Of a stretch of DNA of 64,000 nucleotides, positions 1-64,000 are shown piece after piece (positions within the stretch are counted from its first letter, which is position 1; the number at the start of each line of letters is the position of its first letter). The translations under genes were made by a program, and so were the position numbers. The DNA is from Bilabrum cf. latius (lineage: Eukaryota). The notes under the pieces are model-generated. The model did not search any database, was not told where the DNA came from, and worked only from the letters and a program-made list of their open reading frames with translations. Location of the stretch: NCBI GenBank assembly GCA_965178125.1, contig OZ237746.1:1116001-1180000 (forward strand). Reading direction: 5' to 3'.

Positions 1-87
1 GAGTGCTTTCGTCTCCGAGCGGTTGATCCGAGATTTGCACGCCCAGACTGCGAAGCCTTGGGCTACCCCTGGCAATACTCCATAGTT

Positions 88-3000
88 ATGGAGGCCTACA
101 CTACCATCAAAGTGCTGGGCCGTGGAAGCTTTGGCTAGGCGGTGCTAGTGGAACGCAAGGATGACAGGGTGAGCGTGCTCAAATCTCGAGTCGAGCCTTG
201 AACCGCCTTACGCTGCATCATACCGGTTGCATCAGCACACAAGCAGTATCATTTGTGCGGTCAGCTTTGCTCATGAGCTACGCACCGGTCATTCGCCAGG
301 TTTTATCCCGTTTGGGCCGCCACACGCAGTCGAGGCATGTGATCAAGCAGATTAACGTGACCAGGATGACACCCAAGGAGAAAAGCGAGGTGCGAAACGA
401 AGTCTCAGTATTGAGCCGATTACGAGTGAGAGACAGGTTGCGCGAAGTATCCTTGCTGGTGCCTGATTGGCGCGTGCTTTCCCGTCGAGCTTCGAAGAAG
501 CCCCACTGTTCGCATTGCTTGGGCCGCCGTGTGCTGCTTCCGCTGTCGCAGTGCCCCAATATTGTCGGTTATGTGGATAGCTTCATGCACCGCGGGTCGT
601 TGTGCATCGTGATGGAGTACGCGGACGGCGGCGACCTCGAGAAGATCATCAAGTCCCGCCGCGGCCGCCTCATCTCAGAGTCCAAGATCCTGGACTGGTT
701 CATCCAGCTGTGCCTCGCGCTCAAGTACGTCCACAACCGTAAGGTGCTGCACCGCGACCTAAAGCCGGCGAACATTATGATGACGAGCAAGGGCATGGTC
801 AAGCTGGGCGACTTTGGCATCGCCAAGATGCTCGACAGCACCGCCGCGCTGGCCGCCACCGCCACGGGGACCCCTTACTACGTGAGATAAGAGTTGGTTG
901 TGTGTTTGAACCATTTATTTGGATTGGATGTGGGGGGGGGTTGAGATGGATACAAGAAGGCGATGCAGTGTTTCTGCTCCTGCCCGCGGCCCCTGATGAT
1001 CCGTCTCGCTCGTCCCCCTCTCTCCTCTCCTCTCCTCGCGCGCAGCTGTCCCCGGAGATATGCCGAGAAGCCAAGTACAACAACAAGTCCGACATTTGGT
1101 CCATTGGCTGCATCCTGTACGAGATGTGCACGCTCAAGCACCCCTTCGAGGCCCGCAACATGAAGGGTCTCGTGAGGGCCATCCTGAGAGGGAGGTACGC
1201 GCCCATCGCCTCGGGTTATTCCAAGGGCCTCTCCGAGATCATCGCCTCCTGCCTCAGCCAGGACCCCAGGAGGAGGCCCAGGGTGGACCGCATCCTGCAG
1301 CACCCCCTCCTGCTCAAGCGGATGGAGGCCTACGTGGCGCGGCACGAGGGGGTCAAGGACGAGCTATCCCACACTGCGCTGCACGGGGTGCACTTCAAGC
1401 AGCTGCCCGTGTTTGCCCCGGGGAGGGAGGCACGGAAAGCCATGGAGCGGGCCGCGGCGGAGAAGAAGGACGGGGGCAGGGGGGCGTAGCGCAGCGGGAG
1501 CGGGAGTAGGGCGGGGACAGGGGCGGGCCCTTCCTCCCTGGCTCGGGCACCCGCGGCCGCCCCTGCCCCTGCCCCCGCGCGGGGGCACGGGCACGGCCGA
1601 AGGGCACCCTCGGGCCCGCGAGCGGGGGCTGGGGCAGGGGCCGGGCCAGGGTACGCGCACGCGCGTGCACCATCGAGGGCCGGCGCCGCGGGGGCAGCCG
1701 CCCAGGTGCCGCCTCGCTCCCGGGCTGACCGGGACAGAGACAGGGGCAGGGGCAGGGCGGGGACAGGGGCAGGGGCAGGGGCCGGCGGCTATGCTCGCGC
1801 GCGACCGGGCCCTGGGTCTCGGCCGTCCTCCCGCGGCAGCAGGGGCTCTGCCAGGAGCGGCTCGCGGGACTCGAGGGCGGCGCACGACCGGCTGCGGGAG
1901 CGGGCGCTGGCGCAGGCCGCACGTCTGCGTGAGGCCAACAGGGCGGCGGACGCGAAGGTGAGGGCCGCGGAGGAGGCCAGGAGAGCCGCCGCGGCGAGGC
2001 TCAAGGCAGAGGTCGCGGCGGCCAAGGCAGCGCCGCCGCCGCCGGCCCTCCGCGTGGGCGGCAGCGGGGCAGGGGAGAAGCCCACGGACGGCGTGCAGGA
2101 ATACCTGCGGCGCAGGCGGGGGGAACAGAGGTCCGGGTCAGGTGCAGGATCTGGTGCAGGGAACAACAGGGAGACCAGCGAGGCGCTGCAGGCGGCCAGG
2201 GACGCTGTGGCGGCGGCGGCCAAGGCCATGCGGAGACAGGCCACCGCCGCGCCGCCCCCGCTGCCGCCTCCCGCCGTTGTGGCTGCTGGGCGCGGGCGGG
2301 CCCAGCCGCAGCCCAGCGGTGCCATCCGTCTGGCGGCCGCGCCTCCCGGTCGCAGGAGTACCAGCGGCGGCAGCGGGAGCGCTGCGGCTGGATTGTCGAC
2401 TGTCGGGGCACCCCCCCTCCCCCTCCATCGCGATACCGGTGCCGGTGCGGGCGCGGGTGCGGGCCTGGGTGCAGCCATGTCTCCAGCGGCCAGGGCGCGA
2501 AGGGCCGTGCTCGGGGACAAGGACAGGGACAAGGACAAGAAGGGACAGGCTCCCATCGCTCGCAAGCTCGACTACGGTGGTGGCTCAGGCTCAGGCTCAG
2601 GGTCGGCCCCCGTGAGCACGCGAAGCAGCGGGAGCCAGGGTGGGGGCGAGGGCGAGGGCAGGATCCGGGGACCCACCCGGGCTCCTCCTCGGCTGCAAGC
2701 AGCGGGGGCAGCAGCGGCGCCACCCGCCGGCTCCCCCGCTGCCCGGAACTTGAGGCAGCTGCAGCTGGGGGCTGCTGCGGAGAGCGAGCAGGAGGCGCGA
2801 GCGGAGCGTGATTTCGCGGGTATGATGGTCCAGTTCCAGCAGCTGCGGGTGCAGAATCTGATGGACGGCATCAGAGAGACGGGGGAGGCCATCGGGGCGG
2901 GGGCGGGGGCGGGGGCGGATGGTGCTGGCGCGGATGGGGCGGAGGGTGGAGGGAGGGGGGGACAGGATGGAGGGAACATGCACGCGGATCGTGACGAGTG

Positions 3001-3403
3001 GATCGACTCGGACGAGGAAGAGTAGGAGGAGGAAGAGGAGGATGGTGGCGAGGACGAGGACGGGGTCGATGATTCAGGTGGGGCAGGCGATGGGGTGACA
3101 TCCAGCCGGGGAGAGGGGCAGGGGCATCGAGCATCGGGAGGGAGCGGGGGCTCTGCGTCCGGGTCCGGGTCCGGGTCCGGGTCCGGGTCCGGGTCCGGGT
3201 CGGACGACGTGGTGCGCGTACGTGCCAAGCTGCTGTCCGTGCTCAAGCTGTCCGAGTTCCTGCGGGCCTACGCGGCCGTGGCGGCTGCTCGCCAGGAGGA
3301 CGCCAAGGCGACGGCGCTCAAGGCCATGGGCGAGGACAGAGCCAGGTACGTGCCTCTGCTGCTGTGGCTGGTGGCCAGAGAGGGGGGCAGGTAGGCGTAC
3401 TGA
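88..3403 (+). CDS. NEK1: NIMA-related kinase (NEK1/3/5-like) with long low-complexity tail; exons 88-168, 330-425, 552-881, 1046-3403
   Basis: Motifs MEAYTTIKVLGRGSFG(TAG)AVLV, VIKQI, HRDLKPAN, DFG, GTPYY|LSPE and SDIWSIG. Three GTGAG..GCAG introns (169-329, 426-551, 882-1045) restore the frame. In-frame TAG at 136, 1487, 3023 and 3392; TGA stop at 3401-3403; NEK1-like C-terminal helical segment. Confidence 0.9.
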
Positions 3404-4007
3404 GGGCATACAGGCTGCTTTGGCGGGTTTGTAGGCGAGGAATGGCCCAGCCAGCAGGGGGAGTGGACTGCTTGTTGTCGTGTATAACGCGTACCTGGTC
3501 CATCGCAGATTCCACTTGGCCGTCGTTGATGTCTTCGGGGTCGGTGCATGGGTAACACAGAGGCATACCATAGTATACTGCAATGACGCCTTCTAATGTT
3601 CTCATAGAAGCCCATGCACTCCCCGATGGCATTCGCTGAGTGTCCGTGCCAACTATGAAGATCAAGATGAAAAATGGAAAGTGTCATGGCTCCTTTGTGG
3701 GACTATTTCTCAACTATTTCGCCAATCAGAACCGTGTTCCTCTTCATATTACAAGTTAATTGTACATACATTCCCAAGCTATCAATTTCATCGCTAGGTG
3801 AAGCTTTTTGATAATTGTAAAGATCAAGATAAAAATACATTTTCAGCGCGAGCCTCGAGGACGAATATCGTGGTTGTCGCGCGTATCTGGCGTGCCTGAG
3901 ACCTATCCCTCCACTCGCTCGGCGAAAACGGCTAATTGGTAATAGAAATATTCGGATCGTTCATAGTATTGTCACAATTTGAGGGCAGCACAGGCGCGTG
4001 AATAGAG

Positions 4008-7000
4008 ATGGGTGAAACGCCACACCACCAAGCAAACACCGCACGAGCACCGCTTGCGATGACCAGCTCAGGAATCATGCGTTGTTTGATTGCAGTGCTA
4101 TTAGGTGGTACGTTTCTAGCTGACAAAGGTGCTGCGCTTCCATTTTCGGCTGATACCTCGAGTCGTGCCGCGTACATTATACAGACCAAGACCACCCGCG
4201 AAGAAAACCCCGAGCCAAGATCTACCTTTGTGGAAGTGAATGGTTATGTGGTCTTCGCAGGACAGACACGACTCGGGTCAGAGGTGTGGGCGACGGACGG
4301 GGTCGAGGCGTGGATGGTGGAGGACCTCGCTCCGGGACCCGACAGCTCGACCCCGTCCGATTTCACTGTAGTGCGGGACCGGGTTTACATGGCTGCTCGA
4401 GGTGCAAGTTTGCGCACTGAGCTATTCTGGTACAACGCATCAGCCATCGGGGCCCGCGTACCATCCAACGCCACCCTCGTGCCACGCCCGCGCACCGACG
4501 CGCTGAGCACGAGCCCCAGCTACCTGTGCCGGTTTTAGGGCCTGGGTCCCGAGTCGCTGTACTTCACGGGAAGCGCAAAGCCGCTAGGGTTCTTCTTCTT
4601 TACAATGGAGCTGTACCGGTACAACGGCACGGGCCGGCCCCAGCTGGTATCCGACCTCGTGCCTGGCAGCCCTGCAGTGCAGTACCCCAAAGAGACGACT
4701 GCATTCGAGGGGCGGTTGTACTTTCTCGGCTTGGTACCAGGGAGTAGCAGCGAGGACAATGAAATAGTGTGGTGGTTCGACGGTGCGTCCCCAGTCCAGG
4801 CGTTGGGTGCGGCGGGTGCTCGCCTTCTCCCTTAGGGCTTCAGGCCGTTCGTAGCCATGCCTGGCCTGGGGCTGCTCATTGTCGGAGTAGAGGGCGATGA
4901 TGATGATGATGATGATGATGATGGCGGTGGTGATACTGGGGCTACGAATAGGAACAGCAACGGCACCATAAGCCTGTACCTGGTGCGATCCTAGCAGCAG
5001 CCTCAGGAGGCTGCCACTCCCGGCCCCCCTCCAAGCCCAGTCCGTATTTCTGAAGCGCTAGCAGAGCCCGAATGGCTGACCATGTTCAACGGCTCCATGG
5101 TGCTCCTGGGCCTTGAGAACACGTACCTGGCAGCAATGGACGTCTCCCTTTGGCTGGATGTGCGCACTGGCACTGACAATGGCACTAGAGCTGGCAATGG
5201 CACTGACTAGGGCACTAGAGCTGGCAATGGCACTGACAATGGCACTGACTAGGGCACAGGCAGCACCACGGCGGCCCTCCCCCTCCCCCCTCTCGCGCAG
5301 CCTGCCCTTCTCATCGGCAGCGAGGAGGACCCCTTCGCGCCCGCCCACCTGAGCCTCGGGCCCGGGGATGCCATGTTCATGCAGGGCTTCAGCAACAGGA
5401 CTGGAGCCGAGCTGTGGGCCTGGAACCCGGACGTGGCCCCCTTCGTGTTCCTCACCGGGGAACTAGCCTCGGGGCGGGAGGGGTCAGGTCCATGGCTCAT
5501 GCACAGGTACTGGTCTGCTCGCGCGGGGCAGGACCTGCTTCTCTTCGGTACCCGGACGTCTGGACTAATGACAGCGGGTGCGCTTTGGGCGTACAACGAG
5601 ACAGCCCGCCCCACTCCCACCCCCTCGGTCACCCCGACCACCACGCCTTCCGCCACCCCGACCTCGACCGCCTCTGCGACCCCCACTCCATCCGTCTCGC
5701 CCTCGCCAAGCACGTCAGTCTCCCCCAGCGCACTGCCGAGGTACCTGCCGCCGGGGGCTCCGGCCCACGTGCAGGTTGCGGTCGTGGGGATGCTGGGCGC
5801 GGGGGCTGGAGCCGGGCGACCGGGGACTGTTCCTGCGCTGGACACGGGGAAGCTGCGGCGAAACCTGCCCGCCTCGCTGGTGCAGGCCGCGGGCATGGAG
5901 GGCGTGAGGGGCATGCCGGCATCCGCACCTGAAGAGGCGGGTGGCGGCACGGGCGGCTGGGCCGGCCGGTTGTCTGTGCAAGGGGCAAAGCCCGACGCCG
6001 AGGCCGAGGGGCGGACGGTCGTGCTGGTGCAAGTCAGCGACGCGTGGGCTGGCGAAGTCGAAGGAGAGACGGGGCAGGGAGGCGAAGAGGACAATGGGGA
6101 ACTAGTGGTGCTGTCGGCGGAGACGACCCGGCAGCTGCTGGACGAGCGCATGCTGCTCGAGGCGGCCCGCACCGGGATCCCGACCTCGAACACGACAGCC
6201 GGCCTGGAGGTGGTGCTGGCGCTGGGCGCAGTGAGGGCGCTGCCCTGCCCGTGCTTCGAGGGGGCCTGGGTGGTGCCTTCCGCCGGTGAGCGGTGCCCCG
6301 TGGTGCGGCTGAACCCACTGGTGGCCACTCTGGTGACCGCCATCCTGGCCCTGATGGTGCCTGCCGCCGCGGGGGCGCTCTACCGGAACAACTCGCTGCC
6401 CACCTCTGGCCTTGGGGCCTTCCTGGGGGCTGGGCTGCAGGTGCTCGATTTCGTCAGCGACGCAATCTTTGTGTTCCAGCTGGCAGTAGAGAGGGGCTGC
6501 AGCACCCCCCTCCTGGTTCGGCTGGCGCTGGGGTCGATGGTGGCTGCGGTCGTGGTCAACATCGCGGGTGTGGTCTTCTTGCTGCGTGGATGGGCCGTGC
6601 CGGGGCTGAAGGTGCACCTGCAGCGGCACGCTGGGGACGTGTTCGGCGTGGCGTTTGTGTCCCTGCTCGGGGTAAAGACCATGGAGCTTCTGACCAGCCA
6701 GCTGTTCGGGAGGAGCGGCCTCAGCCTGTACTCCACCGACAGGCCGGTGGACCTGGCGAGGAAGCGGCAGCTCTCGCACCGCGTGCGGCTGCTGTCCGTG
6801 CCCCAGCTGGTGGTGGAGGACGCGGTGCAGTTCGGAGTGCAGGTGTACGTTCTGGCCGCGGGTGAGAGCTTGTTGCAGAATCTGCCGGCGCTGGTGGCCT
6901 TGTGCTTCACTGGTATGAACGTGGCTCGGCTCACGGTGAGCACGATGCTGAGCTCCGTGGGGCTGGAGGAGCTGGTGGAGCTGGCCGAGCAGCAGGTGGG

Positions 7001-7625
7001 CGAGGAAGAGGGAGTGGGAGAGGGCGGGAGCAGAGGTGAGAAACGGGAGCGGGACCAAGAGCAAAGAGGCGGGGAGCGGATCGGCAGTGTGCCAGGGCGG
7101 CGCGGGGGCGGGGGTCAAATGGGTCAGCAGTGCAGGTTCGGTCCATCGGCAGCGGCTGTCGCTGCTTCATCTTTGTCTGAAGGGATGGGACAAGGGCAAG
7201 GACAGGGGGGTAGGGAGGCGGGGGCGGAGGTCGAGCTGGGGGTTGTGTGGCCCGCGCCTCGCAAGGGGGTGGCCCAGAGCTCCCGCAGCGGACTGGAGCC
7301 TCTTGTTAGGGGTGACCGAGGAGGTGTCACCAGCAGGGGCAGCGGCTATAGCAGGAGCAGTGGCAGCAGTGGAGGGACTGTGGGCTCGGCCAGGCAAGGG
7401 GTGGACAAGCGGGACATAATAAACCCGCTGCTGGCAGCAAGTGGCGGAGTGGTTGCTGGCTCTGTGGCGGATAGAGAGGCAGCGGACGGTTTGGCTGGGA
7501 TCAATGGACCGGGGCTTGGCAACTGGGAGCAGACGGCTGCGGAGTCCATCGCTTCTAGTGGCGATGGCAGCGGTTGTCGATCTCCCGGGTCGGATCGGGG
7601 TGAGAAGCAGGCCCAGTTGTCGTGA
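4008..7625 (+). CDS. Membrane protein: signal peptide, ELWxxDGT-type repeats, P/T/S stalk, multi-pass TM domain, cytoplasmic tail (start could be the ATG at about 4059)
   Basis: One frame open apart from TAGs (4536, 4833, 4992, about 5208, about 5250). Repeats GSEVWATDG..VEDLAPG, MELYRYNGT..VSDLVPG and GAELWAWN; TPTPS stalk; hydrophobic helices with DFVSD and EDAVQ motifs; TGA stop. Confidence 0.75.
5169..5258 (+). repeat. Imperfect 12/18-nt minisatellite encoding GTDN/GTRAGN/GTDQ units with several NGT sequons
   Basis: Units ggcactgacaat, ggcactagagctggcaat and ggcactgactag. Confidence 0.8.
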
Positions 7626-7694
7626 ACAACTGCCGGGACGCAGCCTCGCGAGGCGTAATGGTATTTGATGGTACGTTTGTTGTACTGTTTGCTA

Positions 7695-9887
7695 ATGTTG
7701 GACCAACATATATAGTCCGTGCTGTTTTTCTTCTGGCGGTTCCGTGCATGGTGCGTCACCGTGGCACTGGCAGCGTGCTTGTCCACCGGTGGCACGCGGC
7801 CCTCATTGGGGTGGTCGCAGACAACCCACATGGAGGGCGAGCTTGATTGGAGCGCCTTGTCATTGGAACAGAAATACGCTTTCTATGCGATGAGCACAGT
7901 CTTGTGGGGGGCATCCCAAGTTCTCGAATAGATCCCAACACGGATGGAAGCCTACCAGCAGACCACAGTTTATTACCGCGAGAACAGCATATTTGGCAAG
8001 TATGAGGTGGATAGGACGAAGGAAAAGGTATATATGTGCAACAAGAACCCGTTGTGTATCTTGCCTGCCTGTATTGGCTGCTTGATACTTTTTGGGTGCA
8101 CGCTATTGCCTTTGGCATCAATCCTGCCGTTCATTGTACATGCAGTTCATGGGATCACCTTTGAACTTGATGTACCTGACATTGTGCGCATTGCAAGTTC
8201 AAAGCTCGACGAACGGTGTTTGGTTGGCGAAGTACTCGTATACTCGGTGCGTCAGCAGCGTGGCCGAGCATCTGGTGAGCTTGACTCTTTCGTTCGATAC
8301 AGGCCGGACAACGCGGACTCGTATGTAAAAGTGGTTTTAGAGGACAAATCATAGCTACCGCCAGGTCTAAGGGGATGCGCAAACGTCAGCTGCGTTGTGA
8401 CTGGGGCCAGCACCACTCTAGGCAAGTGGTACGGAGAGCAGCTGCTGGTGCCAAATGCAAACCAGTACCTTGGGAAGCACACATCCGACCACTTATGGCG
8501 GTACCCGATACCAATCCCCCGGAATGACGACGGAGTCGTTCGGAACATATCCCTGAGTCGACAAACGCCATGCGAAAGGCCAGACTACTCCATGCCTTGG
8601 GGAGACCGCATCAGGGATAGGCCCCGGGGATCGCGACAGGCTTCTAGACGCCTAAGTGGACTTACAAAACACGTACGGGCGCGGCAGTAGCTGGCTGATG
8701 CCCGCTGTCGGGGCGCGGTCCCGCTCCCGCGACTGACGCCACCGCCAAGGGTGCAGTCATTGGGTTTGGGCAACTTCAAGATGCCATTGCAGCTGGACTC
8801 TTCCTCAGCAGCCGTCGGTAATTCTTCCAATGGAACCTCATCCTCCCCGACCCCATCGACATCACCATCGACATCGGGTGAGCCCCTGTGCTCTCGCGCA
8901 GCATGGACCCTGGTGCCCACCCCGTGCCCTGGAGTGGCCAACTGCAGCCGGCTCACGATCAGCCTGCTCCCGCCGCAGCCGGCCAACTGCACTCCGCGCC
9001 CTTCCCCCAGTTCGTCCGCCACCCCGTCCGTGGCCCCTACCCCCAGCTCCACCCCGACCCCGACCCCGACCCCCAGCCCCTCGGGTGCAGTGCCTTGTGC
9101 GTACGTCTCATCGGGAGGAGGCTTCTGCGACGACGTCCCGGGGGCGGAGAACAACATGTGGGCCGAGCTCAAGGACCTCATGCCCCCGGCGTTCAAACTG
9201 GTGGGGGCCTCGGGGCTCCTGATGCTGTCCTTCGACACCGTACTGCTGGCTCACCTGCTGCACCGGTGGTCGGTGCAGGACCACGCCTACCGGACACAGG
9301 GCGGCCTGTGGCCAGACGCGCCCACCGCGTGTTCCCTGCGCTGGCGGGCGGCCCTGTACCTTCTGTTCCTCGGCATGGTCGTCGCTCCCCTTCTGCAGCC
9401 CGCGGACCAGGACCAGGACCAGGACCAGGACCAGGACCAGGACCAGGACGAGGAGCTGGTGCAATGGCGCTGGGAGATGGCAGCCAGGGCCCCGCAGACG
9501 TGGCCCGCGGTCGCGCGGCTGGCTCGAGCGACGCGATGGCGCGCTGCGGCCGTGGTGATCGGCATCGCGCTGATGGTGGCGGACCTGGTGTACGTGTGCA
9601 GGGCTGCCGTGCTGCACTGCGGCGAGTGCGGCAGGGCGTGTGGGGATCTCGTCGCCTGCAGGGCCTGGGCTCTGGATGGGAGGGCGAATCAGAGTGGGCC
9701 TGGTCTGTAGTAGCCGGAGGACGGCAAGGGCCAGCCGCAGACTAGCGCAGCAGTAGCACTGGAGATGCGAAGCCCAGACGGGGGTGGGCATCCCGCGCCT
9801 GCCCCCATTGGCATGCATGCGCCTGGGTCGGCTGCAAGAGCGGGATAGGGTGACCACGATACCATCAATCCGCTGACAAGGGTGTGA
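7695..9887 (+). CDS. Uncharacterised membrane protein with ectodomain, S/P/T stalk and several TM helices
   Basis: ORFs 7719, 7944, 8397 and 8751 share one frame and are joined only by TAGs (7713, 7929, 8352, 8688, 9708, 9711, 9846). Ends DTINPLTRV-TGA. Start is tentative. Confidence 0.65.
9405..9449 (+). repeat. (GACCAG)n repeat encoding (Asp-Gln)n
   Basis: Directly visible tandem hexamer. Confidence 0.9.
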
Positions 9888-10050
9888 ATGGGTAGATCAT
9901 TGTTTCCCTTGCTGCTACACGTCATGTGCAAGCGGCCACAGTTCAGTTGGTGATGAGTCACTGATGACGTTATCGTGAAGATGAAGATGCAAACAAAATC
10001 TTCGGATCCGAGACTGCACGGTCACCAGCCGCGCAAAGCGTTCATCTGCG

Positions 10051-11316
10051 ATGATCGTTGCAGGGATCTGTATCTTGCATGCCCTCTCTGTAGCGGCAGC
10101 TGGAGTGAGGAGCAGCAATGACCCAGAATCCGTCGCGTCGCGCGCGATCGAGCAAGCCATGCGGCAGCCAATCAACGGAACGCGGTTCTGGGCGTGGTCC
10201 TACGGTCCAGGGATCCAACTAGACGCCATGGAAAGAGTGCAAGATGCCTTTCCAAATCTGAACTACTCCTCGTTCGTGTCTCGCGTCTTGGATCTGTACT
10301 CGAGTCCAAACGTGCCCAACAACCTGGCTTACCAAGTCCTCCACAATGAAACAGTGCCTTGGTCGTACGCAATCGGCGACCAGATTGGTTTGTTTCCGAT
10401 TGCCTACCTAGATCGAGCCCTCAACACGCACGAGTCGCCTGTCTCTGACGATCTGTACGTTGCGACGAAGGTAGCGAGCCAGTACGTGTTTGACTGGCCC
10501 AAGACGCTGCCCGATGGCACCTTCTCCAGGACCCAGTGCTGGGAAGGCCAGACCTCTGGCAATAGCAGCGGTACGTGCCTCTGGGCCGACGACCAGTTCA
10601 TGGGGCTGACGCTGATGCTCCGGCTGGCTCGCAACGGCGTCGTGGAGGGCGCCGTGGCCCGGTCGTACCTCGAGCGAGCCATCGACATCCACCAGAACTT
10701 TGCGTTTTACCTGCAGGACCGCGGGCAGTACCCGGGGGCCTCGCCCCCAGGCAGCGGGCCGCAGGGCAGCGGGCTGTACTTCCACGGAGCCAACCTCGCG
10801 GGGGAGGGCACACCCTCGTGCTGCTTCTGGGGCCGGGCCCAGGGCTGGGGCCTCATGTCGCACGTCGAGGTGCTTTCGGCGATCGACGACCTAGACCCAG
10901 GGAACAAGCGCAGGGAACATGTGCAGGGGACGATGCGCAGGCACCTGTCGGCCCTGGCCCCGCTGCAGGGGCCCGACGGGCGGTGGCACCAGCTGGTGAA
11001 CGACTCGAGCACCTACCTCGAGACTTCCGTGTCTGCCATGGCCGTGCACGCGCTGAGCCAGGGACTCAGGCGGGGGTGGGTCCAGGAGAATTCCTTCGGC
11101 GGCGTGCTGGAGCGGGCGTGGGGCGGGCTCGCGGGCGCCGTGCTGGCCAACGGGACGGTTGAGGGCATCTGCTGCGGGACTGGCATCCAGGCCTCCCCGG
11201 GGGACTACAAGGGGAGGTCCACGGCGTATGACGAGTGCCAGCCGGGGCTGGGGAGCGTGTTCTATGCGGCCATCAGCTACGGGCAGTACCGCCGCGCGAG
11301 GGAGGAGAGGGCGTGA
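10051..11316 (+). CDS. Secreted glycoside hydrolase family 105/88 (unsaturated rhamnogalacturonyl/glucuronyl hydrolase, YteR-like)
   Basis: Signal peptide; LWADDQFMG, FWGRAQGW and QGPDGRWHQLV..YLETSVSAM match GH105 consensus motifs; intronless, no TAG, TGA stop. Confidence 0.85.
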   Translation: MIVAGICILHALSVAAAGVRSSNDPESVASRAIEQAMRQPINGTRFWAWSYGPGIQLDAMERVQDAFPNLNYSSFVSRVLDLYSSPNVPNNLAYQVLHNETVPWSYAIGDQIGLFPIAYLDRALNTHESPVSDDLYVATKVASQYVFDWPKTLPDGTFSRTQCWEGQTSGNSSGTCLWADDQFMGLTLMLRLARNGVVEGAVARSYLERAIDIHQNFAFYLQDRGQYPGASPPGSGPQGSGLYFHGANLAGEGTPSCCFWGRAQGWGLMSHVEVLSAIDDLDPGNKRREHVQGTMRRHLSALAPLQGPDGRWHQLVNDSSTYLETSVSAMAVHALSQGLRRGWVQENSFGGVLERAWGGLAGAVLANGTVEGICCGTGIQASPGDYKGRSTAYDECQPGLGSVFYAAISYGQYRRAREERA

Positions 11317-11537
11317 GGAGAGAGGTGACGCCGCGCGAGTGGGGTGGCTCGCGCGCTAAGTGTGTGGCTGCTGCATGCGAGCGCAGGTTCAAATCCGAGC
11401 TGGCCCTAGGCTGTATTACGTGGATTGGAATGCAACGCGGGGAATCATCAGATCTAGTCTTCTTTGAATTCAAGGATGCAATGCACTGCTCTGCTCTGCT
11501 CGCCGACGGCTCTAGCACTTTGCTCCACGCCCGCGGC

Positions 11538-13132
11538 TCACGTCTCCTCCCTCCGTATTCGCTTGGTCCTCTCCGCCCTGAGCTCCACGGTGCCCTCCTT
11601 GCTGTTGCGGATGAGGTTGTCGAGCTTCCTCTTCCTGCTCTCCTCCATGACGGCGATCTTCCTGTGGGCCTTCTTGATGTTGCCGGGGGTGCGCCTCGAG
11701 TGCGTGACCCGCCTCACCTCGGGCAGGTGCCCGTACCTCTTCTTGAGCTTGTCCCTGTAGTCCCGCGCGTCCTTCTCCTTGCGGCTCAGGCGTCCCAGCT
11801 GCTCCGACGCGTTCGCTTTCCACACCCTCACGTTGGTGTCGTCCGACCCGGACAAAATGTACTTGCTGTCCCGCGAGTAGTGCACCGTGAACACCCGCTG
11901 CATGCGCTTGGCATGGTATGCCTCCCTGCTGCGGCCCTGTCTCGCCCCGAAGATCCGCACGGTGCGGTCGTACGAGGCCGTGGCGAACTCCTTGCCCGTG
12001 GGGCTGAAGGCCACGTCCATCACCGCCGAGACGTGGTCCTTGTGCACGCACAGGGCCCTCTTGAGGTGCCGCATGTCGAACGTGTAGCAGTGCGCGTCCT
12101 CGTTGCCCACGACAAAGTTCATGGGCTCTCTCGGGTTCCAGTCCAGAGCGTTCGACCTGGTCTCGAGCACCACCTTGCGCACCGGTGAGCCCGCCCGCAG
12201 GTCGTACAGACCCACGCTGCAGTCGGAGCTGACGCTGCCCAGGAGCGTGGGGTCCGCGGGGTTGAAGCGGACCTTGTACGTCGTGTCGCAGCCCCAGCTG
12301 AAGTTGGACACCGGGTCCGCCCGCGCGTGGTCCCAGAGGAGCACCTGCTGCCCCGCCGTGACGAACTGGTCCCGGTTGGGGCTGTGGTGCACCGAGGTGA
12401 GAGGGAACTTGGAGGACCACGTCGCGACGGGCTTGGCCCCGCGGCCCGCGGCTGCCAGAGACAGGGCCTCCTTGGCGGCGGCGGCGGCGGATGGGGTGCC
12501 CGCGCTCGCGCCCCCAGTGGCAGCGCCAGCGCTGCTGCTGCTGCTCGAGCTGGAGGACGACGAGGAGGGCAGGGACGGACCAGCCGATGCCCGCACGGCC
12601 TCTTCCACGCCAGCGCTTGTGGCCATGATATCGTACATATTCACAACTTTGTCGTCGCCGCATGACAGGAAAGCCAGCCCGTCCGGGGTGGCCGTGAGAC
12701 CACGGACGATCGACTCGTGGGCATAGGCGGACCACATGCACCGCTTGCTCGCCACGTCCCATACACGCACCTCACCGTCACCAGCACCGGATACAAATAC
12801 ATTCATATTCGTTTGGGACGTTGTGGACGAGTAGACACCGTCCGCGTGCCCGTCCAAAGCGAATAGGAACGGTTTTGCAAACATTCTCTCCATCTTGGCT
12901 GCATTGACCGCTCGCTTGTACTGCAATGCAAGAAGACCAATGCAAAAATACTATGTTTAATCAATTCAATCCGTCCACATGCCAGCGTGTATCGATATAG
13001 GGGACATCTCACCTCTTTGGCTTTTTCCAGCGGGTGCAACTTGGGGTCCAGGTTTCTAGCCTGCTTGTATACACCCCCTTTGGCATCTCTCGTCTCCCGT
13101 TTCGCAGATCGCTGCAAGATTTTAAACTTCAT
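11538..13132 (-). CDS. DCAF13: DCAF13/Sof1 WD40 U3 snoRNP / SSU processome protein; exons 13132-13013 and 12920-11538
   Basis: RNLDPKLHPLEKAKE|YKRAVNAAKMERMFAKPF, WD40 repeats, YHAKRMQRV and the Sof1 C-terminal domain; GT-AG intron 13012-12921; TGA stop. Confidence 0.95.
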
Positions 13133-13280
13133 TCCCTACGTTTGGGCAGCTGCAGACTAGTTGCACTTCTGGCAGCAAGTTCCTCCTTGTTGCGGAACAG
13201 AGAAACGCGCGGCGCCAATCGAAGATCGGATCGAATACCACAAACCACTACGCGGGCATTCAACGGCTTTAGGGGATACC
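13133..13280. promoter_or_regulatory. Putative bidirectional promoter between DCAF13 and RPS15A
   Basis: 148 bp between divergent start codons; inferred from geometry only. Confidence 0.55.
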
Positions 13281-13870
13281 ATGGTGCGCATGAGCGTGCT
13301 TGCTGACTGCCTGAAGACTATCTACAACGCTGAGAAGCGTGGCAAGCGCCAGGTTCTCATCCGCCCTTCCTCGAAGGTGAGACTAGGGCTTTCCTTGCCC
13401 TGCTATGCAACTGCTAGCCGTATGGGGCCTGCCCCTGGCTCATTGTTTGCGGCTGAGCGCTGCCAGTTGTTTCCATGCATGTAAATATTAAAAGTACTTG
13501 TTCGTGGTGCTGCACTCACACGACCAGCCATGAAAGTCCTCCGAGAACTTGCTCTGTCATCGATCGCCCGCAGGTGATCGTAAAGTTCCTGACCGTGATG
13601 CAGAAGCACGGCTACATTGGGGAATTCGAGATCGTGGATGACCACCGCAGCGGCAAGATCGTGGTGGAGCTGAACGGGCGCATCAACAAGTGCGGCGTGA
13701 TCTGCCCGCGCTTCGACGTGAAGGTTGGCGAGATCGAGAAGTGGACCAGCAACTTGCTGCCCTCCCGCCAGTTCGGCCACCTCGTGCTTACCACGAGCAT
13801 GGGCATCATGGACCACGAGGATGCGCGCGCCAAGCACACCGGTGGCAAGATCCTCGGCTTCTTCTACTGA
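13281..13870 (+). CDS. RPS15A: 40S ribosomal protein S15a (uS8); exons 13281-13376 and 13574-13870
   Basis: [51 protein letters not shown]...[12 protein letters not shown]; intron 13377-13573. Confidence 0.98.
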
Positions 13871-14152
13871 GTAGCTGAGCCAAGCGTAGTTAGGTTCGAA
13901 GTGGGTGGCGCTCATAGACTGAGTGCTGCTCAGTGAGGGTTGCGGTAGTTAGTTGGGGATGGTATAGGAGCATATTGGGCTCCGATGGGGACATTCGTTG
14001 GGCTCTCCCTAGGAGGTCGGCGGGGGTGCCCGCGACCATGGGGATTGAGAGGAGTAGGAAGCTGCTGGCGGTTCGTTTTCGGGCGCGCGCGTTTTGGCTC
14101 GTTCGGTTGCGAATAGAAAGCCGTTTCATGCAGCTACTGGCATTCATTCTGT

Positions 14153-16966
14153 TCACCATTTCGGCCTGGAAGCACCGTCGTCGCCGCCGCCTAGCTCCTC
14201 CGCCGAGTCTCTCTTCCTCGTTCTCGTCCTGCTTTTGCCCGCGCCTGTTTTCAAGTTGCTGCCCCGGGCCGAGCCTTGCTTGCCAACCATGCTCTTCGGC
14301 TTGATCACATCCGGGATGGCGGGCTCGTCTCTGCCCTCGCGCTGTGTAGCAGCAGCCTCCGCCCGTCTCTCCTCCGCCACGGCACTCGCTCTAGCGCTGG
14401 CCGCCACACCCTGCTGGTCCGGCACCACCCCCGCCGAGTCACCCGGCAGCCTGGGCCCGTCCAGCTGCAGCCCCTGGATCTCCTCGGCGCTGCGGCCCGC
14501 CGACTTGGTCCCGCCGTACCGCGCCCCTGCCACGGCCCGCTTGGCGGCCTCTGCCACCAGCCGCTGCTCCTCTGTGCTCTGCCCCATGCGGCCCCGCCAC
14601 ACGTGCGCGAACGCGGCCGCCACCGCAGCTGGACTCGGAGCCGGAACTCGGAGCCGGTCCACGAACCCTCCCGCCCACGCGGGGGGGTCGTCAGAGGCCG
14701 TTTCCACGAGCGCGGCCGCCGACTGCAGCGAGCCCCCCACGTAAATCTTGCTCGCGAACGCATCCTGCCCGAACCGCTGCTCCGCCTGCATGGCGGCCCG
14801 GATGCTGTCGGCGTCTGCCTGCGCCGACGCAGCGGCCGACGGTGCCTCTCCTTGTGCCTCTCCTTGTGCCTCTCCGTCCTCCACATCATCGTCCTGGCTC
14901 TGCCCCTCCGCCTCCTCTTCTGACCCACGATGCTTGACGCCCACTGCTTCCCCTCGTTGCCCCCGACCCTCCGTGTCCGGCTAGAACCAATCGGGGAACG
15001 GCTTGGTCTTGGCCGTCAGCCCGGAGTCGATCGACCTCCCGTACCGGTCCAGCTCGTTGAAGGGGTCGTCCTCAGGGTCCACGGGCCCGCCCTGCTTGGC
15101 CGTGGTGTCGTACGGCGTGGAACCACCGTCGATGTCATCGTCACCGATCGAAGACGCCACCACGTCATCGGCGCGGTGCATGCTGCCCACCGCGAACTGC
15201 GCCACGTAGGGGGCGTCTTCGGGCCTCTTCGCAGGGAACAAGTCCTCGGGCCGGGGGGAGTCGTCCTTGCTGCCAGCTCCACCACTGCGTCTTCCCTCCC
15301 CCACCCCATCGTTATTGTCATGTTCATCGTCCTGCTCTCGCCTGTGCCACGGGATGTTGAAGTGGTCAGGCTGCCCCAGGGGGCCCGGCCCCATGTCGAA
15401 ATCGTCCTCGGGGAGCGGCCTCTTGCCCTCGGGTTTGCCCCCGCCCTCACCCCCGCTCTTGGTGTCTGGTTGTCCGTCCCCACCACGCCCATGGCCGCCC
15501 TCGCCCTTGTCCCTGTTGGCCTGAAACCAAGCCGGCGCACCGCTGGGCCTCTCCCCCTCTCCTCCTGTTCCCCCCATCTTCTCTCTCGCGGCCTGCATCT
15601 CCTCCTTGAATACCCTCTCATCCGCTGGGATCTCCGGGATGGCCTGCGCTTTCTCCCTGCTCGCCTCCAGGTCGCTCTCGAAGGGGGTCTGGATGCCCCT
15701 CTCCTGGTACCTGCTCTCCTGCTGGTGCATCGCGCGCACTGCCTCCGCCGGGATGGACGTGGCGATACCCTGCTTCTGCGCGGAGCGAACCAGCCGAAGG
15801 TTCCTCTCCGAGTCCGCCGCCAGGAAGTGGTTCACGGACCCGGGGAGGGGCAGCACCTCTCGTCGGGCGGCAGCCGCGTACATGGTCAGCACGGACTGCA
15901 CGTCGAAGAAATCGTGCATGCGGCCGAACCAATCCCCCGCGGGGTGCACCACGAGGTTGGCGCCCAGTAGGCTGCCCCCAAGGTGCGTGCTGGGGAACAC
16001 GTGCACGGTGAGCGGGTCAGACGACGCTTGCTGCTCCTGCTGCTGCTGCTGCCCTTGCTGCTAGCCCGTCGTCCTCCTGCTCCCGCGCCTCCCCCTTCGA
16101 TTGTCCAGCTCGGACTGATCGGACTCCAGGTCCCTGGTGGCCTGGTCTAGCATCTCCAGGGTCGTGTCTCCGCACTCCCCGCAGCGGTGGTGCCGCGCCC
16201 TGTGCGCGCACACCAGCACGGAGATCCCCGGGATCTGACGGAGCACCACGGTGTTGCCCCCGCGAGGCTGCGCGGAGGGAGCATCGGACGCATCGCTCTC
16301 CCACGGCGCCTCTGCGTACTCCAGGCCCGCTGCCTTGAGGGCCTGGCGGATGGGCCGCTGCAGCGTGATGGCGGCCGACACGCGGGCCACGTCGCCCAGG
16401 GAAAGGCCGCTGAGCAGCACGCCGTCGGGGTAGACTATAACACCGTGCAGCTGGCCCGATGAGAAGTCTGATTGGACCAGAAACTTGCGCAGGCTGCCGC
16501 GCTGCTTTTCCGGCTGGGATGCGTCCAGGAGAGACACAGCCACTCGGAAGTCCTCGCGCTCCCGCCCGCCAATCAGTCGGAAGTACCGCTGGTACAGGCT
16601 GCCGGGATCATTCTGTGGATTTCTTGTCCATAGCTGGCGCGGTGTAGAGCTAAGAATCCCGAGGTGCCTGTGGTGGAAGGTCACGGTGGCTGAGACTGGC
16701 ACCACATCCCGGAGTGAGACCTCTCCCTGCACTTCGTTCTCATCCGGTGCCCCCTCGTTGCTCGTGGCCGATTCTGTAGATGTGGAGCATCCTGACAGTA
16801 GCTGTGCTGCGGCCCTCGGGTGCCGGCGGCAAGTTCTGGTGACGTGGCGACTGCGCACGAGACGTCCGAACCTGCCTTGCCCCGCGGCGGCCAAGTGCTG
16901 CATCCACCTGGTGCCCTGCATCCGACGCATGAGTCGAATGCGCTACACCCTGGCGAGTGCGGGCAT
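14153..16966 (-). CDS. Sucrase/ferredoxin-like (Aim32/Apd1-type thioredoxin-like Fe-S family) protein with Arg-rich N-terminal presequence and long C-terminal extension
   Basis: VLVCAHRARHHRCG and STHLGGSLLGANLVVHPAGDWFGR motifs. ORFs 16061, 14981 and 14153 are in one frame and are joined by TAGs. Upstream ATG at 16966; TGA stop. Confidence 0.75.
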
Positions 16967-17065
16967 TAAACTAGCTCCGAGTATTGAAGTGGGAGCTACG
17001 CGGTCCAGCTGTTTCCCGGCGGCGGTGATGAGTGGGATCGTCGGCAGTTGCACATGGCACTTCGA

Positions 17066-18029
17066 ATGGCAGCCCCGCGCGCTGACGATGTTTCCTCGTA
17101 GTATAGATAGGTTAGAGTGCTAATGTAGTAGCTAGGAGATGAGTACGAGTAGTTGGAAGATGGAGATAACTCGCCCGAGGCAAAAAATCAGGCGTGTCGA
17201 ACCTTGAACGCTGTGTAGCAGGCGCTTGCTCGCTTGCAGGCTTCCGTGGCGGAATCAGCAGACGCAAAATGGATTTAGTAAGCATGTTCACGCCATATTT
17301 GACTGGAAACCATCGCTTGCGGGCATACTGTTGAACAGCAGCTGCTGGCAGGCGCGCTCTACCCAACCGCAGGCAGTCGAAGGCCTTGTAGCATGAGCTT
17401 CAGGAGCATCGTGGCAATATGGAAAAATATATGAGTGCTAGTTATGTGCGTGGCCAGGTCGCTCGTGATAGGAAGCGGCTGTTTTAGGGCGCTTCGGTGA
17501 GGACCAACGAGCTGCCAGCATTGACCGCGCTGCCCGCGCCGCTGTCCTGGCCCCACACTAAGCTGCAGATTATGCTCTCTCCTTGCAATGTTCCCCGCAG
17601 TCTCACGCGGAGAATGGGATTGTAGATACGCTAGTGCGTGAGGGCGACTCCCATCGCCGCAGCCGCACGATGGTGAACCGGTTCATCGCGCAGATGACGG
17701 CGGCCGGCGAGTCCCTCACCAGGCAAGGGGACGCGTTGAGGGGGGCGCGTCGGGGCCTCCTTGACATGGCCAGGTCTCTCGGGGTGTCCCAAGGGGTGGT
17801 GCGCTGGGTGGACCAGCGCGCGACCGTGGACCGCATCCTCCTCGTGCTGGGCGGGCTGCTGCTGCTCGTGCTCATCCTCGCCCTGTGGTACTTCAGGAGA
17901 GGAGGGGCCGAGGTCGTCAGCCAGGGGATGCAAGCCGTGGGGGTGGTACCCGGAGACGGTGGGGTAGGACCTGGGGACCAGGGGGGCGAAGCGGGGGCCG
18001 GGGAGCAAGAGGATGCGGTGCTTTCGTAA
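17066..18029 (+). CDS. GOSR2: Membrin/Bos1/GOSR2-type Qb-SNARE; exons 17066-17277, 17373-17496, 17601-18029
   Basis: C-terminal SNARE motif (EGDSHRRS..QGDALRGARRGLLDMARSLGVSQGVVRWVDQR..D) plus TM. The helical N-terminal domain is readable only with TAG as sense (9 TAGs). Two GT-AG introns; TAA stop. Confidence 0.8.
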
Positions 18030-18249
18030 CAGGCTGCGTGTCGAGCCCCCCACATTGGGGCAACGCGATGATGATGATGATAATAATAATACAACCGGAC
18101 TGTCATTGGATGCCCACGCAGCACAGTGCGATGCACCCGGTGGGAACCCCTGCCAATGCCCTTCGAGAGGAGGCATGGGCAGCGGACGCGCCCGATGCAA
18201 CGTGCACTGCGCCGGCGTACAGGCCAATGGAGCGGGTTCCCGCCCCATC

Positions 18250-20388
18250 TCATCCGGTTCTTCGTCCCCTGGAGCTGCTGCGCGCTCGCCCTGTCCCGCC
18301 CCGCCCATGCTCTCCACCCTTGCCCTAGCCCCCCTGTGCCCCTCCTGAACGATCCGACGAGTGCTTGCGAGGGTGGGTGCCCACCTCCTCCTGGCCGTGG
18401 TACCTGTGCGCAGGGGGCAGAAGCGTCGCGTTCAGCAGCAGCGCCGCCCAGTCACCGAAGGCCCAGATGGCCCACCCGGTCGGGTCCCCCGCCGCCTGCA
18501 GCATCTTGGACCACTCGATCATCACCTTGGCGAAGGCTGCCAGCCGGCGCCCGATCGGGTCGCTCAGCACCATGTCGTTCATGCACAGCAGCGCCTCGTA
18601 TGGGCCCAGCGACACGATGGCGATGCGCGGCAGGGACAGGGAGGGCTGGCCCGTGAGAGCGGCTGGATAGGCGCCCCCGCGCCCGGGGACCGGTCTAGTG
18701 GCGGCGTGCCTCTGTCCTTGTTCCCTGGCGGCGTGCATGATCTGCTCCGCGATCACCACGCCCTGCATCTCGGCCGAGTGCGCCAGCATCAGGTCGGGAG
18801 AGCCTTCCTGCAAGGCACAGTCTCCCCCTGCATACACCACAGACACATCACTTTTCTCACCGCTATCATTCTTTGCATCAGCATCAGCCCCCACCCCGCT
18901 GCGACCGGCCGCACGCACCCCCACGACGCGCATGTCCCCGTCCACGGCCAGCCGCCCCCACCGGATCGACCCCGCGAAGGACTCCTGCGCGGCGCCACCG
19001 TCCAGGAACTCGAGGTTCCGCAGGCTGCCCACGCACTTGAAGCACATCGCGGCCCGCACGCTGCGGCCGGACGATGTGACGTACGTGCCCGCGGGCCCGC
19101 TCGCATACGCCAGAGCATCACTTGCATCCTGTGCATCACTGCCATTCTCATCGTCATCGTGCTCCTCTCCCTCTCTTGTTGCTTCCCCGGCCTCTTTCTC
19201 TTCCTCCCCTCGCCCCCATGCTTCCACCCCTGCGGCCCTCCTGGCCTCCACCATGCATGCCCTCCTCCTCTCGGCGGGAGCGCCCTCTCCCGGCCTGCCG
19301 CTGAATCCAGGGGGGCCCTCCACCACCCTCTCCCCCAGCACCACCTGCACCCCCTTGTTCCTCAGCCAGGCCAGCGCGGCCTGACCCATGGAGGGCTGCC
19401 CCAGCTGGCTCAGCAGGGCCGGGCCGCTGTGCACCAGCGTCACGCCCTCCCCCGACCCCCGCGCGTGCGCGATCTCCCCGGCCAGCTCGACGCCCACGGC
19501 CCCGCCGCCCACCACTAGGACCCCCTCCTCGCTCGTCACACCCCGTATGGCCCCCGCGGCCCCCCGCAGTGCCTCCCTCCTCTGCACCGCGCTGTGCTCC
19601 GTGTGGTTGGCCTTCATCGGGGCCTCGTAGTCGGAGCCCGCTGCCACCACCAGCGAATCGAAGGGAACCTTCACTACGGAGTGAGGAGCAGCAACGGAAG
19701 AAGCCCTGTGTCCGCCCCGAGTGTGAGCAGAAGAAGAAGAAGAACAAGAAGAAGAAGCTGGCGGCACAGGCGAGGTGAGGCCGCGGCCGCGCACCACCGT
19801 CACGTACCCGGCAGGCGTAGAGGCCTCGCCCCGCCCCGTGCCTCCCTGTGAATCTGCAGGTGTCAGCTGCACGTCAACTACGGTACCCACCTGCAGCCGT
19901 GCGTCACCGATGACTTGGCTCAGCGGTCGCTGCGGACGGAGTGCGGGGGGGAATTTACTGGCTGATCGGAGCTACACCAGCAAGGGGGAACTGATAGTCT
20001 TGCTTGATCAACAAGAGCGCCATGCATCGAGCCCGGCTCTTCTCACCTGTATACGATGCGCGTTATCCGGCTCCACGAGGGCCCGGAGAATCCCCGGCGT
20101 GTACTCAAAGTATGGCTTGCTGTCAATCATGGTTACTTCAATTTCCCCTCGCCGAATGGATGGACTCAATTCTCTGGACACTGTCAGCCCGCAAAAGGCC
20201 GAGCCGATCACCACGACTCGGTGAGGCGGCTTGCTTGGAATGTTGGCTGAAGTGGTAATCCATGCTGCCAGCTACAGAGGTGCTACTGCAAGACTCCACA
20301 GCAAGTGCGCGCTCGCGCACGTGCACGATACTACACTAGCAACAAAATCGAGGGCTATGAACAGAATTTCCCAGGAGCCTCCGAGCAT
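18250..20388 (-). CDS. AIFM2/FSP1-like FAD/NAD(P)H oxidoreductase (pyridine nucleotide-disulfide family); exons 20388-20047 and 19929-18250
   Basis: VVVIGSAFCG, IDSKPYFEYTPG, DSLVVAAGS, VLVVGGGAVGVELAGEI and VYAGGD; hydrophobic N-terminus; intron 20046-19930; two TAGs; TGA stop. Confidence 0.8.
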
Positions 20389-20757
20389 GCTGGAATCAGC
20401 AGTGACGTGGCTTGCTAAGTAGAGCTGCAAACGGATCCTTGCAGGTCGCTGCCGGACTAGAATTATCTCCTTTGACCAATGGATCCCTTTCAGCGAATTA
20501 TGGAGCAGTTCGCGCGAAAAAGTGCAAGCGCGCGCTCAAAATCTGCACGAATCGTAGATTCGAGAAGTTGCTCATTGCCTTATTAAGCAGTGCTATTCAT
20601 GACGAAACCGAATCTGATTTTGAACCTGAGAGGTGAAAGTGGCCGACTGACAGGGCAATTCGGCCGCGTAATCCAGGAGTTTTCATTATATTTGCACAGA
20701 ATATTATCTTGAGCACCATTCTTGCAGTGTTGATCCTATTTGTACCTGGCGATAAAG

Positions 20758-23700
20758 ATGGAATTCGCCCAAGTTGGCTTCGATGGATCTGAATCAGCCA
20801 ATAGTGCTACCAGTACGCAGCGGTCAGAGCGAGCCTTCTCTTCTTTGTTTTTGATGCCAAGCAGTGTGGCTGCGCTGTGGCAGCAGAAGTGAGACCGACC
20901 GTAGAAGCAGGGGGATCGCGACAACGCTTCCGAATGCCAGCGCATGAGCGTTGATTGGATCCTCCTTCCCACAATACACCGTTTTTTGGTTGCCGCAGGC
21001 GGTCCGGTGAGTCTGACACGGTAACTACACTAGCCTCTGCGATGACTGCGGCGCAAGCTGGCCGTAGACGCTCGAAGTAGCGCAAGACGGCACTGCCAAT
21101 CGGCGATCGCAACACAACCGGCGCCTACCAGCTCCGAGATGAGAATGCAGTCAGTTTGCTCGTATTCAAGGTGAGTTCAGCTCAGTTTCTGTCCACTAGC
21201 GGCTACTCGTCTGCTTGATCCGTCCCCAGCCCCGTCCGACGCAAGGCCTGCAAGCGCGTAGCTGGCTGCGGTGCTGCGAGTCGTGCACGGCCACTGGCCC
21301 CGAATAGTCGAGCTCCGCACCCCGATGCTGCGACTCATCCTCATTTCCATTCCATGCTCACTTGTATGCCGTTTGTCGCTTGCGATTTGCCGCTCGCAGC
21401 CCGAGGACGAGGAGACGGGCGCTGCTCTCAACCCCAGGGGCCACGCCCAGGCCCAGGTGCGCGCGGGCGTGAGACCCGGAGGGTGCGCCTCCCGCGAGGC
21501 CGCTGCCTTTTTGCTGGACCACGGGGGCTTTGCGTCTGTGCCTCCCACCGCGCTCGCCTACGCGCGGGACGGGGCCTTCAACTACGACCCGCTGGCTGTG
21601 GCCCGGGCCCGGGCCAAGGCGGCTGCAGCGATGGCCCGGAAGCGGAGGGCCAGGTAGGAGGCGCTGGCGAGGCGAAGGGAGGCGCAGAGGAAGAGGAGAG
21701 AGGGGAAGAAGAAGAAGGAGGAGGAGAAGAAACAGAAGCAGAATCAGTCTAATCGCAACACGACAGGGACAGGGGGCGCGCTGGGGGCGGACTGCGACAG
21801 CCGTGGCATGGGCCTCGGCCTGGGCGGGGGTCTCCTGAGGATCGGAGCACCCTCCGGCTTGGGGCAGAGGCAAGGGCAGGGGCATGCACCCGTGCGTGGA
21901 TTGGCCTACCGCAGTGTGGTGGGCATGCGCGCCGGCGCGGGTACCACGGGGATGGGCTTACAGGCCGCTGCTGGTGCTGGTGCGAGGGGCAGTGTCGTCG
22001 TCGTGCCCCAGATTGAGGGCGGGCTGCTGGCCCCCTCAACGGCCGATGGCAGCAGCATGGAGGACCAGCGACAGGACCGTGCAATGCACCCGATGGGCCC
22101 CAGCTCTGACACGAACACGTGCGCCACGCGGACCTCCAGCGCGCTGGCAGCGTCCACGGGCCTGACGATGACAGTGTCGGTCGGGGCTCCGGGTGCTCTT
22201 GCCGGCACTCGGGCAGGCAGAGAGCTGTCTGCGATCGAGGATCGAGGGGGCAGTGCTGGAGGTGGGGCTGGAAGTGACGCTGGAGGTGAGGCTAGCAGCC
22301 GGCTGCGCGCCTCCGTTCTGGGGAACAACAGCAGTGAAGGGGGTAGCAGCTCGGTGATTAGGGAGGCCATGTCATCCGCGGCCATGTCCGCCACGTCCTC
22401 ATCACACATCCGTGTCCCGCCCGCAGGACCGGCAGCGAGCTCACGAGCGGGGCCCACCACCAGGCCCCCGGGCGGGATCGGGGCGGGAATGGGGACGGGG
22501 ACGGGGATGGGCCAAGGCGCGATGGACAGGGAGGCAGGTGCCGGTGTCCCCTCCGTGGCGAGCAGCAGCCACAGCCAGCCCGCTGGCCAGCTGTCTCCGC
22601 CCGTGTCGCCCAAGGCCTCGCCAGAGGTGCGGCCGGGGTACGACCCGGATGCATCGCACGGCAGTGCCATGGTGCCGCTGCACCTGAGCCGCGGCATGGA
22701 GGGACACCACGATGCAGGCCACGGGCACGGGCACGGTCAGGGGCAGGGGAAGGGAGAGGGGAGGGGCGCCAGGACAGGGCCCCGGCGACGGCCCCGGTGC
22801 GGGTCGGCCGATCACCGCGATCTGGAGTCGCCCCCACCCCCCGAGGCCGTGGCCAAGTTCCTGCCCCTCAAGCTGGGCAGCGTGCAGCTTTTCGTGCCCC
22901 ACGCCTGCTCAGCGGAGGACGTGGGCAGCGGCCTGTGGAAGGCGGACCAGGTGCACCGCATCGGCATCCTGGACGTGAGGCTGTGCAACCTGGACCGGAA
23001 CGAGGACAACATTTTGATCCGGCCGTACTTCCACGATGCGGAAGAAGAGGAGTAGGATGAGCGAGAGCCGGTGGGATAGCGAGGGCGAGTTGGATAGGTC
23101 AGGCAGGCTGGCACCTCGGGTTGGCAGAGGGAGGCAGAGTGGGAGAGGGAGACGGAGACGGGTGGACCATTCACGCCGACAGTGGGCTCGCCACGGGTGG
23201 AGGGGGTCGGGGAGCAGCAGGAGAAGGGGCGGCCCAGCAACATCGCAGTGGCTGGATGGGCCGGCACAGACAGAGACAGAGACAGCGTGTAGGCGAGGGG
23301 CTCTCCGCGGGCCAGCAGCTCCCACCGCGAGGCCAGCGGGCTGCACCTGTCGGGCCTGGGAATGGACCTGGAGGCCGGTGTGGACGGCATGCACGGAGGC
23401 GATGGGGCCACGTCCCGGGACACTGGCGAGTACCGCCGGGGCCAGGGCCCGGATGGCAAGGAGGGCGCCACTCGGTGTTCCTCCGCGTCCTCGCGGGGAA
23501 ACGGCTCCTACCTCCCGCCCGTGCCGCTGGACGTGGTGCTCGGGCGAGTGGCCTCCAATCTATCCGGGTCTGCCTCGAGCACAGCGGACGATGGGACCCC
23601 CACGCCGTCAAGGTTCGAGGGCCGGGCGGATGCGGCCCCGCTGTGGACTACAGGGGGGGGCGACAGGCGGGCCGACCGGCCGGCGGGGGTGGACCTGCCG

Positions 23701-26700
23701 AGCCCGAGCCCGAGCCCGAGGCCCGGAGACAGCCCCGGCCCTCGGACGGGAGGACTCCTCGCCGGCGCTGAAAGTGGAGGAGCAGGAGCAGCGGGACAAG
23801 GAGGCAGCGGGTCCCTCGCCTCGTCCAGGAGCTCGCTGCCGGGGGATGCAGAATCCACCGGTGGATCGTTGAGCGAGGCCGGCAGCAGCTCGCTGATCCC
23901 CAGCGCGCGGCTGAGCGCCTCCGAGACCGAGAGCGACTCGGGGAACAGCGAGATGCTGGACCGGCTGGAGTCGGCCGCCCTCGGTGCCAGACAGGGAGCC
24001 GTTTCCTTCTGGGCGCAGTACCTGCTGCTGCAGACCACGGAGAGGAAGATGGCCCGCGCGAGGAGGGCGCAGCAGAGGCGCAGGCAGAGGCGAGAGAAAG
24101 ACCGGAGGAAGAGGCGGAGGAAGAGGCGGGCGGGGACGAGAGGTGGAGGGGGGGGCGGCAGGGGCAGGGAAGCGGGGCACAGCGCGCCGGAGACAGGTGG
24201 TAGAGAGGGGCTGGAGGAACACGGGGGTGCAGGAATTGGTGGCACAGGTCACCAGCACAGGTCCAGCTCCGGCCGCCTGCTGCAGGTGAGCTCTAGCTCT
24301 AGCTCTAGCCCCAGCCCCGACCCTATGTAGGGAGGACAAGGTGGGAGAGAGGGATTCGGAGCCGGGGGCTCAAGCGAAGACGCCCCGCAGTCCAGCCGCA
24401 TCGACTCTGGCACCTCTGTGGTGGACGGCAGCCTCCCCGCTGGGAGCCCCGCCTCCCTGGCCCTGCCCTCCAGCTCCCCGCTGAAGGGGCCCGGCCAGGC
24501 GCCTTTCCCGCTGGGAGAGAGCGCGCATGAACAGGGGTAGGGGCTGCAGCAGAGCCCCATGGATGGCAGGGGCAGGCCTCTGCTGGTCGGCGGATCTGGA
24601 GAGGTGGAAGTCGGTGGGAAGGGCTAGGGCGGGGGCCGGGAGGGCGCGGCTCTGGGCGGGTTCGCGTTGGGCGGGCCCGCGGCACCGGCTGGGGCCCGGG
24701 ACCGGGGCGCTGGTGCGGGCGAACTCGGTCCTTCGGGTGCAAGGCACGGTGGTGCAGGCGGTGGGGGCATCCTCGGGCTGGGCTCATCCCTTGTGTCCCT
24801 GCAGCCGTACCAGGAGGGCGCGCAGCAGGTGCTGCTAGCCGATGCGAGTGGGAGTGGGAGTGGGAGTGGGAGTGGGAGTGGGCAGTAGCAGGAAGTCCAA
24901 GATCGAGCAGCAGTCGCAATTCCAAGCACTGAGACTCGCTAGGGTCGGACGGGTGACCAGCCATAGGCAACGCCCGATGCAAGCACCTGCAAGCATGTCA
25001 GCAACAGCAGCAGAGCTATGGATGGCGGCTCGTCGACGGTGGTCCGCAGCATCTCGGACGGCAATCTCGCGGCCATGCAGGGACGCGCCCGCATCGCGCG
25101 CATCTCCGGCGACCCGTGGACCGACCAGACCGCGAGTGGCAGGGGCAGGGGCGGGCAGCCAAGCCTTCACCCCCTGGGCATGGGCATGGGCATGGTGTCC
25201 CCCATGCTCGGCCCAACCCCGACCTCGCTGCGTGGGGTGCAGCCCGAGAGCCGCCGTCAGGGGCCCGACCTGGAACTGGACATGGACTTGGACCTGGACG
25301 GCGACGCCCACGGGCTCAGCCTCACGGGGCCCATGGCCTCGGACGACCCTCGGCTGGGTGGGGTCAGTGACAGTGACAGGGACAGGGACGGGGACGGGGA
25401 CAGCAAGGGCCTCCTCGGCGCCGAGGAAGTTGGGGCGGTCCTATCGGGCGGGGGCGTGCAGCTGACGGGGCTGGCAGAGGCGGACCGCAGACGGGGCGTG
25501 CGCCGCCCGCCCACGATCCTGTCTGCTCTTTCGTCCATGTCCACGGGGAGATCCTCCGCCGGGTCACCCAGCGGCAGCCATTTGCACACACCGGGGGGCA
25601 GGGAGGGGGAGGGGGCATCGTCTGCGTCCTCGTCTGCGGTGGAGGGGAGGCCTCCATCCGGCCGAGGTTGGCGAGCTGGTGCTGGTGCTGGTGCTGGTGC
25701 TGGTGCTGGTGCTGGTGCTGGTGCTGGTGCTGGTGCTGGTGCTGGTGCTGGTGCTGGTGCTGGTGCTGGTGCTGGTGCTGGTGCTGGTGCTGGTGCTGGT
25801 GCTGGTGCTGGTGCTGGTGCTGGTGCTGGTGCTGGTGCTGGTGCTGGTGCTGGTGCTGGTGCTGGTGCTGGTGCTGGTGCTGGTGCTGGTGCTGGTGCTG
25901 GTGCTGGTGCTGGTGCTGGTGGCGCAGTGCCTGGCCCCGTGCGTGCTTCACCGCCTGCTGTGCCTCCTAGTCGGCTGGTGCTTGCAGCAGGCGCCGCTAC
26001 CACAGCCGATGGTGCTGCATCGACTCACGATGGTGGGGCTGCACTGCCAACCTTGTGCCTGACACCCACAGCGGACAGCGAGGAAGACCAGCGCGGGATC
26101 GGAGGCGCTGCAGGGGGTGCAGTCGCCGTCGCGGCTGATGAAGGTCGCTCGTTCGAGGGCAGGGCTGGAAGGGGACAGAGGCAGGTCCCGGCCGGTGCGT
26201 CTGCTTCTGCATCGATGCTGCCGGCCATGTCCCCGATGCTGTCTGGATTCGCTGGGCCCTCTGCCTCGGCTGCCGGCGATGCATCCATGCCCGCGCCTGC
26301 AGCAGCCTCGGCCTCTGGTCGTGGCCTACAGGCTGAAACTGGCACAGGCGATGGGCAGTCGCGATCGAAAGCAAGAACAGAAGACAGCACCTCGACCTCG
26401 GCCCAGGGCGCAGAGACAAGGCCCGATGACACCAACGCGGCCCGCCAAGGCCCGGAGAGCCCGCCCCGGCTGGCCCGCCCTCGCACTCGCGCCGGCGAAT
26501 CGACTTCCAGTGCGCGGCTGCAGGGGGAAGCGCAGCAGCCGCCGGTCATCGGCGCCTCTGTGCCGCCGCACCCGCAGAGCAGCCCCGTGGACACGACAGC
26601 CACCGCAGAGCCAGGAACCAAGCATGCCGGAGACAGAGGGGCCGACTTGACCAGCGAGAAGAAACCTCCATCGAAGAGCAGGTACGTGCCCCCATCCGCC

Positions 26701-29652
26701 CGCAAGCAGAGCGGCTCAAGGTACGTGCCTCCCTCCCAGCGCAAGAAGCAGCAAGCCGAACAGCTGGGCTCGGGGGATACCTTGCCGCCGCCCACGCCGC
26801 TGCTCGGGGCCATGGGGGTGCCGCAGGGCGCCATCGACGCGGAGGGCTCGCCGCTGGTGTCCGGGGCGCATGGGCAGGGGCTTGGTGTCCTTAGTGTCGC
26901 TGCTGCAGCTGCGTCCAGCACACAGGGCCAAGGCCAGGGCAAGAGCAAGTACCGGCCCCCGACTCGCCGCACTGAAAAGGGTAAGTCCTTCCTCGGGGCC
27001 ATCAAGGGGAGCGGGGCAGTGCCTGCAGCAGCCACCGACGACGCTGTCGGCGCGGGTACCCCCGCGTCCAGCAGCGACGATGGCCCCCCCTCTGCGGCGC
27101 TAGCCTTCATCCTGGGCGCCAAGGAACACACGGGGCTGCGGCTGTCTATGGAGGAGCCAGGCCCCGGCGGGGCCACTGTCACGGCGGCCACCACGGTCGC
27201 CCGCACGCAGCAGCAGGGAGCTTCGGGCCGGGCCAGAGCCATGTCCCCGAGGGCCGTGCTGGAGCGGGAAATGTACCCGGCGGGGGCGGCGGGGCGGGGA
27301 GCTGGGGTGCGAGGAGACGGAGGGGCCGCCTCGGCTGCCGCGGATCGGCGCGAGAAGGGGAAGGGGCGCGCAGGTGGTCCCGGGCGGGGCCGGCCTGGAG
27401 TCAGCAGCGGGCGGCTGCCCTCCTCCACGCTGTCCCTGCGGCGCGCGCGGCGGCGCAGGCGGGGCCTGTACAGCACAGGGGAGGTCCCTGGGATCGGCGT
27501 CTTGCCGCAGGGACCCGGGTCCATGGGCATGCGCGGGATCAAGCTCCTGCGGGCCGCCACGCGCCTGGAGCTCATCCCGATCGACCACGGGCTGTGCATG
27601 CCCGACGCCGACGTGCCCGACGCGCTGAACGACGTGAACTGCTCGTGGCTCTTCTGGCGACAGGCCAAGGAGCCCTTCAGCGAGGCGAGCCTGCAGTACA
27701 TTGCGGCGCTGGACGGGCGGGCAGACGCGCTGCAGCTGTGGAGGGTGTTCGGGCCGGACGGGGGCGCGGACGACATCAGGGACGCGGGCAGGGGGCCGGG
27801 AGAGGACGGGGCGGGGGCGGCGACCGCACGGCCCGCGGCCCGGGTGACGCGTGGCAGCATGCTGTGCCTGCGGATTTGCACGCTGCTGCTGCAGCTGGGC
27901 GCGTCTGCCGGGTTGAACCTGCACGAGATCGGCAGGTTGATGATCCGGGGGCCCACGTACTCGCAGGCAGACCTAAGGAGACCAGACCCCCTGTCTGGGA
28001 GCAAGCGGCTGGTGCTCAGGTACGGGGGGCCGCTGCCGAGGGATGCGGTTGCTAGGCACAGGGGTGGTCAAAGGGAGGGAGAGAGGCGGGGTGCTGCCAG
28101 TGGGTGGGCGCTGGCTGCAGGCGGGGATGGGGACGGCAGCGACTCGGCCCGTGCCAGTGCCAGTGCCAGTGCGGGCGGGAGCAGGCTGGAGGCGGGCTCA
28201 GGGGCCTCCACTGGGGGCATGAGCGGAGGCACCGGGGCCGACGTGCACAGCTAGGGGCACGGGCGCGGGCACGGTCACGGGCACCACCGGCTGTCCATCC
28301 GACTCCCCCGACTGGCCGACATCGAGCCGTACCTGGTGAACCCCCAGTACCAGCCCCCGGACCATGACCCAGACGGGGAGAGCGGGCCGTTGCGCAGGAA
28401 AAGGAGCAGGGGATCCAGCGCGGTCATTTCAACACCGACCCCAGCACCGACCCCCTCGCTGCTCGCAGGACACTCGGGTCCCGTGTGCGCCGAGGTGGGC
28501 ACGGTGGGTGCCTCTTCGACCACGGGTGCGGCGGGGCGGAGCCACTCGGGGTCTGGGGGCGGCACAGCGGGTGGCGGTGTGGGGGCGGGGGCGGGCCCCG
28601 GAGAGGACGAGGGCATGATCGGCGGGCGGCGGTGGTCGGGGCTGGAGATGGCCCTGGCGGGGGCTCGGCTGGAGCAGCACCGCCGCTGGGCCTCGAAGGC
28701 ACGGGCGGCGGCTGTGGCAGTGACGGGGGCCGGGATCACGTCCAGGGCCTCGCGCACGTCGCTTCAATCCATGGAGGAGGCCGGGCTTGAGCAGGGACAG
28801 GGGCAGGGGCAGGGGCAGGAGGCGACCGGTCGGGGTGGAGCAGGCGAGGAGGCGGCCCACTCGAGTGCATGGGGGAAGCACGGGCACTGGCACCAGCACG
28901 CCCGGCCTGTCTCTGCCTCCATGGACTCTGTGCCTGGGCTGGGACTGCCCGTCACGGAACCTGGGGATCAGGGTGCTGGAGCTGCCTCCTCCGTCCATGC
29001 GACCGGACCTGGACGCGCCAACAAGGACGAAGGGGAACAAAGGGAAGGGCCCTCTGCCAGGCCCGGGGCCAGGCAGCCGCTGATCCAGGCCCCCCGCAGC
29101 AGGAGCAGCAGCAGCCTACGAGTAGCAGGCCGGGGCCGTGTACCCCCCGGCGGTTCCAAGCTCCGAATCCAGGCGCAGGTGCAGGTGAAGGCGCCAGAAC
29201 GGCAGCAAGGGCAAGGGCAGGGGCAAGGGCAGGGGCAGGGGCAAGGGCAAGGCAAGGGGCAGGGCACTGTTGCATCGCAGTTCCCTACAGCTGCGGTCGG
29301 GCTAGTGGCGGGCCAGAGGGGTGGTGGGGCTGGCCATCTAGGTCGCAGCGCAGGCGCAGGGTCAGGTTCAGGTTTAGGGCTAGGGACGGGACCGGGCGAA
29401 TCTGGTGCCAGCGGGGCCGCTGGAGGGGACGGTGGCGGCAACGGCCAGCTGGCAACGCCGGGGGACCGCCGGTCGGCTGGACCAGTTGGACCGGAGACTG
29501 GGCGCCCGGGGGAGCCGAGCTTCCTGGAGGAGCAAGACGAGCTGGTGTATCTGTTCCGGCACGCGATCGAGCCCTTCCTGGCCCTGGCCATCGTCAGGCG
29601 GTCCGAGGCGGGCTCGTCCTCAGCGGCGGGGTTCCGCGGGATCTTCGGTTGA
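20758..29652 (+). CDS. Type II PI4-kinase (PI4K-gamma-like) of about 2850 aa with very large low-complexity insertions; exons 20758-20888, 20999-21170, 21400-29652
   Basis: GAYQLRD..VFK|PEDEE..NPRG, REAAAFLLDH..VPPT, KLGSVQLF, VHRIGILDVRLCNLDRNEDNILI, LIPIDHGLCMP and WLFWRQAKEPFS. The frame is open for 8.2 kb apart from TAGs; TGA stop. Exon 1 is tentative. Confidence 0.8.
25675..25920 (+). repeat. Perfect (GCTGGT)n hexamer microsatellite, about 41 copies, encoding (Ala-Gly)n inside the PI4K ORF
   Basis: Directly visible tandem repeat. Confidence 0.98.
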
Positions 29653-29732
29653 GTGTTTGTCTCGTGCCGCGCTAAATGCCGTTTCGGATCTGCTCTGCCT
29701 TTGAGAGGGGAAACAAATGTGCCACATTTCGT

Positions 29733-30191
29733 TCAAAGGGTCTGCGGCAGCTTCAACTTCGCGCCGCGGAGAGCCGAATCCACGTGCTCGTGCAGCACCA
29801 CACCATCGTGCACCGCCTCATCCAGGATGGTCAGCACCTTGCCGCTGAAGCTCGATACTTTTGAGGGTGACAGAGAATTATCGCACACCTGCGTAACCAG
29901 TCGGACGAGGTGCTCGCAGCTGAGCTGCGCCTCGACCTCGTCGTCGTCCGCAGACTCCATGCTTGCAATGAAAACGACGTTGTTGGCTACAAACACCGCC
30001 ACTGGTATGTCCTCCACCGTGCCAACTAGAGGTGAGTCCTTAGCATCTTCAAACGCGGCAAGGCTGGCCACGCCCTCCGCCAGAGATGCCTCCCAAGCGC
30101 TCTGCTCGTCTTCTGTGCATGGGATGAACGTCTTGCCCAACAGAATTGTGAGCGTCTCCTGATCCAGCAAATGCAAACTCTTAATACCCAT
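29733..30191 (-). CDS. TSPOON: TSET complex small (sigma/zeta-like longin) subunit, TSPOON/LOLITA-like (alternative upstream ATG at 30287)
   Basis: EDEQSAWEASL, DDDEV, VTQVC, GKVLTILDEAVHDG and RGAKLKLP parallel plant LOLITA (EERLHWRSFL, YDEL, VKDVC, GRICLCLDEIV..G, RLIRLKPP) as recalled; TGA stop. Confidence 0.7.
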   Translation of the reverse strand: MGIKSLHLLDQETLTILLGKTFIPCTEDEQSAWEASLAEGVASLAAFEDAKDSPLVGTVEDIPVAVFVANNVVFIASMESADDDEVEAQLSCEHLVRLVTQVCDNSLSPSKVSSFSGKVLTILDEAVHDGVVLHEHVDSALRGAKLKLPQTL

Positions 30192-30385
30192 GTTTAAGCC
30201 AACATTGTTTGCGGTGTAATGCCTCGGGTCGAGTGCGGAGACGCTGCAACCGCTGCATTTTTCGAAAGGCTCCGGGTTCCCAGACATTGCTTGCCGAGTA
30301 AAGCAAAATATCAGCAGTAAATTTCAGTATATTTAATTGAATATGTAAGGATTCGCTGCTGCGTGCGTATCATCGCACCGCTGCC

Positions 30386-33265
30386 ATGCATTGCTTGGAA
30401 CACTGCAATGATGAGAGAGTTCGATTTGGAATGCCGATGCGCAGGCCGAGAAAGCGAGGCAGAACCCGCAAAAAAAAGCAAAGGCAACAAAAAACGGCGG
30501 CAGATGCGCGCAAAGAATTGTATCGTTCGCAGGAGGACAGGTTTTGGTCCACTCTTTCCTCTGAATGCAGAGGCTTCGAGCGCAATGTCGAGGCACTTCG
30601 GCGAGCCTGCGGTCTCGGCATGGGAAGCCGCCACCGGATCGTTGGCGCAACCAATCTGATTGAGCTTGGATCTACTGTACTGCTTCGTCTGATGGCGGGC
30701 GCGATCCGCCTTGGAGACAAGGGCGACCGTCCTCCTGTCCCCGGCACTCCGGACATGTGCGGCGAGTACGGCATGTTTTTCTGCGACATGTGCTCGATGC
30801 TGCAGGTGGACGAGCCCAGGCCCAGGGACGGCTTCACAGACATGGCCGCCCGCGACCAGCGTGTGGGCCCGAATCCCCTAGGCCCGGCCACTGTGTGCAT
30901 CACGGCAGAGGCCATCCGGCTCATGCTCGTCCGGGTCCGCATCACGAGCAACTACCTCTACGGGCCAGAGTTCGGGGACGGGCCCGCCCGCCTGTGGCTC
31001 CCCAGCATGCAGGACGGCCGCGGCTCGTTCCTCCGGCGGCCCCCCGCTGAGGCTCTCCTGCAGTGCCCTGCAGTGCCCCCCGCGGGGCCCATGCTGCAGG
31101 ACGAGGCCGGGTCCGAGTGCGACATCACCATGGCCTCGCAGTTCTCAGGGGCGTGCCTGTCGGCCTGGTCCATGCGTCCCACGGACGACACGGTGTGGAA
31201 CCACCACCCGAACGAAGAGCGGGTCGCGACACGAACCAGGGCAGGCAACCGCCACGCCGCGCACACGTTCTTCGAAGGGCATGAGGCTATGGTGCAGGTC
31301 GTGCCGGGCATGGCCCGATGGGTCAGGAGTGCGTTTTTCCCCGGCAAGGGAGCCATGGACTGTGCCAGGGGCATACCCAGGCCCGACCTCCCGCCACGCA
31401 TGCTCCCGGGCGCGCCCCTGCCCAAGCACCCCGCCACGGCGGGGGAGGCTGTTGGGTTCCTGGCCCCCATGCAGCTGCTGGCGGCCGCGTGCATGTACGG
31501 GGGCGCGGACGATCTGGCTGCGTACGAGCTGAGGAAAGTGAAGGGTGGCCATTCGATGACGATGTCGTCGCCGCACGAGGTGCTGCCCGTGGTGGGCAAC
31601 CAGTGCAGGGGTCGGCTGGAGACGATCTGCGGTGCGTTCTGGCTGGGCCTGCAGTACCTGGACATGCGAACGGAACAAAAGGGTGCGACTTCCTCCGGGG
31701 GTGACGGCGGGTCTGTCTCAGCCGGGCAAGGAGGAGACGTAGAGGGCGAAGGCGACGGCATGGCGGCCTGTGGCGGGTCAGAATCAGTAGGGAACGATGG
31801 GGGCAAGCCTGCAGAGAGCGAGGAGAAGGAACGCGGAGGCGCTGGAGACGATGGAAGGGAAAGGGAAGAGGGGATTGGGGCCGTACACCCGCACGCTGCA
31901 GCAGAACCCGCAAGCAGCGGAGCCGGTGCAGATGTAGCCGGTGCCGGTGACGCCCAAGCCGAAGCAGAAGCAGAATCCAGCGCTGCAGCATAGCCCGGCA
32001 GCCCATCCCAGCGGCCCATGGGTGCCTACCCGCAGCCGTCCGACTACCGCCTCATCCGCTGCATGGCCGAGCTCATGGACGGGGCTGCCATGGCCATGCT
32101 CTACCTGGCCATGCACAGGGCAGTGAGCAGGCAGGCGGTCACGGGCGAGACATGGCACCTGTACTTTGGTATGCTGCCGAACCTGCTGCAGGACTGCGTG
32201 GCATTCGAGACGAGGCACATGGGTCAGCTGGAGGACAGCGATGCGGAGGATGCCATTCCGTGGGCGCGCAAGTTCACAGGGCAGCTCAAAACCACCACCA
32301 AGGCGGCAGGCGTGGCCGATGCGTACCGTCTGCTGCTGCTGCAGACCGGTGGTTGGCACGACGGGATCCGCGCGGCCACCATGCGGAGGAAGGCCGAGAT
32401 GGAGAACAAGGACAAGGACAAGGACAAGGACGAGGCCGGGTGTGCCGGTGCCAGAGCCGGCGATGGAGACGGCACGAGTCGGGGTGGCGTGGCGCTGGAC
32501 GAATCTGGCAAGTGCCTCCTGGAGCGTGTCCTGGATCTGTGCGAATAGGGGCGATCCAGTGGGCTGGACGTGTTCAGCAGGGGGGCACTGGGTCGGGTGC
32601 TGGCGGCGGCCGTGTGGTATCATGAGGAGGATGATCTGTCGGAACACGCCGGCAGGCTGCGGACGGTGCTGGAGGACCTGTGGGGTGCGGTGGATGATTC
32701 ACTGAGCAAGTACGGGGGGCATGGGCTGGCAGGCATCACGGACATGCGTGTGGACGAGTACTCGGATGCTTAGGTGGCCGAGGATGCGAGGGTGGTGAGC
32801 AGCAGGAGCAAAGATGGAAAGAAGGGGTAGGAGGATAAGGTGCTGCCCGACCTGTCAGACAGGGGCAGTGGCAGGTGCGCCTCTAGGCCGATCGCAGGGT
32901 ACTTTATGCTGCAGCTCCCCACGCACGGGACCAGCGTGCAGCACTACGTGGGCGCGATCGAGCTGCACGCGGCATGCTTCCAGAGAGGCATGCAGAAGGA
33001 GGTGCCCATGCTGCCCAGGTCTGTGCACCTGGCCATGCGCGCCCCCCGCTTCAGGCACTGGGTCAAACAGTACGAGTGGCTGTGCGTGGATCCGCTGCGG
33101 CCGCCGAGCGAGGCGGGCAGGGGGAGGAGGACGGGGCGGTCTGCTCTTCGAAGGCACACTCTTTCGGTAGCAGCCGCGCTGAAGCGGCTCGTGAGCATCG
33201 TGTCGACGGATCGGGTCCTCGCCCTCTTGCGGTTCCGGCAGGCGGCGGTTGCGACCGCGATGTAA
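30386..33265 (+). CDS. Uncharacterised protein, tandem paralog A (basic NLS-like N-terminus)
   Basis: ORFs 30386, 32018, 32570 and 32840 are in one frame and are joined by TAGs; colinear similarity to paralog B; TAA stop. Start is uncertain. Confidence 0.7.
31319..31536 (+). repeat. 218-bp block duplicated at 34354-34571 between the tandem paralogs
   Basis: Base-by-base reading shows apparent identity from tgggtcaggagtgcg to gagctgaggaa. Confidence 0.9.
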
Positions 33266-33522
33266 TGCGCCTTGTTCGCAGCCGTTGGTTGTACGATACA
33301 GCCTGCGAAACTGCCTGCATCGCCTTTCGTCGCGTTTAGAATAATGTGAGGATTCGGTCAAAATTGCTAGTACTCGGAGCATGTCAGTGATTTTAGGGGA
33401 ACTGATACACTTGGCCGCCCAGTGAACAGCTTCGCAGGACTCGAAAAAGCAAGAAAGGCAAGTCAAAGACAAGGGCAAAACGGGAGTGGGCAGCTCCACC
33501 AGGGCAGCCTCGAAAGTACGTA

Positions 33523-36162
33523 ATGTTTCCCGAACAAGTTTCCATTGGATCAAAGACGTGGGGATTCCTGAAACTAGAGCGATCTTAGCTTCAGCAGCGA
33601 ATCGTTGATCTCAGGCACTGCATGAGGCTAGCGACAGGGCCTACGATGCCTTCGAACGAAAATATCAATAATTCATCCGATCCACGAATACAGTTTGCGG
33701 GTGTGGGCGGACTGCTGGGAGGATTCATGCGTCTGGCTTGTGGCCCACCGGGCACGGCCAGACCAGGGAAGTTCTCGGGCAGCCCTGGGCATTACAGCTC
33801 CGCACACTACTGTGCCTCGTATAATATGACTCGCCATAGATCGAATGAAGGGTACGATCAAATGGTAGCCGCAGACGGAGAGATCAACGACACGTGCTTG
33901 GGCCCGCCCACCGTGTGCATGACGGCTGAATCCATCCGGATCATGTTGGCCAGGTACATGGTAGAGACTAGGTTCCTGCACGGGAAGCAATTCGGCGACG
34001 CTTCTTCCCTGTGGCTGTAGCCACCGCGGAGGGCATTCGGCCGCTCCTGGCTTCCCTTCGAAGAGTTCCTGCGCTGCCCCGCAGCCCCCATGCGCGGCCC
34101 CACGCTGCATGACGGCCGCGGCGGGCGTCTCCCCGGCAAGCTGTCGCACCTCGTGTCCACCGCCGTGTGCTCGGCCTGGAGCATGCGGCCCAGCGACCGG
34201 ACCCCGTGGCTTGAATCATTCGTGGACGGGGGCTTCTGGGAGACATGGGACCCGGACGAGGGAGGCTCTGCCGTGCCACGGCGCATATTCGCTGACCACA
34301 ACCTGAACTACGGGAGGGAAGCAGCTCGGGCGTTCATGCCCGGGCTGATCGACTGGGTCAGGAGTGCGTTTTTCCCCGGCAAGGGAGCCATGGACTGTGC
34401 CAGGGGCATACCCAGGCCCGACCTCCCGCCACGCATGCTCCCGGGCGCGCCCCTGCCCAAGCACCCCGCCACGGCGGGGGAGGCTGTTGGGTTCCTGGCC
34501 CCCATGCAGCTGCTGGCGGCCGCGTGCATGTACGGGGGCGCGGACGATCTGGCTGCGTACGAGCTGAGGAACAGCATGAAGCGCAGGACAAAGGAGCACA
34601 GGCCGAGACCAGAGGCTGACGACTACAACTACTTATCCGAGTACGAGTGCGACATGTACGAGCGCATGGGCTGCGACCCGGATGACATGGTGGACTCGTA
34701 CGGGTACGGGGGGGAGGAGCCGGAAGATCCCGACGATGAGTCGCTTGGACTGTCGCCGGACAGACACGGTATTACAGCCACCAATGCGCTCAAGAGGCTT
34801 GAGACAATCTGCGCGGCATTCTGGCTGGGCCTGCAGTACCTAGACATGCGAACCGAAGCAGGGCGGTCAGCAGCAGCTACAGCCCAAGGAGCAGCAGGGG
34901 GGCATTCATTGGCAGCTACTCCTTGCGAGAGTGGTGCAGGCAATGGTGGTGCGCCGGTGACTGGCAACGATGCTGCAGCTGGGGCTGCTTCAGCTGCCAG
35001 CCTGCACAGTTCTGTGGGTGCCTACCCGCAGCCGTCCGACTACCGCCTCATCCGCTGCATGGCCGAGCTCATGGACGGGGCTGCCATGGCCATGCTCTAC
35101 CTGGCCATGCACAGGGCAGTGAGCGGGTAGGTGATCAAGGGCGAGACATGGCACCTGTACTTTGGTATGCTGCCGAACCTGCTGCAGGACTGCGTGGCAT
35201 TCGAGACGAGGCACATGGGTCAGCTGGAGGACAGCGAGGCGGAGGATGCCATTCCGTGGGCGCGCAAGTTCACAGGGCAGCTCAAAACCACCACCAAGGC
35301 GGCAGGCGTGGCCGATGCGTACCGTCTGCTGCTGCTGCAGACCGGTGGAGCGATGGACAAGCTTCGAGAGGCCAGTGGGCCTGTGAGTGCTGCCGCCTCC
35401 ACTGGCAGCGGAAGGATACCGCTGGGAAAACTGCACCAGCCCCTGCCATCCACTGGCAAGCTTGCTGGGGGCGAGTAGACCGGGGCAATGCCGCTTGCTG
35501 CCGTTGCTGCGCCTTGCAAGTGCCTCCTAGAGCGTGTCCTGGATCTGTGCGAATAGGGGCGATCCAGTGGGCTGGACGTGTTCAGCAGGGGGGCACTGGG
35601 TCGGGTGCTGGCGGCGGCCGTGTGGTATCATGAGGAGGATGATCTGTCGGAACACGCCGGCAGGCTGTGGACGGTGCTGGAGGACCTGTGGAAGCACGCA
35701 GATGACTGGATCATGACGAATGGCGGCCATCCGCTGGCGCGCCCGTATGGCCCCGCCGCACAGGCCGGTGCACCCTCCGAGAACTACCCCAGGCCCGCGT
35801 TTCTGATGCTGCAGCTGCCCACGCACGGGACCATTGCGCAAGGCATCGTAGGGGCGATCGAGCTGCACACAGCGTGCATGGACCGGGGTGTGGGCGATGT
35901 GCCGTGCCTACCGAGGTCGGTGCAGCTGGCCATGCGAGCTCCCCGCTTCAGGCTATGGGTCAAAACGTACGAGTGGCTGTGCGTGGATCCGCTGCGGCCG
36001 CCGAAAGAAGAGCGCAGGGGTCGAAGGAAGACCGAGCCTTGGCTCCGTGGATCCACGCTGTCGGTGGCAGCCGCTCTCAAGTCTCTTGTAGACAGGCGGG
36101 CGGCGGAGCGAGCGAGGTGCGTGGCGCTGTTCCGGTCAGCAGCGGTGCGCTCGGCCCTGTGA
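33523..36162 (+). CDS. Uncharacterised protein, tandem paralog B
   Basis: ORFs 33622, 34090, 35131 and 35578 are in one frame and are joined by TAGs. Shares GPxTVCxTAExIR, WVRSAFFPG..YELR, GAYPQPSDY..LLQTGG and WLCVDPLRPP with paralog A; TGA stop. Start is uncertain. Confidence 0.7.
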
Positions 36163-36354
36163 TGGCTAAGGGTGGGATATGAGTGTGGTGTGACGCACAA
36201 GAGAAGTCTTGTCTGCACGGCATTGAGCCAAATCTTGCGAGAGCGCAGTGCGACCCCACGACTGCCCCACAGGTTTGCTGCTAGCACACACACGCCGCAC
36301 CAAGCTGCTGGCACGCGGAGTACAGAATCCACGCCATCCCCACCACTGCCAAGC

Positions 36355-38133
36355 TCACTGCGCCCACGCAGCTCCCAAAATTCCGTCCACCACCACCTCC
36401 GGCTTGTCCAGCGGCATGCTCAGCGAGCAGTCTGCCGCGGTGCAGTAGTGGTAGGACGCGTTCCCCGACGCGTTCGCCACCAGCCGCTCGTCCGTCTGCA
36501 TGTAAGCGGTCAGTGCCATGCGCTCGTCACACTCCTCCTGTGTCTTGGCCGGGGGCTCGTCGTTGCAGACGGCTGCGCGGGTGCGGTTCGACATGATCTG
36601 CAAAATGGGCATGCCCATCGTCTCCGGCGAGGTCTCGTTGAAGATGCCCAGGTCGTACCTGTTGATCTCCTCGTCGTACTGCGGCTTGAAAGTGAACCAC
36701 TGCACCGTCCACGTCTTGGGCATCGTGTATTGGATGCGGTACTCGTCGTACCGCTCGGGCAGCGCGTACATGCTCTCGTTGGCGGGCACGAAGATGGGCG
36801 TCAGGCCCCACGGCACGGCCAAGCCCTGAAGCAGCGCAAAGATGATCCGGCGGCCCGCCAGGTCCTGGTCCTTGTACTCGTTCATTCTCTTCTGGCTCCA
36901 GCCCTTCACGAAAGCCTCCGACTTCCACTCGATGCCCAGGCTGAACGCCTCGATGAACACGAGCCCCCGGACCAGCTCGGGCGACCGCAGGGCAAACTCG
37001 TACATGATCCCGGCACCGCCGCCCCAGCCCACCATCACGGCCTGGTTGGCCCCTTCCTCCTCCAGCAGGTGCTCCACCAGCGGCTCGTAGTACGTCATCG
37101 GGTCCACGTCCTGCCCCACGCTGTACCGGTCCGAGAAGCCCAGCCCCAGCTTGTCGAAGGAGCAGCTGCGTCGGCCTGCCTCGGCGAGACGGGCCTGAAG
37201 AGGCCAGAAATCGGCGCTGCCGTGCGATGCATCCGCATCTATGATCAGCAGCGGGTGTTCCGGACCGGCCAGCGCGGGTCCCTCGCAGTAGTACATGACC
37301 TTCTTGGTCCCACTGGCCTCCCTTGCCTCCAGGTGCACGAACTGACCGCGGGGAGGGAACGAGGCGATCCAGTGGGCCTGCTGGATGGACGCGTTGGCGA
37401 GCAGGCACGAAAACACAAGTGCCAGGGCCATGTTCACCACCAGATACCATCCCAGGCAGCAGCACCAGCACGGCCGCTGCTCCGTGTCCTGCGCCTCGGG
37501 CGTGTAGCAGGGCAGCGACTGGGAGGGCCAGGGGCCCGACTGCGAGGCATTGGCGCTGGTTTGCGACTTGGAGACTTGGTTACCGCCGTTGACTGGGGCA
37601 TGCGAGTCGTACTGTCCTTCATCTTGCGTCATTGCTGCGCTCGCTTCCGCCGTGGCCGCCGGGTGCGGCGACAGCGGAGCAGCCATGTCACCACTTTGCT
37701 AGCTCTTTCCGGGTTCGTTGACGTAGACTTTAACCAGCGACACGCACAGCAGTGATACCGCCAGCGATGCCAGTACGAAATTGTCAAAGCGCTAGTATAT
37801 CGCCTGTGTGATGGCGATCACCAGCCAGATGGCAGCTAAGATGCCGTAGTACGCGCCCTGCAGCCCGCAGCAGGAAGATGCCGCCTGAATAGATCGTGCA
37901 GCATTGTGTGCTGCAAGCAGACCGAAGAAAAACACATGCGCCGCATACCATGTCGTGGTGCCCATGTCCATCACCAGCACTGGTCCGGCATTGGCGACAT
38001 AGGCTGCCGATACAGTGGCGTACACAACCCCAAAGACAGAAAAAAGCAGCCCACCATACCAGGCAATTTCGTTGATCATGTGTGTAGGAGCTAGCGATGT
38101 GAGAAGGTACTCCTAGGGATGCGGAAGTGACAT
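36355..38133 (-). CDS. Multi-pass membrane protein with C-terminal alpha/beta-hydrolase fold
   Basis: The hydrophobic ORF 37792-38079 continues through TAGs (37792, about 37699) into ORF 36355-37686, which carries CSFDKLGLGFS, VMVGWGGGAG and VRGLVFIEA; TGA stop. Confidence 0.75.
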
Positions 38134-38294
38134 ACCCGCATCGCTCCCAACTTGAAAAATCCAACGGGCATTTCGCGGCAAATTTTCGCCGAATGGAAGG
38201 GGAACGCTCCAGAACTTTCTGCGAATCTTTCTGAACTATCAAATTTGAATGATGAAGACTTACAACGTGGCATGATCGGCCAAACACTGCCAAA

Positions 38295-41243
38295 ATGGGC
38301 GTCTCGTCCCTGTACTACGGGTTTTCGTGGGCGATTCGTGCGATAAGCATACTATCTATATCATACATTCATCCTGATGAGATTTTCTAGTCGGAAGAAA
38401 TCGCAGCTGGATGGATCAACCGGGACAGCGTGCGGGTGCCATGGGAGTTTGCGAATTCAAGCGCCCCTGCACGCTCCATCGTGGTCCCTGCGCTGGTCTC
38501 GGCCGGGCCACTATGGGTATCAGGGCTGATTTCCTCAGTCACTGCCGCGGTCGTTGGAGTTACTCACCAATTGTGGCTGCGTCGAGCCTGGTGCGTCGCT
38601 CTCACAGGACTGTGCGACGCATGCATCTGGGTAGCCTGCAGGAATGTCCGGGCGGATCCGCTCCCATGTCTCGCCATATTTGCATCGTGTTGGCCAGTGA
38701 TTGTGTTTGGAGGACACGCGTTCAGCAACACGTTGGAGGCGACCGTCGTAGCAGCTGCGATCGCATGTGTCGCATGGTATCTCCGCGCAACTGCAAATTC
38801 CGGTGCGCGCTTCACGGCACCACAACAACAAAGCAGGCAGGCAGTCGCTGCTTTGATTGGTATTGGGGGTGTAGCAGCTCTAGGGTGTGCCGTACGCATC
38901 TCATTTCCCGTGTTCGTTTCGGGGTTCGCGTGCGTGTCCCTCGGCGCCCTGTGGCTGCACGGTGCGGAATCTTCTTCTCGGGACAAAGGCACGCCCAACT
39001 CGGAAAAAGCCTCACCAGATCCGCAAGAAGTCAAGAAGGTCGATATAGGCATGCCGGTGATTGGCGATGCGAGGCCTGTTGATTGCGGCTGCTCGGCGCT
39101 GGCACGCATCGCGTGGGGAACCTGCTTGGTGCTCGTTTCCTTCGCCGCCACGACGCTGGCCATCGCAGTCGCGGATTCTATGGCTTGGGGCACTCTACAT
39201 ATTCCATATTTGCAGTCAGGTGGTCAAGGAGAAGAAGGGCTGGAGCACGCCGCCGTGCGCCCCGCTCTCCCGGTTCCTGAGGACGCCACGTCGCCCGCGC
39301 CCTCCGTCGAGCTGGCCGCGCTGGGGATCCCGGGGAACATCGGCACCGGACGCATCGTGTTTCCTACCCTGGGCAATCTGCTGTACAACCTGGACCCGGC
39401 CAAGACGGCCACGCACGGGCTGCACCCCCGCTGGACGCACGCCGCCGTGAACCTCCCCCTGCTCTTCGGGCCGGTGGCTCTCCTGTTCGCATGGAACGGG
39501 GCCCTCCTGTGCGCGCGGCTGCTGCGGGCCGGCAGCCTGCTCCAAGCCACCCGCGTGCTCCTGCGGCGGCCCCTCCGCAACGGCGCCCTCCTCTCCGGCG
39601 CCGTGTCCCTGGCCGTGCTCTCTGCAGCCAACCACCAGGAGGCCCGCTTCCTCGTGCCCATGGCCGTGCTCGTAGGGCTGGGCTGCGGGGAGTCGCTGAT
39701 GCCGGGGAACAAGAAAGGGGGTCAGAGGGACAGCCGTGGGCGAGGGGGCGATCAACAGGATGAGGATCAGGCAGCTGCCCCGCCCACGCCCACGCCCACG
39801 CCCACGCCCACGCCCACGGGGGGGGATGACTTGGACGTCGACATGGCCCTCCCCGGGATGCTGCGCGGAGTCTTGCTGGCTGCGTGGATGCTCACGAATG
39901 CGCTCGGCGTGGTGGGCTTCGGGTGGCTGCACCAGGGTGGCGTGCTGGCGGGGGCAGCAGCGGCGGGGAGGCGGGTGATTCTGGAGGAGCTGGCGAGGGC
40001 CGTGGGGGGCAGCGCTGGGGAACTAGAGGAGGAGGATAGGGGGGGGAGCGAGAGGGGCTCTGTGGTCGGTGTGATGGAGGACGAGGGGGCTTCTTCCCTC
40101 GCGATAGATGGAGGGCAGGTGGATGCCCATGGGCTGGGCAGCAGTGTGGGGATCGGGCTCGGCGGCGCGGCGGCGGCGGCGGCGGTGCTGTCCCAGATGG
40201 GCGGCAGCAGCATCGGGACTGTGCTGAGCTACAGCTCCTACACGCTGCCCAGGCACAGTGTGACGAGTGGATGGAACAAGGACTTCTCTGGCGCAGGCCT
40301 GGGCATGCTGCGGTCGGGTGCGATGGAGGAGGTGGGCGGCGGAGGCATGGACTTGGACACGGACGTGGGCGTGGGCGGGGACCTGGAAGGGAAAGGGAAT
40401 GGCGCGAGGCTGCTGATGGTTGACGCGGCCTCGCCGAGCGTGCACCGAGCATTGTAGCTCGAGTGCGCGAGGGAACCGAGGGAACAGCGGGGTGGGGGGA
40501 GCTAGCAGGCCAGCGGTAGCGAGTCAGAGTCGGAGTCAGCGTCAGCGTCAGGCTGCATCAGCGTGCCTCGGTGCGCGGGCCCTTTCTGCGACTCTAGGTT
40601 CAGGCACGACCTGAGCTTTGAGTCGGGATCTGGCTTGGATGACACCGCGAGGGGCATGGCCAGAGGCGCGGAGGGCGGTGAACAGGCGAGGTAGCCTGCT
40701 GTGTCCACGCTCGGGTTCCTAGCCTCTGGCGTGGGTGGGGGAGCCAGGGCGATCGAGATCGTGGACGTGGATGGTCCGGACGAGGGTTCGCTGCGGTTCC
40801 ACCTGGAGCGGTCGCTGTTCGGCGGCGCCGGGCTCTTGGACTCGGAATCGAGTGCCAGCGCCAGTGCCGGTGGTCATCCAGGGGCCGGGGATGAGAACCC
40901 CGCCACGCTTGTGCTGGCACCCGCCTCCGTCAGGTTGCACGTGGAGGGGGCGGCCAAGGGGGCCTGTCACGCGCACGACAGGTCAGCTGTGCTCCGGCGG
41001 CTGGAGAGCGTAGGGCCTCATTTGTCTGGGGAGGCGCCCCCTCCTCTGGGCCGCGCCCTTGCTGCCAGGCTTGGCGCGGCGTGGGCTGGAGCTGGAGCTG
41101 TGGGCCAGGGTCAGGGCCAGGGCGCTGGAGAGGGCGTGAGTGGGCTGCTCGAGGCGGCGGGGCGTGGGCTGCGGGAGGACTTGAAGGTGGCTGAGGAGAC
41201 GCTGTGGCTGGACGTGTGGAGGGTGCACTGCGAGGCAGTTTGA
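38295..41243 (+). CDS. PIGZ: GPI mannosyltransferase 4 (PIG-Z/Smp3, GT22)
   Basis: SYIHPDEIF(TAG)SEE, PWEF, FSNTLE, NLLYN..HGLHPRWTH..VNLPLLFGP, HQEARFLVP and FGWLHQGGV; four TAGs; TGA stop. Confidence 0.9.
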
Positions 41244-41488
41244 TTCGATTCGATTCGATGCGATGCGATGCGATGGAGGACACGCCTGTGCGGCAGGCGT
41301 GTCCTCTGGCGGAGGAACGCACAATGACCGGGCACGATTCCGCGTGAATACAAAAGGCGCATATCTGTAATAATATTTTGTTTTGAGCAGCAAGACTGGG
41401 CGGTGCGCTGCTGTGGTGCGCCAAAAGGAGTGTGACGAGCTCCATTCGACCCAATCTTGACGCGCATTGTATTCACTCTGCTGGCGGA

Positions 41489-44400
41489 ATGTCAGGGGCC
41501 TTTGGCCCCATATCAGGCGAGTCCCGTGTTGCATACATCTTGTCGCAGTTTCCCGATGTTCCCGGAGTGGACAAGTCCCAGGGCAGCAAATACGGAGCAA
41601 GTCGCGATCCGGCAGAACTCTCTGCAGCCGCTCGCAACCACTTGGATGGGGTTCGCGATTCCGTGTTCAGGTGAGACTGCGCAACTAGCGTTGGTGATAT
41701 GTGCAACGCATTCCGCACACGGCACGTTTCTGTTCACAATCCTCAATTTACGCCGTCCGCACAGCATGCTTCGGGTGCAGCCACAGAAGCAGCACCTGGA
41801 TGCGATCACGAAGGGGTCCTTGGCGCTTCCACCATCGACGATGAATGAAGCAATCTCATCGTGCATTGTAGGCGCGGCGCGGCGGCATCACAAGTTCAAC
41901 CCGAAGAAGACGGCAGTCGCCAAAATGAAGGGATCAGCCGCCGCGGCGATGGGCTGGCTGGGGCGGAAGCTGTTCGGCAACAATGGGGAGGAGGACGACC
42001 CTATTGGGGACCGAAGCGGTGCCTAGGGAGAAGCTGCCTCGTCGTCAGGCCCTGGTCGAGGGGGCTGGGACCGCAGCCGCCGATCGTCCGCGGCTTCTGC
42101 CACGAGCACGTACGGCGGCGCAGGTGGGACCGGTGGTGGGGCCTCTGGGGGCACGCTGGACGGCGAGGACTGCGGCGACTGCCGGGACTGGTCCCGGCCG
42201 AAGGTCTACAGCACCGTCGTGCCGCCCGAGCTGCCCCGCGAGTTCGCCGCGGGCGTCGGACGAAGGTTCTTTGGGTTCCCAAGGCCCAGAGTGCGGCCGG
42301 TCCCTGCCAGTGGCCCCCGGGCACAGGCCGAAGACAGGCGGCCCCCGCGGCCTGGCCCGTCCTCCTCGCCCTCCCCCTCGTCTGGTGGACGAGCGGGCCG
42401 CGGCGGGCCTGGTATGGAAGTAGCAGGTGCAGGGACAGGGACAGGGGCAGGGACAGGGGGGTTAGGCGGCGAGCTGGATGCTCCCGTGGACGCTGTGGAC
42501 TATCCGGACGTCCGGCTCAGTCGTTACGCTGTGGCGCTGCAGTGCGAGGCAGGCGAGGGGGAGGACGCAGCGGCGCTTCGATTCGATTTCTCCGCCCTGC
42601 GCGCGGCGCCTCCCGGTTCCGCAACCCTGCAGGGCCGGCTGCCAGGTGGAGATGCGGGCGAGAACGGTGGTATTGCGAGCCAGGGACAGGGCCACGGGCC
42701 CAGGCAGCGGCGTCGTACTCTGAGCCAGGAGGACCTGGGCCACGCGGTGGCGAGGCAGGCCGTGGCCGTGGCGGGGAGGCCCCCTCGATCCAGCTCTCCT
42801 TCTCCTCCTTCTCTGCCCTTTTCGGGCGCCTCTGCCTCCTTGGGAGGGGCAGGGGGGCCGCACTCGCCCCCCTAGGGGAGAGAGAGGGACGGAGGGAGGG
42901 AGCTCGGGCTGGGGCTGATGGAGGGAGAAAAAGGAGAAGGAAGCGCGCCGTCGTCCCCACCCGAGCCGCTGCTGCCCTCCAGAATCATGGGACTGGGGGA
43001 CACAGCCGGGCACGGGGGGTCACTCTCCCCCAGCGCGGGGGTGCTGGTCCCTGTCCGCCCGCAGCCGCCTGTTCCCTGCGTTCCAATGCAGGCCCCCGCG
43101 GCCCCCGCAGGCCACTGGGTCTCTCTGCGGCTGCGGCTGCGGAACTCGGGCGCCGCGCAGGCGACGATCCGGTGCCGCAGGCTCCTGGACTTGTCCATCC
43201 CACCCGAGTGCCTGGGCGTGCTGGAGGGCGGCTGTTCCCTGGACGACGACGGGGCCCGGAGCGTGCGATCCAGGTCGGTTGCGAGTGGGAGCAATGGCTT
43301 TGGCATGGGCATGGGCATGGGGATGGGTGTAGGGACGATGGCGGTGCACTCGGGTGGGGAGTGGGAGGCGCATTCGCAGGTCGGCGGGGCCCGGCCGCAG
43401 CTGTTCCCCTCCCGCACCACTAGCACGGAGCACTGCACTGCGGCGGTGCAGGTGCGCGTGGCCCCAGGGGGCCTGGCCGTGGACGGTCACGGTGGCCGCT
43501 CCACCCTCCGGATCGAGTGCAAGCTGCGGGAGCCCGGGTCCGTGGGGAGCGCGCTGCTGTCTCTGCAGGTGGTGGGCGGGCTGAGCCTGCCGCTGCTGCT
43601 GCACATGCGCTCCAGAAGGGCCGCGCGGCACGCCCCTCTGGAGCGACTGCCTCTGGGACTGGTGCGGCTACCAGCCGTGCCCGAGCTGGGGGCCGTGGTG
43701 GCGATGCGGAGGAGGAGCGTCGCGTCTCGGCGGGCCACTGCTGTGTCTGCAGACAGGTGGGACGGTGCGACTGGTCTGCTGGAAGGAGGAGCCGAGGTTG
43801 GGGAGGAGGCAATGGGACAGGGGGCAGGAGGGTTCGAGGGGGTCGTGGACGCCCCGTGCTGTCGCGTGCCGGTTCCCGCCTGCCTGTGTGCCCTGTGGGC
43901 CCGTGTGCTCGAGGTGCCCACTGGGCTGGCTCGGGAGGGGCTCTTCCGCACGGCGGCGGCAAGGGATAGCAGGGTCAGGCTGAGGGCCCTGGTGGACAGC
44001 GCCACGGGCTGTGGGCTGCCGGATGAGCACACCGTGCCCCTGCCCAAGCTGTCGGGTAGCACGGTGCAGGAAGGCACCGGGGGCACCGGCAGTGGTCAGG
44101 TTGGGGATGACCTTGGCCCCGAGGGCGGCGTGCTGCTGCATGCCATGCGGCACATCAACGCGAGCCCGGTGGCGTGCGCGGGTGAGATCAAGAGCCTCCT
44201 GCGAGACCTGCCGAGGAGGCTGCTGGACCCTCCGCTGGCAGGGGTGAGGGGCGGGGCCAGGGCTACGGCCCTGCGTGCGAACCAAGCACGGCTGGGGAAG
44301 GAGCTGTCCTCGCTGGAGGCCGGGCTGGCCATGCTGGAGCACAGCTTCGAGGCGCAATTGCAGGCGCAGGTGCAGACAGACAAAGCTGTGGATAAGTACA

Positions 44401-45320
44401 AGGAGGGGGGAGAAAAGAAGAAGAAGAAGAAGAAAAGGGTCGGTTTTGCGGCCATGGACGGCAGCAAGGACGAGGGCGAGGACGAGGGGGATGGGGAGGG
44501 GGAGGGGGATCAGGCGCCCCCTAGTTCCCATCCCAGTCCCCCCGCTGGTGGAGCTGGTCCCCCACTGGACCCGAGCAAGGCAGCTGCACAGGAGCTGGCC
44601 CGCGTGGCGATCGCTGCCATCGCCGCTGCTGCAGGAGTGGACCTGGGCGTGTGGGACCGGGCGCAGGGGGAGGCGCTGGCTGAGTCGCGGAGGTCTACCG
44701 AGCTGCGGCACGCGGCCGATGAGGCCCTGGCGGAGGCCCTCGCCGCAGAGAGTGTTGGTCCCCCGCTTGGGGAGGGGGCGGGGTCGGGGTCTATCGAGGA
44801 GGCCATGCTGGAGGGGGCGGCGGAGCGGCGCGGCACCATGATTCGGGAGCGAGAGGGTGGTCCTGGCAAGGCGAGGCCCGGCGTGGCAAGCGGCAGCGTT
44901 CGTGCGCCTGCGCGGGGCGGTGGTTTGTTCAAGGTGCAGGTGGGGCAGGGGATGTCCTTCCTGCGCGGGCTTGGGCGCGCACAGGCCCGCGTGCTGCTGT
45001 GGCTGGTGCACGTGGTCCGGACAGTGTGCGCGAGGAGCTCCGAGAACCGGATGTCGGTGCGGGCCATGGGCATCGTGCTGGGGCCCAACCTGGTGACCCC
45101 GCCCGTGGTGGGGGAGGGGGGTGGTCCCCTGGGTGGGGGCGGGGGCAGTCAGGCGGGGAGTGAGCGGAGCGATGGCGGCGGCGGGGGAGGGGAGGCATTC
45201 GCTCGGCTGGTCGGGGAAGAAGACGAAGCGTGGGAGGACGAGGCCCAGCCGGACCCGGCCGAGTCCCTGGCGTCGGCCAGGCGGTGCGCCAGGCTGCTCG
45301 AGCTGCTGGCAGCGTGCTGA
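41489..45320 (+). CDS. RhoGAP-domain protein; exons 41489-41670 and 41765-45320
   Basis: EGLFRTA (Arg finger), IKSLLRDLPRRLL and SENRMSVRAMGIVLGPNL; TAGs at 42024 and 42873 join the upstream ORFs; intron 41671-41764; TGA stop. Confidence 0.8.
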
Positions 45321-45374
45321 CTCGATCCATTTCATTGTTTTCAAGGATGCGCTCGTACAGGGTACAATGCCTCG

Positions 45375-48300
45375 ATGAAACGACCCGATTCACCTCTGCC
45401 CCCGGGCCGGATCTGTCCGATGGATCCGAATCCGCTGGAAAATTCACCACTTTGTGCACAATTTGGACCGGAGACACAGGACACGCGCCGTCCTGGTCCA
45501 GTTGAACGTGTGTAGCTGAGAGGTTTTACCACGCCGTAGTGTAGATGGATGCAGTTTGTGGGGTCCAGCTTCGTGGCTAAGAATTTAGATCGTGATAGCA
45601 GTGGTCAAGCGGATCTCATCAAAGAGGTGCCGACGAATACGCGGTTTGCTTACTTGTTTTGCAATACAGATGGCGGATCATTTCATGAAGTTGCTGAGAT
45701 GGTCAAGAGAAAACCAATTCAACACCTTTTACTGGACACTGGTGCCTGTGACTTTATGCAACAATTCGAGGCTACAACCGCTGGCGAGGTCATTCGCAGC
45801 ATATTGTAGAGATCTAGCGCCCTAGATTATGGGACCATTCGATTAGAACTTTGGATTGACCCACTGTTTTGGCCTGAATGCTCCACAGCTGGCCTAGCGA
45901 TATCGCGCATGTCAGAGTAGGTCATGCAGATAAGGGTGAGGTCCGATCGCCAGGTGGCTGAGCGCTCCAGTGGATTAAGTGCTACTAGGGAGATTGTGTC
46001 TCGAAGCCGCACGCGAGGATCCAAGTCCAAGAGCAAATACGCGCTGAGCGGGATGAGCCTCACCGATGCGCTGACCAATCCGTGTCGCGCGAAAGGGATC
46101 CCTCTGAACGCGTTCTGCGCGGTACTGGACGCCGTCTCGCGATGTCACGAACTCGTACACCTGACATTGCCGGATTGGAGCGATGAACGAGTCAGAGGAT
46201 CGGGAGGGGAAGATGGGGAGCCGAGTGCGACAGCAGCGCGAAATCGAGTCGAGGTTAGTATTCCAGCATCGATGGGTGTATTTAAAGAGTTTGTACAGAT
46301 GCCCACTTGCCAGTTGCGGTACCTCCGTATGGGCTGCAAGGCGCCCGATGCCCTGGAGCACCTGCGCACCGCCTTGGCTCGCAACGCGTCCATCGAGCAA
46401 CTAGAGCTCGTGGGCTGCCACAGACTGTGGGGCGAAAACCTTGACGCTATTGCAGGGATTGTGCATGGGTGCGTATCCCTGCGACGACTCTGGGTGACAG
46501 CATCACTTGGAGACTGGAGCTTGCATGACCCTGCAGAAGAGAGCGCCGACACGAGCAGTGAGATGAACAGCGGCAGCGACACGGGCGAGTTCGAACTCGA
46601 GCTCGCCCCCGAGGCGCAGGCCAGTATTGCTAGTGCCATAGCGTAGCACCCCAGACTCCGCGCCTTGCACCTCCAAGGCGTAGAGCTCCATCCGAGCGCG
46701 CTCAGAGCTTTGGTGGCGCATGCCGCCCCTCAGGCTGGCAGGGGCAGTGGCGGGAGACCCCGCCCAGGAGCCCTGAGGCAGCTGACGCTGGCCGACTTCG
46801 GGGCGACTACCAAGGGAATGACCGCACTAGCACAAGGTCTGCAATCCCCGCGGTGCGGCATCGAATCCATCGTCTTGTCGGGGGATGGGCTGGACCCTGC
46901 GAGCTACGCCGCATTGGCTGATGGTGTAGCCCGGTGCCCCACCCTCCGTGCCTTGCACTTGCAGGGGGGTCGCTGGAGTCGGGAGTAGATGGGCGCGAAC
47001 GACCCCCTACTCAGCGCTGCTTTGCAGGGAGACCCTCGAGCCTGCAGTCTCCGCAGACTTAGCACAGGCGTTGCTGTCACTGACACGTTCGTGCAGCTGG
47101 GCCGATACCTGGCTTCGCCACGGTGCGAGTTGGAATCGCTTTCAATCAACGTGATGGAGGGCTGCAATGACCCGTCTACTCTTGACACGTTGTGCAGGGG
47201 TGTAGCGGCCAATGCAAGCCTGCGGGAGCTGCGGCTGCACAATCCAAGGGGCACGCTGGCGGTTGCTCTGGTGGAGGCGATTGCCAACGGAAGTGAAGAA
47301 GGAGAATCTCGAATTGATTGCCTCAGCATGATTGAAGTGTGGGGCTGCAACCCAGAACTATACAACCCACTGAGCGCGGCACTGAGCAGGTGCACCAACT
47401 TACGGCAGCTGACGCTTGCGGGGTGCGATGCAAACTTGAGGCTGCTCGAACATACCTTGGAAGATCCAAGTGAGAGACACAGGCTGTGGGAGACGATTGC
47501 AAGGCACCAGCGCATGGAGCACCTGGACATAAGGCGGTGCGGGGTGCATGGCGATGACCTGCGGCTGCTTGTCGAGAAGTGTCGCAGCCTGAGGGTGCTG
47601 CGGCTGGGAGGCCTGGGCGTGCGCGACGTGGAGTCCTTCGTGGTCCCCGCACTGCAGTCGCTGGGGCGAGATGTCCATGCGTGTGGCTATTGCCTCAGGG
47701 GCATCGATGTGCACGTGCAAGCGCCTCTGTATACCATGCAGATGGAAGGCGGCCGGAGAGTCAAGCGCAGTGACGTCAAGGCACAGGCAGTCCAACTTGC
47801 CCTAGTCGAGGCCACCGATTCACTTCCCTTCGTGTCGATCATTGAGCCAGATACGGGGAACAGAAACGTGATGCCCTTGCCTGCGGGTTCCGTCCGAAAG
47901 GGGGCAGAGTCGAGGCAGGCCACTGCCGCCCGTTGGATGGCGGAACCTCCTGCGTGCACACGGGCAGGCGCCCTGCTTCGCATGGCCACCCACGGGCTGT
48001 GCGTGTCACCGTCTGACGCATGTGCTTATGCTTTGGCTGCGTTGAGCACCGCTCGTGCTCGCAGTGATGTGGTCGGTCTGGTCGGTCTACTGGACGACCT
48101 TGCGGACTGCTGCAACCCGCGCGTGTCTTCGTTGGACGTGCAGGGGGGCTTGGCGTGGAGAGACGAAGGGGGTATGGCTGAGGCGCTGCCATTCAATGAG
48201 TCTAGAGCGTGCGGCTGGAGCTGCAGCGCGATGGACCCCGTGCGGTAGCACGGCGTGGATGGTGTGGTCCTCTTCCGGGAAGCCATTCCGGCGAGTGTGT

Positions 48301-48707
48301 TCGGGGCCGCTGCTCTCCTGTCGGCTGGACTGTCGGCGGCCTCCGATCTCCTGGACGATCGCAGGTCTCCGTCCACTGGCGCGGGGGTTTCCTTGGCTCG
48401 TTGCGATGCGGATCGATTGCGCGAAGCGGCAGACGGCGTGCGTCGAACGCGGGCTGTCTCGCAAAAGGAGCGAATGTTGATGTGGAAGAGAGCTGTAGTG
48501 GCGGAGAGGGACGCGGGGATGGTGTTTTAGGCCGCGAGTCAGGGGTGGCCCATGGAGCTCGCCAAGAGGTTGAAGTTAGGACGGTTGGCGCGTGGGCTAG
48601 AAAAGATGGGGGTGTTGAAGGGTGGTGCAGTCGCAGGACCGCTGGAGGCAGCTCGGCTGGGTGGCCACGATGAATGCGTGCGATTGCTGGAAGATGCTCT
48701 CCGGTAA
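45375..48707 (+). CDS. RNI-like leucine-rich-repeat protein with a C-terminal ankyrin-like motif
   Basis: Repeated LxxLxL units (SIEQLEL, SLRRLWV, TLRALHL, SLRELRL, NLRQLTL); ends PLEAARLGGHDECVRLL. Five ORF fragments in one frame are joined by TAGs (8 in total); TAA stop. Start at 45375 or 45420. Confidence 0.7.
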
Positions 48708-48832
48708 CTATTACAGCCTGAAAAAGAAATATCCCGGATCGCAGTCTGTCACGAGAGACTACTCAGACATCACGCCAAGGGAAAGCCCGCCCCTAGCAAG
48801 GGGCACCAGAGGTGCCAAGGCTGCAGACTCAC

Positions 48833-51800
48833 TCACTTGCTTCTCTTCAGCCCGACTCCAGGCCGGCGCTTACCACCGCTCGATGTACGCACCAGCCCGA
48901 ATCCGAACAGGGTTCCCTTGGCCGACACCGAGCTGGGGCTCTTCCTGCTCGTACCTTGCTTGCTCCCTCCCGTGCGGCCCAGCAGCAGTCCCGCAGCTGG
49001 GCTTGAACTGCGCGCACCGCCTGCCGGTCGCACAAGCCCCACGCGAGGCCTAGCCTTGGGTCGGGCTGGCTCCGCCACCTCGACCTTCGCTCGGGGTTCC
49101 AGGTCGGATTCATCTCCATCTCCCGTCAAGTCTTCCACCTCGGATGATTCGGACCCCGAGTCGCTGCGGCTGCCATCGACCGCATTGGCTCTGTTCACCC
49201 CCACCGCCCGCATGGCTTCCTGGATGGAGGTGGGCCTGCGGCCAGCGACGCGCGGGAGAGTGGCCTCAGCAGCGTCTTCATCCAGGGTTATTACAACGGA
49301 GGATGAAGACGAGGATGACCTTGCTGACACAGGGCGGTTGCTTCCATTGGCGCGCTGTGGCGGTGGCCTGGCCGAACCAGAAGAGTCCGCTGCGCCGCTA
49401 CCACCGGCCGACATCATCGCCATGAACCCGCCATCGTCCCCCTCCATGGCATCCTATTCAGCCGAGAGACCAGCGGGCGCAGACAAAGGAGCACCGCGGG
49501 CAGCCCCTCTTCCGGGGCTGGTGGTGACTTTGAACACGGACTGCCCTTGCTGAAGCGCTGTGCGTGCCACCTGGGCTGCCCCGTATCCACCAGCAGATCC
49601 TGCTGCCGCCGCCTTCGAAAATGGTGAAGGCAGGGCAGGCGCGCCCGGCATGCGCGGTAGCTTGCCCCGAAGCTCCTCGGGGTAGCGGATGCGGGCCAGC
49701 GAGCTGGGATGCACCTCGCCAGCCGCCACCCTCCTGGCCAGGACGGGGTCCGCGAAGTCTCTCCCGAAGGCAGCCCTGACCAGCTCTGCGATGGTGGCGA
49801 TGCGGGCCGTGGTACCGGGAGAGGCGCCAGTGGGACCCGCCGCCGCTCGATCCACAAAGGACTAGGACTAGGACTAGGACTGGAATTGAGACGAGGACAC
49901 GGGCTGGCTACTAGCCGAGAAGAACGACTGCACCGCTTGCTGGGGCTGGGGCACGGAGGCCTGGCTGGCCACCTGATTTCCGCTGAGGCTGGAGCTCTCC
50001 GCGATGAGTCGCTGAGAGGAAGTCGCCAGCGCGTCCCGCTGCTCGCTGCGCCGTGCATGTGCCTGGGCGGCGGCACTCGACACCGGGGTGTGCCGGGCCC
50101 CCAGCGAGTGGCGCCCCGTGGCCGTGGCTGCCTCCTATCCCAGGGGGGGCACCCTGAAGAAGCTCGAGATGGAGGACGAGGATGAGGCACCCTTCGGCGG
50201 CGGTTCGCTGCGACTGCGCTTCTTGTCGGGCTACTCCTGCTCTTCGTCTCTGTCACGGTTCGAGGCGTCATTCTAGTCCTCTTGACCGCTCGGTGGGGTG
50301 CCGTCTGCGGGTGCTTGGTCAGCTGCATCGCTGATAGCTGCTGCTGCGCTGCTCGAAAGGTCATGACTCGATACAACGCCCGGCGCCTCACCGCCAGGTG
50401 TGGTCTTGGAGGAAGAGGAAGGGGATGAGCCCGAGGTCTGGGCAAGTCTGGCCAGCGCGGCGGCGGCAGCTCCCCTTCGGCTGCGGCGACGGGCAGGTGC
50501 TGCTGTCGAGGGCAGTGCATCTCGCGGTAGTATATCTTGATCGATGGAGTCTGCTGGCCCATTGCGCGCCCTTGGGTCGCTGACACCATTCCTTTGAGCC
50601 TATTCATGGCCTGGGGACCCAGACTGAGCCTCTGCAATTGCGGCATGCTCGGAAGCATCGTCACCGCCACCGTCGCCCTCGCCCTCGGAACCGATCCCCA
50701 CGCTCTCCACTTCGTCTTCCATCAAGACCTGGCCCCGCTCCTACCCTGAGCCACCCCTTGTACTCTCTGCAGGGAAGAGATTCTTGCGAATGTCTTGCGG
50801 GCCAGGCCCCTTCGTACCCCCACCGCGCAGCCCATCCAAGGATGCTAACCCGCCCCTGTCAACTGCTGCTGAGCCCGTGTCTGCACCAGCAGCCGCTGCC
50901 TCCTGTATGATCCCCGACACGCTGCCAGCCATCGCTGAGGCTGGCTCCATGCCTGCCCCAGCTCCCGCCTCGGCTCCTGCCCCTGCTCTGGGCCTCACCT
51001 TGCTCTGGGTCTAGGGGGTCGACAAGTAGGACGAACCGTCCCCAGCCGACTGCCCCTGCACAGGGGAGATGCCCAGCTGGCCAGCGCCGTCATCGCACTC
51101 ACCCCTGGCAGCAGCAACCCCCGCAGACGCAGCCGCTGATGCCGGCACGATCGACTTGGTCTCTGACGCGAGCGGGCCAATCGCTCCCGCCACTGCTCCA
51201 TCCGTTGAAAACACCGTCGCCGATTCCTTGTCCTGGCCAGCAGTCAACGCCACCCCACGACCGGATCCCTGCTGGCTGACCCCTCCCATGAGCGGCCGCA
51301 TGGGGGTTAGCAAGATGGCCTGCCGCTGGCTGGGCACGGGCGTCAAGAAGGCGGCCACCTGCGCCCGCGGGTCGTAGACCACATGGTGCAAGAAGCAGCT
51401 CTCTGCCATCCTGAACCGCATTTCGTAGTCCACCGGCACCTCTACGACCTTCTTCGCATTGCCGCCCCTCCTGCGCTTCTTCCCCAGCCCCCCTGCTGCC
51501 TTCTGCCGCACGGCAGCCACCACCCTCAGCACCCTCTTGTCGTCCTCCGTGTCCCTGTACCTCCACACGAGCTCGGCGGCCGACACGGTGCCCACCCCCG
51601 GCAGCGAGTTGATGTAGTCGCACCCGCTCAGCACGCACACCTGAAGGAACTGGCGTGCCGTCAGCCGCCGCATGATCCGCAGGAACTTGCTGCTGCCTGC
51701 CAACCGGCCGGCGGTGGCCGCTACAGCCTTGCTCCCGCCACCTTTGCTCCCGCCGCTGTTGCCCTCACCACCACTCGTGGCGTGTTTCGAGCCTTGCGTA

Positions 51801-52855
51801 TCCCCTGCAAGTCGGGCAGGGGACAGCGGGAGCATGCCATGCTGCGGAAACCGGAAGAGCGCAGACGCACCTATGGCAGCACCAGCACCAGCACCAGCAC
51901 CAGCACCAGCACCAGCACCAGCACCAGCACCAGCACCAGCTGCACCTAGGCTCCCGTGGTTGCGCTGCCGGTGGAGGCGGGCCATAGAGGGAGAGAGCGG
52001 GGACATGGCGGCCAGAGTACCTGATGCGGATGCTACTGCCGAAGATGACGAGGACGATGGGGATGAGGCAGCAGCTGCCCGCGGCGGCGTACTCGGTGCA
52101 ACGCCGGCCCGCTCGGTAGTGTCCGTGCCCGTGCCCGTGCCCGTGCCCGTGGGGGGTGGTTTCTCCTGGTGGTCCCCCGCCCACTGCGTCCTCTGTCCCA
52201 TTGCGAGCCTCTGTCCCGCCCCCGAGTCCTGCATCTTGAAAATGATGCCGGCAGAGGCGCCGGAGATGGCGAGGTAGGCCGCCACGTCCGAGTCCTCTGT
52301 GATGATCTCCGAGGCGAGGCCCAGCCTGCACAGGGCGGCGAGCTGGGCGTCAGCCTCGAACGGAGCCACGATGTATGGCACACCACGCTCTCGCAGCCGC
52401 GCCATCACGGTCGCAACGATGGGGGTGAACTGCACTTGGACCGCACGAGAGAAGTGCTCGCCAGCCTCCCGCTCCAGCTTGTGCCGCCGACCGGAATTCG
52501 AAGGCGCGTTCTGCGCCTCGCGCCACTTCTGAAAGCCCAATACATTCTACTCGCTGCGCCTTTCTTTCCTGGAATCCCCGGTTTCTTTCTTTAGAGATGG
52601 ACGCCTTCCGTCGAAACACACAAGAGGGCGTAGCTTGAACCTCTCAAGCAGATCGATTCGCCGAGTAAACCACCGGAGGTAAATACTGGCAGCCCTGGCA
52701 TCTCCTAGTGCGATCCAAGTTGCGGCTCCATAGCAAGCTTTGTGCAACCACCCGTTTCCGTCGATCGCAATCACTGTGCCTGGTTTCAGCTGGGATATGT
52801 GAAAGTTGGTGTCGATTGCAGGACGCAGCTCCTTCAGCAGATTTTTAATCCCCAT
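48833..52855 (-). CDS. EXO1: Exonuclease 1 (XPG/Rad2 family)
   Basis: MGIKNLL, IAIDGNGWLHKACY, CFDG, APFEADAQLA, ITEDSD, LSGCDY..LPGVG and FLHHVVYDP. Frame open to the TGA at 48833 through 11 TAGs. The 3' end could extend if the GTGAGT at the stop is a splice donor. Confidence 0.9.
51880..51939 (-). repeat. (GCTGGT)n repeat encoding (Ala-Gly)n within EXO1
   Basis: (accagc)n on the + strand. Confidence 0.9.
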
Positions 52856-53012
52856 GTGATGTATCAGCGGTCAATTTACCACTTCTGCAGGCTAGCCATC
52901 CCTTCGGAGATGGCGCTTGTGCACCACGTCTCGAAATGCAATTTTTGAATCCAACCCGGAAAAACAGAACGCGGACCATGACGTGCGAGCTGCAGTCAAG
53001 GCCTAGGCTTGG
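52856..53012. promoter_or_regulatory. Putative bidirectional promoter between EXO1 and the SLX4-CCD-like gene
   Basis: 157 bp between divergent start codons; inferred from geometry only. Confidence 0.45.
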
Positions 53013-53480
53013 ATGCCAAAAAGAAAAAGAGAAGAAACCCCTGCGACCGCAATAGGGGCGACAACCAAGCGAGAAGGCAAAAAAGCGAGGGTTCAAGATG
53101 CCGCAGACGCTGCACAATTCACACCACAGCAACGAGACGCCGTCGTGAGAGCCGTGCGAGAGCACCCCGATTTGGTCGAACGGATCGCGCTGCTTGAGTA
53201 TGTGACACTGGATGAAGTGCACCGCTGCGTCGTGGAGCACACAGGGAAGCGCCGGTTCGGGCGACAAGCGGTGAGACATGTGCTGGTGTCCGAAGGGGTC
53301 TACTTTGCGGATCCTTGGAGAGACCAAACCACCGGGGCCTAGGGATAGAAAGCACACGCAGCGAAGAAACCGAGAGACAAGGTCGACAGGAAGCGGACGA
53401 GGCGAAGGCGCCGCAAGAAGGCCCCAGCGGCTGCCGCTGAGGGCGGCGAGACCATCGGTGCCACAGGCAGAGAAACCTGA
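53013..53480 (+). CDS. Small basic protein with SLX4 C-terminal (SLX1-binding CCD)-like domain
   Basis: AVREHPDLVERIALLEYVTLDEV..AVRHVLVSEGVYF resembles the recalled SLX4 CCD pattern (PALYRKVLLYQPFEL..L...LLDFLD..CITF); NLS-like ends; two TAGs; TGA stop. Confidence 0.5.
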
Positions 53481-53555
53481 CGGACCGTGCGTGTGGAGCA
53501 CGACTGCTGTTGTGTATAAAGGCAAGCCCTGCATTCTTTGATATTCCTTGCATCA

Positions 53556-53620
53556 TTATCTTCGTCCCTCGCTCCCGCCGTCCTCCTCTTCTCGGATGAC
53601 CTCTGCCTCCACCACACCTC

Positions 53621-53683
<63 letters not shown>

Positions 53684-54974
53684 CCCCGCCCTCCACGGCG
53701 GACCAGAGCATCTGCACCGTCGCGTCGTGCACGATGGACAGGTCCAGAAACCTGCCCCCGAGCAGCCGCATGGACTGCGCCCACACGCTGTTCTGGTGGA
53801 AGTACCGGTCGTGGTCATACACGTCCCCGTCCCCTTCCACACCGCCTCCACCACTGCTGCTGGACGACGACGACGGCTCCGGCCGAGGGGGCGCCTCCAG
53901 CATGGCCGGCATCAGCGCCAGGTCGCGCACAGCGTCCCCGGTTGCAACCACGCAGCCGGGCATCTCTGGGAATCCCAGCTCCACCTCCCCTCGGGGGGTC
54001 CTCGCGGCGGCCCCCGTTGCGGGGTCCCTGACCGGCTGCAGGCGCATCATGTCGCAGCCCACCACGATCTTGAAGTCCCTGGCCTGCGCGGCGCCCTCAT
54101 CCATCAGGGCACGGATCTCGGTCAGCTTGCCACCCGCGCACAGCCCGGACTTGGTGAGTCGCACGGCTCCCTCGATGGCGTCGTACGGGTGCAGGATGAC
54201 CATGCGGCCGTCCCCGAGACCGCCCTGGAACGCGTAGTTGCGCCCGATCTCGCCCAGGTCCAGCTTGGCCATCTCCGCGGCCCGCACAGGCAGCGGACGA
54301 TTGATGGCCACCGTCAGCACGTCCACGCCCCTGCCTTGGTCGGCGGAAGCGCCGCCGCCGCCGCTGCCGTCCTCGGCCTTGGTGGCCACCACGCCCAGGA
54401 CCAGCCTCACGTCCCGCGCGTAGTCCGCAGCCATGGGGTTAGCCACGATGATGGACCCCGTGCCGATGCTCTCGTCCACTTTAAGCCCCCCCTCGATGCC
54501 CTGCAGCTCGGGGAGGCCCATGTCTTCGCTCGCGAGCTGGGGCGTTGTGGTCTGGATCAGGCTGGAAGCCATCTGCAGGGCAAGCGCGCCCACGCGCATG
54601 TGCTCTCTATACTCATCGGCGGCTGCATTCGATTCATCGGATGCCGAGGCAGCTTGGGACTCGCTGCCGGCCCGTGCCAAGTCCGATTCGATCCCGAGGA
54701 CCTCGGGGTTCCGGAACGATTCGCGAAGCACCTGCGAGAGCGTCGGCAGGTCGCCGTGCCGAGCTGGTTCATAGAGGCCAACTGGCTTGAATAGCGGCTC
54801 AAGCCTGCGTGCAAGGCACCGCGTGTACGCATCGGACGAATCGCGACAAGAGGCCAAAGGCGCAGCCAGAAGCGAGCGAAAGGCCAGATTCCTGTCCATC
54901 ATTCTTGCCGTCCGCATGAGAGCGCGATACAACGACAACGAAGATACCTTTTGAGACACCTAACTCGCGCTCAT
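53556..54974 (-). CDS. DUF179/UPF0301 (AlgH/YqgE-like) domain protein with N-terminal LYR-like motif and polyQ
   Basis: GSIIVANP..YARDVRLV, INRPL, QGG..LH, DFKIVVG and WAQSMRLLGG; LYRALMRTAR near the N-terminus. The ATG at 54974 is reached through one TAG; TAA stop. Confidence 0.65.
53622..53678 (-). repeat. (CAG)19 polyglutamine tract
   Basis: (ctg)n on the + strand, in frame in the DUF179 gene. Confidence 0.95.
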
Positions 54975-55120
54975 AATGTACTTGGAGGCCTTGCAGGAGC
55001 AAATACTGTAGTTGCCGATTGCGTGAGGCATTCTAGCAGCGTGACGAGTGGACTCGGACTCGATCGGATCCGGCTCCGGCACGTTGGCGCCAAAACCGAG
55101 CGAGCACAACTCGCTTGAAA

Positions 55121-57086
55121 ATGGCTGCATCTGGAAGGAGTGCCTGCGATGCCGTGCTTGAAGCTAGGAAGAAGGATTATAAGAAGAGTATCACGAAGGA
55201 AGAATCGCGGATGAGCAGGACTTAGACGACGATTTAGATCCGGAAGAAGAAGCAGGAGGAGATGCGCGCGAAGCGCCGCCGACGAGTTGCGCCGTCTCAA
55301 CCGGCCGGATCGGCTGGCGAGGCGGGGACATCATCTGATACAAAGGGTGGTTTCTCTCACGAGATCCGCCCGGTTACCACCGGTCAACTGCCGGAGGAGA
55401 TCTAGGATGCGCACATGGGCATCTACAGATAGCGTGAGCAATCGATCGAACCAGCGTCTCGAAGCGCAGGTGCTGCCACGTTAAAGGACCATGATTTGTT
55501 GTATTAACAACTTGAACATTCCGCTCTACTCCGCTCGCTTTCCTTTGCCTTCGCGTTGTGCTTATGCCGCAGACTTGCTGGGCGAAGACCCGAAGACGCA
55601 GCTGGAGGCTGCATTTTGCGTGCGGAAGCTGCTCTCTAGGGAATCAAGGCCTCCCACAGAGGCATTCCTTAGGACGGGCGTGCTTCGCCGCGTGGTGGAG
55701 CTCATGCAGCACACGAGCGAGGCCCGCATGCAGTTCGAGTGCGCCTGGATCCTGACCAACATCGCCTCCTCGGAGCACACGAGCGTCGTGGTGGAAGCGG
55801 GGGCCATCCCCGTGCTGGCGCACCTGCTCAGAAGCGCAAACGTGGACGTCAGGGAACAGTGCATCTGGTGCCTGGGCAACGTGGCGGGCGACGGGCCCCG
55901 CCTCCGTGACGCCGTGCTCGCCACCGAGCACACGGTGCCCAACATCATCCTCAACATCCAGAACTCGCCCAGGCCCTCCGTGCAGAGGAACGCCGTCTGG
56001 GCACTCTCCAACATGGCCCGCTTCAAGCCGGCGCCCTCCCCCCGGGCCGTCCTCGCCGCCGCAAAGGCCTTCTCGCACCTGGTCATGACCACCTCGGACC
56101 AGGAGGTGCTCGTGGACAGCTGCTGGGGCCTGCAGTACGTCACTGACGCGGGGCCCGAGCTGGTGGATCTCGTGGCTAGGTCTGGCGTGCTGCCCCGGCT
56201 GGTTGGGCTCATGGCGGAGGGCTCCAAGTCGCTGGGCACTCCGGCGGTTCGGTGCGTGGGGAACATCGTCGGTGGAGACGACAGCACGACGGACCGGGCC
56301 ATCGAGGCGGGTATCCTCGAGGCGCTGGGCCGCATGCTGGACTCGCCCAGCAGGAACCACAGGAGGGAGGCCGCATGGGCGCTGTCCAACGTGGCGGCGG
56401 GGACCAAGACCCAGATCGCCAGGCTGTGCAGCACCCCTGGCCTGCTCGCCAAGCTGGTGGAGCGCATGGCCACGGACGACCAGCTGGTGCAGAACGAGGC
56501 GTGCTGGACCATCTGCAACGTGGCCGCCTCGGGCAGCCCCAGCGACGTGCTGTGCCTGGCGCAGGAGGGGGCCATCCGGTCCCTGTGCCTGATGCTCACC
56601 AAGCGGCTGCATAAGGTCCTGCACATCTCGATCGGGGGTCTCACCGCCATCTTCAAGCTGGGCAAGGACAGGGAGGCCAAGGGGCTCTCACCGGCCTTTG
56701 ACGATTTCTACGCCGAGTTCGAGGAGGCCCAGGGGGTGGAGGTCATGGAGGAGCTGCAGGACCTCGATGACGAGGAGCTGGCCAAGAAGGTGGACAAGTT
56801 CGCGGACGAGTTCCTGTGCGTGGAGGACGAGGAAGGCGAGGACGGCATGGGGATGGGAGGGGGCGACGAGAACAACGTGGCCTAGGGCGGACAGGCGTTC
56901 TCCTTCGGGATCACCTCGGGGGCGGCGGCCGCTGCCTCGATGAAGCCGCCGCTGGGGAGCAGCGCTGGGGGAGGGGACGGGTGGGGCAGCTTCGGGCAGG
57001 CGGCCTCGGCTGGCAACACGGCTAGCGCCACTGCCGGCGGAGAGACGGGCGGCTGGGGCGATTTCTCGGGGGCCTCGTGGAACTGA
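55121..57086 (+). CDS. KPNA: Importin subunit alpha; exons 55121-55433 and 55573-57086
   Basis: IBB domain RKKDYKK..RT(TAG)TTI(TAG)IRKKKQEE..KRR; ARM repeats (FECAWILTNIAS, WCLGNVAGD, WALSN); phase-1 intron 55434-55572; TGA stop. Confidence 0.93.
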
Positions 57087-57368
57087 GGTGGGTGGGGTGA
57101 GTCGAGGGCAAGGGGAGACAGGAGCAAGGCTTCAGGTGTGGAGGTAGGCGGGCACGGGCGAGGTGGGCAAGGCCCCAAGATGGGTGTGAGCGGGTACCTG
57201 TGCCACGTATGCATGGTGGATGGGTGGATGGTTAGGGGGGGTGGTCGATTGATCGGGTAAGTACACAGATCGCAATATTGTAAAACCATCTCGCATGACA
57301 CCCAATGCTTCCACTGGCAGCGCACCCACCTCTTGTCAATGATAGTGATGAATGGTGATGGGGCAGCC

Positions 57369-59399
57369 TCAGGCCATCCCTGCAAACCTGCCAGGGCTGA
57401 AGGGGCCCAGATCGACCGCCCTGCTCTTCCCCTCCAGCACCAGCTCGGCCACCGCGCGTCCAGTGGCCGGTGAGAGCAAGATGCCCCAGCACGAGTGCCC
57501 CGCGGCCACGATCACCTGCTCCAGGCCGGGCACCCTGCCCAGCACCGGCATGGAGTCGGGTGTGCCGGGGAGGTAGCAAGCCTGCCTGGCTTCCAGCCCT
57601 GCAACCGCCCAGGACTCGGCCAGCGTCCCGGCCGCCACGCGCACGGAATGTGCCCAGCCGGGGTCCGTCTGCACTGCCCCTGCGCACGCTGGTAGCGGCT
57701 CGGCATCGGGGCCCGCCACCGCGTACACGGTCCCGTCGGGCCTCGGGTACACCTCGATGGAGCCGAGGCGGGGGCGGGTCTTGGGCCAGCTGTTGGGACT
57801 GTCTTCGTCCTTCTCCACCCGCTTCTCCTTCTCCACACGGACCTTCCGTTCCTTGCCCGGGCCGTCTGCTGCGGCGCTTGTTCCCTCTGCTCTGCGCCGC
57901 TTGGGCTCCGGAGCCCCGCCTGCATCGCCTGCATCCTCCTCCTCTGCACCTAGGGACCTGGAGGAGGGCGATGATGCCGATGCTGGCGTACTGCTTGCGA
58001 CTCCGCGTGAGAGTGGCGGCCCTTTGACCACTCCTCGCTTGCGGGCTGATAGCGACACAATCCCTTGCCGCTCTGCACCGCTGGGCGCCCCGGCCCCTGC
58101 CCCTGCACTGGGCTCGTCAGAGAGGGAATTTCGCTGCTTCTCTGCAGCCCCGTGCCCCGTTGCATCTTTGGCATGCAACATGGCCTCCTCAGCGGCTGCC
58201 TCTGCCCTTCGATCTGGGTCATAACCCACGAACAGCGCGCAGGGCGGATCCACGGGCACGGAGGGCCGCAGCACCACGCTGTGGCAGCGAGCCCCGTCCA
58301 CTGGAAGTCGGTAGGAGGAACTTCTTGAGGAACTACTTGGGGACCGCGTGGTCGATCCACCCCCAGTCCCAGTACCACTGCCGGTGCCAGCGCCAGTGGT
58401 GGACCCAGAGCCCAGCATTCCCTTCACCCAGCCCTCCGCCCCTCCCGTCCATGGCCCCATGGCCAGCACGACATGCCTGCACTTGAGCTGAATCGTGGGC
58501 GCCTCGCGCGGGTAAATGCATTCTGCAGAGGCCTCCGCCCGTGCTATCGCTCTACTGCCACTGCCAGTGGCAGCCTCAGGTGCGAAAGGGTCCTGCAGCG
58601 GGGAAGGGGCCATCGGCTCGCGGGAGTGGGGGCCAGGGCTCTCCCCCACTGCCCCTGGCTTCGCGCCCGCTGCTGAGCCTTTGTCCTACCGACGGGGTGG
58701 ACCGGTGGTATGCTCCGGCGCCCCTGCGCGGCTGGCGTCTGGGGGCAGCGATGGCGAGAGCGTGATACGCACGGACTGCTGCCCAGCATCGCCGCTGGAT
58801 ACTCGCTCCAACCCGGAGCACCGTGCTCGAAGAAATGTCACACCTCTGGACGCGGACGCTTGAGCCAAGAATCGTGTGTAGAGCCTAGGATGCACCTGTG
58901 CAGTGTCTATGCTACCGCTGGCACACATCGGGCTGGAGCCGAAGTGGCGTGCATCCAGCCACGGGTACGCTTCCCGGGTCTCTTCTGCGCTGAGAACAGC
59001 GTCGCGGCGCGCTGAGGGGCTCAAAGTGTCTACTGTAGGCGTATCACGTTCCCGATGCGCCCTTGCGATCTTCGTCTGACCTCCCCGATCGGCCGCTAGG
59101 CTCCTCGTGTTCAGTGTTCTGTAGTGTATGTCAAGACCAAACTCTTTGGACGCAACAGCAGCAAGCTCTGGGAACATGGCGTAGCTAGATCTAGCTAAAG
59201 CCTCCCGCGGATCTCCATCACACCACGACTGCGCCAAGAATCCGCCCGAGCGGCCGCTCGCAGCAGCTGCGATCTCGCACGGTTCCACCACGCATATCCT
59301 ACATTTCGGGTCCTTCTAGGACAAGAAGTAAGAGCATGAGCACCCAATCACCCCTGCACCCACTATCACTACATCGTATTCGAGCAAAGGGCCTGCCAT
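57369..59399 (-). CDS. FAD-dependent oxidoreductase (DAO family, Tda3-like)
   Basis: DVVIVGAGVIGCSCSYFLS(TAG)K, AAAASGRSGGFLA, TAQVHP, VVLAMGPW, EVYPRPDG, QACYLP and AAGHSCWGILLSPATG; TAGs at 59316 and 58686; TGA stop. Confidence 0.88.
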
Positions 59400-59545
59400 A
59401 GTGCAGCGGTGTACTCGTAGGAGACCCTGGACGTGGATTGCCCATGGTGCTCAGGCTCCGGGTCCGGGTCCCGACATCAGTGCAGGACGAATATTGGCGT
59501 GTCATTCTAGAGCCTACACTTGTGCTGCAATAGCTGAAAAAGTAT

Positions 59546-62500
59546 TCATGTGCAACCCACCAGGTCCGACCCAGCAGCCACGGAGCGAATGGTCGCCGAC
59601 AGGCTGGTGCCCGGCAGCCTCGTGTTGAGGGTCCCGCGGCACCCCAGCGCCCCGCAGCGGCAAGGGGCCACGCCCTCCCCCCGCGGGAACGAGTAGTCGT
59701 ACGTCAGCTCCTCGCCCACTGCGATGTCTCGCGAGGCATAGAAAAACATCCGGCCCAGCCGCACGGGGGGACGAGGAGGGCATGCCCCTGTCCCACCGGC
59801 AGGGAGCTAGCCCTAGCCCTAGCCCTAGCCCTAGTTCCTGCCCACCTGCAGCCGCAGCCGCAGCCGAGGGCTCACAGGGGACAGCGCCCGGACGCCTTCT
59901 TCCTCGGTCACCAGCTGGGGAGGCAGCAGCTCGCATTCTGACTCCGGGTCGTGACCTGGAGGCGGCTCGAACGAGGCCCCGCTGGGAGCGTCGATGAGCC
60001 TGTTGCCCGCGTAGCCTGACACAGCAGAGGCAGGGGCAGGGGCAGAGGCAGCTGCCCGCTGGCCCTCTGCCTGCATCCATGCCTCCTCAACCTCGTGGTC
60101 GGACAGTGTGTTGATGGCGTAGCAGTTCGGCTCGCAGCTGTGGTTGAGGTACCTGGCCGTGCACCCCGCCGTGGTGGCGTCGATCACCGCATCTGGTCCT
60201 GCCCTGAACATGTAGTCAGCCATGCCGTGAGCCTCGTACTCCCGCTGCCGCTTGGCCGCTTCTGCGTTGGAGACCACCTGCCCCTTGTACTCCGCGATCA
60301 CGTCGTTCTTCTAGATGTCCCTTGTGGCGAACAGGCCCAGCCCGTCGATGCGGGAAGCGCCCACTCTCAGGTGGCGCAGGTTCCACTGGGCGCGCCTCTG
60401 CGAGCAAACAAGACAAGGAAAGCACAGGAACCAAGGACAGAGGATGAAGAAATCGAGGAGGAGGCAGCGATGGAGCCAGAGACGCAGTTGGGATGATGCA
60501 GGGGAAGGCGTCAAAGGGCCACTGAGGGAGAAACAGAGAAACAGCGAGACACGATCGTTCCGACTCACCGCAAGAAGCGACACTGGCGTGAATTTTTCAG
60601 GGGCAGCCGCCCCCCTGCGGTGCCGCACGAAGTCCACCACCACAGGCCCGTAGTCCGGCAGCCTGGTGGACGCGAACTGCTCCAGCCGAGGGTGGATGCG
60701 GCTGCTGGCCTCCCCGCTTAGGGGGGCGCTGGCGTGCTGCAGGAATGTGGGAGCGTCGTTCACGTCGTGCGACGGACCCGATGAGCTACCTCCTTCTTGC
60801 ACCGCGCAGTCGCTGTGCATTTCCTCCCTGATGCGAGCCGCGAGCAGCGGCAGCCTGGATTGGAGCCTCGCCATCTCGGCGGCCTGGCCCGCGGGCATCG
60901 TCCTGCTCGACACTGCCCCGCCGCCGCTCGTGCCCCCGGGCGGCCGCATGCTCGCCAGAAGGGCCTCCCGCTGCGACTCGGCCACGGCTGCCAGCGCGTC
61001 TGCCTCCAGCTGGTCGAGTCCGTCCTCGCCGACGGGGAACTACGTGCCCTTGCCTTCTGTCGCAGAGCCACGTTCCTCGCTTCTCACTGTGCCTCCGTGT
61101 CCGCCTGCCTCTTCGGCGTGGGCTCGAGAGAAACACGCCTGTGCCTGAGCATACCCTCTCAGTGCGGCCTCTTCCGCCTCCGCCAATCCCACCACCAAGT
61201 CCTCCTCGGCGGGTGCAGCGAACTGCAGCATGGCCTCCAGACGGACGTCCCCCGCGGCGAGGAGCGGGAGGTTGGTTGCGGCCGTGGAAGGACCCCCGTG
61301 ATGCCCCTGCTGCAGGCCCCGTGCGAGCAGGGCGCTGACGGGGCGCTGAGGGCCGTGCAGCAGGATACAATTCACTGCAGCGTCGTGGAGCTGCAGCGCA
61401 GACGGGCCATCCGCATCGCCCCACAGCCCCGTTCGATAGTTCCTCCCGAGGGCGAGCGCGTAGCTGGCGACGGGGGGCGTGTCTGGGCCAATGGCGTGCT
61501 TCTGGTCGGGGGAGCCTGGCGCCGGCGGTCCTCCGCTGGACCCCTTATTATCGTCACCACCGTCAGCAGCACCTTGGCCCTGGCCCTGGCCCCTCAAGAT
61601 GTACTGCGTCCCTTTCGGCCCCAGCACCATGCAAAGGAAGGGACTGGACAGGAGAATCCGGGCTGCGCTGCGCTGCTGCTCGACCCCGCTGTCGCCAGCA
61701 CGGCTGTCCTCGCCATCACCAGCTGCTGACCCCCCGTCATCTTCTGCGTCCAGCTTGCATGCGGCAGCCACCGCTTGCATGCATCCCTCCCACCCGCCCG
61801 CGAGGTCACAAGCCACGGCAGGGGCGACATCGCCCAGCACGCGACCCCCATGCACCCGATCCGCAGCCAGCATCAGCACGTCGTGCCGAACCAGGTCCCG
61901 GAGGCAGCGGGCCGTGCCCAACCACGACCACGCGGGCGGCACAGCACCCTCGGCACCCTCTCCATGCGCCACCTTCCCCTTCCACTGCCTCTGCAGCCAA
62001 GCAAATTGCTCCCCCCACAGCTGCCGCACCGCCGCACACCTGGCACACGCCAGCCGGGCCGACCGCACGGCCTGCTGCCGCAAGAGCACAGCGGCCGATA
62101 CGCTCGACTGCACCAGCTGCCCCGTCGGCAGCATGGCCGTCACCGCTAGACCCTCCTCGCACACGTGGTGGTGCCCGTGCAGGCAGGACTCGCAGGTCAC
62201 GGGGGCCCCCGAGGCGAGGAAACACCCCATGTGGGGGTCTCTCGCCGCGCTGGGGGTACGGGACAGCAGCACGAGCTGCCCCGGGTTCATGTCGTTGGCG
62301 GGCAGGCCACGCAAGAAGGGAAGCAAGTGCTGCCCGGCGATCCGACCCAGCAGCTCCAGAGCCTGCGACTGAACGTCCTGTTGCTGCGAGCCACTGCTGC
62401 TTCCCGATGACACTGACGTATCGGCGCTACTACCACCACCACCGCCACCACCTGTGTCCCATCTCTGGACAAGTGCCCCGGCCAGGGCACCCACGGTGGT

Positions 62501-64000
62501 GACGGGCGTGGCCGAGATTGACGCAGCCCCTTTCCTTACCACGGCCAGCGGGAACTGCTGCTGCAGGTGCTGTGGTAGCACGGTGCGCCTGGGGCCGGGC
62601 TTGAGGGAGGGCCCCCCATCCCTGATGAGCTTTTCCACCGCTGCCATAGCCACCGCGTCGTTGCGCGAGTCGAAGCTGTGCAAGCCCGTCGCGGTACGGA
62701 TCGGGTTGCTTGCATCTCTCAGGTCGGTGGCAGCCTCCTGCAGCAGGGACCGAGTCAGGCGGGCCATCTGCGCAAGGCCGTGCGTCAGGCGCTCCGACCG
62801 ACCCGTCAATGTCGATGCGCTGCCGCTGGACGGGGCCGGAGACCCGCCTCCGCGCAGCACCGGGAGGTGACAGGCGCCGAATCGGGCGGCATGCTCCATC
62901 CACAGCTGGCCCAGCAGCGAATCGTCGGCCGGAGTGCGGACGATCGCGCGCGATAGGGCGCCTCCTGGGAGACTACTAGCATCGGTGCCCGGGCCGGCCC
63001 CACGTGCGAGCGCGGTGCCCTATCGCATGCAGCTGACCGCAGGCGCCGAGACGATCCGCAGGCAGCTCTGGCCAGCAACCCGAGGCTCTCGCCCGCACCT
63101 GACCATGGCGCGCAGCAGCCCGGCATGGGAGTGCCTCGGGTCACTGGCCTCGCGCTGCACCGCGCGCTCGCCCAGGCCCGACCACACATGGGGTACACCT
63201 GTCCCGATAGACCCAGAGTCGGCGATCTGCCCGACTCCAACCGCACCGGATGGGCTGCCCCCCTCGCTGCCGGCCGCAATGATCCCCCTCAGCCCCGCCT
63301 CGGTCCCGTCCCAGCCAGGGAGACTCAAGGGCACCTCTGGTTCCATGCCTACGTGCAGCCAGGTGCTGGTCGAAGAGACCTACCCACTGCTTGAAGCAGC
63401 GCCGTTGAGATGCCGTGGCACCCCTGCCTTTCCCGCGGTGGACCCATGCAGTCCTTGAGCATCATCATCTTCTTCTCCTTGTTCGTCCTCTTCGCTGTCC
63501 TGGCTGTTCTCATCATCGTCCGCCCATTCGGCTCGTTTCTTCGCTTCGGCAATCGCCGCCACGGCCACTTCTTGGACATCAGCACCCAAGTACGGCAGCC
63601 CCTCCAGCTCCTTGACGGCAGAAACATAGCCTAGCGTGCCTTGGTCGCGATTGGGGTCATAGGGCAGAGGCTGGCCCCCTGCACGGGCCCCACCCAGATG
63701 TCCACGCGATTGACTTGTTCCCAGCGGCGGCTGGTCGCTCGTTGAGTCGGACGTGGCCGATCCCCGGTCCCATTCCACGGAGTCTCCACCTTCCCCTGCA
63801 TCGTCCTGGTTCTCGTCCCCATCTTCGTCCGATGCCAGCTGCGCGCGTCGCCGAACCGGCCGTGAGCTCCGGCGCAGGCCGGTGGGCTGCACTGGGGACA
63901 CTTCAGCGGAGTCTGCGGTGCTGGAGGCCGCTGCCGACGCGACAGACCCTGTCGCCGAAGGACTCCTTCCATCTCCCTTTCCTCTTCCCCCCGCCCCCGC
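59546..64000 (-). CDS. SET1/Trithorax-class histone lysine methyltransferase (5' end outside the window); probable intron 60568-60398
   Basis: [11 protein letters not shown](TAG)[37 protein letters not shown] and post-[11 protein letters not shown]. One frame open to the window edge through 9 TAGs; TGA stop. Confidence 0.85.
59807..59833 (-). repeat. (TAG GGC)n coding repeat, read as QGQGQGQGQ
   Basis: Five in-frame TAGs spaced 6 nt apart inside the SET-domain insertion. Confidence 0.9.

Follow-up and report, generated by a model that had tools for sequence, protein, structure and literature searches.

UAG as a probable glutamine codon, with UAA and UGA retained as stops, in the nuclear DNA of a GC-rich eukaryote

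The stretch of DNA analysed here, 64 kb in length and referred to as the window, very probably comes from the nucleus of a eukaryote with high GC and few introns, in which UAG is an ordinary glutamine codon, UGA serves as the main terminator and UAA as a minor one. The code assignment is that of NCBI table 15.

Results

Frames were taken from stop to stop, bounded by TAA and TGA only, which gave 18 long frames with a total of 18,256 codons in a window of 65% GC; Pfam domains are found in 13 of the 18. Since the frames are delimited by TAA and TGA, the complete absence of internal TAA and TGA is true by construction and alone is no evidence. The frames hold 87 in-frame TAG codons, a count based on frames and not on finished gene models, with at least one TAG in 17 of the 18 (the GH88 frame is the exception) and up to 13 in a single gene. 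Most of these codons (80 of 87, spread over 17 of the 18 frames) lie downstream of the first ATG of their own frame. The original prediction had placed about 100 in-frame TAGs in 19 of 23 genes, which was right in order of magnitude but higher than the number found here. Some of the frames include introns that stay open by chance, for example the one at 60398-60568 (171 nt, in frame).

The TAG-bearing frames of the forward strand include a NEK-like kinase (743-3403, three TAGs), two unknown frames (4002-7625 with five and 7659-9887, called g7659, with seven), a RhoGAP protein (41436-45320, two), an LRR protein (45321-48707, eight, TAA stop) and importin-alpha with its Arm repeats (55485..57086, TGA stop), whose single TAG, at 56883, is in the C-terminal tail. 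Those of the reverse strand include Suc_Fer-like (14153-17254, five), Pyr_redox_2 (18250-20007, two) and alpha/beta hydrolase (36355-38238, four) frames and a further unknown frame (53556-55190, two, TAA stop). The coding parts of GH88 (9985-11316, forward), Sof1/DCAF13 (11538-12956, reverse, TGA stop) and uS8 (13281-13870, forward, TGA stop) are without TAG.

The forward strand contains 653 TGA, 360 TAG and 98 TAA triplets, so that TGA is 1.8 times as common as TAG in the DNA. The standard code gives 6 frames of at least 600 aa, and reading TAG, TGA or TAA as sense gives 22, 39 and 6, respectively; ORF length is thus a non-discriminating control. In a cross-validated test with a codon-usage model whose training and test data came from different halves of the window, both 40-codon flanks were coding-like in frame at 28 of 672 TAG triplets, as against 4 of 1238 TGA and 2 of 212 TAA (Fisher p = 1.1e-9, odds ratio 10.5). 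The same TAG-only pattern is seen in a metagenomic relative at about 45% protein identity (loci L001-L003), whose 3079 codons comprise 56 CAG, 35 CAA and 26 TAG among others, no TAA and no TGA, with TGA as the stops. The PI3/PI4-kinase-like gene of the window (21175..29652, forward strand) is a 2825-codon frame with 13 TAGs and a TGA stop, and its orthologue in L001 is a 1677-codon frame that likewise has 13 TAGs and a TGA stop. When UAG is counted with the glutamine codons, it makes up about 11% of them in the window and about 22% in the relative.

The translation of UAG is supported, at the level of sequence, by TAG codons that lie in frame within conserved domains and have homology on both sides, in the SET, EXO1, DAO and PIGZ genes. 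In the SET1/KMT2-like SET-domain methyltransferase (59546..64000, reverse strand; nine TAGs, TGA stop; the frame exits the window), the TAG at 60311..60313 falls inside the catalytic SET domain (ATRDI[TAG]KNDVI), where it is spanned by the Pfam SET match 1220-1297 and crossed by the PDB alignment to KMT2C/2D, whose chains have E at the site. The EXO1 gene, with XPG_N and XPG_I (48833..52870, reverse strand; eleven TAGs, TGA stop), has a TAG at 52547..52549, where the XPG_N region ends, and the PDB alignment to human EXO1 (query residues 6-199) crosses this TAG. The DAO-family FAD oxidoreductase (57369..59450, reverse strand; two TAGs, TGA stop) has one at 59316..59318 in its FAD-binding N-terminal fold, spanned by the Pfam DAO match 26-219 and crossed by the alignment to glycine oxidase 7cyx. 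These three sites are variable columns at which E, N and E/K appear in the PDB chains; the only TAG on a near-invariant column is that of PIGZ.

Judged from comparisons of the sequences, TAA is a true stop and TGA still terminates too, as had been predicted. The 18 frames end in 15 TGA and 3 TAA, and with uS8 and Sof1 added the 20 genes give 17 TGA and 3 TAA; the earlier count of 19 TGA and 4 TAA was therefore approximate, and the usage of TGA and TAA that it described stands. Two tandem paralogues without a Pfam family, g30341 (four TAGs) and g33406 (five TAGs), occupy 30341..36162 on the forward strand, and in their alignment the TAA stop of the first (33263..33265) coincides with the TGA stop of the second (36160-36162). 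If TAA also meant glutamine, the window should contain about 19 in-frame TAA and the relative about 16, and none was observed in either; the CAA:CAG ratio is 0.22 in the window (18,256 codons) and 0.63 in the relative (3,079 codons). A UAR = Gln code of the NCBI table 6 type is accordingly rejected on the lack of in-frame TAA in these 18,256 and 3,079 codons, and also because TAA ends three genes, at one position confirmed by the paralogue.

Codes in which a codon is both stop and sense are found in Condylostoma, karyorelicts and Blastocrithidia (UAA), and it is conceivable, if unlikely, that UAG is glutamine inside genes here and also a context-dependent terminator of some of them. In favour of such an ambiguous code, a TAG lies 2, 12 and 24 codons ahead of TGA in three frames (NEK, g7659 and Pyr_redox, followed at 58 and 66 codons before the stop by LRR and importin-alpha), and contigs cannot display true 3′ ends. 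However, a TAG in the last 60 codons occurs in four frames, where about 4.5 are expected at uniform TAG density, so the late TAGs match chance, and all 20 genes can end at TGA (17) or TAA (3) and none needs TAG. Moreover, the C-termini that can be checked, namely those of the paralogue pair, of PI4K and PIGZ against the relative, and of uS8, end at TGA or TAA at conserved positions.

The residue read at UAG is most probably glutamine, a conclusion drawn from few informative sites. The key site for codon meaning is in the PIGZ-like Glyco_transf_22 gene (38256..41243, forward strand; four TAGs, TGA stop), where a verified TAG at 38388..38390 occupies the motif YIHPDEIF[TAG]SEE of PIGZ/SMP3-type mannosyltransferases. 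Among the best 150 of 934 hits, 143 of the 144 homologues spanning this site have Q, the standard-code loci L010, L011, L015 and L016 also have Q, and the metagenomic relative has TAG as well. In a conserved block of the tandem paralogues, the TAG of g33406 at 35128..35130 stands opposite a CAG of g30341 (32132-32134; codons verified), the aligned segments being MHRAVSRQAVTGETW and MHRAVSG[TAG]VIKGETW, and elsewhere the two copies share a TAG (32546..32548 and 35554-35556, forward strand) in an otherwise identical block, RVLDLCE[TAG]GRSSGLD. A microsatellite in EXO1 (49862..49882, reverse strand) consists of CAG TCC followed by three TAG TCC units and would read as QSQSQSQS. Another, in the insert of the SET domain (59807..59836, reverse strand), is (GGC TAG)x5 and would read as (Gly-Gln)5; five further (G-Q)n runs with n of at least 3, coded by CAG/CAA, occur elsewhere in the 18 frames, and in the same frames there is no (G-X)n run of that length for L, E, K, Y or W. 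The glutamine originally proposed for UAG thus finds agreement in the PIGZ column, the CAG/TAG paralogue pair, the orthologue contexts described below and the QS repeat.

It is very unlikely that UAG is a sense codon for another amino acid, such as Leu, Ser, Glu, Lys or Tyr, even if most TAG sites fall on variable columns and the PDB chains show E, N or E/K opposite TAG. The alignments between window and relative are mixed in this respect. Both of the best-conserved contexts, with 75% flank identity, pair a TAG of the relative with a Q of the window; of the five sites whose flanks are 50% identical or more, two have Q against TAG and the others have S, A and L, and overall Q is opposite TAG at 3 of 25 sites. 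When the window TAGs are compared with the relative, Leu is opposite at three of nine and Q at none, which would favour leucine; these Leu codons, however, are CTG/CTA, which differ from CAG by one step and from TAG by two. Against any other residue stand also the PIGZ column, with TAG kept there in both lineages, the CAG/TAG exchange in the conserved block of the paralogues, the replacement of CAG by TAG within the QS microsatellite, and the match of the (G-TAG)5 run to GQ runs in the absence of G-L, G-E, G-K or G-Y runs. Pyrrolysine decoding, which involves pylT/PylS genes and a UAG limited to few specific genes, was rejected since TAG occurs across 17 of 18 unrelated genes and on a glutamine column.

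Contigs from public sequencing runs bear on whether UAG is present in the mRNA. The 139-nt GT..AG intron of the importin-alpha gene (55434..55572, forward strand, GTGAGC..CCGCAG) is absent from the X5 and X7 contigs, which have the joint 55433>55573, and the 171-nt GT..AG intron of the SET gene (60398..60568, reverse strand, GTGAGT..TCGCAG), which is in frame and contains no TAG, is absent from the X5 contig, with the joint 60397>60569. The X5 contigs with intron-free joints have the TAGs at 60313, 61042, 63022 and 63382 with no differences. The SET-domain TAG (60311..60313) is covered without differences by the spliced X5 record 5 and by X7/X8 contigs, and X5 record 6, which spans 62018-64000 and with it the TAGs at 63022 and 63382, again shows none. 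Runs X6, X7 and X8 match the window wherever they cover it, and the four runs, which come from three studies, differ from it at one place in all, a G>A at 58152, outside any TAG. These data are contigs and not raw reads, they cover some TAG sites only, and the RNA status of X5, X7 and X8 is a tool's guess, with X5 labelled 'probably DNA'. We infer that they are RNA because of the intron-less joints, and strains lacking both introns would look alike. With RNA status taken from the joints, the data support that UAG stays in mature mRNA, neither spliced out nor edited, at the covered sites.

It is therefore extremely unlikely that the ribosome meets no UAG at these sites because the TAGs lie in unrecognised introns, undergo U-to-C editing or are sequencing or assembly errors. 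Some long frames do have an in-frame intron, as at 60398-60568, and the runs have no recorded RNA status. This explanation is nevertheless already largely refuted by the TAGs kept without differences in intron-less contigs, by the concurrence of four runs from three studies at TAG sites, by TAGs mid-way in short conserved motifs, which cannot be intronic, and by the relative with TAG at the same PIGZ position; introns would also bring in TGA and frame shifts. Standard-code pseudogenes, or genes relying on leaky UAG read-through, have practically no likelihood, with nothing in their favour except the in-frame TAG itself and against them the restriction to one stop of three although TGA is the commoner in the DNA, the many TAGs per gene that leaky read-through could not pass, the presence of TAG in essential single-copy genes (EXO1, SET1-like, PIGZ), the coding signal that persists beyond TAG and the conservation of the pattern in so distant a relative.

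Discussion

Changes of the nuclear code that separate UAG from UAA are described for just a few lineages in the available text of PMC11687900 and PMC5304391. The same assignment is found in Iotanema spirale (Fornicata), a non-ciliate with a nuclear code in which UAG is glutamine and UAA and UGA are stops (PMC5304391). It is an unrelated anaerobic metamonad known from a transcriptome (PMC5304391), whereas the window has 65% GC, TGA as its main stop and a Sof1 that falls among stramenopiles. UAG alone is also glutamine, with UAA still a stop, in phyllopharyngean ciliates (two origins) and Protocruzia tuzeti, which differ from our organism in being ciliates with macronuclear genomes (PMC11687900); the window is multi-gene chromosomal DNA with GT-AG introns of 139-171 nt, and its Sof1 groups with stramenopile rows. 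The UAR = Gln codes of many ciliates, hexamitid diplomonads, some ulvophytes, Streblomastix and Amoeboaphelidium (NCBI table 6) likewise convert a stop to glutamine through a suppressor-like tRNA-Gln, but reassign UAA together with UAG (PMC11687900), unlike the window, where genes stop at TAA and no TAA stands in frame. UAG has also changed without UAA in the rhizarian exLh and some ciliates, where it is leucine, and in Scotinosphaera, where it is serine (PMC5304391, PMC11687900). The residue sets these codes apart from the window, in which the PIGZ column and the CAG/TAG exchanges indicate glutamine. Some other ciliates read UAG as Glu, Lys or Tyr. Code 15 is also used by crAss-like and other phages, where TAG is glutamine and the two other stops are retained; there it is a phage strategy with a phage-borne suppressor tRNA in a standard-code host, and not a cellular nuclear code (PMC9523058).

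The Sof1 tree, a quick tree of one gene without alveolate rows, places the window organism among stramenopiles and is weak evidence that it belongs there. On this basis the suggestion that the organism is neither a ciliate nor a fornicate, and perhaps an independent origin, is plausible. Our literature searches found no report of such a code in this organism group. The chances are evenly balanced that this is an independent, clade-wide change of UAG to glutamine in deep-branching stramenopiles, the first non-standard nuclear code there, shared by at least two members at about 45% identity and reached via ambiguous decoding. The last element follows from base composition, since in genomes of 57-65% GC AT pressure cannot have purged the TAG stops first, which points to a stage of ambiguous decoding and not to codon capture.

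By analogy with other reassigned lineages, as far as PMC5304391 describes them, UAG would be decoded by a tRNA-Gln(CUA), one mutation from tRNA-Gln(CUG), that pairs with UAG and not with UAA; GlnRS would have to accept this tRNA, and the eRF1 N-domain would have lost or weakened its recognition of a G as the third stop-codon base. In Iotanema spirale the inferred route is a tRNA-Gln(CUA) derived from tRNA-Gln(CUG) together with a changed eRF1, which carries T32G in the GTS motif (PMC5304391), and the window organism may have taken the same route. ARAGORN and Rfam found no tRNA genes in the window or in L001-L003, and eRF1 is not encoded within the 64-kb window. New TAGs would arise mostly by C>T in CAG at weakly constrained sites, and we propose that this is why TAG is in excess in low-complexity regions and scarce in highly conserved or expressed genes.

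A further origin in a GC-rich non-ciliate would bear on why UAG and UAA are usually coupled and on whether reassignment requires AT pressure. Public runs, both of DNA and RNA-like, exist for several near-identical strains, so the organism may be in culture. If it is, it would offer a tractable system for the adaptation of eRF1 and GlnRS, and its predicted tRNA-Gln(CUA), GlnRS and eRF1 would constitute a natural amber-suppressing eukaryotic system. Annotation of the genomes and metagenome bins of the clade requires TAG = Gln, as standard-code gene callers cut short or split the proteins of the lineage. The public relatives P0001, which starts at PIGZ residue 323, and P0151, with 328 aa of the approximately 470-aa Sof1, look like such truncated products.

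In-frame TAG codons and the signals that terminate translation

UAG is very probably read as glutamine in this genome, with UAA and UGA kept as stops. TAG codons stand in frame and at conserved positions, are kept in spliced contigs and fall on a glutamine column, and it is TAA and TGA that terminate the genes. The GC content is 62-71% along the entire 64-kb window, where eukaryotic genes lie close together on both strands. Stop-codon reassignments are often linked to AT pressure, and such a GC-rich setting is unusual for one. When gene frames were read with TAA and TGA as the sole stops, Pfam recognised a NEK-like kinase (two exons), a GH88 unsaturated glucuronyl hydrolase (9985-11316, + strand), Sof1/DCAF13, a Suc_Fer-like protein, an AIF-like Pyr_redox_2 protein, a PI3/PI4-kinase-like protein of 2825 codons (PI4K), an alpha/beta hydrolase, a PIGZ-type Glyco_transf_22 mannosyltransferase, a RhoGAP, an LRR protein, EXO1, importin-alpha, a DAO-family oxidase and a SET1/KMT2-like methyltransferase. 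The gene for ribosomal protein uS8, at about 13281-13870, has one intron. Pfam assigned no family to five other long frames, among which are the tandem paralogues at 30341-33265 and 33406-36162.

Eighteen long frames, counted as open frames and not as finished gene models, hold 87 in-frame TAG among 18,256 codons; at least one TAG occurs in 17 of the 18, and 80 of the 87 lie downstream of their own frame's first ATG. The original prediction had put the number at about 100, which was right in its order and somewhat high as a figure. The frames end in TGA (15) or TAA (three), and uS8 and Sof1 stop at TGA as well. That no TAA or TGA interrupts the 18 frames is a circular observation, because the frames were defined by these stops. 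Comparison of open reading frame lengths was rejected as a test of the code: frames of at least 600 aa number 39 with TGA as sense and 22 with TAG as sense, a result that does not discriminate, since TGA outnumbers the other stop triplets in this 65% GC DNA (653 TGA, 360 TAG and 98 TAA on the + strand) and its removal lengthens frames more than that of TAG.

In a flank test, the 40 codons on each side of every stop triplet, on both strands, were scored as coding in frame by a cross-validated codon-usage model trained solely on the opposite half of the window. Both flanks were coding-like for 28 of 672 TAG, as against 4 of 1238 TGA and 2 of 212 TAA (odds ratio 10.5, p = 1.1e-9), and therefore TAG, and only TAG, sits within coding sequence. 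Among the 24 glutamine codons of the apparently intronless GH88 gene there is no TAG, and uS8 and the coding part of Sof1 are likewise without it. The distribution of the codon suggests that the best-conserved or most strongly expressed genes avoid it and that it gathers in low-complexity regions.

A relative was found by scanning metagenome contigs with the C-terminal part of PIGZ. Its three contigs (L001-L003, 55-59% GC) encode orthologues of PI4K, PIGZ and RhoGAP with about 45% protein identity to the window, and their frames contain 26 TAG, no TAA and no TGA in 3079 codons and stop at TGA. Two TGAs of the relative occur where the RhoGAP match aligns weakly, in its 5' part, which we infer to be leader sequence. 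The prediction that UAA and UGA stay stops is supported. The TAA stop of the first paralogue aligns exactly with the TGA stop of the second; if TAA encoded glutamine, the A/G ratio of CAA/CAG would predict about 19 in-frame TAA for the window and about 16 for the relative, and none is seen in either. The PI4K and PIGZ C-termini coincide between window and relative and end in TGA.

UAG may also terminate occasionally besides encoding glutamine. A TAG lies among the last 60 codons of four frames, but about 4.5 such frames would be expected from a uniform density of TAG. At 3392 (in the NEK-like kinase), 9846 and 18327, a TAG stands 2, 12 and 24 codons, respectively, upstream of the frame's TGA, and these would be the likeliest places for residual terminator function of UAG, if there is any.

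The residue encoded by UAG

For glutamine as the residue, the strongest datum is an alignment column, that of TAG 38388 in the PIGZ motif YIHPDEIF[TAG]SEE. From the 934 homologues that an exhaustive HMMER search retrieved, the best 150 were taken; 144 of these align across the site, with Q in 143 and S in one. The column count uses this search, a word-index search having yielded only one match. Four standard-code metagenomic loci have Q at the same column, and the relative has TAG at the same position of the motif. Between the paralogues, TAG 35128 lies opposite CAG 32132 within a conserved block, and one more TAG is common to both in a block that is otherwise identical. An EXO1 microsatellite reads CAG TCC followed by (TAG TCC)x3. 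The SET gene contains the repeat (GGC TAG)x5; five (Gly-Gln)n runs coded by CAG/CAA occur elsewhere, as against no G-L, G-E, G-K or G-Y run.

The majority of TAGs stand in low-complexity or variable regions and are uninformative on the residue. Where TAG in one of window and relative meets another codon in the other, both contexts with 75% flank identity pair it with Q; at a flank identity of at least 50%, Q is opposite in 2 of 5 sites, the rest being S, A and L, and over all 25 ungapped TAG sites Q is opposite in 3 and Leu in three. These pairings lend modest support to glutamine, which is in keeping with so large a divergence. The three leucines prompted leucine as a candidate meaning, which was rejected on account of the PIGZ column of Q and the exchanges between CAG and TAG; the same column, at 143 of 144, and the paralogue exchange support the assignment to glutamine originally made.

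TAG in homologous proteins and in spliced contigs

Homology continues across TAG in the SET domain (ATRDI[TAG]KNDVI, aligned to KMT2C/2D), in EXO1 (query 6-199 against human EXO1), in the FAD-binding fold of the DAO-family oxidase and in the N-terminal motif of PIGZ. A search of the PDB with PIGZ found no relative with a solved structure.

Contigs from four public sequencing runs (X5 to X8) match the window. In X5 and X7 contigs, position 55433 is followed directly by 55573, so that a 139-nt segment is missing, and in an X5 contig 60397 is followed by 60569, with the loss of one of 171 nt; both segments have the ends GTGAG..CAG, and a 7-kb X6 contig spans both unspliced. This evidence consists of assembled contigs, not reads. 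The runs are not recorded as RNA, and X5 is classed 'probably DNA'; because the contigs join across GTGAG..CAG segments, we infer that those of the spliced type are cDNA-like. The spliced X5 contig covers TAGs 60313 (in the SET domain) and 61042 with 0 differences, as X7 and X8 contigs likewise cover them, and a second X5 contig covers TAGs 63022 and 63382. The sole base difference over the 15 kb compared is G>A at 58152, outside any TAG. Thus the TAGs, which might have been spliced out or have been errors of assembly, are retained unchanged in intron-less contigs, and assembly error is ruled out by the public contigs even if these are DNA.

Placement of the organism and its relatives

The best named matches of Sof1 are from brown algae, oomycetes, Phaeomonas and Chrysoparadoxa (39-45% identity), and one further protein is 86% identical to that of the window. 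In the protein atlas, Sof1 is placed no finer than 'Eukaryota'. A quick maximum-likelihood tree of this one gene (31 rows sampled from the best matches, with no alveolates) groups the window with the 86%-identical protein and some other rows, inside a clade (SH-aLRT 98) otherwise made up of stramenopile rows; the group falls outside the oomycetes and ochrophytes, and fungi, plants and Bigelowiella lie on the other side. The tree is only a pointer, which would place the organism among the stramenopiles. The best named matches of uS8 exon 2 come from organisms as far apart as Mucorales, Cafeteria and Hondaea (81-85%), and this exon is unable to place the organism because it is too conserved.

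Three proteins predicted in public data from relatives, close or moderately so, have the look of truncated products: P0001 lacks everything before residue 323 of the PIGZ query, P0151 has 328 aa against a Sof1 of roughly 470 aa, and P0285 is uS8 exon 2 alone. Gene calling under the standard code, or short contigs, could be the cause. Between its PI4K and PIGZ orthologues, L001 carries a 687-codon frame (5363-7426, - strand) that contains 6 TAG and matches SBP_bac_3 weakly, whereas the window has the two paralogues and the hydrolase there; the synteny is therefore only partial.

Relation to known codes

PMC11687900 lists UAG-only reassignment to glutamine in Protocruzia tuzeti, in Iotanema spirale and in two lineages of phyllopharyngeans, reassignment to leucine in a rhizarian and some ciliates, and to serine in Scotinosphaera. 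Within the full-text literature searched, outside which most subscription journals and supplementary taxon lists lie, we found no report of UAG reassignment in a stramenopile or another GC-rich non-ciliate. Given these listed cases, and with none found in either setting, the code is of an already known kind and the lineage appears to be new. According to PMC5304391, reassigning UAG alone is mechanistically easy in that a CUA anticodon pairs with UAG and not with UAA; changes in eRF1 (T32G in Iotanema) are reported there as well. By analogy, a tRNA-Gln(CUA) accepted by GlnRS would decode UAG here, and eRF1 would no longer recognise it. Scans for tRNAs and with Rfam found no tRNA gene in the window or L001-L003, and the eRF1 gene is absent from the window and related loci.

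Other features of the window

The paralogues (30341-36162, + strand; about 920-970 codons each) share 100% identical long protein blocks separated by stretches of unrelated sequence (identity at 478 of 833 aligned positions), a pattern that suggests recent gene conversion or exon-wise homogenisation. The PI4K-like gene contains a (Gly-Ala) coding microsatellite of well over 50 units at about 25,600-25,900. A poly-Gln run of about 20 lies near 53600-53700 in the frame 53556-55190 (- strand), the opposite strand reading as poly-Leu. Many contigs of all four runs stop or diverge in a short G/C-rich stretch at approximately 54349-54371, at which false long-range contig joints also originate; a dispersed simple repeat, disrupting assembly, is the probable cause.

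Follow-up and report, generated by a model that had tools for sequence, protein, structure and literature searches.

Two adjacent genes, A (~30343-33265) and B (~33344-36162), in a 64-kb window (the term used here for the whole stretch of 64,000 nucleotides that was analysed) carry TAG codons inside long open frames and end in TAA and TGA, respectively, raising the question of what TAG encodes and whether TAA and TGA still terminate. The reading preferred here, at a probability of roughly 0.8, is that UAG is a sense codon in cytoplasmic translation, most likely for Gln, with UGA as main and UAA as additional stop codon. The sense reading of TAG is more secure than its amino acid.

A and B are tandem paralogs, real genes under selection and with the appearance of expressed genes. 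Their frames (959 codons in A, 879 in B) contain neither TAA nor TGA, and both genes start upstream of the first in-frame ATG, their true start codons being split by an intron (Table 1). The spliced N-terminus of A reads M-P-R-K-R-G-R-T-R-K-K-K; B starts 79 nt past the TAA of A, and its spliced frame is in phase with its ORF. The two introns have similar 5′ ends (gt[a/g]aggattcg), and the GT..AG joints, found at homologous places of A and B, are carried by two contigs from public runs. From their GT..AG ends, the joints are attributed to splicing. Contigs of four public runs span 32143-32843 and 38298-39810 with zero letter differences; this identity argues against editing or assembly error at the TAGs. 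No Pfam family was matched by A, B or the protein of a diverged relative described below, and a search of 1.84 billion representatives with the paralog family gave only three matches, all of them metagenome pieces without a name.

Table 1 Features of the paralogs and of two further genes with in-frame TAG (window positions)
Feature	Position	Strand	Remarks
Paralog A, AT of intron-split start codon	30343..30344	+	run X8 contig joins 30344 to 30445
Paralog A, intron, 100 nt, GT..AG, phase 2	30345..30444	+	X8, 1 contig, shorter side 28 nt
Paralog A, main exon, TAA stop 33263-33265	30445..33265	+	in-frame TAGs 31991, 32546, 32771, 32828; CAG 32132, 31010
Paralog B, AT of split start codon	33344..33345	+	run X5 contig joins 33345 to 33438, shorter side 234 nt
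Paralog B, intron, 92 nt, GT..AG, phase 2	33346..33437	+	position homologous to intron of A
Paralog B, main exon, TGA stop 36160-36162	33438..36162	+	in-frame TAGs 33586, 34018, 35128, 35476, 35554
Near-identical tract	31319-31536 = 34354-34571	+	100%
Near-identical tract	32019-32352 vs 35015-35348	+	98.2%; contains CAG/TAG pair
Near-identical tract	32508-32683 vs 35516-35691	+	98.9%; contains shared GAA TAG GGG
NEK-type kinase gene, TAG right behind glycine-rich loop (GRGSFG)	136..138	+	first visible exon; Pkinase match on downstream exon
GT22 (Alg9-like) mannosyltransferase gene, TAG at Q of IHPDE-x-F-Q motif	38388..38390	+	Pfam PF03901, E 2.9e-35; codon position checked

An earlier note on this DNA had treated the pair as a self-sufficient test of the code and had proposed a pairwise codon alignment of A and B, in which each of its claimed codon pairs indeed falls in one column. 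AGC AGG CAG GCG of A (CAG 32132-32134) lies opposite AGC GGG TAG GTG of B (TAG 35128-35130), the GAA TAG GGG retained by both copies aligns TAG 32546-32548 with TAG 35554-35556, and the terminal TAA of A aligns with the terminal TGA of B, both in the long-ORF frames. A further CAG/TAG column (31010 CAG in A, 34018 TAG in B) is located in a gapped, poorly conserved stretch. Similarity continuing past the TAA, which the note had named as evidence against termination, is absent: the DNA likeness of A and B stops 2 nt beyond the stops, at 33267/36164. The conservation described downstream of the TAGs is present but, given the near-identical tracts, not independent within the window; independence comes from the relative, which serves as outgroup. 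The tracts may reflect gene conversion or very recent exchange. In the C-terminal block the A/B differences are distributed over the three codon positions as 24/22/40, an excess at the third. As a test complete in itself, the pair thus holds for TAG as sense and TAA as stop and falls short on the amino acid, Gln and Glu being inseparable from the paralogs alone; the call for Gln over Glu was made mainly because of the GT22 gene elsewhere in the window.

The relative is encoded on a metagenome contig (L001, 55% GC) that holds the same gene with eight in-frame TAGs and the same split-start layout as found upstream of A and B. Comparison with A gave dN 0.29 and dS 2.46, comparison with B dN 0.23 and dS 1.86. 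As dN/dS is well below 1, the paralog family is under purifying selection, including downstream of the TAGs. The C-[E/A]-TAG-G site retained by A and B (alignment column 886) has TAG in the relative as well (L001 4934-4936). TAG 32771-32773 of A faces CAG in the relative (5156; column 962), and the conserved Y/F-P-Q-x-S-D-Y-R-L motif has TAG in the relative and CAG in A and B. At the CAG 32132/TAG 35128 column the relative carries GCA, and a short B-like database protein (P0022) has Q facing the TAG of B. Database gene calls on this contig break exactly at TAGs, P0021 stopping short of the TAG at residue 493 and P0023 short of that at residue 880. With frames open and selection maintained past the TAGs, and with one TAG site common to A, B and the relative, the claim that TAG is a sense codon is well supported.

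The same pattern extends over the window, which consists of ~65% GC, gene-dense, intron-poor eukaryotic DNA with profile matches to the eukaryotic domains Pkinase, PI3_PI4_kinase, Glyco_transf_22, RhoGAP, XPG_N/XPG_I, SET, Arm and DAO, and is best explained as nuclear DNA of a GC-rich eukaryote. The best named matches of the GT22 gene are mostly fungal. Nearly every gene of the window has an in-frame TAG, among them conserved genes under selection. Sixteen ORFs comprising 17,031 codons contain 81 TAG, 0 TAA and 0 TGA in frame, the two zeros being partly by construction because the frames were selected for absence of TAA and TGA. The two off-frames of these ORFs hold 244 and 238 TAA+TGA per 17,015 codons, or ~1 per 70 codons (TAA 22 and 19, TGA 222 and 219), along with 96 and 68 TAG; at such a rate, the absence of both codons from the frames of A and B exceeds chance. 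A single frame of the window extends over 2,825 codons with 13 TAGs.

Sequence comparison makes Gln the best, and most likely the correct, reading of TAG, with Glu less well supported. The GT22 codon falls on an invariant Q column (17/17 homologues) and represents the sole deeply conserved TAG site. CAG or Q is the partner of TAG at three columns of the paralog family with conserved context, and a (CAG TCC)(TAG TCC)x3 array is readable as (QS)4. The strongest competing assignment keeps TAG as sense and TAA/TGA as stops, but makes TAG Glu or, less likely, Lys or Ser; we regard it as unlikely, although several alignments point its way. E faces TAG 56883 in a 97% identical importin-alpha (P0036), and in further close relatives E faces TAG 46644 (P0157) and K faces TAG 45807 (P0158), the latter in favour of Lys. 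Among solved homologues at greater distance, the residues facing TAGs are E in KMT2C/2D, N in EXO1, E/K/Q/K in glycine oxidase-type enzymes and D/N/E in Dispatched. Summed BLOSUM62 scores over all 17 TAG sites prefer E (29.3 vs 26.8 for Q), a single TAG lies within a poly-E run, and the fraction of E near TAG (0.076-0.082) resembles that near E codons, with the neighbour statistics of TAG being equivocal overall. Restricted to the seven well-aligned sites, however, the BLOSUM62 sum favours Q (20.8 vs 15.3), and both the invariant GT22 column and the three conserved-context columns speak against Glu. As GAG, AAG and CAG are each one first-position step away from TAG, E, K and Q partners are expected at variable sites regardless of the assignment. 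Ser, published for Scotinosphaera (PMC8271138), is at odds with the GT22 site.

Concerning the stop codons, 15 of the 18 gene frames end in TGA and three in TAA, and importin-alpha has its terminal TGA at the residue where P0036 and P0037 also end. Could TAG itself also terminate? A dual, context-dependent TAG, read as sense internally and as a stop at the end of some genes, has precedent in other protists (PMC4967479; bioRxiv 10.1101/2022.04.12.488043), and the ORF procedure is blind to genes ending in TAG. We nevertheless consider it very improbable here, as the C-termini fixed by homology (A, B and the relative; importin-alpha) all carry TAA or TGA and no gene in the 64 kb required a TAG terminator.

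Slightly less probable still is a code that reads both TAG and TAA as Gln and has TGA as the sole stop (NCBI table 6), the apparent stop role of TAA being an effect of its rarity at 65% GC. The prevalence of TGA among the gene ends would agree with it, as would 27 open codons past the TAA of A that lead via the spliced joint in phase into B, and an LRR gene with 281 open codons beyond its TAA. The phase of A into B is, however, explained by the split ATG of B itself (33344-45/33438), a layout also present in A and the relative, and the 281-codon run lies antisense to an XPG gene, a position in which this DNA frequently shows open frames. If usage of TAA relative to TAG mirrored that of CAA to CAG, the window should contain ~18 in-frame TAAs and the relative's contig, at its lower GC content, ~9; none was seen in either. 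Reading through TAA lengthens the frames little. A, B and the relative finish at an identical residue of the homologous C-terminus, with TAA, TGA and TAA, respectively, in agreement with the earlier claim that TAA is still a terminator. In the relative, a second in-frame TAA follows two codons on, and no in-frame TGA occurs after the TAA up to the telomere-like contig end, which carries a 68-nt repeat followed by (TTAGGG) x4.8 and x2.8; TAA thus terminates.

The standard code, with the TAGs as pseudogene stops, unrecognised introns or sequencing or editing artefacts, can draw on the gapped or poorly conserved A/B segments around three of the four TAGs in A (31991, 32771, 32828) and three of the five in B (33586, 34018, 35476), which might be introns, but is hardly credible in view of 81 TAGs over 16 frames without any TAA, TGA or frame shift, TAGs inside the GT22 catalytic-loop motif and at the kinase glycine loop, conservation in the relative of the A-specific segment around 32771 (with CAG there), public-run contigs that traverse 32143-32843 unspliced and unchanged, and purifying selection downstream of the TAGs.

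Under UAG as Gln with UGA and UAA as stops, CAG and TAG would be synonymous, and a C-to-T transition would interchange them freely, which would account for the CAG/TAG exchanges in the paralogs and the relative. Decoding would call for a matching tRNA (anticodon CUA), whose probable origin would be tRNA-Gln, and for an eRF1 release factor that has lost recognition of UAG. Homologous C-termini could carry either TAA or TGA because both would still terminate. No tRNA gene was found in the 64-kb window or on the relative's contig, the Rfam search gave no family match, and eRF1 is not among the genes encoded in the 64 kb.

UAG as Gln with UAA/UGA as stops (the pattern of table 15) is already described, albeit rare, and the window adds a further case. 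According to PMC5304391 and PMC11687900, it occurs in Iotanema spirale, in Protocruzia tuzeti and in two lineages of phyllopharyngean ciliates. These codes share with the window the reassignment of UAG alone, apparently to Gln, and termination at both UAA and UGA. In I. spirale UAA is the primary terminator (PMC5304391), unlike the prevailing UGA of this 65% GC DNA. In the Scotinosphaera nuclear code TAG is likewise the sole reassigned codon and TAA and TGA stay stops, but TAG encodes Ser (PMC8271138). Such an assignment was rejected for the window, where TAG occupies the invariant Gln column of GT22 and Ser partners of TAG in the paralog family and relative are confined to variable columns. 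UAR as Gln (table 6) is listed for ulvophycean green algae, hexamitid diplomonads, Streblomastix, many ciliates and Amoeboaphelidium protococcarum in PMC11687900, PMC5304391 and PMC6299283. That code agrees with the window in TAG as Gln and TGA as stop and differs in TAA, which is sense there and here is found at homologous termini; membership in table 6 was discarded, TAA having no in-frame sense use in this DNA.

A further difference is the end of the relative's contig, as TTAGGG-type repeats are not known as the ciliate telomere type. A separate origin of the decoupled code that has not yet been reported, in a GC-rich non-ciliate with TTAGGG-type ends and UGA as main stop, is conceivable, although we hold it somewhat less probable than its opposite. 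In a variant of this reading, the lineage may be one with published UAR-to-Gln reassignment; the mostly fungal best named GT22 matches and the mixed labels of the public runs that contain this DNA give a tentative lead to aphelids. If so, the UAA assignment of that lineage would need correction to stop.

In nearly all cases, UAG and UAA are reassigned jointly. With UAG alone reassigned and UAA and UGA both acting as stops, the two meanings are decoupled here. PMC5304391 and PMC11687900 describe few codes in which UAG alone is reassigned, namely those of one fornicate, of one rhizarian, of Scotinosphaera and of some ciliates. Annotation under the standard code would be badly fragmented, as gene callers cut at every TAG, which is already seen in the database entries of the relative. 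The reassignment can be read straight from genomic ORFs, which would make this DNA a convenient system. Cases in which only UAG is reassigned serve as an argument for the mechanistic separability of UAG and UAA, and a GC-rich genome whose genes are long and almost free of introns would supply one more, independent data point.

Copies A (about 30343–33265, plus strand) and B (about 33344–36162, plus strand) are tandem paralogs. With TAG read as a sense codon, A forms a frame of 959 codons with four TAGs and B one of 879 codons with five. The copies share 58% of their residues, near-identical blocks being interspersed with diverged ones. An earlier note had argued from these two genes that CAG and TAG exchange at a homologous site. 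Codon alignment upheld the pairing of CAG at 32132 in A with TAG at 35128 in B, located the TAG common to both copies in GAA TAG GGG at 32546 and 35554, and placed TAA at 33263 opposite TGA at 36160, all as the note had reported. It also added a second CAG/TAG column (31010/34018), at a place where the alignment has gaps and conservation is poor. DNA similarity between the copies stops 2 nt after both stops. The further claim, that conservation continues downstream of the TAGs, holds but is trivial within the A/B comparison, because both the shared TAG and the CAG/TAG pair lie inside near-identical tracts (see the table). The occurrence of such tracts amid otherwise well-diverged paralogs is suggestive of gene conversion. 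The middle tract contains six differences, and five of them are crowded into 15 nt around the CAG/TAG pair.

Two signals in the window are independent of the tracts, namely the long frames free of TAA and TGA and the codon-position bias. The frames of A and B stay free of TAA and TGA over hundreds of codons, compared to an off-frame density of about one per 70 codons, and in the diverged C-terminal block the A/B differences are distributed 24/22/40 over codon positions 1/2/3. The observation of the earlier note is confirmed, and its interpretation is supported.

Across the window, 16 frames comprising 17,031 codons contain 81 TAG, 0 TAA and 0 TGA, the zero counts being partly by construction since absence of TAA and TGA was a criterion in choosing the frames. 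The two off-frames of the same 16 hold 96 and 68 TAG, 22 and 19 TAA, and 222 and 219 TGA, respectively. The longest frame extends over 2,825 codons with 13 TAGs; chance cannot yield such frame lengths at the off-frame stop density. One in-frame TAG immediately follows the glycine-rich loop of the kinase, and another (38388) is found within the I-H-P-D-E-x-F-Q motif of the Alg9-like mannosyltransferase gene (GT22). Contigs from four public runs show no differing letter from the window across 32143–32843 and 38298–39810, which excludes assembly errors as the source of the TAGs. Among public data sets containing the stretch, none was listed as RNA. If these runs, whose library type is unrecorded, represent cDNA, as would fit their GT..AG joints, the same identity would also speak against removal of the TAGs by editing. 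The assignment of TAG as a sense codon is near certain.

Searching copy A against 1.84 billion representative proteins returned only three matches, all of them metagenome pieces. Two of these, P0021 and P0023, sit on one contig; a locus search with P0021 found one locus, and a 6,031-nt version of this contig (L001, GC about 55%), from a diverged relative, served for comparison. L001 carries a homologue of A and B of 956 codons that contains eight in-frame TAGs; nine further ones are found in a Dispatched/Patched-like gene. The database pieces P0021 and P0023 stop exactly at TAGs of L001 (residues 493 and 880), the product expected from a standard-code gene caller. Relative to L001, dS and dN amount to 2.46 and 0.29 for A and to 1.86 and 0.23 for B. 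Synonymous sites are saturated and dN is low for both copies, which shows purifying selection on the family in the TAG-sense frame. In a three-way codon alignment, the TAG in C-[E/A]-TAG-G is common to A, B and the relative, and a TAG of the relative, in the conserved motif preceding S-D-Y-R-L-I-R-C-M-A-E-L-M-D, lies opposite CAG in A and B. Conversely, the TAG of A at 32771 lies opposite CAG in the relative, which makes the A-specific segment protein-coding rather than intronic. P0022, a short B-like protein, crosses the column of B's TAG at 35128 stop-free, with Q at this position. A scan of viral contigs with P0036, an importin-alpha close to that of the window, gave no match.

TAG is likely to encode glutamine, with a probability of about 0.8–0.85, although the case is not closed against glutamate. 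The strongest datum is the GT22 column, where Q is found in 17 of 17 homologues (sources including fungi and diatoms), flanked by variable residues within an ungapped motif. The paralog family contributes three CAG or Q partners opposite TAG in conserved contexts, and a coding array in the XPG/Exo1 gene, (CAG TCC)(TAG TCC)x3 at 49864–49878 on the minus strand, reads as (QS)4. Glutamate, an unlikely meaning of TAG, is kept alive by three sites in close relatives from public assemblies: TAG 56883 (56883–56885) is matched by E in P0036, an importin-alpha with 97% identity, and an orthologue of the LRR protein has E opposite TAG 46644 (46644–46646) in one piece and K opposite TAG 45807 (45807–45809) in a second. 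One TAG is also located within a poly-E run, and summed BLOSUM62 scores over all 17 TAG sites give 29.3 for E and 26.8 for Q; restricted to the seven well-aligned sites, however, the sums are 20.8 for Q and 15.3 for E. In alignments to homologues of solved structure the TAGs fall on variable columns only, opposite E (SET), N (XPG), E/K/Q/K (DAO) and D/N/E (Dispatched). Since a single substitution at the first position separates TAG from CAG, GAG and AAG alike, partners Q, E and K are expected at unconstrained sites under any meaning of the codon; constrained sites favour glutamine. Neither the flanking-residue composition around TAGs, nor the context of plus/minus 3 to 10 codons with per-gene correlation, nor the internal repeat partners of TAG separated glutamine from glutamate.

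TAA and TGA very likely act as stops. The earlier note had taken TAA as a terminator, and this is borne out at the shared C-terminus, where A, B and the relative carry TAA, TGA and TAA and end within one residue. In frame behind the TAA of the relative, another TAA follows two codons on, and no TGA is found to the contig end. This end (5627–6031) comprises a 68-nt repeat x2.9 (5756–5952) and (TTAGGG) x4.8 (5958–5986), with x2.8 (6013–6029) at the very end, and is a telomere-like terminus. With no TGA before it, the protein of the relative must end at TAA. Of the 18 window gene frames, 15 stop at TGA and three at TAA, one TAA being directly followed by TGA. Given CAA:CAG ratios of 116:514 in the window and 17:33 in L001, a TAA coding for glutamine would be expected in frame about 18 times in the window and about nine times in L001; the observed number is 0. 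Reading through TAA makes the frames hardly longer. The single long extension, 281 TGA-free codons (48705–49550) past the TAA of the LRR gene, overlaps the 3′ portion of the XPG gene in antisense and is taken for a side effect of GC-rich sequence, open antisense frames being common in window DNA.

The copy in the relative is the last gene before the telomere-like end, and the family may be subtelomeric there. The terminal repeat of L001 is absent from the window.

A contig from the public run X5 spans the last 150 coding bases of A, its TAA and the 5′ region of B. It joins 33112–33345 to 33438–33715 across a GT..AG joint of 92 nt, and after splicing the frame continues in phase from A into B. 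A fused A–B protein read through TAA was rejected; the start codon of B is instead probably split by the 92-nt intron (AT 33344–33345, G 33438). This split start is the better explanation because the same layout is observed upstream of A in a contig from run X8 (AT 30343–30344, 100-nt GT..AG joint, G 30445) and, by sequence, in L001 (AT 2742–2743, gtaagt...ctgcag of about 155 nt, G 2899), and because the spliced N-termini of all three homologues open with a similar basic stretch. All three introns are of the phase-2 GT..AG type, cut after AT, the one in L001 being a predicted case. Translation of A and B does not start at the first ATG in frame in the unspliced ORF, nor would it in the relative. 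With its start so split, B begins 79 nt past the stop of A; either its 5′ untranslated region overlaps the coding end of A, or the A transcript continues into B.

With TAG as a residue, both strands of the 64-kb window (GC 59–72%) display a dense row of long frames, and the domains matched are typically eukaryotic. Introns are present but few: the kinase gene is split, and two GT..AG joints occur in the public contigs. ARAGORN found no tRNA genes in the window or L001, and no Rfam families matched in the window. A 530-codon open frame (36163–37755, plus strand) is antisense to the alpha/beta-hydrolase gene, matched no family and is probably not a gene. The SET-domain gene contains a coding hexanucleotide array, (TAG GGC)x4 plus one more TAG (59815–59829, minus strand).

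Near-identical A/B tracts and genes recognized in the window
Feature	Position	Strand	Remark
A/B tract	31319–31536 / 34354–34571	+	98–100% DNA identity
A/B tract	32019–32352 / 35015–35348	+	98–100% DNA identity
A/B tract	32508–32683 / 35516–35691	+	98–100% DNA identity
GH88 (unsaturated glucuronyl hydrolase family)	9985–11316		complete gene without any TAG
Alpha/beta-hydrolase-domain membrane protein	36355–38238	-	4 in-frame TAGs
NEK-type protein kinase, PI3/PI4-kinase			domain matches
GT22 (Alg9-like) mannosyltransferase			domain match
RhoGAP, XPG/Exo1 nuclease domains			domain matches
KMT2-type SET domain			domain match
Importin-alpha-like Arm-repeat protein			domain match
DAO-type FAD oxidoreductase, pyridine-nucleotide disulphide oxidoreductase			domain matches

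The code of the window is a variant of an already described kind, with UAG alone reassigned, most likely to glutamine. UAG as Gln with UAA and UGA kept is described for Iotanema spirale (PMC5304391); two phyllopharyngean ciliate lineages and Protocruzia tuzeti share this pattern (PMC11687900). Elsewhere UAG alone has changed to Leu or Ser (PMC11687900; PMC8271138), and Amoeboaphelidium is reported with both UAG and UAA as Gln (PMC5304391, PMC6299283). The main terminator is UAA in Iotanema spirale (PMC5304391) whereas it is UGA in the window. The 65% GC of the window and the TTAGGG-type end of the relative do not look ciliate-like, TTAGGG not being known as the ciliate telomere type. Among the 11 GT22 matches with names, eight are fungal, two are from diatoms and one is from a flatworm; the best named importin-alpha matches are 36–42% identical, with plants, diatoms and fungi equally distant. 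Kinship of the window to Amoeboaphelidium is a tentative lead. The freely available literature searched yielded no description of a eukaryote outside the ciliates that combines a GC-rich genome with reassignment of UAG alone to Gln. Should phylogeny point to an independent origin, the case would become more interesting.

What the first reader, a model, noticed from the sequence alone, without database searches (positions are those of the whole stretch)
38361..38400. TAG at the conserved Gln of the PIG-Z/Smp3 HPDExFQ motif
The sequence reads TAC ATT CAT CCT GAT GAG ATT TTC TAG TCG (Y-I-H-P-D-E-I-F-*-S), with TAG at 38388-38390. The GT22 PIG-Z/Smp3 N-terminal motif is YxHPDExFQ. This is the most residue-specific evidence that TAG encodes Gln rather than Leu, Tyr or Glu.
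Basis: partly seen in the sequence, partly recalled or inferred. Interest (0 to 1): 0.85.

Follow-up and report, generated by a model that had tools for sequence, protein, structure and literature searches.

The report
TAG read as glutamine in mannosyltransferase gene
An in-frame TAG sits exactly where every known relative of this GPI mannosyltransferase has an essential-looking glutamine, which together with the rest of the window shows that this GC-rich eukaryote reads TAG as an amino acid, most likely glutamine, instead of as a stop.

Summary
TAG lies at 38388-38390, in frame with ATG 38295, directly after H-P-D-E-I-F. Read with TAG=Q, the frame runs 982 codons to TGA 41241-41243 with 4 TAGs, and it is a GT22 mannosyltransferase (PF03901, E 2.9e-35).

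In 142 full-length homologues the column is Gln in 141. The window protein keeps all 20 other invariant columns. A syntenic relative about 48% identical, from metagenome contigs, has TAG at the same column. This rules out a nonsense mutation, a sequencing error or an intron.

Across the window, 17 of 18 long frames carry in-frame TAGs (87 in 18,256 codons). All 18 end in TGA (15) or TAA (3).

Gln is the best reading:
- CAG pairs with TAG at three well-aligned orthologue or paralogue columns.
- A calibrated context classifier picks Gln.

Some sites point elsewhere: a 97%-identical relative has Glu at one TAG site, and other sites pair with Arg, Ser or Leu.

TAA appears to stay a stop, so the pattern is UAG-only to Gln, as in Iotanema and a few ciliates. 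The suppressor tRNA, eRF1 and the organism's identity could not be tested.

The parts
38388..38390 (+). In-frame TAG at the invariant Gln column of the GT22 N-terminal motif (codon 32 from the ATG)
   Evidence: Column is Gln in 141 of 142 full-length homologues. The relative L001/L002 has TAG at the same column.
38370..38387 (+). CAT CCT GAT GAG ATT TTC = H-P-D-E-I-F: the acidic DE signature plus an aromatic residue, in the first luminal loop
   Evidence: H26, P27 and E29 are nearly invariant; D28 and F31 are invariant. The DE motif of PIG-B/PIG-Z is described in PMC6056205 (passages).
38295..41243 (+). Whole coding sequence of the PIG-Z/Smp3-like GT22 mannosyltransferase, ATG to TGA: 982 codons with 4 in-frame TAGs, no intron detected
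   Evidence: Orthologue alignments reach residue 992 of the 995-codon frame. Contigs of four runs are colinear with it, apart from repeat regions.
40455..40457 (+). Second in-frame TAG of the gene
   Evidence: Conserved C-terminal sequence follows it, and the alignment to L003 continues beyond it.
40503..40505 (+). Third in-frame TAG, in a low-complexity insert
40692..40694 (+). Fourth in-frame TAG
41241..41243 (+). TGA, the real stop of the gene
   Evidence: The relative's gene also ends in TGA at the aligned end.
35128..35130 (+). TAG in tandem paralogue B, aligned to CAG (32132-32134) in paralogue A within a conserved block
33263..33265 (+). TAA stop of paralogue A, aligned to the TGA stop (36160-36162) of paralogue B: evidence that TAA terminates
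49864..49884 (-). (CAG TCC)(TAG TCC)x3 repeat in the EXO1-like gene: CAG and TAG alternate within one repeat
59809..59835 (-). (TAG GGC)x4 followed by a fifth TAG in the SET-domain gene; the same dipeptide repeat is written CAG GGN elsewhere, including 41106-41122 in the GT22 frame

Best explanation
The window is nuclear DNA of a GC-rich (about 65%), gene-dense, intron-poor eukaryote in which TAG is an ordinary sense codon, most probably for glutamine. TGA (mostly) and TAA terminate.

The TAG at 38388-38390 supplies the invariant Gln of the HPDExFQ loop of an intact, expressed-looking PIG-Z/Smp3-type GT22 mannosyltransferase. This enzyme is GPI mannosyltransferase IV, which adds an alpha-1,2 mannose from dolichol-phosphate-mannose in the ER lumen.

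Shown here:
- TAG is read through, because homology continues in frame on both sides of it in two species.
- The column is invariant Gln.
- TAA is not used as a sense codon in this window.

Inferred from how other UAG-to-Gln lineages are thought to work (PMC5304391, section 9):
- A tRNA-Gln with anticodon CUA, derived from tRNA-Gln(CUG), decodes UAG but not UAA.
- eRF1 has lost affinity for UAG.
For: 1. TAG is in frame between the motif and the rest of the domain.

2. The column is Gln in 141 of 142 full-length homologues and in 139 of 139 motif-bearing hits among the top 150 of 950. The window protein keeps the 20 other invariant columns of a 36-sequence alignment.

3. A relative with 304 identities in 632 aligned residues, syntenic (PI4K, hydrolase, GT22, RhoGAP), has TAG at the same column. 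Six of the 11 neighbouring codons differ only synonymously.

4. Across the window there are 87 in-frame TAGs in 17 of 18 long frames. TAGs lie inside or between Pfam domains: GT22, SET, and between XPG_N and XPG_I. Ends are TGA 15 and TAA 3. The longest frame grows from 1095 to 2825 codons when TAG is read as sense.

5. CAG pairs with TAG at two well-aligned PI4K orthologue columns and one paralogue column.

6. A context classifier ranks Gln first. Held-out real Gln codons are called Gln in 187 of 200 trials. For real Glu, Lys or Ser codons, at most 4-5 of 200 trials went to any residue outside the four listed, so Gln was called at most that often. The neighbour profile correlates best with Gln (r 0.59; next best 0.22).

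7. There are 0 in-frame TAA against about 19 expected if TAA followed the CAA:CAG ratio of 126:571.

8. Weak hint only: contigs of three runs whose kind is only guessed as RNA cover all four TAGs with no differing letters and no joints. One ends in a non-templated A-run about 130 nt after the TGA.
Against: - Only one TAG site in the window lies in an invariant column. The relative's TAG at the same column is probably inherited and is not independent.
- A 97%-identical relative of the importin-like gene has Glu where the window has TAG, and a 69%-identical relative has Asp or a gap there.
- The TAG in the SET domain aligns with Glu in all 4 alignments shown, KMT2C and KMT2D constructs; the column looks variable.
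- Of 6 orthologue sites with flank identity of 8/12 or more, the partners are Gln 2, Arg 1, Ser 1, Leu 1 and TAG 1. Over all 31 non-TAG partners, Ala 7 and Gly 4 lead and Gln has 3.
- The relative's second TAG falls in a column that is Ala in 107 of 142 homologues and never Gln.
- All context log-likelihoods are slightly negative, and Lys is nearly tied with Gln.
- The 18 frames are stop-to-stop ORFs, not curated gene models. Some of the 87 TAGs may lie in introns or leaders.
- No tRNA(CUA), eRF1 or peptide evidence exists, and no run on record as RNA was available.
Confidence: 0.85

Rival explanations
1. TAG is a sense codon but encodes glutamate, as UAG/UAR does in peritrich ciliates and Blastocrithidia. 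This lineage's PIG-Z would then carry Glu at the otherwise invariant Gln.
For: A 97%-identical relative has Glu at the importin-like gene's TAG site. The SET-domain TAG aligns with Glu in KMT2C/D. The best DAO match has Glu at its TAG column. Some TAGs sit inside acidic runs, for example SDEEE-TAG-EEEEE, and TAG has the highest share of Glu neighbours (0.104).
Against: None of 142 homologues has Glu at the motif column. CAG, not GAG, pairs with TAG at 3 well-aligned columns. The context classifier puts Glu 3.6 log units below Gln; in 200 trials with real Glu codons, at most 4 went to any residue outside the four listed, so Gln was called at most 4 times. Gln-Glu exchange is among the commonest substitutions, so the Glu partners are also expected under TAG=Gln.
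Confidence: 0.06
2. TAG is a sense codon for some other residue: Ser as reported for Scotinosphaera, Leu as in the rhizarian exLh and some ciliates, or Lys, Tyr or others.
For: Single orthologue pairings with Ser, Leu and Arg at well-aligned sites. Lys is nearly tied with Gln in the context classifier. The TAG-GGC and TAG-TCC repeats would also make plausible Ser-Gly and poly-Ser tracts. UAG-to-Ser and UAG-to-Leu precedents are in PMC11687900 (passages).
Against: The motif column has no Ser, Leu or Tyr; its one Lys is most likely the misaligned, motif-less P0069. Three CAG-TAG pairs. Ser and Leu rank 7 and 12 log units below Gln in context.
Confidence: 0.04
3. Ambiguous code: TAG is both a stop and, by context-dependent readthrough with a near-cognate tRNA-Gln, a Gln codon. 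There would be no dedicated suppressor tRNA.
For: No tRNA gene was found in the window or in the relatives' loci, though only 80 kb was searched. Ambiguous codes exist in Condylostoma and karyorelicts (search listing and abstracts).
Against: None of the 18 frames needs TAG as its terminator; all end in TGA or TAA. At 4.8 per 1000 codons TAG is as frequent in frame as out of frame (87 against 70-114), so it is not avoided. The base following TAG is distributed as it is after CAG.
Confidence: 0.03
4. The TAG is not translated: the gene is a pseudogene with a CAG-to-TAG nonsense mutation, the TAG is a sequencing error, it lies in an intron, or it is edited to CAG in the RNA.
For: CAG to TAG is a single transition. 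No run on record as RNA could be examined.
Against: A divergent relative has the same TAG with synonymous changes around it. Sequence downstream is conserved to the aligned TGA. There are 87 TAGs across 17 of 18 frames. The motif spacing leaves no room for an intron. Contigs from four runs of three studies read TAG.
Confidence: 0.02

Closest known systems
UAG-only reassignment to glutamine with UAA and UGA kept as stops: Iotanema spirale (PMC5304391, abstract and section 9); Protocruzia tuzeti, Hartmannula sinica and Trochilia petrani (PMC11687900, abstract and passages). The pattern matches NCBI table 15 (recalled).
   Same: TAG is a sense codon and aligns with conserved Gln. TAA is not used as sense and does terminate genes. 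The implied decoder is a tRNA with anticodon CUA, which cannot read UAA.
   Different: Those lineages use UAA as the main stop. Here TGA ends 15 of 18 frames, in DNA that is 65% GC. The organism is unplaced: best GT22 hits are Picozoa, Amoebozoa and early-diverging fungi at 42% identity or less. Nothing points to a ciliate or a metamonad, but this was not tested. The tRNA and eRF1 were not seen.
UAR (UAA+UAG) reassignment to glutamine, NCBI table 6 type: many ciliates, hexamitin diplomonads, Streblomastix, ulvophycean green algae, Amoeboaphelidium protococcarum (PMC11687900, PMC5304391 and PMC6299283 passages; PMC2984419 abstract in a search listing)
   Same: TAG is read as Gln.
   Different: TAA is not sense here: 0 in-frame against about 19 expected, and a TAA stop aligns with a paralogue's TGA stop. 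Amoeboaphelidium genomes are about 40% GC (PMC10608142, Table 1) against 65% here.
PIG-Z / Smp3, GPI mannosyltransferase IV (CAZy GT22, Pfam PF03901)
   Same: Pfam match. TM1 followed by a luminal HPDE-x-F-Q loop. All family-invariant residues are kept. The GT-C fold is closest to the solved GT22 enzymes ALG9 and ALG12. Named neighbours are 'GPI mannosyltransferase 4'.
   Different: About 980 residues instead of about 550, because of low-complexity inserts (PT, GQ, SE repeats) and a long linker before the conserved C-terminus. Activity and substrate are untested. No tree was built against PIG-B, ALG9 or ALG12.
UAG reassigned to other residues: Leu (rhizarian exLh, some phyllopharyngean ciliates), Ser (Scotinosphaera), Glu (an uncultured ciliate; Blastocrithidia UAR)
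   Same: UAG alone changes meaning while UAA remains a stop. This holds for exLh, the ciliates and Scotinosphaera.
   Different: The invariant-Gln column and the CAG-TAG pairs point to Gln here.

Membership tests
GT22 / Pfam PF03901 Alg9-like mannosyltransferases | Significant match to the family profile above its curated cut-off | tested here: met
   E 2.9e-35, 122.7 bits against a cut-off of 23.8, in 2 stretches. 950 homologues at E<=1e-3.
GT22 / Pfam PF03901 Alg9-like mannosyltransferases | Multi-helix GT-C fold resembling solved GT22 enzymes | tested here: met
   AlphaFold2 model with mean pLDDT 82.8 and pTM 0.86. Best PDB matches are human ALG9 (E 6.6e-5, TM 0.53/0.48) and chicken ALG12 (TM 0.50/0.51), followed by other GT-C enzymes.
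GT22 / Pfam PF03901 Alg9-like mannosyltransferases | N-terminal TM helix followed by a luminal loop carrying the acidic DE signature and an aromatic residue | tested here: met
   Helix 5-20, then H26-P27-D28-E29-I30-F31. The motif is described in PMC6056205 (passages).
GT22 / Pfam PF03901 Alg9-like mannosyltransferases | Family-invariant residues retained | tested here: met
   All 20 invariant columns other than residue 32 are kept in a 36-sequence alignment. Residue 32 is the TAG.
PIG-Z / Smp3 subfamily (GPI mannosyltransferase IV) | Groups with PIG-Z/Smp3 rather than PIG-B/Gpi10, ALG9 or ALG12 | tested here: inconclusive
   Of 20 top hits looked up, 2 (P0018 with cluster member P0275, and P0023) are named GPI mannosyltransferase 4. 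The rest carry generic names or none, and none is named PIG-B, ALG9 or ALG12. All top-150 hits with an N-terminus share the x-P-D-x-x-F-Q motif. No tree with outgroups was built. That the motif is specific to the subfamily is recalled, not tested.
PIG-Z / Smp3 subfamily (GPI mannosyltransferase IV) | Transfers the fourth mannose to the GPI precursor | not testable with these tools
   Needs complementation of a yeast smp3 mutant or an enzyme assay.
Nuclear code with UAG = Gln and UAA/UGA = stop (Iotanema type) | In-frame UAG inside conserved genes, with homology continuing on both sides | tested here: met
   GT22, SET, XPG_N/XPG_I and PI4K. Orthologue alignment continues past all 4 TAGs of the GT22 gene.
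Nuclear code with UAG = Gln and UAA/UGA = stop (Iotanema type) | UAG falls at conserved Gln positions | tested here: met
   One invariant column (141 of 142) and three CAG-TAG pairs. Contrary or neutral sites: Glu; Arg, Ser and Leu; an Ala column. The sample is small.
Nuclear code with UAG = Gln and UAA/UGA = stop (Iotanema type) | UAA remains a terminator and is not a sense codon | tested here: met
   0 in-frame TAA in 18,256 codons against about 19 expected from CAA:CAG. Reading TAA as sense merges no pair of supported genes. 3 of 18 frames end in TAA, and one of these aligns with a paralogue's TGA.
Nuclear code with UAG = Gln and UAA/UGA = stop (Iotanema type) | tRNA-Gln with anticodon CUA | not testable with these tools
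   No whole genome is held. 0 tRNA genes in the window and in L001-L003.
Nuclear code with UAG = Gln and UAA/UGA = stop (Iotanema type) | eRF1 altered in its stop-codon recognition motifs | not testable with these tools
   eRF1 is not in the window and no genome is held.
UAR = Gln code (NCBI table 6 type) | UAA also used as a Gln codon | tested here: not met
   as above.

The most novel reading that the evidence does not exclude
The window and its metagenomic relatives represent an undescribed, GC-rich eukaryotic clade. At least two species about 50% diverged in protein sequence share the trait, and closer relatives at 97% and 69% identity are present in public runs. The clade is outside ciliates and metamonads. 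It independently uncoupled UAG from UAA, turned UAG into a Gln codon and uses UGA as its main stop. That would be a new origin of a rare code variant, in a compositional setting opposite to the AT-rich lineages where it is known.
Probability: 0.4. Interest if true: 0.75.

Novelty: new member of a known kind. Interest (0 to 1): 0.6.

Why it matters
Stop-codon reassignments in nuclear genomes are rare, and cases where UAG changes meaning while UAA stays a stop are rarer still. The papers read here list one fornicate, one rhizarian, a green alga and a few ciliates.

A further lineage, GC-rich and using TGA as its main stop, would add an independent data point on how the two codons are told apart by tRNA(CUA) and eRF1.

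There is also a practical consequence. Standard-code gene callers break this organism's genes at every TAG. The database holds only fragments of the relative's GT22 gene: P0003 (336 aa) and P0019 (126 aa), the latter starting just after the TAGs. Such genomes need re-annotation with TAG=Q.

The finding is one strong piece of that case. It does not establish the mechanism.

Tried and rejected
- **Whole genome:** not held, so no search for tRNA(CUA) or eRF1. ARAGORN found 0 tRNAs in the window and in L001-L003.
- **Earlier findings:** three look-ups returned nothing.
- **Word-index homologue searches:** 1 hit for the GT22 query and 2 for its alignment. The full HMMER search was needed.
- **PDB sequence search for the GT22 protein:** found no GT22 chain. 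Only the fold search did.
- **PDB alignments at other TAG sites:** EXO1 pairs TAG with Asn next to a variable basic stretch. The DAO column reads E, K, K, K, Q. The PI4K C-terminal region had no hits. None is informative.
- **Protein atlas:** gave family names but no useful placement. GH88 neighbours are mostly Ascomycota; importin neighbours are mostly Chordata.
- **Importin-like gene:** named hits are 41% identical or less, so there is no placement.
- **Amoeboaphelidium as the source (known for UAR=Gln):** rejected. Its genomes are about 40% GC and none of its annotated proteins appeared among the looked-up hits.
- **Nuclearia preprint:** nothing relevant.
- **Literature:** searches for a GC-rich non-ciliate UAG=Gln lineage found none in the held library. 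The Scotinosphaera search gave only a secondary mention.
- **Sequencing runs:** no RNA holder is listed; the kinds of X5-X7 are guesses and X6 is flagged 'probably DNA'. Parts without cover in X5-X7 (38118-38297 and about 39811-40061) are not used as evidence. That contigs of X5 and X7 (two studies) both end at 38117 where the DNA run X1 continues is at most a weak hint of a transcript end.
- **Supplementary files of papers:** not consulted. Those of PMC5304391 and PMC11687900 may list further lineages.
- **Correction:** an early note gave 92 in-frame TAGs. The correct count is 87.
Full report
**1. The observation**

The TAG is in frame with ATG 38295-38297, as codon 32.

Under the standard stops the frame is cut at this point: one ORF ends at the TAG and a 688-codon ORF starts at 38391. 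With TAG read through, a single frame runs from 38256 to TGA 41241-41243. It holds four TAGs, at 38388, 40455, 40503 and 40692.

**2. What the gene is**

- The product matches Pfam PF03901 (Glyco_transf_22) at E 2.9e-35, 122.7 bits against a cut-off of 23.8.
- A full HMMER search of 1.84 billion representatives gave 950 homologues at E<=1e-3 and 418 at E<=1e-10.
- An AlphaFold2 model of the first 496 residues is confident (mean pLDDT 82.8, pTM 0.86). It shows an N-terminal helix at residues 5-20, followed by the loop and helix that carry H26-P27-D28-E29-I30-F31 and residue 32.
- The model's best PDB matches are the two solved GT22 enzymes: human ALG9 (E 6.6e-5, TM 0.53/0.48) and chicken ALG12. 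Other GT-C enzymes follow.
- Of 20 top hits whose records I looked up, the only subfamily-specific names are 'GPI (alpha-1,2-)mannosyltransferase 4', for P0018 (with its cluster member P0275) and P0023. The rest are generic or unnamed.

I therefore call it a PIG-Z/Smp3-like GT22 mannosyltransferase. The subfamily assignment was not tested by a tree.

The protein is unusually long, about 980 residues, because of low-complexity inserts.

**3. The column**

- Among the 150 best hits, 139 match the pattern H.DE, and all 139 have Gln three residues after the Glu.
- Of the other 11, seven have variant motifs (HPDG, QPDE, HPDQ, YPDE, FPDE), each followed by [FY]-F-Q. Three are fragments without the N-terminus. 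One (P0069) lacks the region.
- In a MAFFT alignment of all hits the column reads Gln 146, gap 3, Lys 1.
- Restricted to the 142 hits of 400 residues or more, it reads Gln 141, Lys 1. The Lys is most likely the misaligned P0069; this is my inference.
- In a 36-sequence alignment the column is one of 21 invariant columns, and the window protein keeps the other 20.

No homologue has Glu, Leu, Tyr or Ser at this position.

**4. The TAG is not a lesion, an intron or an error**

A scan of metagenome contigs with the one close database hit (P0003) returned three loci.

- L001 and L002 carry the N-terminal part of the orthologue. It reads S-S-Y-V-H-P-D-E-I-F-TAG-S-S-E-M-A-TAG-G-Y.
- The two proteins share 304 identities over 632 aligned residues. 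For the C-terminal part, on L003, they share 309 of 582.
- The loci have 55-59% GC and the same gene order as the window: PI4K-like, hydrolase, GT22, RhoGAP.
- Around the motif, six of the 11 neighbouring codons differ only at synonymous positions, while TAG is unchanged.
- The alignment continues past all four TAGs of the window gene, to residue 992 of the 995-codon frame. Both genes end in TGA.
- The spacing from F-Q to P-W-E-F equals the family's, which leaves no room for an intron.
- Contigs of four public runs from three studies read TAG, with no differing letters and no joints.
- Three of those runs are only guessed to be RNA. One contig carries a loose A-run after 41373, where the genome reads otherwise, about 130 nt after the TGA. 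I treat this as a weak hint only.

**5. The whole window**

The DNA is 62-71% GC. It holds eukaryotic genes. At E<=0.01, Pfam hits were found in 4 of 9, 4 of 7 and 4 of 7 frames scanned, in addition to the GT22 hit. The families include Pkinase, GH88, Suc_Fer-like, Pyr_redox, PI3_PI4_kinase, an alpha/beta hydrolase, RhoGAP, LRR (below its cut-off), XPG, Arm, DAO and SET.

- Reading TAG as sense raises the longest frame from 1095 to 2825 codons, and the number of frames of 500 codons or more from 13 to 31. Reading TAA as sense changes almost nothing.
- In 18 long frames (18,256 codons) there are 87 in-frame TAGs, spread over 17 of the 18 frames. TAG is about as frequent in frame as in the five other frames (70-114 each).
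- TGA (93-254 per off-frame) and TAA (19-28 per off-frame) are absent in frame.
- 15 frames end in TGA and 3 in TAA.

These are stop-to-stop frames, not curated gene models. Introns do exist: the kinase frame holds only half a kinase domain, and a pyrimidine-rich stretch precedes the SET domain. The figure of 87 is therefore an upper bound.

**6. Which amino acid**

For Gln:
- The invariant column (section 3).
- CAG pairs with TAG at two well-aligned PI4K orthologue columns (RGPTYS-Q/TAG-ADL and VSLQPY-Q/TAG) and at one column between the tandem paralogues at 30341-33265 and 33406-36162.
- CAG and TAG alternate within one (Gln-Ser)4 repeat. A (TAG GGC) repeat mirrors the (CAG GGN) repeats found at eight places.
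- The neighbour profile of TAG correlates best with that of Gln (r 0.59; next best 0.22).
- A naive-Bayes context classifier ranks Gln first. Held-out real Gln codons are called Gln in 187 of 200 trials. For real Glu, Lys or Ser codons, at most 4-5 of 200 trials went to any residue outside the four listed, so Gln was called at most that often.

Against, or neutral:
- A 97%-identical relative of the importin-like protein has Glu at the window's TAG site, and a 69%-identical relative has Asp or a gap.
- The TAG in the SET domain aligns with Glu in the KMT2C/D constructs shown.
- The DAO column reads E, K, K, K, Q.
- At the six orthologue sites with flank identity of 8/12 or more, the partners are Gln 2, Arg 1, Ser 1, Leu 1 and TAG 1. 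Over all 31 non-TAG partners, Ala (7) and Gly (4) lead, reflecting low-complexity sequence.
- The relative's second TAG lies in a column that is Ala in 107 of 142 homologues.
- In the classifier Lys is nearly tied with Gln, and all scores are slightly negative.

Weighing these, mainly on the invariant column, I put Gln at about 0.85-0.9, Glu at about 0.06 and anything else at about 0.04.

**7. TAA**

If TAA were a Gln codon used in the CAA:CAG proportion (126:571), about 19 in-frame TAAs would be expected alongside 87 TAGs. There are none, and no supported gene is split at a TAA. The TAA that ends paralogue A aligns with the TGA that ends paralogue B.

The pattern is therefore UAG-only, not UAR.

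**8. Mechanism**

Shown here: TAG is translated, and TGA and TAA terminate.

Inferred from the reasoning in PMC5304391 (section 9, read): a tRNA with anticodon CUA is the only decoder that reads UAG but not UAA. It is most simply derived from tRNA-Gln(CUG). eRF1 would have weakened recognition of UAG.

Neither could be looked for. No genome is held, and the 80 kb at hand has no tRNA gene.

**9. Comparison with the known and novelty**

- UAG-only to Gln is reported for Iotanema spirale (PMC5304391, abstract) and for Protocruzia tuzeti, Hartmannula sinica and Trochilia petrani (PMC11687900, abstract and passages). In those lineages UAA is the main stop.
- UAR to Gln is reported for many ciliates, hexamitins, Streblomastix, ulvophytes and Amoeboaphelidium (the same papers; PMC6299283 passage).

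The window differs in being 65% GC with TGA as the main stop.

Its lineage is unresolved. The best GT22 hits are Picozoa, Amoebozoa and early-diverging fungi at 42% identity or less. The importin-like gene has close relatives only among unnamed run assemblies. Amoeboaphelidium is excluded by its GC content of about 40%.

Three literature searches found no GC-rich non-ciliate UAG=Gln lineage in the held library. Subscription journals and supplementary files were not seen.

I rate this a new member of a known kind. The finding itself is sound and is the strongest single-site evidence in the window for the identity of the TAG-encoded residue.

Noticed in passing
window 30341-33265 (+) and 33406-36162 (+): Two tandem paralogues with no Pfam family. 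They are identical in 478 of 1059 aligned columns, with long blocks of 100% amino-acid identity (possible gene conversion) separated by unrelated low-complexity inserts. One ends in TAA and the other in TGA at the aligned position.
   Followed up: partly
window 21175-29652 (+): A single 2825-codon frame with 13 TAGs. A PI3/PI4-kinase segment lies near residue 565-615, and a conserved C-terminal part is shared with L002. They are separated by huge low-complexity tracts, including an (Ala-Gly) run of about 45 units.
   Followed up: partly
window 59546-64000 (-), about 60330-60450: A Cys/Phe/Leu/Pro-rich, pyrimidine-rich stretch just upstream of the SET domain looks like an unspliced intron that happens to stay open. 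The kinase frame at 743-3403 holds only the C-terminal half of a kinase domain. Introns therefore exist, and stop-to-stop frames overstate the coding sequence.
   Followed up: no
window 53556-55190 (-): A frame with a run of 20 Gln (poly-Leu on the opposite strand), no Pfam family, ending in TAA.
   Followed up: no
window 55485-57086 (+): A divergent importin-alpha-like ARM-repeat gene. No IBB-domain hit was reported for the frame as read. Named homologues are 41% identical or less, but relatives at 97% and 69% identity exist in unnamed run assemblies. The 97% relative has Glu where the window has TAG (56883-56885).
   Followed up: partly
window 41366-41373 (+): TGTAATAA lies immediately before the place where one contig carries a non-templated A-run, about 130 nt after the GT22 stop. 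It is a possible polyadenylation signal and site. From memory, TGTAA is the green-algal signal.
   Followed up: no
L002 9164-9166 (+): The relative's GT22 gene has a second TAG six codons after the motif TAG, in a column that is Ala in 107 of 142 homologues and never Gln.
   Followed up: partly
window 38118-38294: A short divergent intergenic region lies between the minus-strand hydrolase gene and the GT22 gene. Contigs of two runs from different studies both end at 38117.
   Followed up: no

Follow-up and report, generated by a model that had tools for sequence, protein, structure and literature searches.

In the nuclear genome of the bicosoecid described here, a relative of Cafeteria, UAG appears to be read as glutamine genome-wide, with UGA and UAA as stop codons, a pattern corresponding to genetic code 15. 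Judged from sequence comparison, the probability of this reading is about 0.93. By its closest matches, the organism is a bicosoecid stramenopile, a single-celled marine-type flagellate near Cafeteria. The assembly searched (G000) comprises 48.6 Mb in 111 contigs; the window, a stretch of 64,000 nucleotides of contig C12, contains an importin-α gene with in-frame TAG codons.

An importin-α gene with five in-frame TAGs

The preliminary description of this DNA had reported TAGs at 55223, 55235, 55403 and 55430 in the first exon of an importin-α gene. All four are real and in frame, at codons 35, 39, 95 and 104 counted from the ATG at 55121, but a fifth, at 56883–56885, had been overlooked. The features are as follows.

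55121..55433 (+): first exon of importin-α, encoding the IBB domain and a linker in 104 codons and one further base; Pfam IBB match
55223..55225 (+): TAG codon 35, predicted Gln; CAA in the metagenome ortholog L107; Glu 47, Asp 30 and Gln 3 in distant homologs
55235..55237 (+): TAG codon 39, TTIxIRK position, predicted Gln; Gln 44 and Glu 12 of 93 homologs; Gln in the paralog on contig C3
55403..55405 (+): TAG codon 95, variable site; Lys in 46 homologs; GCA in L107
55430..55432 (+): TAG codon 104, adjoining the splice donor; Ala 40 and Gln 29 in homologs; GAA in L107
55434..55572 (+): GT..AG intron, 139 nt, phase 1; spliced out in contigs of runs X1, X2 and X4, which join 55433 directly to 55573
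55573..57086 (+): importin-α exon 2, ARM repeats and Gly-rich tail, ending in TGA; Pfam Arm, E 1.3e-46, six stretches
56883..56885 (+): fifth in-frame TAG, codon 542; Glu in the database protein P0003 and in 23 homologs; following tail conserved in P0004 and L107
59316..59318 (−): TAG codon 45 of the downstream gene, within its Pfam DAO match (residues 26–219, E 3e-38); coordinate derived from the frame

Read through its TAGs, exon 1 matches Pfam IBB with an E value of 5.5e-10 (40.1 bits, cut-off 23.8), which bears out its earlier identification as an IBB domain; its best PDB matches are importin-α. The splice to the ARM repeats is in phase, as had been proposed: the intron is skipped in transcript-like contigs, and the joined frame of exons 1 and 2 is open for 608 codons up to the TGA at 57084–57086. 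Beyond TAG codon 542 there are 66 conserved codons before this stop, and the C-terminal end of exon 2 matches that of P0003 (97% identical), P0004 and L107. Under standard-code annotation, the IBB domain is already missing from the database proteins P0003 and P0004. The order of IBB domain and ARM repeats is that of the importin-α family, but the window gene is a divergent second paralog, and its Gly-rich tail of about 65 aa, common to P0004 and L107, is unusual for importin-α. The tail (56886–57083) contains repeated Gly-Trp-Gly motifs. At E 0.01, Arm_3 was listed for other matches and not for the window protein, P0003 or P0004. The evidence supports an intact, spliced second importin-α of 608 aa whose TAGs are sense codons.

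Residues at the TAG sites were taken from an alignment with 120 importin-α homologs. Only site 39 favours Gln, in agreement with the earlier assignment of Gln to the TTIxIRK position (44 Gln and 12 Glu among 93 homologs that have a residue there); Gln does not dominate the remaining four sites, and site 35 is Glu or Asp in 77 of 89 homologs. The five sites by themselves could not separate Gln from Glu by sequence. Since exon 1 alone leaves the question open, the rest of the genome was tested.

TAG is apparently denser in 5′ exons: besides the four in window 55121–55433, there are two in the eRF1 N-domain (L061:2051–2572) and two in exon 1 of L107 (L107:1376–1673), while the overall density is 4.3 per 1000 codons. 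Those of the eRF1 N-domain could serve feedback control of eRF1. TAG is also found right at a splice donor, or a single base ahead of one, in importin-α exon 1 (55430–55435) and in eRF1 exon 2 (L061:2401–2405).

A cDNA check across the first exon had been proposed earlier. Runs X1–X4 originate from two studies; none of the runs listed is recorded as RNA, and their RNA nature is only guessed, although the splice itself points to mRNA. Contigs of X1, X2 and X4 cross the joint of 55433 and 55573 with exon 1 retained. The intron is skipped in three of the four runs; X3 has no contig covering exon 1. The spliced contigs begin at 55116–55120 and thus include this exon. Those of X1 and X2 show 0 differences from it, TAGs included, so UAG is unedited in the majority form; X4, a diverged strain, has seven differences, and the six listed all lie outside the TAGs. 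That UAG is edited to a sense codon in mRNA is extremely improbable: no support for editing was found, the X1 and X2 contigs, a type of sequence that drops rare variants, carry no variant letter anywhere in exon 1, and a tRNA with anticodon CUA exists. By sequence, UAG is retained in the mRNA, and TAG, frequent within frames, behaves like CAA and CAG.

L107 (Ga0136560_1000952), one of six metagenome loci found, is an importin-α ortholog 69% identical to the window gene, with the same upstream neighbour and a 136-nt intron at the identical position. Its frame is kept, with 205 of 415 identical residues using changed codons. All four TAGs in its ARM region stand opposite CAG in the window gene, and its CAA stands opposite window TAG35. 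A Gln codon is paired with TAG in five of the 11 TAG-bearing codon pairs of the two importin-α genes; the other six have Ser (TCG at codon 39), Ala, Glu or Val codons opposite, and the upstream gene has no TAG/Gln pair among its two TAG-bearing pairs. The swapping of TAG with CAG and CAA indicates that the code is common to lineages whose proteins differ by about 30%. The other metagenome loci, L108–L112, are distant importins with no sign of the code. A divergently transcribed gene at window 53556–54900 (−), with no Pfam match, is 71% identical in L107 and has the same position there.

A second, more canonical importin-α with an IBB domain is present at C3:272423–274280, and the window gene alone thus proves little. 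No TAG was found in the three aligned segments of this paralog (IBB, 40 aa; ARM, 131 and 265 aa). A third, more degenerate importin-α-like copy lies at C3:311387–311773. The earlier argument that a housekeeping gene could not tolerate four true stops is weakened by the C3 paralog; its result, that the TAGs are sense codons, stands, with the proof coming from the rest of the genome. The window gene might also be a pseudogene, or its TAGs assembly errors, the C3 paralog doing the job: the paralog is the more canonical one, the window IBB domain lacks the Arg run at positions 31–32, and four TAGs per 104 codons is clearly above the genome mean. This explanation is scarcely credible and is largely refuted already by the spliced contigs and by the kept frame and changed codons of L107; moreover, TAG is found in eRF1, Prp8, GluRS and all 10 dyneins. 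The preliminary description had named, as evidence against itself, a transcript starting downstream of exon 1 and a TAG-free paralog beside an unexpressed copy. Such a paralog does exist, as far as its aligned segments go, but the contigs and the L107 frame contradict both a downstream start and a copy that is not expressed.

Codon statistics and gene ends

Searches of the genome for ARM, eRF1, dynein and Prp8 revealed in-domain stops that were all TAG. Ten of the dynein heavy-chain loci listed, with frames of 3333–5044 codons each, contain 177 TAG and no internal TAA or TGA in 45,738 codons. In a comparison with 120 outside homologs, TAG in columns at least 90% conserved stands opposite Gln at 22 of 33 sites (Glu 4, Arg 3, others 4). 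In the same class of columns, CAA stands opposite Gln at 28 of 40 sites, CAG opposite Gln at 241 of 342 and GAA opposite Glu at 38 of 52. Log-odds summed over 143 TAG sites, columns with fewer than 30 homologs (34 of the 177 sites) being dropped, give +55.2 for Gln and −58.5 for Glu, the next residue; the same score finds the right residue for 8 of 8 control codons. The column profile of TAG correlates with those of CAA (0.985) and CAG (0.972), the next codon reaching 0.458, and the strongest enrichment among TAG neighbours is for Gln, as with CAA.

A sense meaning of Glu or Tyr, or of Gln mixed with either, would agree with Glu or Asp at importin site 35, with Glu at position 542 of P0003, with two TAG sites of dynein D6 in Glu columns (116/118 and 88/120) and with the CUA tRNA, which has the Tyr pair C1:G72 and an anticodon loop that differs by a single change from the tRNA-Glu(CUC) loop. 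Glu is also somewhat commoner opposite TAG (4/33) than opposite CAA and CAG (16/382; p 0.065). The mean homolog frequency of Glu, however, is 0.119 in TAG columns, compared with 0.127 for CAA and 0.317 for GAA, and that of Tyr is 0.007, compared with 0.46–0.49 for Tyr codons; Tyr is the top residue in none of the 33 highly conserved TAG columns. Such a meaning is consequently very unlikely: Glu, hinted at by importin sites 35 and 542, was rejected in view of the dynein statistics, and Tyr, hinted at by the tRNA body, in view of the TAG column profiles. Pyrrolysine, the default label of ARAGORN for CUA, was rejected too, as Gln columns account for the sites. Opposite one TAG of GluRS, two homologs of known structure have Trp and Tyr, which counts against Gln.

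In a 464-kb sample, internal TAG occurs in 60 of 87 modelled coding frames; annotated with the standard code, most long genes of this lineage are cut short. The density is 4.3 TAG per 1000 codons, and 284 of the 2909 Gln-type codons (9.8%) are TAG. Elsewhere in the window, 13 TAG are found in a 2825-codon frame at 21175–29652, which encodes a PI3/PI4-kinase-like domain in split form as well as a long Gly-Ala repeat, and two tandem paralogous ORFs of 974 and 918 codons at 30341–36162 have near-identical blocks and no Pfam match.

UGA and UAA are retained as terminators, and both are seen at gene ends. The coding signal is lost within 10 codons of a TGA (45) or TAA (10) in 55 of the 87 sampled frames. 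Prp8, eRF1, the window importin-α and the seven dynein genes with retrieved ends likewise close with TGA or TAA; TAA is the terminator of eRF1 and of one dynein. A ciliate-type code with UAR as Gln was rejected, given the zero in-frame TAA in the dynein codons and the genes ended by TAA.

Another explanation gives UAG two meanings: Gln within genes and, for the minority of genes that end in it, a stop. The other 32 frames have unresolved ends, and in eight of these TAG lies within 10 codons of the coding drop, where 2.8 would be expected. The sequence after TAG is non-coding-like in 14 of 278 cases (5.0%), compared with 12 of 365 for CAA (3.3%), 45 of 2174 for CAG (2.1%) and 50 of 55 for true stops. 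The last 30 codons of resolved genes hold three TAG, with 7.1 expected, and eRF1 keeps T32, E55, S70 and YxCxxxF. On the other hand, the control codon CAT is equally in excess near the drop in the same 32 frames (9 versus 2.9 expected), several of the eight TAG cases read on as coding, one of them within a poly-Gln run, and the genes with known ends listed above close with TGA or TAA. A double meaning is thus unlikely, and Gln with UGA and UAA stops is the preferred reading.

The CUA tRNA and eRF1

A single, well-formed tRNA gene with anticodon CUA is located at C23:907607–907679 (−); it scores 69.8 bits, the highest among the nuclear tRNAs listed, and is followed by a T run. No second CUA tRNA was found among 13 other pattern matches and one three-mismatch match (one of these is a mitochondrial Arg tRNA). 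No UUA tRNA was found among three matches to a pattern blind to intron-bearing or long-armed tRNAs; the presence of a CUA tRNA and no UUA tRNA fits UAG-only reading. The genome has one GlnRS and one GluRS match, and no duplicated GlnRS; the single GlnRS would charge the CUA tRNA with Gln, and this tRNA would decode UAG.

The CUA tRNA was compared with 22 other nuclear types recovered, a set that leaves out Leu, His, Asp and most Ser. Over 73 positions, its identity is highest to Tyr(GUA) (50), followed by Glu(CUC) and Gln(CUG) (44 each), Gln(UUG) (43) and Trp (40); totals of at least 50 are reached by 5 of 224 unrelated tRNA pairs. With Tyr it has 10 of 12 acceptor- and anticodon-stem pairs in common, where 224 unrelated pairs reach a maximum of 8, by a measure picked after the data were seen. 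Two points speak against Tyr ancestry: its D stem is identical to the Gln(UUG) D stem, and its core is matched best, among phage tRNAs, by one annotated as tRNA-Gln. The phage tRNA matches are generic and annotated as Arg and Gln, and the CUA tRNA pattern has 0 matches in viral contigs.

The CUA tRNA is nearest to tRNA-Tyr and not to tRNA-Gln, which makes an identity switch possible, and on the strength of its sequence it may have switched identity. It carries C1:G72, A37 and G73, where the Tyr determinant would be A73. Gln is reportedly accepted by an E. coli amber tRNA-Tyr that carries G73, but the literature searched held no confirmation of this. C1:G72 is given as the eukaryotic Tyr identity pair (Table 1 in PMC9976931), the eukaryotic Gln determinants being blank in that table; bacterial Gln determinants include G73, U35 and A37, and several amber tRNAs take Gln in E. 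coli (PMC9976931, PMC2965240).

A tentative scheme, about which doubt is considerable, describes this as the first nuclear code change in a stramenopile. A copy of tRNA-Tyr (G34 to C) would have become a Gln carrier, keeping the Tyr-type acceptor and anticodon stems with C1:G72 and gaining G73, A37 and a Gln-type D stem. Before its final assignment to Gln, UAG would have had an ambiguous stage or one of suppression by Tyr, and eRF1 would have lost UAG by a route sparing T32, which is intact.

Near-identical Met(CAU) tRNAs on C3, C5, C7, C9 and C25 (L030, L046, L050, L058–L060) have six of seven acceptor pairs equal to those of Pro(UGG), and a Pro(UGG) tRNA lies 250 nt from one of them; this likeness is possibly another tRNA recruitment.

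The single eRF1 gene has four exons, two TAGs in its N-domain and a TAA end; the other match of the eRF1 search we take to be pelota. Compared with 95 full-length homologs (of 120 matches), TAG44 stands opposite Gln in 89 of 94 and the TAG at 69 opposite Leu in 89 and Gln in 6 of 95. T32, E55, S70, NIKS and YxCxxxF are intact, while G29A, N30D, I35V, S60V, N129S and K130H differ from Cafeteria and most homologs; with TAG read as Gln, L69Q is a further N-domain change. The changes beside the GTS loop (G29A, N30D), S60V in TASNIKS and Leu69Gln might weaken UAG recognition; as eRF1 is divergent elsewhere too, the N-domain changes are not necessarily the cause. UAG reading has been linked to T32G in Iotanema and to L69A in exLh (PMC5304391); the accessible part of PMC12440015 holds nothing on the sites in question.

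Lineage and known codes

The best named matches of dynein and eRF1 are from Cafeteria roenbergensis (eRF1, 69%). In a FastTree tree of one dynein gene (1741 columns; 31 rows, namely 30 chosen from 120 matches and this genome), the organism is sister to the Cafeteria clade with support 1.0 and 71% identity. C. roenbergensis is the closest named relative, but its eRF1 N-domain motifs are canonical and its database proteins are full length.

UAG and UAA are nearly always reassigned together. To our knowledge, the few decoupled cases mostly come without a full genome holding both the tRNA and eRF1. Here both genes are in one assembly, and the eRF1 motifs of Cafeteria are canonical, so that two open questions become testable: which eRF1 changes lead to the loss of UAG only, and by what means GlnRS would come to charge a CUA tRNA.

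The type of code is already known, and the lineage appears new, although this code may already be declared in the record of the assembly. UAG-only reassignment to Gln is covered in PMC9161772, PMC5304391 and PMC11687900 for Iotanema, Hartmannula, Trochilia and Protocruzia. Iotanema spirale, a fornicate, has the same UAG = Gln with UAA and UGA stops (Panek et al. 2017, PMC5304391). Its eRF1 carries T32G; in this genome T32 is unchanged, and the neighbours G29 and N30 are the altered residues. Its tRNA, for which an origin from tRNA-Gln(CUG) was predicted, had not been detected, whereas here the tRNA was found and is closest to tRNA-Tyr. In the ciliates Hartmannula sinica, Trochilia petrani and Protocruzia tuzeti, UAG alone is read as Gln, as here; the suppressor tRNA was undetected in H. 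sinica and T. petrani (PMC11687900), in contrast to the CUA tRNA of this genome.

Other decoupled codes share the change of UAG apart from UAA and differ in the amino acid: UAG = Leu in the rhizarian exLh and TARA phyllopharyngeans, UAG = Ser in Scotinosphaera, and UAG = Glu with UAA = Lys in the ciliate PL0344 (PMC5304391, PMC11687900, PMC10553269). Like this genome, exLh alters eRF1 position 69 (L69A). According to the parts of these papers available, their suppressor tRNAs, where found, resemble the tRNAs of the delivered amino acid, unlike the one described here. The list of UAG-only cases in the accessible part of PMC11687900 names no stramenopile, and no stramenopile nuclear code change was found in the literature searched (mostly open papers, without supplements). 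Stramenopiles thus apparently join the groups with altered nuclear codes.

The mitochondrial contig C111 (38.4 kb) has clustered tRNAs, including one with anticodon UCA, which is probably a Trp tRNA for UGA; a UCA tRNA is likewise reported in the mitochondrion of the bicosoecid Cafileria (PMC6723347). Contig C12 contains tandem rDNA at 950271–1029808, with about 10 18S copies of 1700 nt at a spacing of about 9.5 kb. A different 18S of 1802 nt lies on an 18-kb contig (C95:6099–7900; L042); it is probably from another eukaryote in the assembly, presumably a dinoflagellate-like one.

Follow-up and report, generated by a model that had tools for sequence, protein, structure and literature searches.

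Nuclear genetic codes in which UAG has changed its meaning while UAA still terminates translation are very rare, and the available text of two reports names one fornicate, one rhizarian and a few ciliates (PMC5304391, PMC11687900). In the nuclear code of Iotanema spirale (Fornicata), UAG is described as specifying glutamine and both UAA and UGA as stops, with UAA as the primary terminator (Panek et al. 2017, PMC5304391). The phyllopharyngean ciliates Hartmannula sinica and Trochilia petrani are described as putatively reading UAG as glutamine, with UAA as the preferred stop (McGowan et al. 2024, PMC11687900). Codes of the NCBI table 6 type, which assign glutamine to both TAA and TAG, are documented in ulvophycean green algae, hexamitid diplomonads and many ciliates (Cocquyt et al. 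2010, PMC2984419), and code-15 crAss-like phages are reported to use table 15, where TAG is glutamine (PMC9523058).

Here we analyzed a 64-kb stretch of DNA with a GC content of 65% (the window), whose predicted code is of the rare type known from Iotanema and the two ciliates, with UAG alone reassigned to glutamine and UAA and UGA as stops. As published for Iotanema, UAA appears to be kept as a stop, and UAG no longer shares its meaning with UAA. Unlike Iotanema with its primary UAA, the window's 19 long open reading frames (ORFs) end in TGA in 16 cases and in TAA in 3. Hartmannula sinica and Trochilia petrani share the UAG-only change to glutamine, which in their published accounts is likewise inferred from genome data; in contrast to those ciliates, the window is a multi-gene stretch with GT..AG introns of 139 nt and 171 nt. 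No match pointing to a fornicate appeared among the matches inspected, and no ciliate was among the best matches. Table 6 resembles the window in having TAG as glutamine in a nuclear genome; as the code of the window it was rejected on the behavior of TAA, which occurs in frame 0 times vs 24 expected, ends one of two paralogues where the other has TGA, and is missing from an 862-codon ORF of a relative. Table 15, which NCBI names 'Blepharisma', fits formally as a codon table, but the phages that use it are a different biological system. Our literature search, which was run without an organism name and hence is not proof that such a lineage is unpublished, found no GC-rich lineage outside ciliates and fornicates with a UAG-only change to glutamine.

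A sequence-only reading of the window had taken five TAGs within 27 nt of a single repeat as an argument for full reassignment rather than leaky readthrough. Full reassignment is favored by our data, with the qualification that the five TAGs by themselves are only suggestive: the decisive evidence is the rest of the window and a relative, not the repeat. Across the 19 long ORFs (18,728 codons; expectations were derived from the other five frames), TAG occurs in frame 88 times vs 90.9 expected, TGA 0 times vs 196.2 and TAA 0 times vs 24.2. There is no purifying selection against TAG in coding frames, because its in-frame density (0.47%) equals that out of frame (0.49%). At least one in-frame TAG is found in 17 of the 19 ORFs, individual ORFs hold 9, 11 and 13 of them, and TAGs fall within domain matches to SET, DAO and GT22. 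The ORF at 21175-29649, for example, runs for 2825 codons with 13 TAGs and no TGA, vs 12-28 TGAs in each of its other frames.

The ends of the genes indicate which stops are left. None of the 19 ORFs requires TAG for termination. With TGA as the sole stop, 12 ORFs of at least 900 codons are obtained, 8 of them free of TAA and 4 with one TAA near an end. A gene at 14156-17254 (minus strand) and its orthologue in the relative end in SRPKW or SRPQW followed directly by TGA. As read from these sequences, with no TGA in frame and 16 of 19 ORFs ending in it, UGA is a terminator. Two paralogues, at 30341-33262 and 33406-36159, share the same final aligned residue, after which one has TAA and the other TGA. 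UAA thus also appears to remain a stop, and the change would be one of TAG only, although few codons bear on the point and TAA is rare at 65% GC. The earlier reading had left the question of TAA aside.

Upon examination of aligned residues, we found that TAG takes the place of glutamine at constrained positions, in line with that reading's decoding of TAG as glutamine. In a GT22 (Alg9-like/PIG-Z-like) mannosyltransferase gene (Pfam PF03901, E 2.9e-35), the TAG at 38388..38390 (plus strand; YIHPDEIF-TAG-SEE) occupies the invariant glutamine of the catalytic motif HPDE-x-F-Q. Among 146 aligned stretches from a search set of 151 sequences, this column is glutamine in 143 of 143 aligned homologues, 3 more being gapped; it is likewise glutamine in 3 of 3 homologues in a separate comparison. 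The second paralogue of the pair carries a TAG at 35128..35130 (plus strand) that faces CAG 32132-32134 of the first, in the context AMHRAVS.Q/TAG..GETWHLYFG, and another TAG is conserved in both copies. At distances of up to two residues from a TAG, glutamine also has a frequency of 0.089, double its background value of 0.042. Judged by eye, the DAO-like and EXO1-like genes carry their TAGs at positions that are uninformative as to the residue.

The relative is a syntenic metagenome contig, L001, of 6 kb. Its ORF at 1400-3985 spans 862 codons with 8 TAG, 0 TGA and 0 TAA, on a contig that holds 6-15 TAAs per frame, and aligns with the window gene at 14156-17254 at 60.5% identity over 831 columns. 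This alignment contains 13 TAG columns, of which 3 are opposite gaps, 2 are poorly aligned (opposite CCT and AAG) and 8 are well aligned. The well-aligned columns pair TAG with CAG six times, including the TAG at 14981..14983 (minus strand; PFPDWF-TAG-P), with CAA once and with CAC (His) once. The sequence comparison shows that this environmental relative, too, reads as using TAG as a glutamine codon. Among the 27 loci found with Sof1, the gain in ORF length upon reading TAG as sense (from 303 to 862 codons) occurs in L001 only; the other 26 look standard-code-like. In a Sof1 tree of 25 rows, built with 24 of 120 listed matches picked as named or top (no chlorophyte was among the matches listed), the window groups with environmental sequences only (96/96) and attaches weakly (50/34) beside ochrophytes. 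Among the listed Sof1 matches that carry a name, the best (43-49% identity) come from brown algae, oomycetes and chytrids; the ESM Atlas yielded generic Sof1 clusters only, and the best named SET matches belong to Micractinium. A green alga similar to Chlamydomonas and rich in introns, considered as the source, was not upheld by the Sof1 matches and tree.

The repeat itself lies in a gene whose ORF occupies 59549..64000 (minus strand), up to the window edge, and comprises 1484 codons with 9 TAG, 0 TGA and 0 TAA; the other five frames over this span contain 9-23 TGAs each. Its last exon (59549..60397, its start taken from the joint in a contig of run X1) encodes SET and post-SET in 283 codons and is closed by a TGA at 59548-59546. 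The exon matches Pfam SET (PF00856, E 8.7e-22) and the PDB SET domains of KMT2C, KMT2D and KMT2A (E 1e-29 to 1e-26). Pfam found no family besides SET within the 1484 codons in the window. All the expected motifs are present: NHSC and ELxYDY in the SET domain and then the post-SET cysteine cluster C-x-C-x4-C, as in KMT2C (5f6k; KMT2/SET1, COMPASS-type H3K4), and N85, H86, C88, Y233, Y235, C246, C248 and C253 are invariant across eight SET sequences. By these motifs the gene is a predicted KMT2/SET1-type SET-domain lysine methyltransferase. The KMT2C chain 5f6k_C (E 2.9e-29) matches in two pieces (query 4-94 with chain 16-105, and query 216-258 with chain 115-159), and between them lies an insertion at 59753..60115 (minus strand) that holds the repeat. 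This insertion is low-complexity and 121 residues long, vs 9 residues in KMT2C, and is missing from most SET homologues. The closest homologue, P0003, carries about 35 additional residues at the same point, so an insertion is tolerated at this site. The insertion is probably a disordered loop: AlphaFold2 gives pLDDT below 50 at exon residues 122-204, which weakly supports this, the model being poor (mean pLDDT 51.3, pTM 0.44, from an 8-row alignment). A sixth in-frame TAG of the exon, overlooked earlier, lies at 60311..60313 (minus strand) in the conserved SET-N block. It is covered by contigs of X1, X2 and X3 without a differing letter, and faces E in KMT2C and E, K, R or A in seven homologues, which gives no residue information.

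The repeat is a (TAG GGC)x5 microsatellite at 59807..59833 (minus strand), CTAGCC CTAGCC CTAGCC CTAGCC CTA on the plus strand, and Tandem Repeats Finder (TRF) reports it at 59807-59834 with period 6, 4.7 copies and 100% matches. Its TAG codons (59833-31, 59827-25, 59821-19, 59815-13 and 59809-07) all share the frame of the long ORF; each is followed by GGC, except the last, which is followed by CTC, and the predicted reading is QGQGQGQGQ(L). What the sequence-only reading had described is therefore borne out by sequence, TRF, frame and Pfam match: five TAGs in a repeat inside a SET domain, between NHSC (60145-60134) and GEELTYDY (59716-59693). It had also pointed to GQGQGQ repeats written with CAG/CAA in other genes, for example at 29205-29265, and this example is real. 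By TRF and translation, a (CAA/CAG GGN)n repeat at 29203..29268 (plus strand) forms the standard-codon counterpart, and window 29194-29274 translates as PERQQGQGQGQGQGQGQGQGKGQGTVA from CAA/CAG and GGG/GGC codons. Chance does not account for the five stops, not on the strength of the hexamer but because they stand in the sole frame free of TGA and TAA over 1484 codons.

The same reading had held that the segment must be either translated or spliced out, and had named removal of the segment across 59750-60110 as the outcome that would overturn it. We find no joint around the repeat or the insertion in the contigs of any of four runs (X1, X2, X3 and X6), none of which is recorded as RNA. X1, which is labelled 'RNA? 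(probably DNA)', is taken as spliced RNA because it shows two exact GT..AG-bounded skips that are absent from X6. One of these is a spliceosomal intron of the SET gene at 60398..60568 (minus strand; 171 nt, GTGAGT...CGCAG, in frame and stop-free), skipped in X1 record 5 (2052 letters) and not in X6. The same record is continuous across 59875-60397, and its letters 1730-1804 (75) face window 59800-59874 (75), a match in length only, as the stretch is masked as a repeat. With 75 letters facing 75, nothing has been cut out around the repeat in this contig, which favors translation over splicing. Contigs of X2 are continuous across 59875-60354 and those of X3 across 59875-60328; both runs lack cover on parts of the stretch, and uncovered parts were not counted as evidence. 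Contigs show the dominant form and could hide a minor spliced isoform. A splice-site scan returned 21 in-frame GT..AG pairs (length divisible by 3) that could excise all five TAGs. Some of these would delete conserved SET residues, and others, all shorter than 110 nt, have an acceptor within the repeat that lacks the pyrimidine tract of the two confirmed introns. The donors of the remaining candidates are run straight through by the X1, X2 and X3 contigs. One candidate donor, GTGAGC at 59875, resembles that of the confirmed intron at 55434. The five TAGs are most likely retained in the spliced SET transcript as glutamine codons.

These observations bear together on the other ways in which the TAGs could be explained. 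Were the repeat excised as an intron, alone or with more of the insertion around it, its TAGs would never be translated; the true in-frame intron nearby, the available frame-keeping pairs (the GTGAGC donor among them) and the rarity of the insertion among SET homologues lend this some appeal. It is nevertheless very unlikely, given that the X1 contig with the 171-nt intron removed retains the repeat's 75 letters, that contigs run unbroken upstream with no joint in four runs, and that the candidate acceptors lack a pyrimidine tract or cost conserved residues. Excision would, moreover, leave the TAG at 60313-60311 and 82 other in-frame TAGs unexplained. An exon with six in-frame stops ordinarily belongs to a dead gene, and the SET gene could be a decaying pseudogene with ordinary nonsense mutations. 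This is next to negligible for a frame of 1484 codons free of TGA, TAA and frameshift, with all SET motifs intact and the intron absent from the X1 contig, and in which the TAG pattern is one that recurs in 17 of the 19 long ORFs and in L001.

It is distinctly unlikely that TAG is ambiguous, mostly a stop with low or context-dependent readthrough. In its favor, one ORF has a TAG two codons ahead of its TGA (3392), and TAG may keep a residual stop role in some contexts; the window reveals no decoding machinery, and near-cognate readthrough of UAG by tRNA-Gln is described in standard-code organisms, as far as the available text goes (PMC13192750). Such readthrough is hard to reconcile with the absence of purifying selection, with ORFs of up to 13 TAGs, with six TAGs upstream of the catalytic ELTYDY and post-SET part of a single exon, with a TAG on an invariant catalytic-motif glutamine, and with the lack of a single ORF that needs TAG as its terminator. 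TAG might, alternatively, be a sense codon for another residue that known reassignments have given to UAG, for instance Leu, Glu or Tyr. UAG is described as leucine in the rhizarian exLh and some ciliates (PMC5304391, PMC11687900, in the text available), and one orthologous TAG is opposite His and one opposite Lys. The uniform GT22 column, the seven of eight well-aligned orthologous positions that are CAG or CAA, and the location of TAGs in poly-Q and QG/QS repeats make this extremely improbable. As judged from sequence, UAG is thus very probably an ordinary glutamine codon with UGA and UAA terminating, and the repeat would be retained and translated in a loop of the SET domain.

Under glutamine decoding, the repeat would stay in the mature mRNA and its Gln-Gly tract would be translated within a long loop of the hairpin that links the NHSC part to the ELTYDY part; if it is translated, the catalytic C-terminal half and the post-SET motif would therefore still be made. 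UAG would be decoded by a putative tRNA-Gln that reads it, typically through a CUA anticodon, alongside an eRF1 presumed to be blind to it. ARAGORN found no tRNA genes in the 64-kb window, and Rfam at gathering thresholds returned no matches there. Under a standard-code annotation the SET gene would appear as a pseudogene or be assigned a false intron, and many genes in this genome and its relatives would be truncated or mis-spliced; the share affected would be large because 17 of the 19 long ORFs hold an in-frame TAG. More tentatively, and with the odds slightly against it, the window and L001 may represent an undescribed GC-rich eukaryotic lineage with an independent UAG-only change to glutamine and UGA as its main terminator, the first such in a high-GC genome. 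In such a lineage CAG-to-TAG transitions would bring TAG into poly-Q and QG/QS microsatellites, and these would then expand even in catalytic domains. If true, UAG would have come apart from UAA independently once more, this time outside fornicates and ciliates, and a GC-rich, UGA-terminating lineage with a metagenome relative would offer a case for studying how eRF1 and tRNA-Gln evolution separates the two codons.

The (TAG GGC)5 tract would accordingly represent an expanded Gln-Gly hexamer akin to the (CAG/CAA GGN)n repeats elsewhere in the genome, and TAG codons are indeed found embedded in poly-Q and QG/QS repeats of other ORFs in the window. One such host is an EXO1/XPG-like gene (Pfam XPG_N/XPG_I), where a (TAG TCC)x3 hexamer repeat at 49862..49876 (minus strand) has the predicted reading QSQSQS and TRF reports (AGGACT)x4 at 49858-49881. 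Hexamer microsatellites are commonplace in the window, with at least 158 TRF rows at a score of at least 30.

On the minus strand, positions 59833-59807 read TAG GGC four times and then TAG CTC, as the sequence-only reading had described. The repeat is in frame with the SET-domain ORF of a KMT2/SET1-type histone-methyltransferase gene (59549-64000, minus strand; 1484 codons with nine TAG, no TGA and no TAA). This SET domain matches the KMT2C, KMT2D and KMT2A structures in two pieces (E ~1e-29), and the repeat does fall within it, inside a 121-residue stretch between conserved blocks that is nine residues long in KMT2C. A sixth in-frame TAG of the same exon, which had gone unmentioned, lies at 60313-60311 (minus strand) in a conserved block.

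If the repeat were an intron, its TAGs would never meet the ribosome. None of the sequencing runs is recorded as RNA (X1 is labeled 'RNA? (probably DNA)') and their transcript status rests on skips: contigs of X1 and X3, not of run X6, contain exact skips bounded by GT..AG, which argues that X1 and X3 hold spliced transcripts. The skipped introns, one of 139 nt (55434-55572, plus strand; X1 and X3) and one of 171 nt (60568-60398, minus strand; X1), both have GTGAGT/GTGAGC donors and pyrimidine-rich ...GCAG acceptors, and the second is concealed within the SET ORF because its length is a multiple of three and it is free of stops. One X1 contig (record 5, 2052 letters) joins window 60569-61774 (letters 1-1206) directly to 59875-60397 (letters 1207-1729) and ends with 59552-59799 (letters 1805-2052); the intervening 75 letters (1730-1804), masked as repeat and compared by length rather than by letter, stand opposite the 75 bases at 59800-59874. 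Thus, with the real intron gone, this molecule still has the repeat region at full length, and the repeat is not removed as an intron. Over 59875-60328 or further, the X1, X2 and X3 contigs show no differences, which means that the TAG at 60313-60311 is unedited.

A splice-site scan returned 21 in-frame GT..AG pairs able to remove all five TAGs, none with a pyrimidine-rich ...GCAG acceptor such as both confirmed introns have. Seven take the repeat's own final AG as acceptor: six (39-285 nt) have donors in stretches that the contigs cross unbroken, and a 39-nt pair, whose donor lies within the masked 75 letters, is ruled out by their full length in the X1 contig. Removal of another 12 would take out conserved SET residues, and the donor of the remaining 168-nt pair (59955) is run through by all three contigs.

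The SET gene is not alone in carrying TAG. When only TGA and TAA are taken as stops, the longest ORF in the window grows from 1095 to 2825 codons; this single ORF (21175-29649, plus strand; weak Pfam match to PI3/PI4-kinase, 7.3e-10) contains 13 TAG and no TGA, against 12-28 TGA in each of its other five frames. Across 19 ORFs with 18,728 codons, TAG occurs in frame 88 times, where the other five frames predict 90.9; TGA and TAA are absent against expectations of 196.2 and 24.2, zeros that arise partly by construction, since lack of both codons was the criterion for these ORFs. With TGA as the sole stop, a count that avoids the built-in TAA zero, 12 ORFs reach at least 900 codons, eight without TAA and four with one TAA near one end. 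TAG is not a stop in the genes of the window. The sole place where it could still terminate is position 3392, where a TAG precedes the terminal TGA of a Nek-like kinase ORF by two codons (...EGGR-TAG-AY-TGA, 3392-3400, plus strand), a position within chance at the observed TAG density.

The other two stops appear to have kept their function. The 19 ORFs end on TGA (16) or TAA (3), and two tandem paralogues of ~920-970 codons (30341-33262 and 33406-36159, plus strand), which share long near-identical blocks and have no Pfam match, terminate at the same alignment position, with TAA in one copy and TGA in the other. L001, a metagenome contig (57% GC), is syntenic with window 11541-17254, where Sof1 follows a Suc_Fer-like gene in the same orientation: it carries Sof1 (5191-6012; 83% identity to the window's) and upstream, in the same strand and order, an 862-codon ORF (1400-3985) with eight TAG and no TGA. 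Its 6 kb hold 6-15 TAA per frame, and this ORF holds none. Orthologous C-termini in the window and L001 (SRPKW/SRPQW) are followed by TGA in both. Together, these observations point to a change that affects TAG only. A code that reassigns TAA as well, used by ulvophycean algae (where both codons are Gln, according to PMC2984419), hexamitids and many ciliates, was rejected, as TAA still ends genes and is missing from the L001 ORF.

Several comparisons indicate that TAG is most likely read as glutamine, as the sequence-only reading had proposed. In a GT22 mannosyltransferase, the TAG at 38388-38390 interrupts the N-terminal motif YIHPDEIF-TAG-SEE. All three word-index homologues have Q there; among 151 sequences from an exhaustive search plus these three, the column holds Q in 143 and a gap in 3 of 146 phmmer-aligned stretches, and a position-free regular expression for the motif matched 100 of the 151, always with Q. 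The L001 ORF aligns to window 14156-17254 (minus strand) at 60.5% identity over 831 columns, 13 of which contain TAG. Three stand opposite gaps and two, which face CCT and AAG, fall where the alignment is poor; the other eight pair with CAG (six, one of them TAG in the window and CAG in L001), CAA (one) and CAC (one). In the tandem paralogues, one TAG faces CAG within a conserved block, and another TAG is kept in both copies. TAGs also sit in Q-rich surroundings (TTG-TAG-QQGQQQQQEQ, GSGQ-TAG-QEVQ, QFQS-TAG-S-TAG-S-TAG-S), with Q enriched twofold beside TAG, which makes up 11% of TAG+CAG+CAA in the window ORFs.

Of the 27 loci that Sof1 retrieved, L001 alone behaves this way. Sof1 matches that carry names are 39-49% identical and come from stramenopiles, chytrids and plants, and one unnamed sequence reaches 86% among the matches listed. 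In a 25-row tree, which includes 24 of 120 listed matches picked as named or top matches, the window's only companions are unnamed sequences (96/96), with a weak attachment next to ochrophytes. UAG as Gln with UAA kept as a stop has been described in Iotanema spirale (PMC5304391) and, putatively, in two ciliates, Hartmannula sinica and Trochilia petrani (PMC11687900); the present case uses the same code table (NCBI 15). By contrast, the window belongs to a 65% GC genome with TGA as the main terminator, and is neither ciliate nor fornicate by any match seen. A literature search that did not use the organism's name found no report matching UAG-only glutamine in such a lineage. The original observation is thus confirmed and its interpretation supported: the gene sequences support a further case of a known, rare genetic code with UAG as glutamine and UAA and TGA as stops.

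The repeat itself is most likely a mere microsatellite expansion in a tolerated loop. In support of this, P0003, the nearest homologue, with 52% identity across the SET region, is itself longer by ~35 residues at this insertion point. A weak AlphaFold2 model gives pLDDT below 50 at exon residues 122-204, which include the repeat (189-198), and 72-77 for the flanking strand (213-221). A second TAG hexamer repeat, (TAG TCC)x3, occurs in an EXO1-like gene.

The window is GC-rich (59-72% per 2-kb step), hexamer microsatellites are abundant throughout, and Pfam identifies eukaryotic genes for a kinase, GH88, Sof1/WD40, PI3/PI4-kinase, GT22, RhoGAP, XPG, an Arm-repeat protein, DAO and SET. The ORF at 21175-29649 is extremely low in complexity, with (GCTGGT)x41 at 25675-25921 that would encode ~82 residues of alternating Ala-Gly. 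Long poly-Q tracts also occur without TAG: (CTG)x19.7 at 53622-53680 (plus strand) corresponds to ~20 Gln, all CAG, in the minus-strand ORF 53559-55190. Two convergent genes, an LRR-type ORF ending on TAA (48705-48707, plus strand) and the EXO1-like ORF ending on TGA (48833-48835, minus strand), leave ~125 nt between their stops. The apparent first exon of Sof1, seen by eye in the translations (MKFKILQRS...NLDPKLHPLEKAKE; 12806-13250, minus strand), is in a different frame from the main Sof1 ORF downstream, which implies a further, putative intron.
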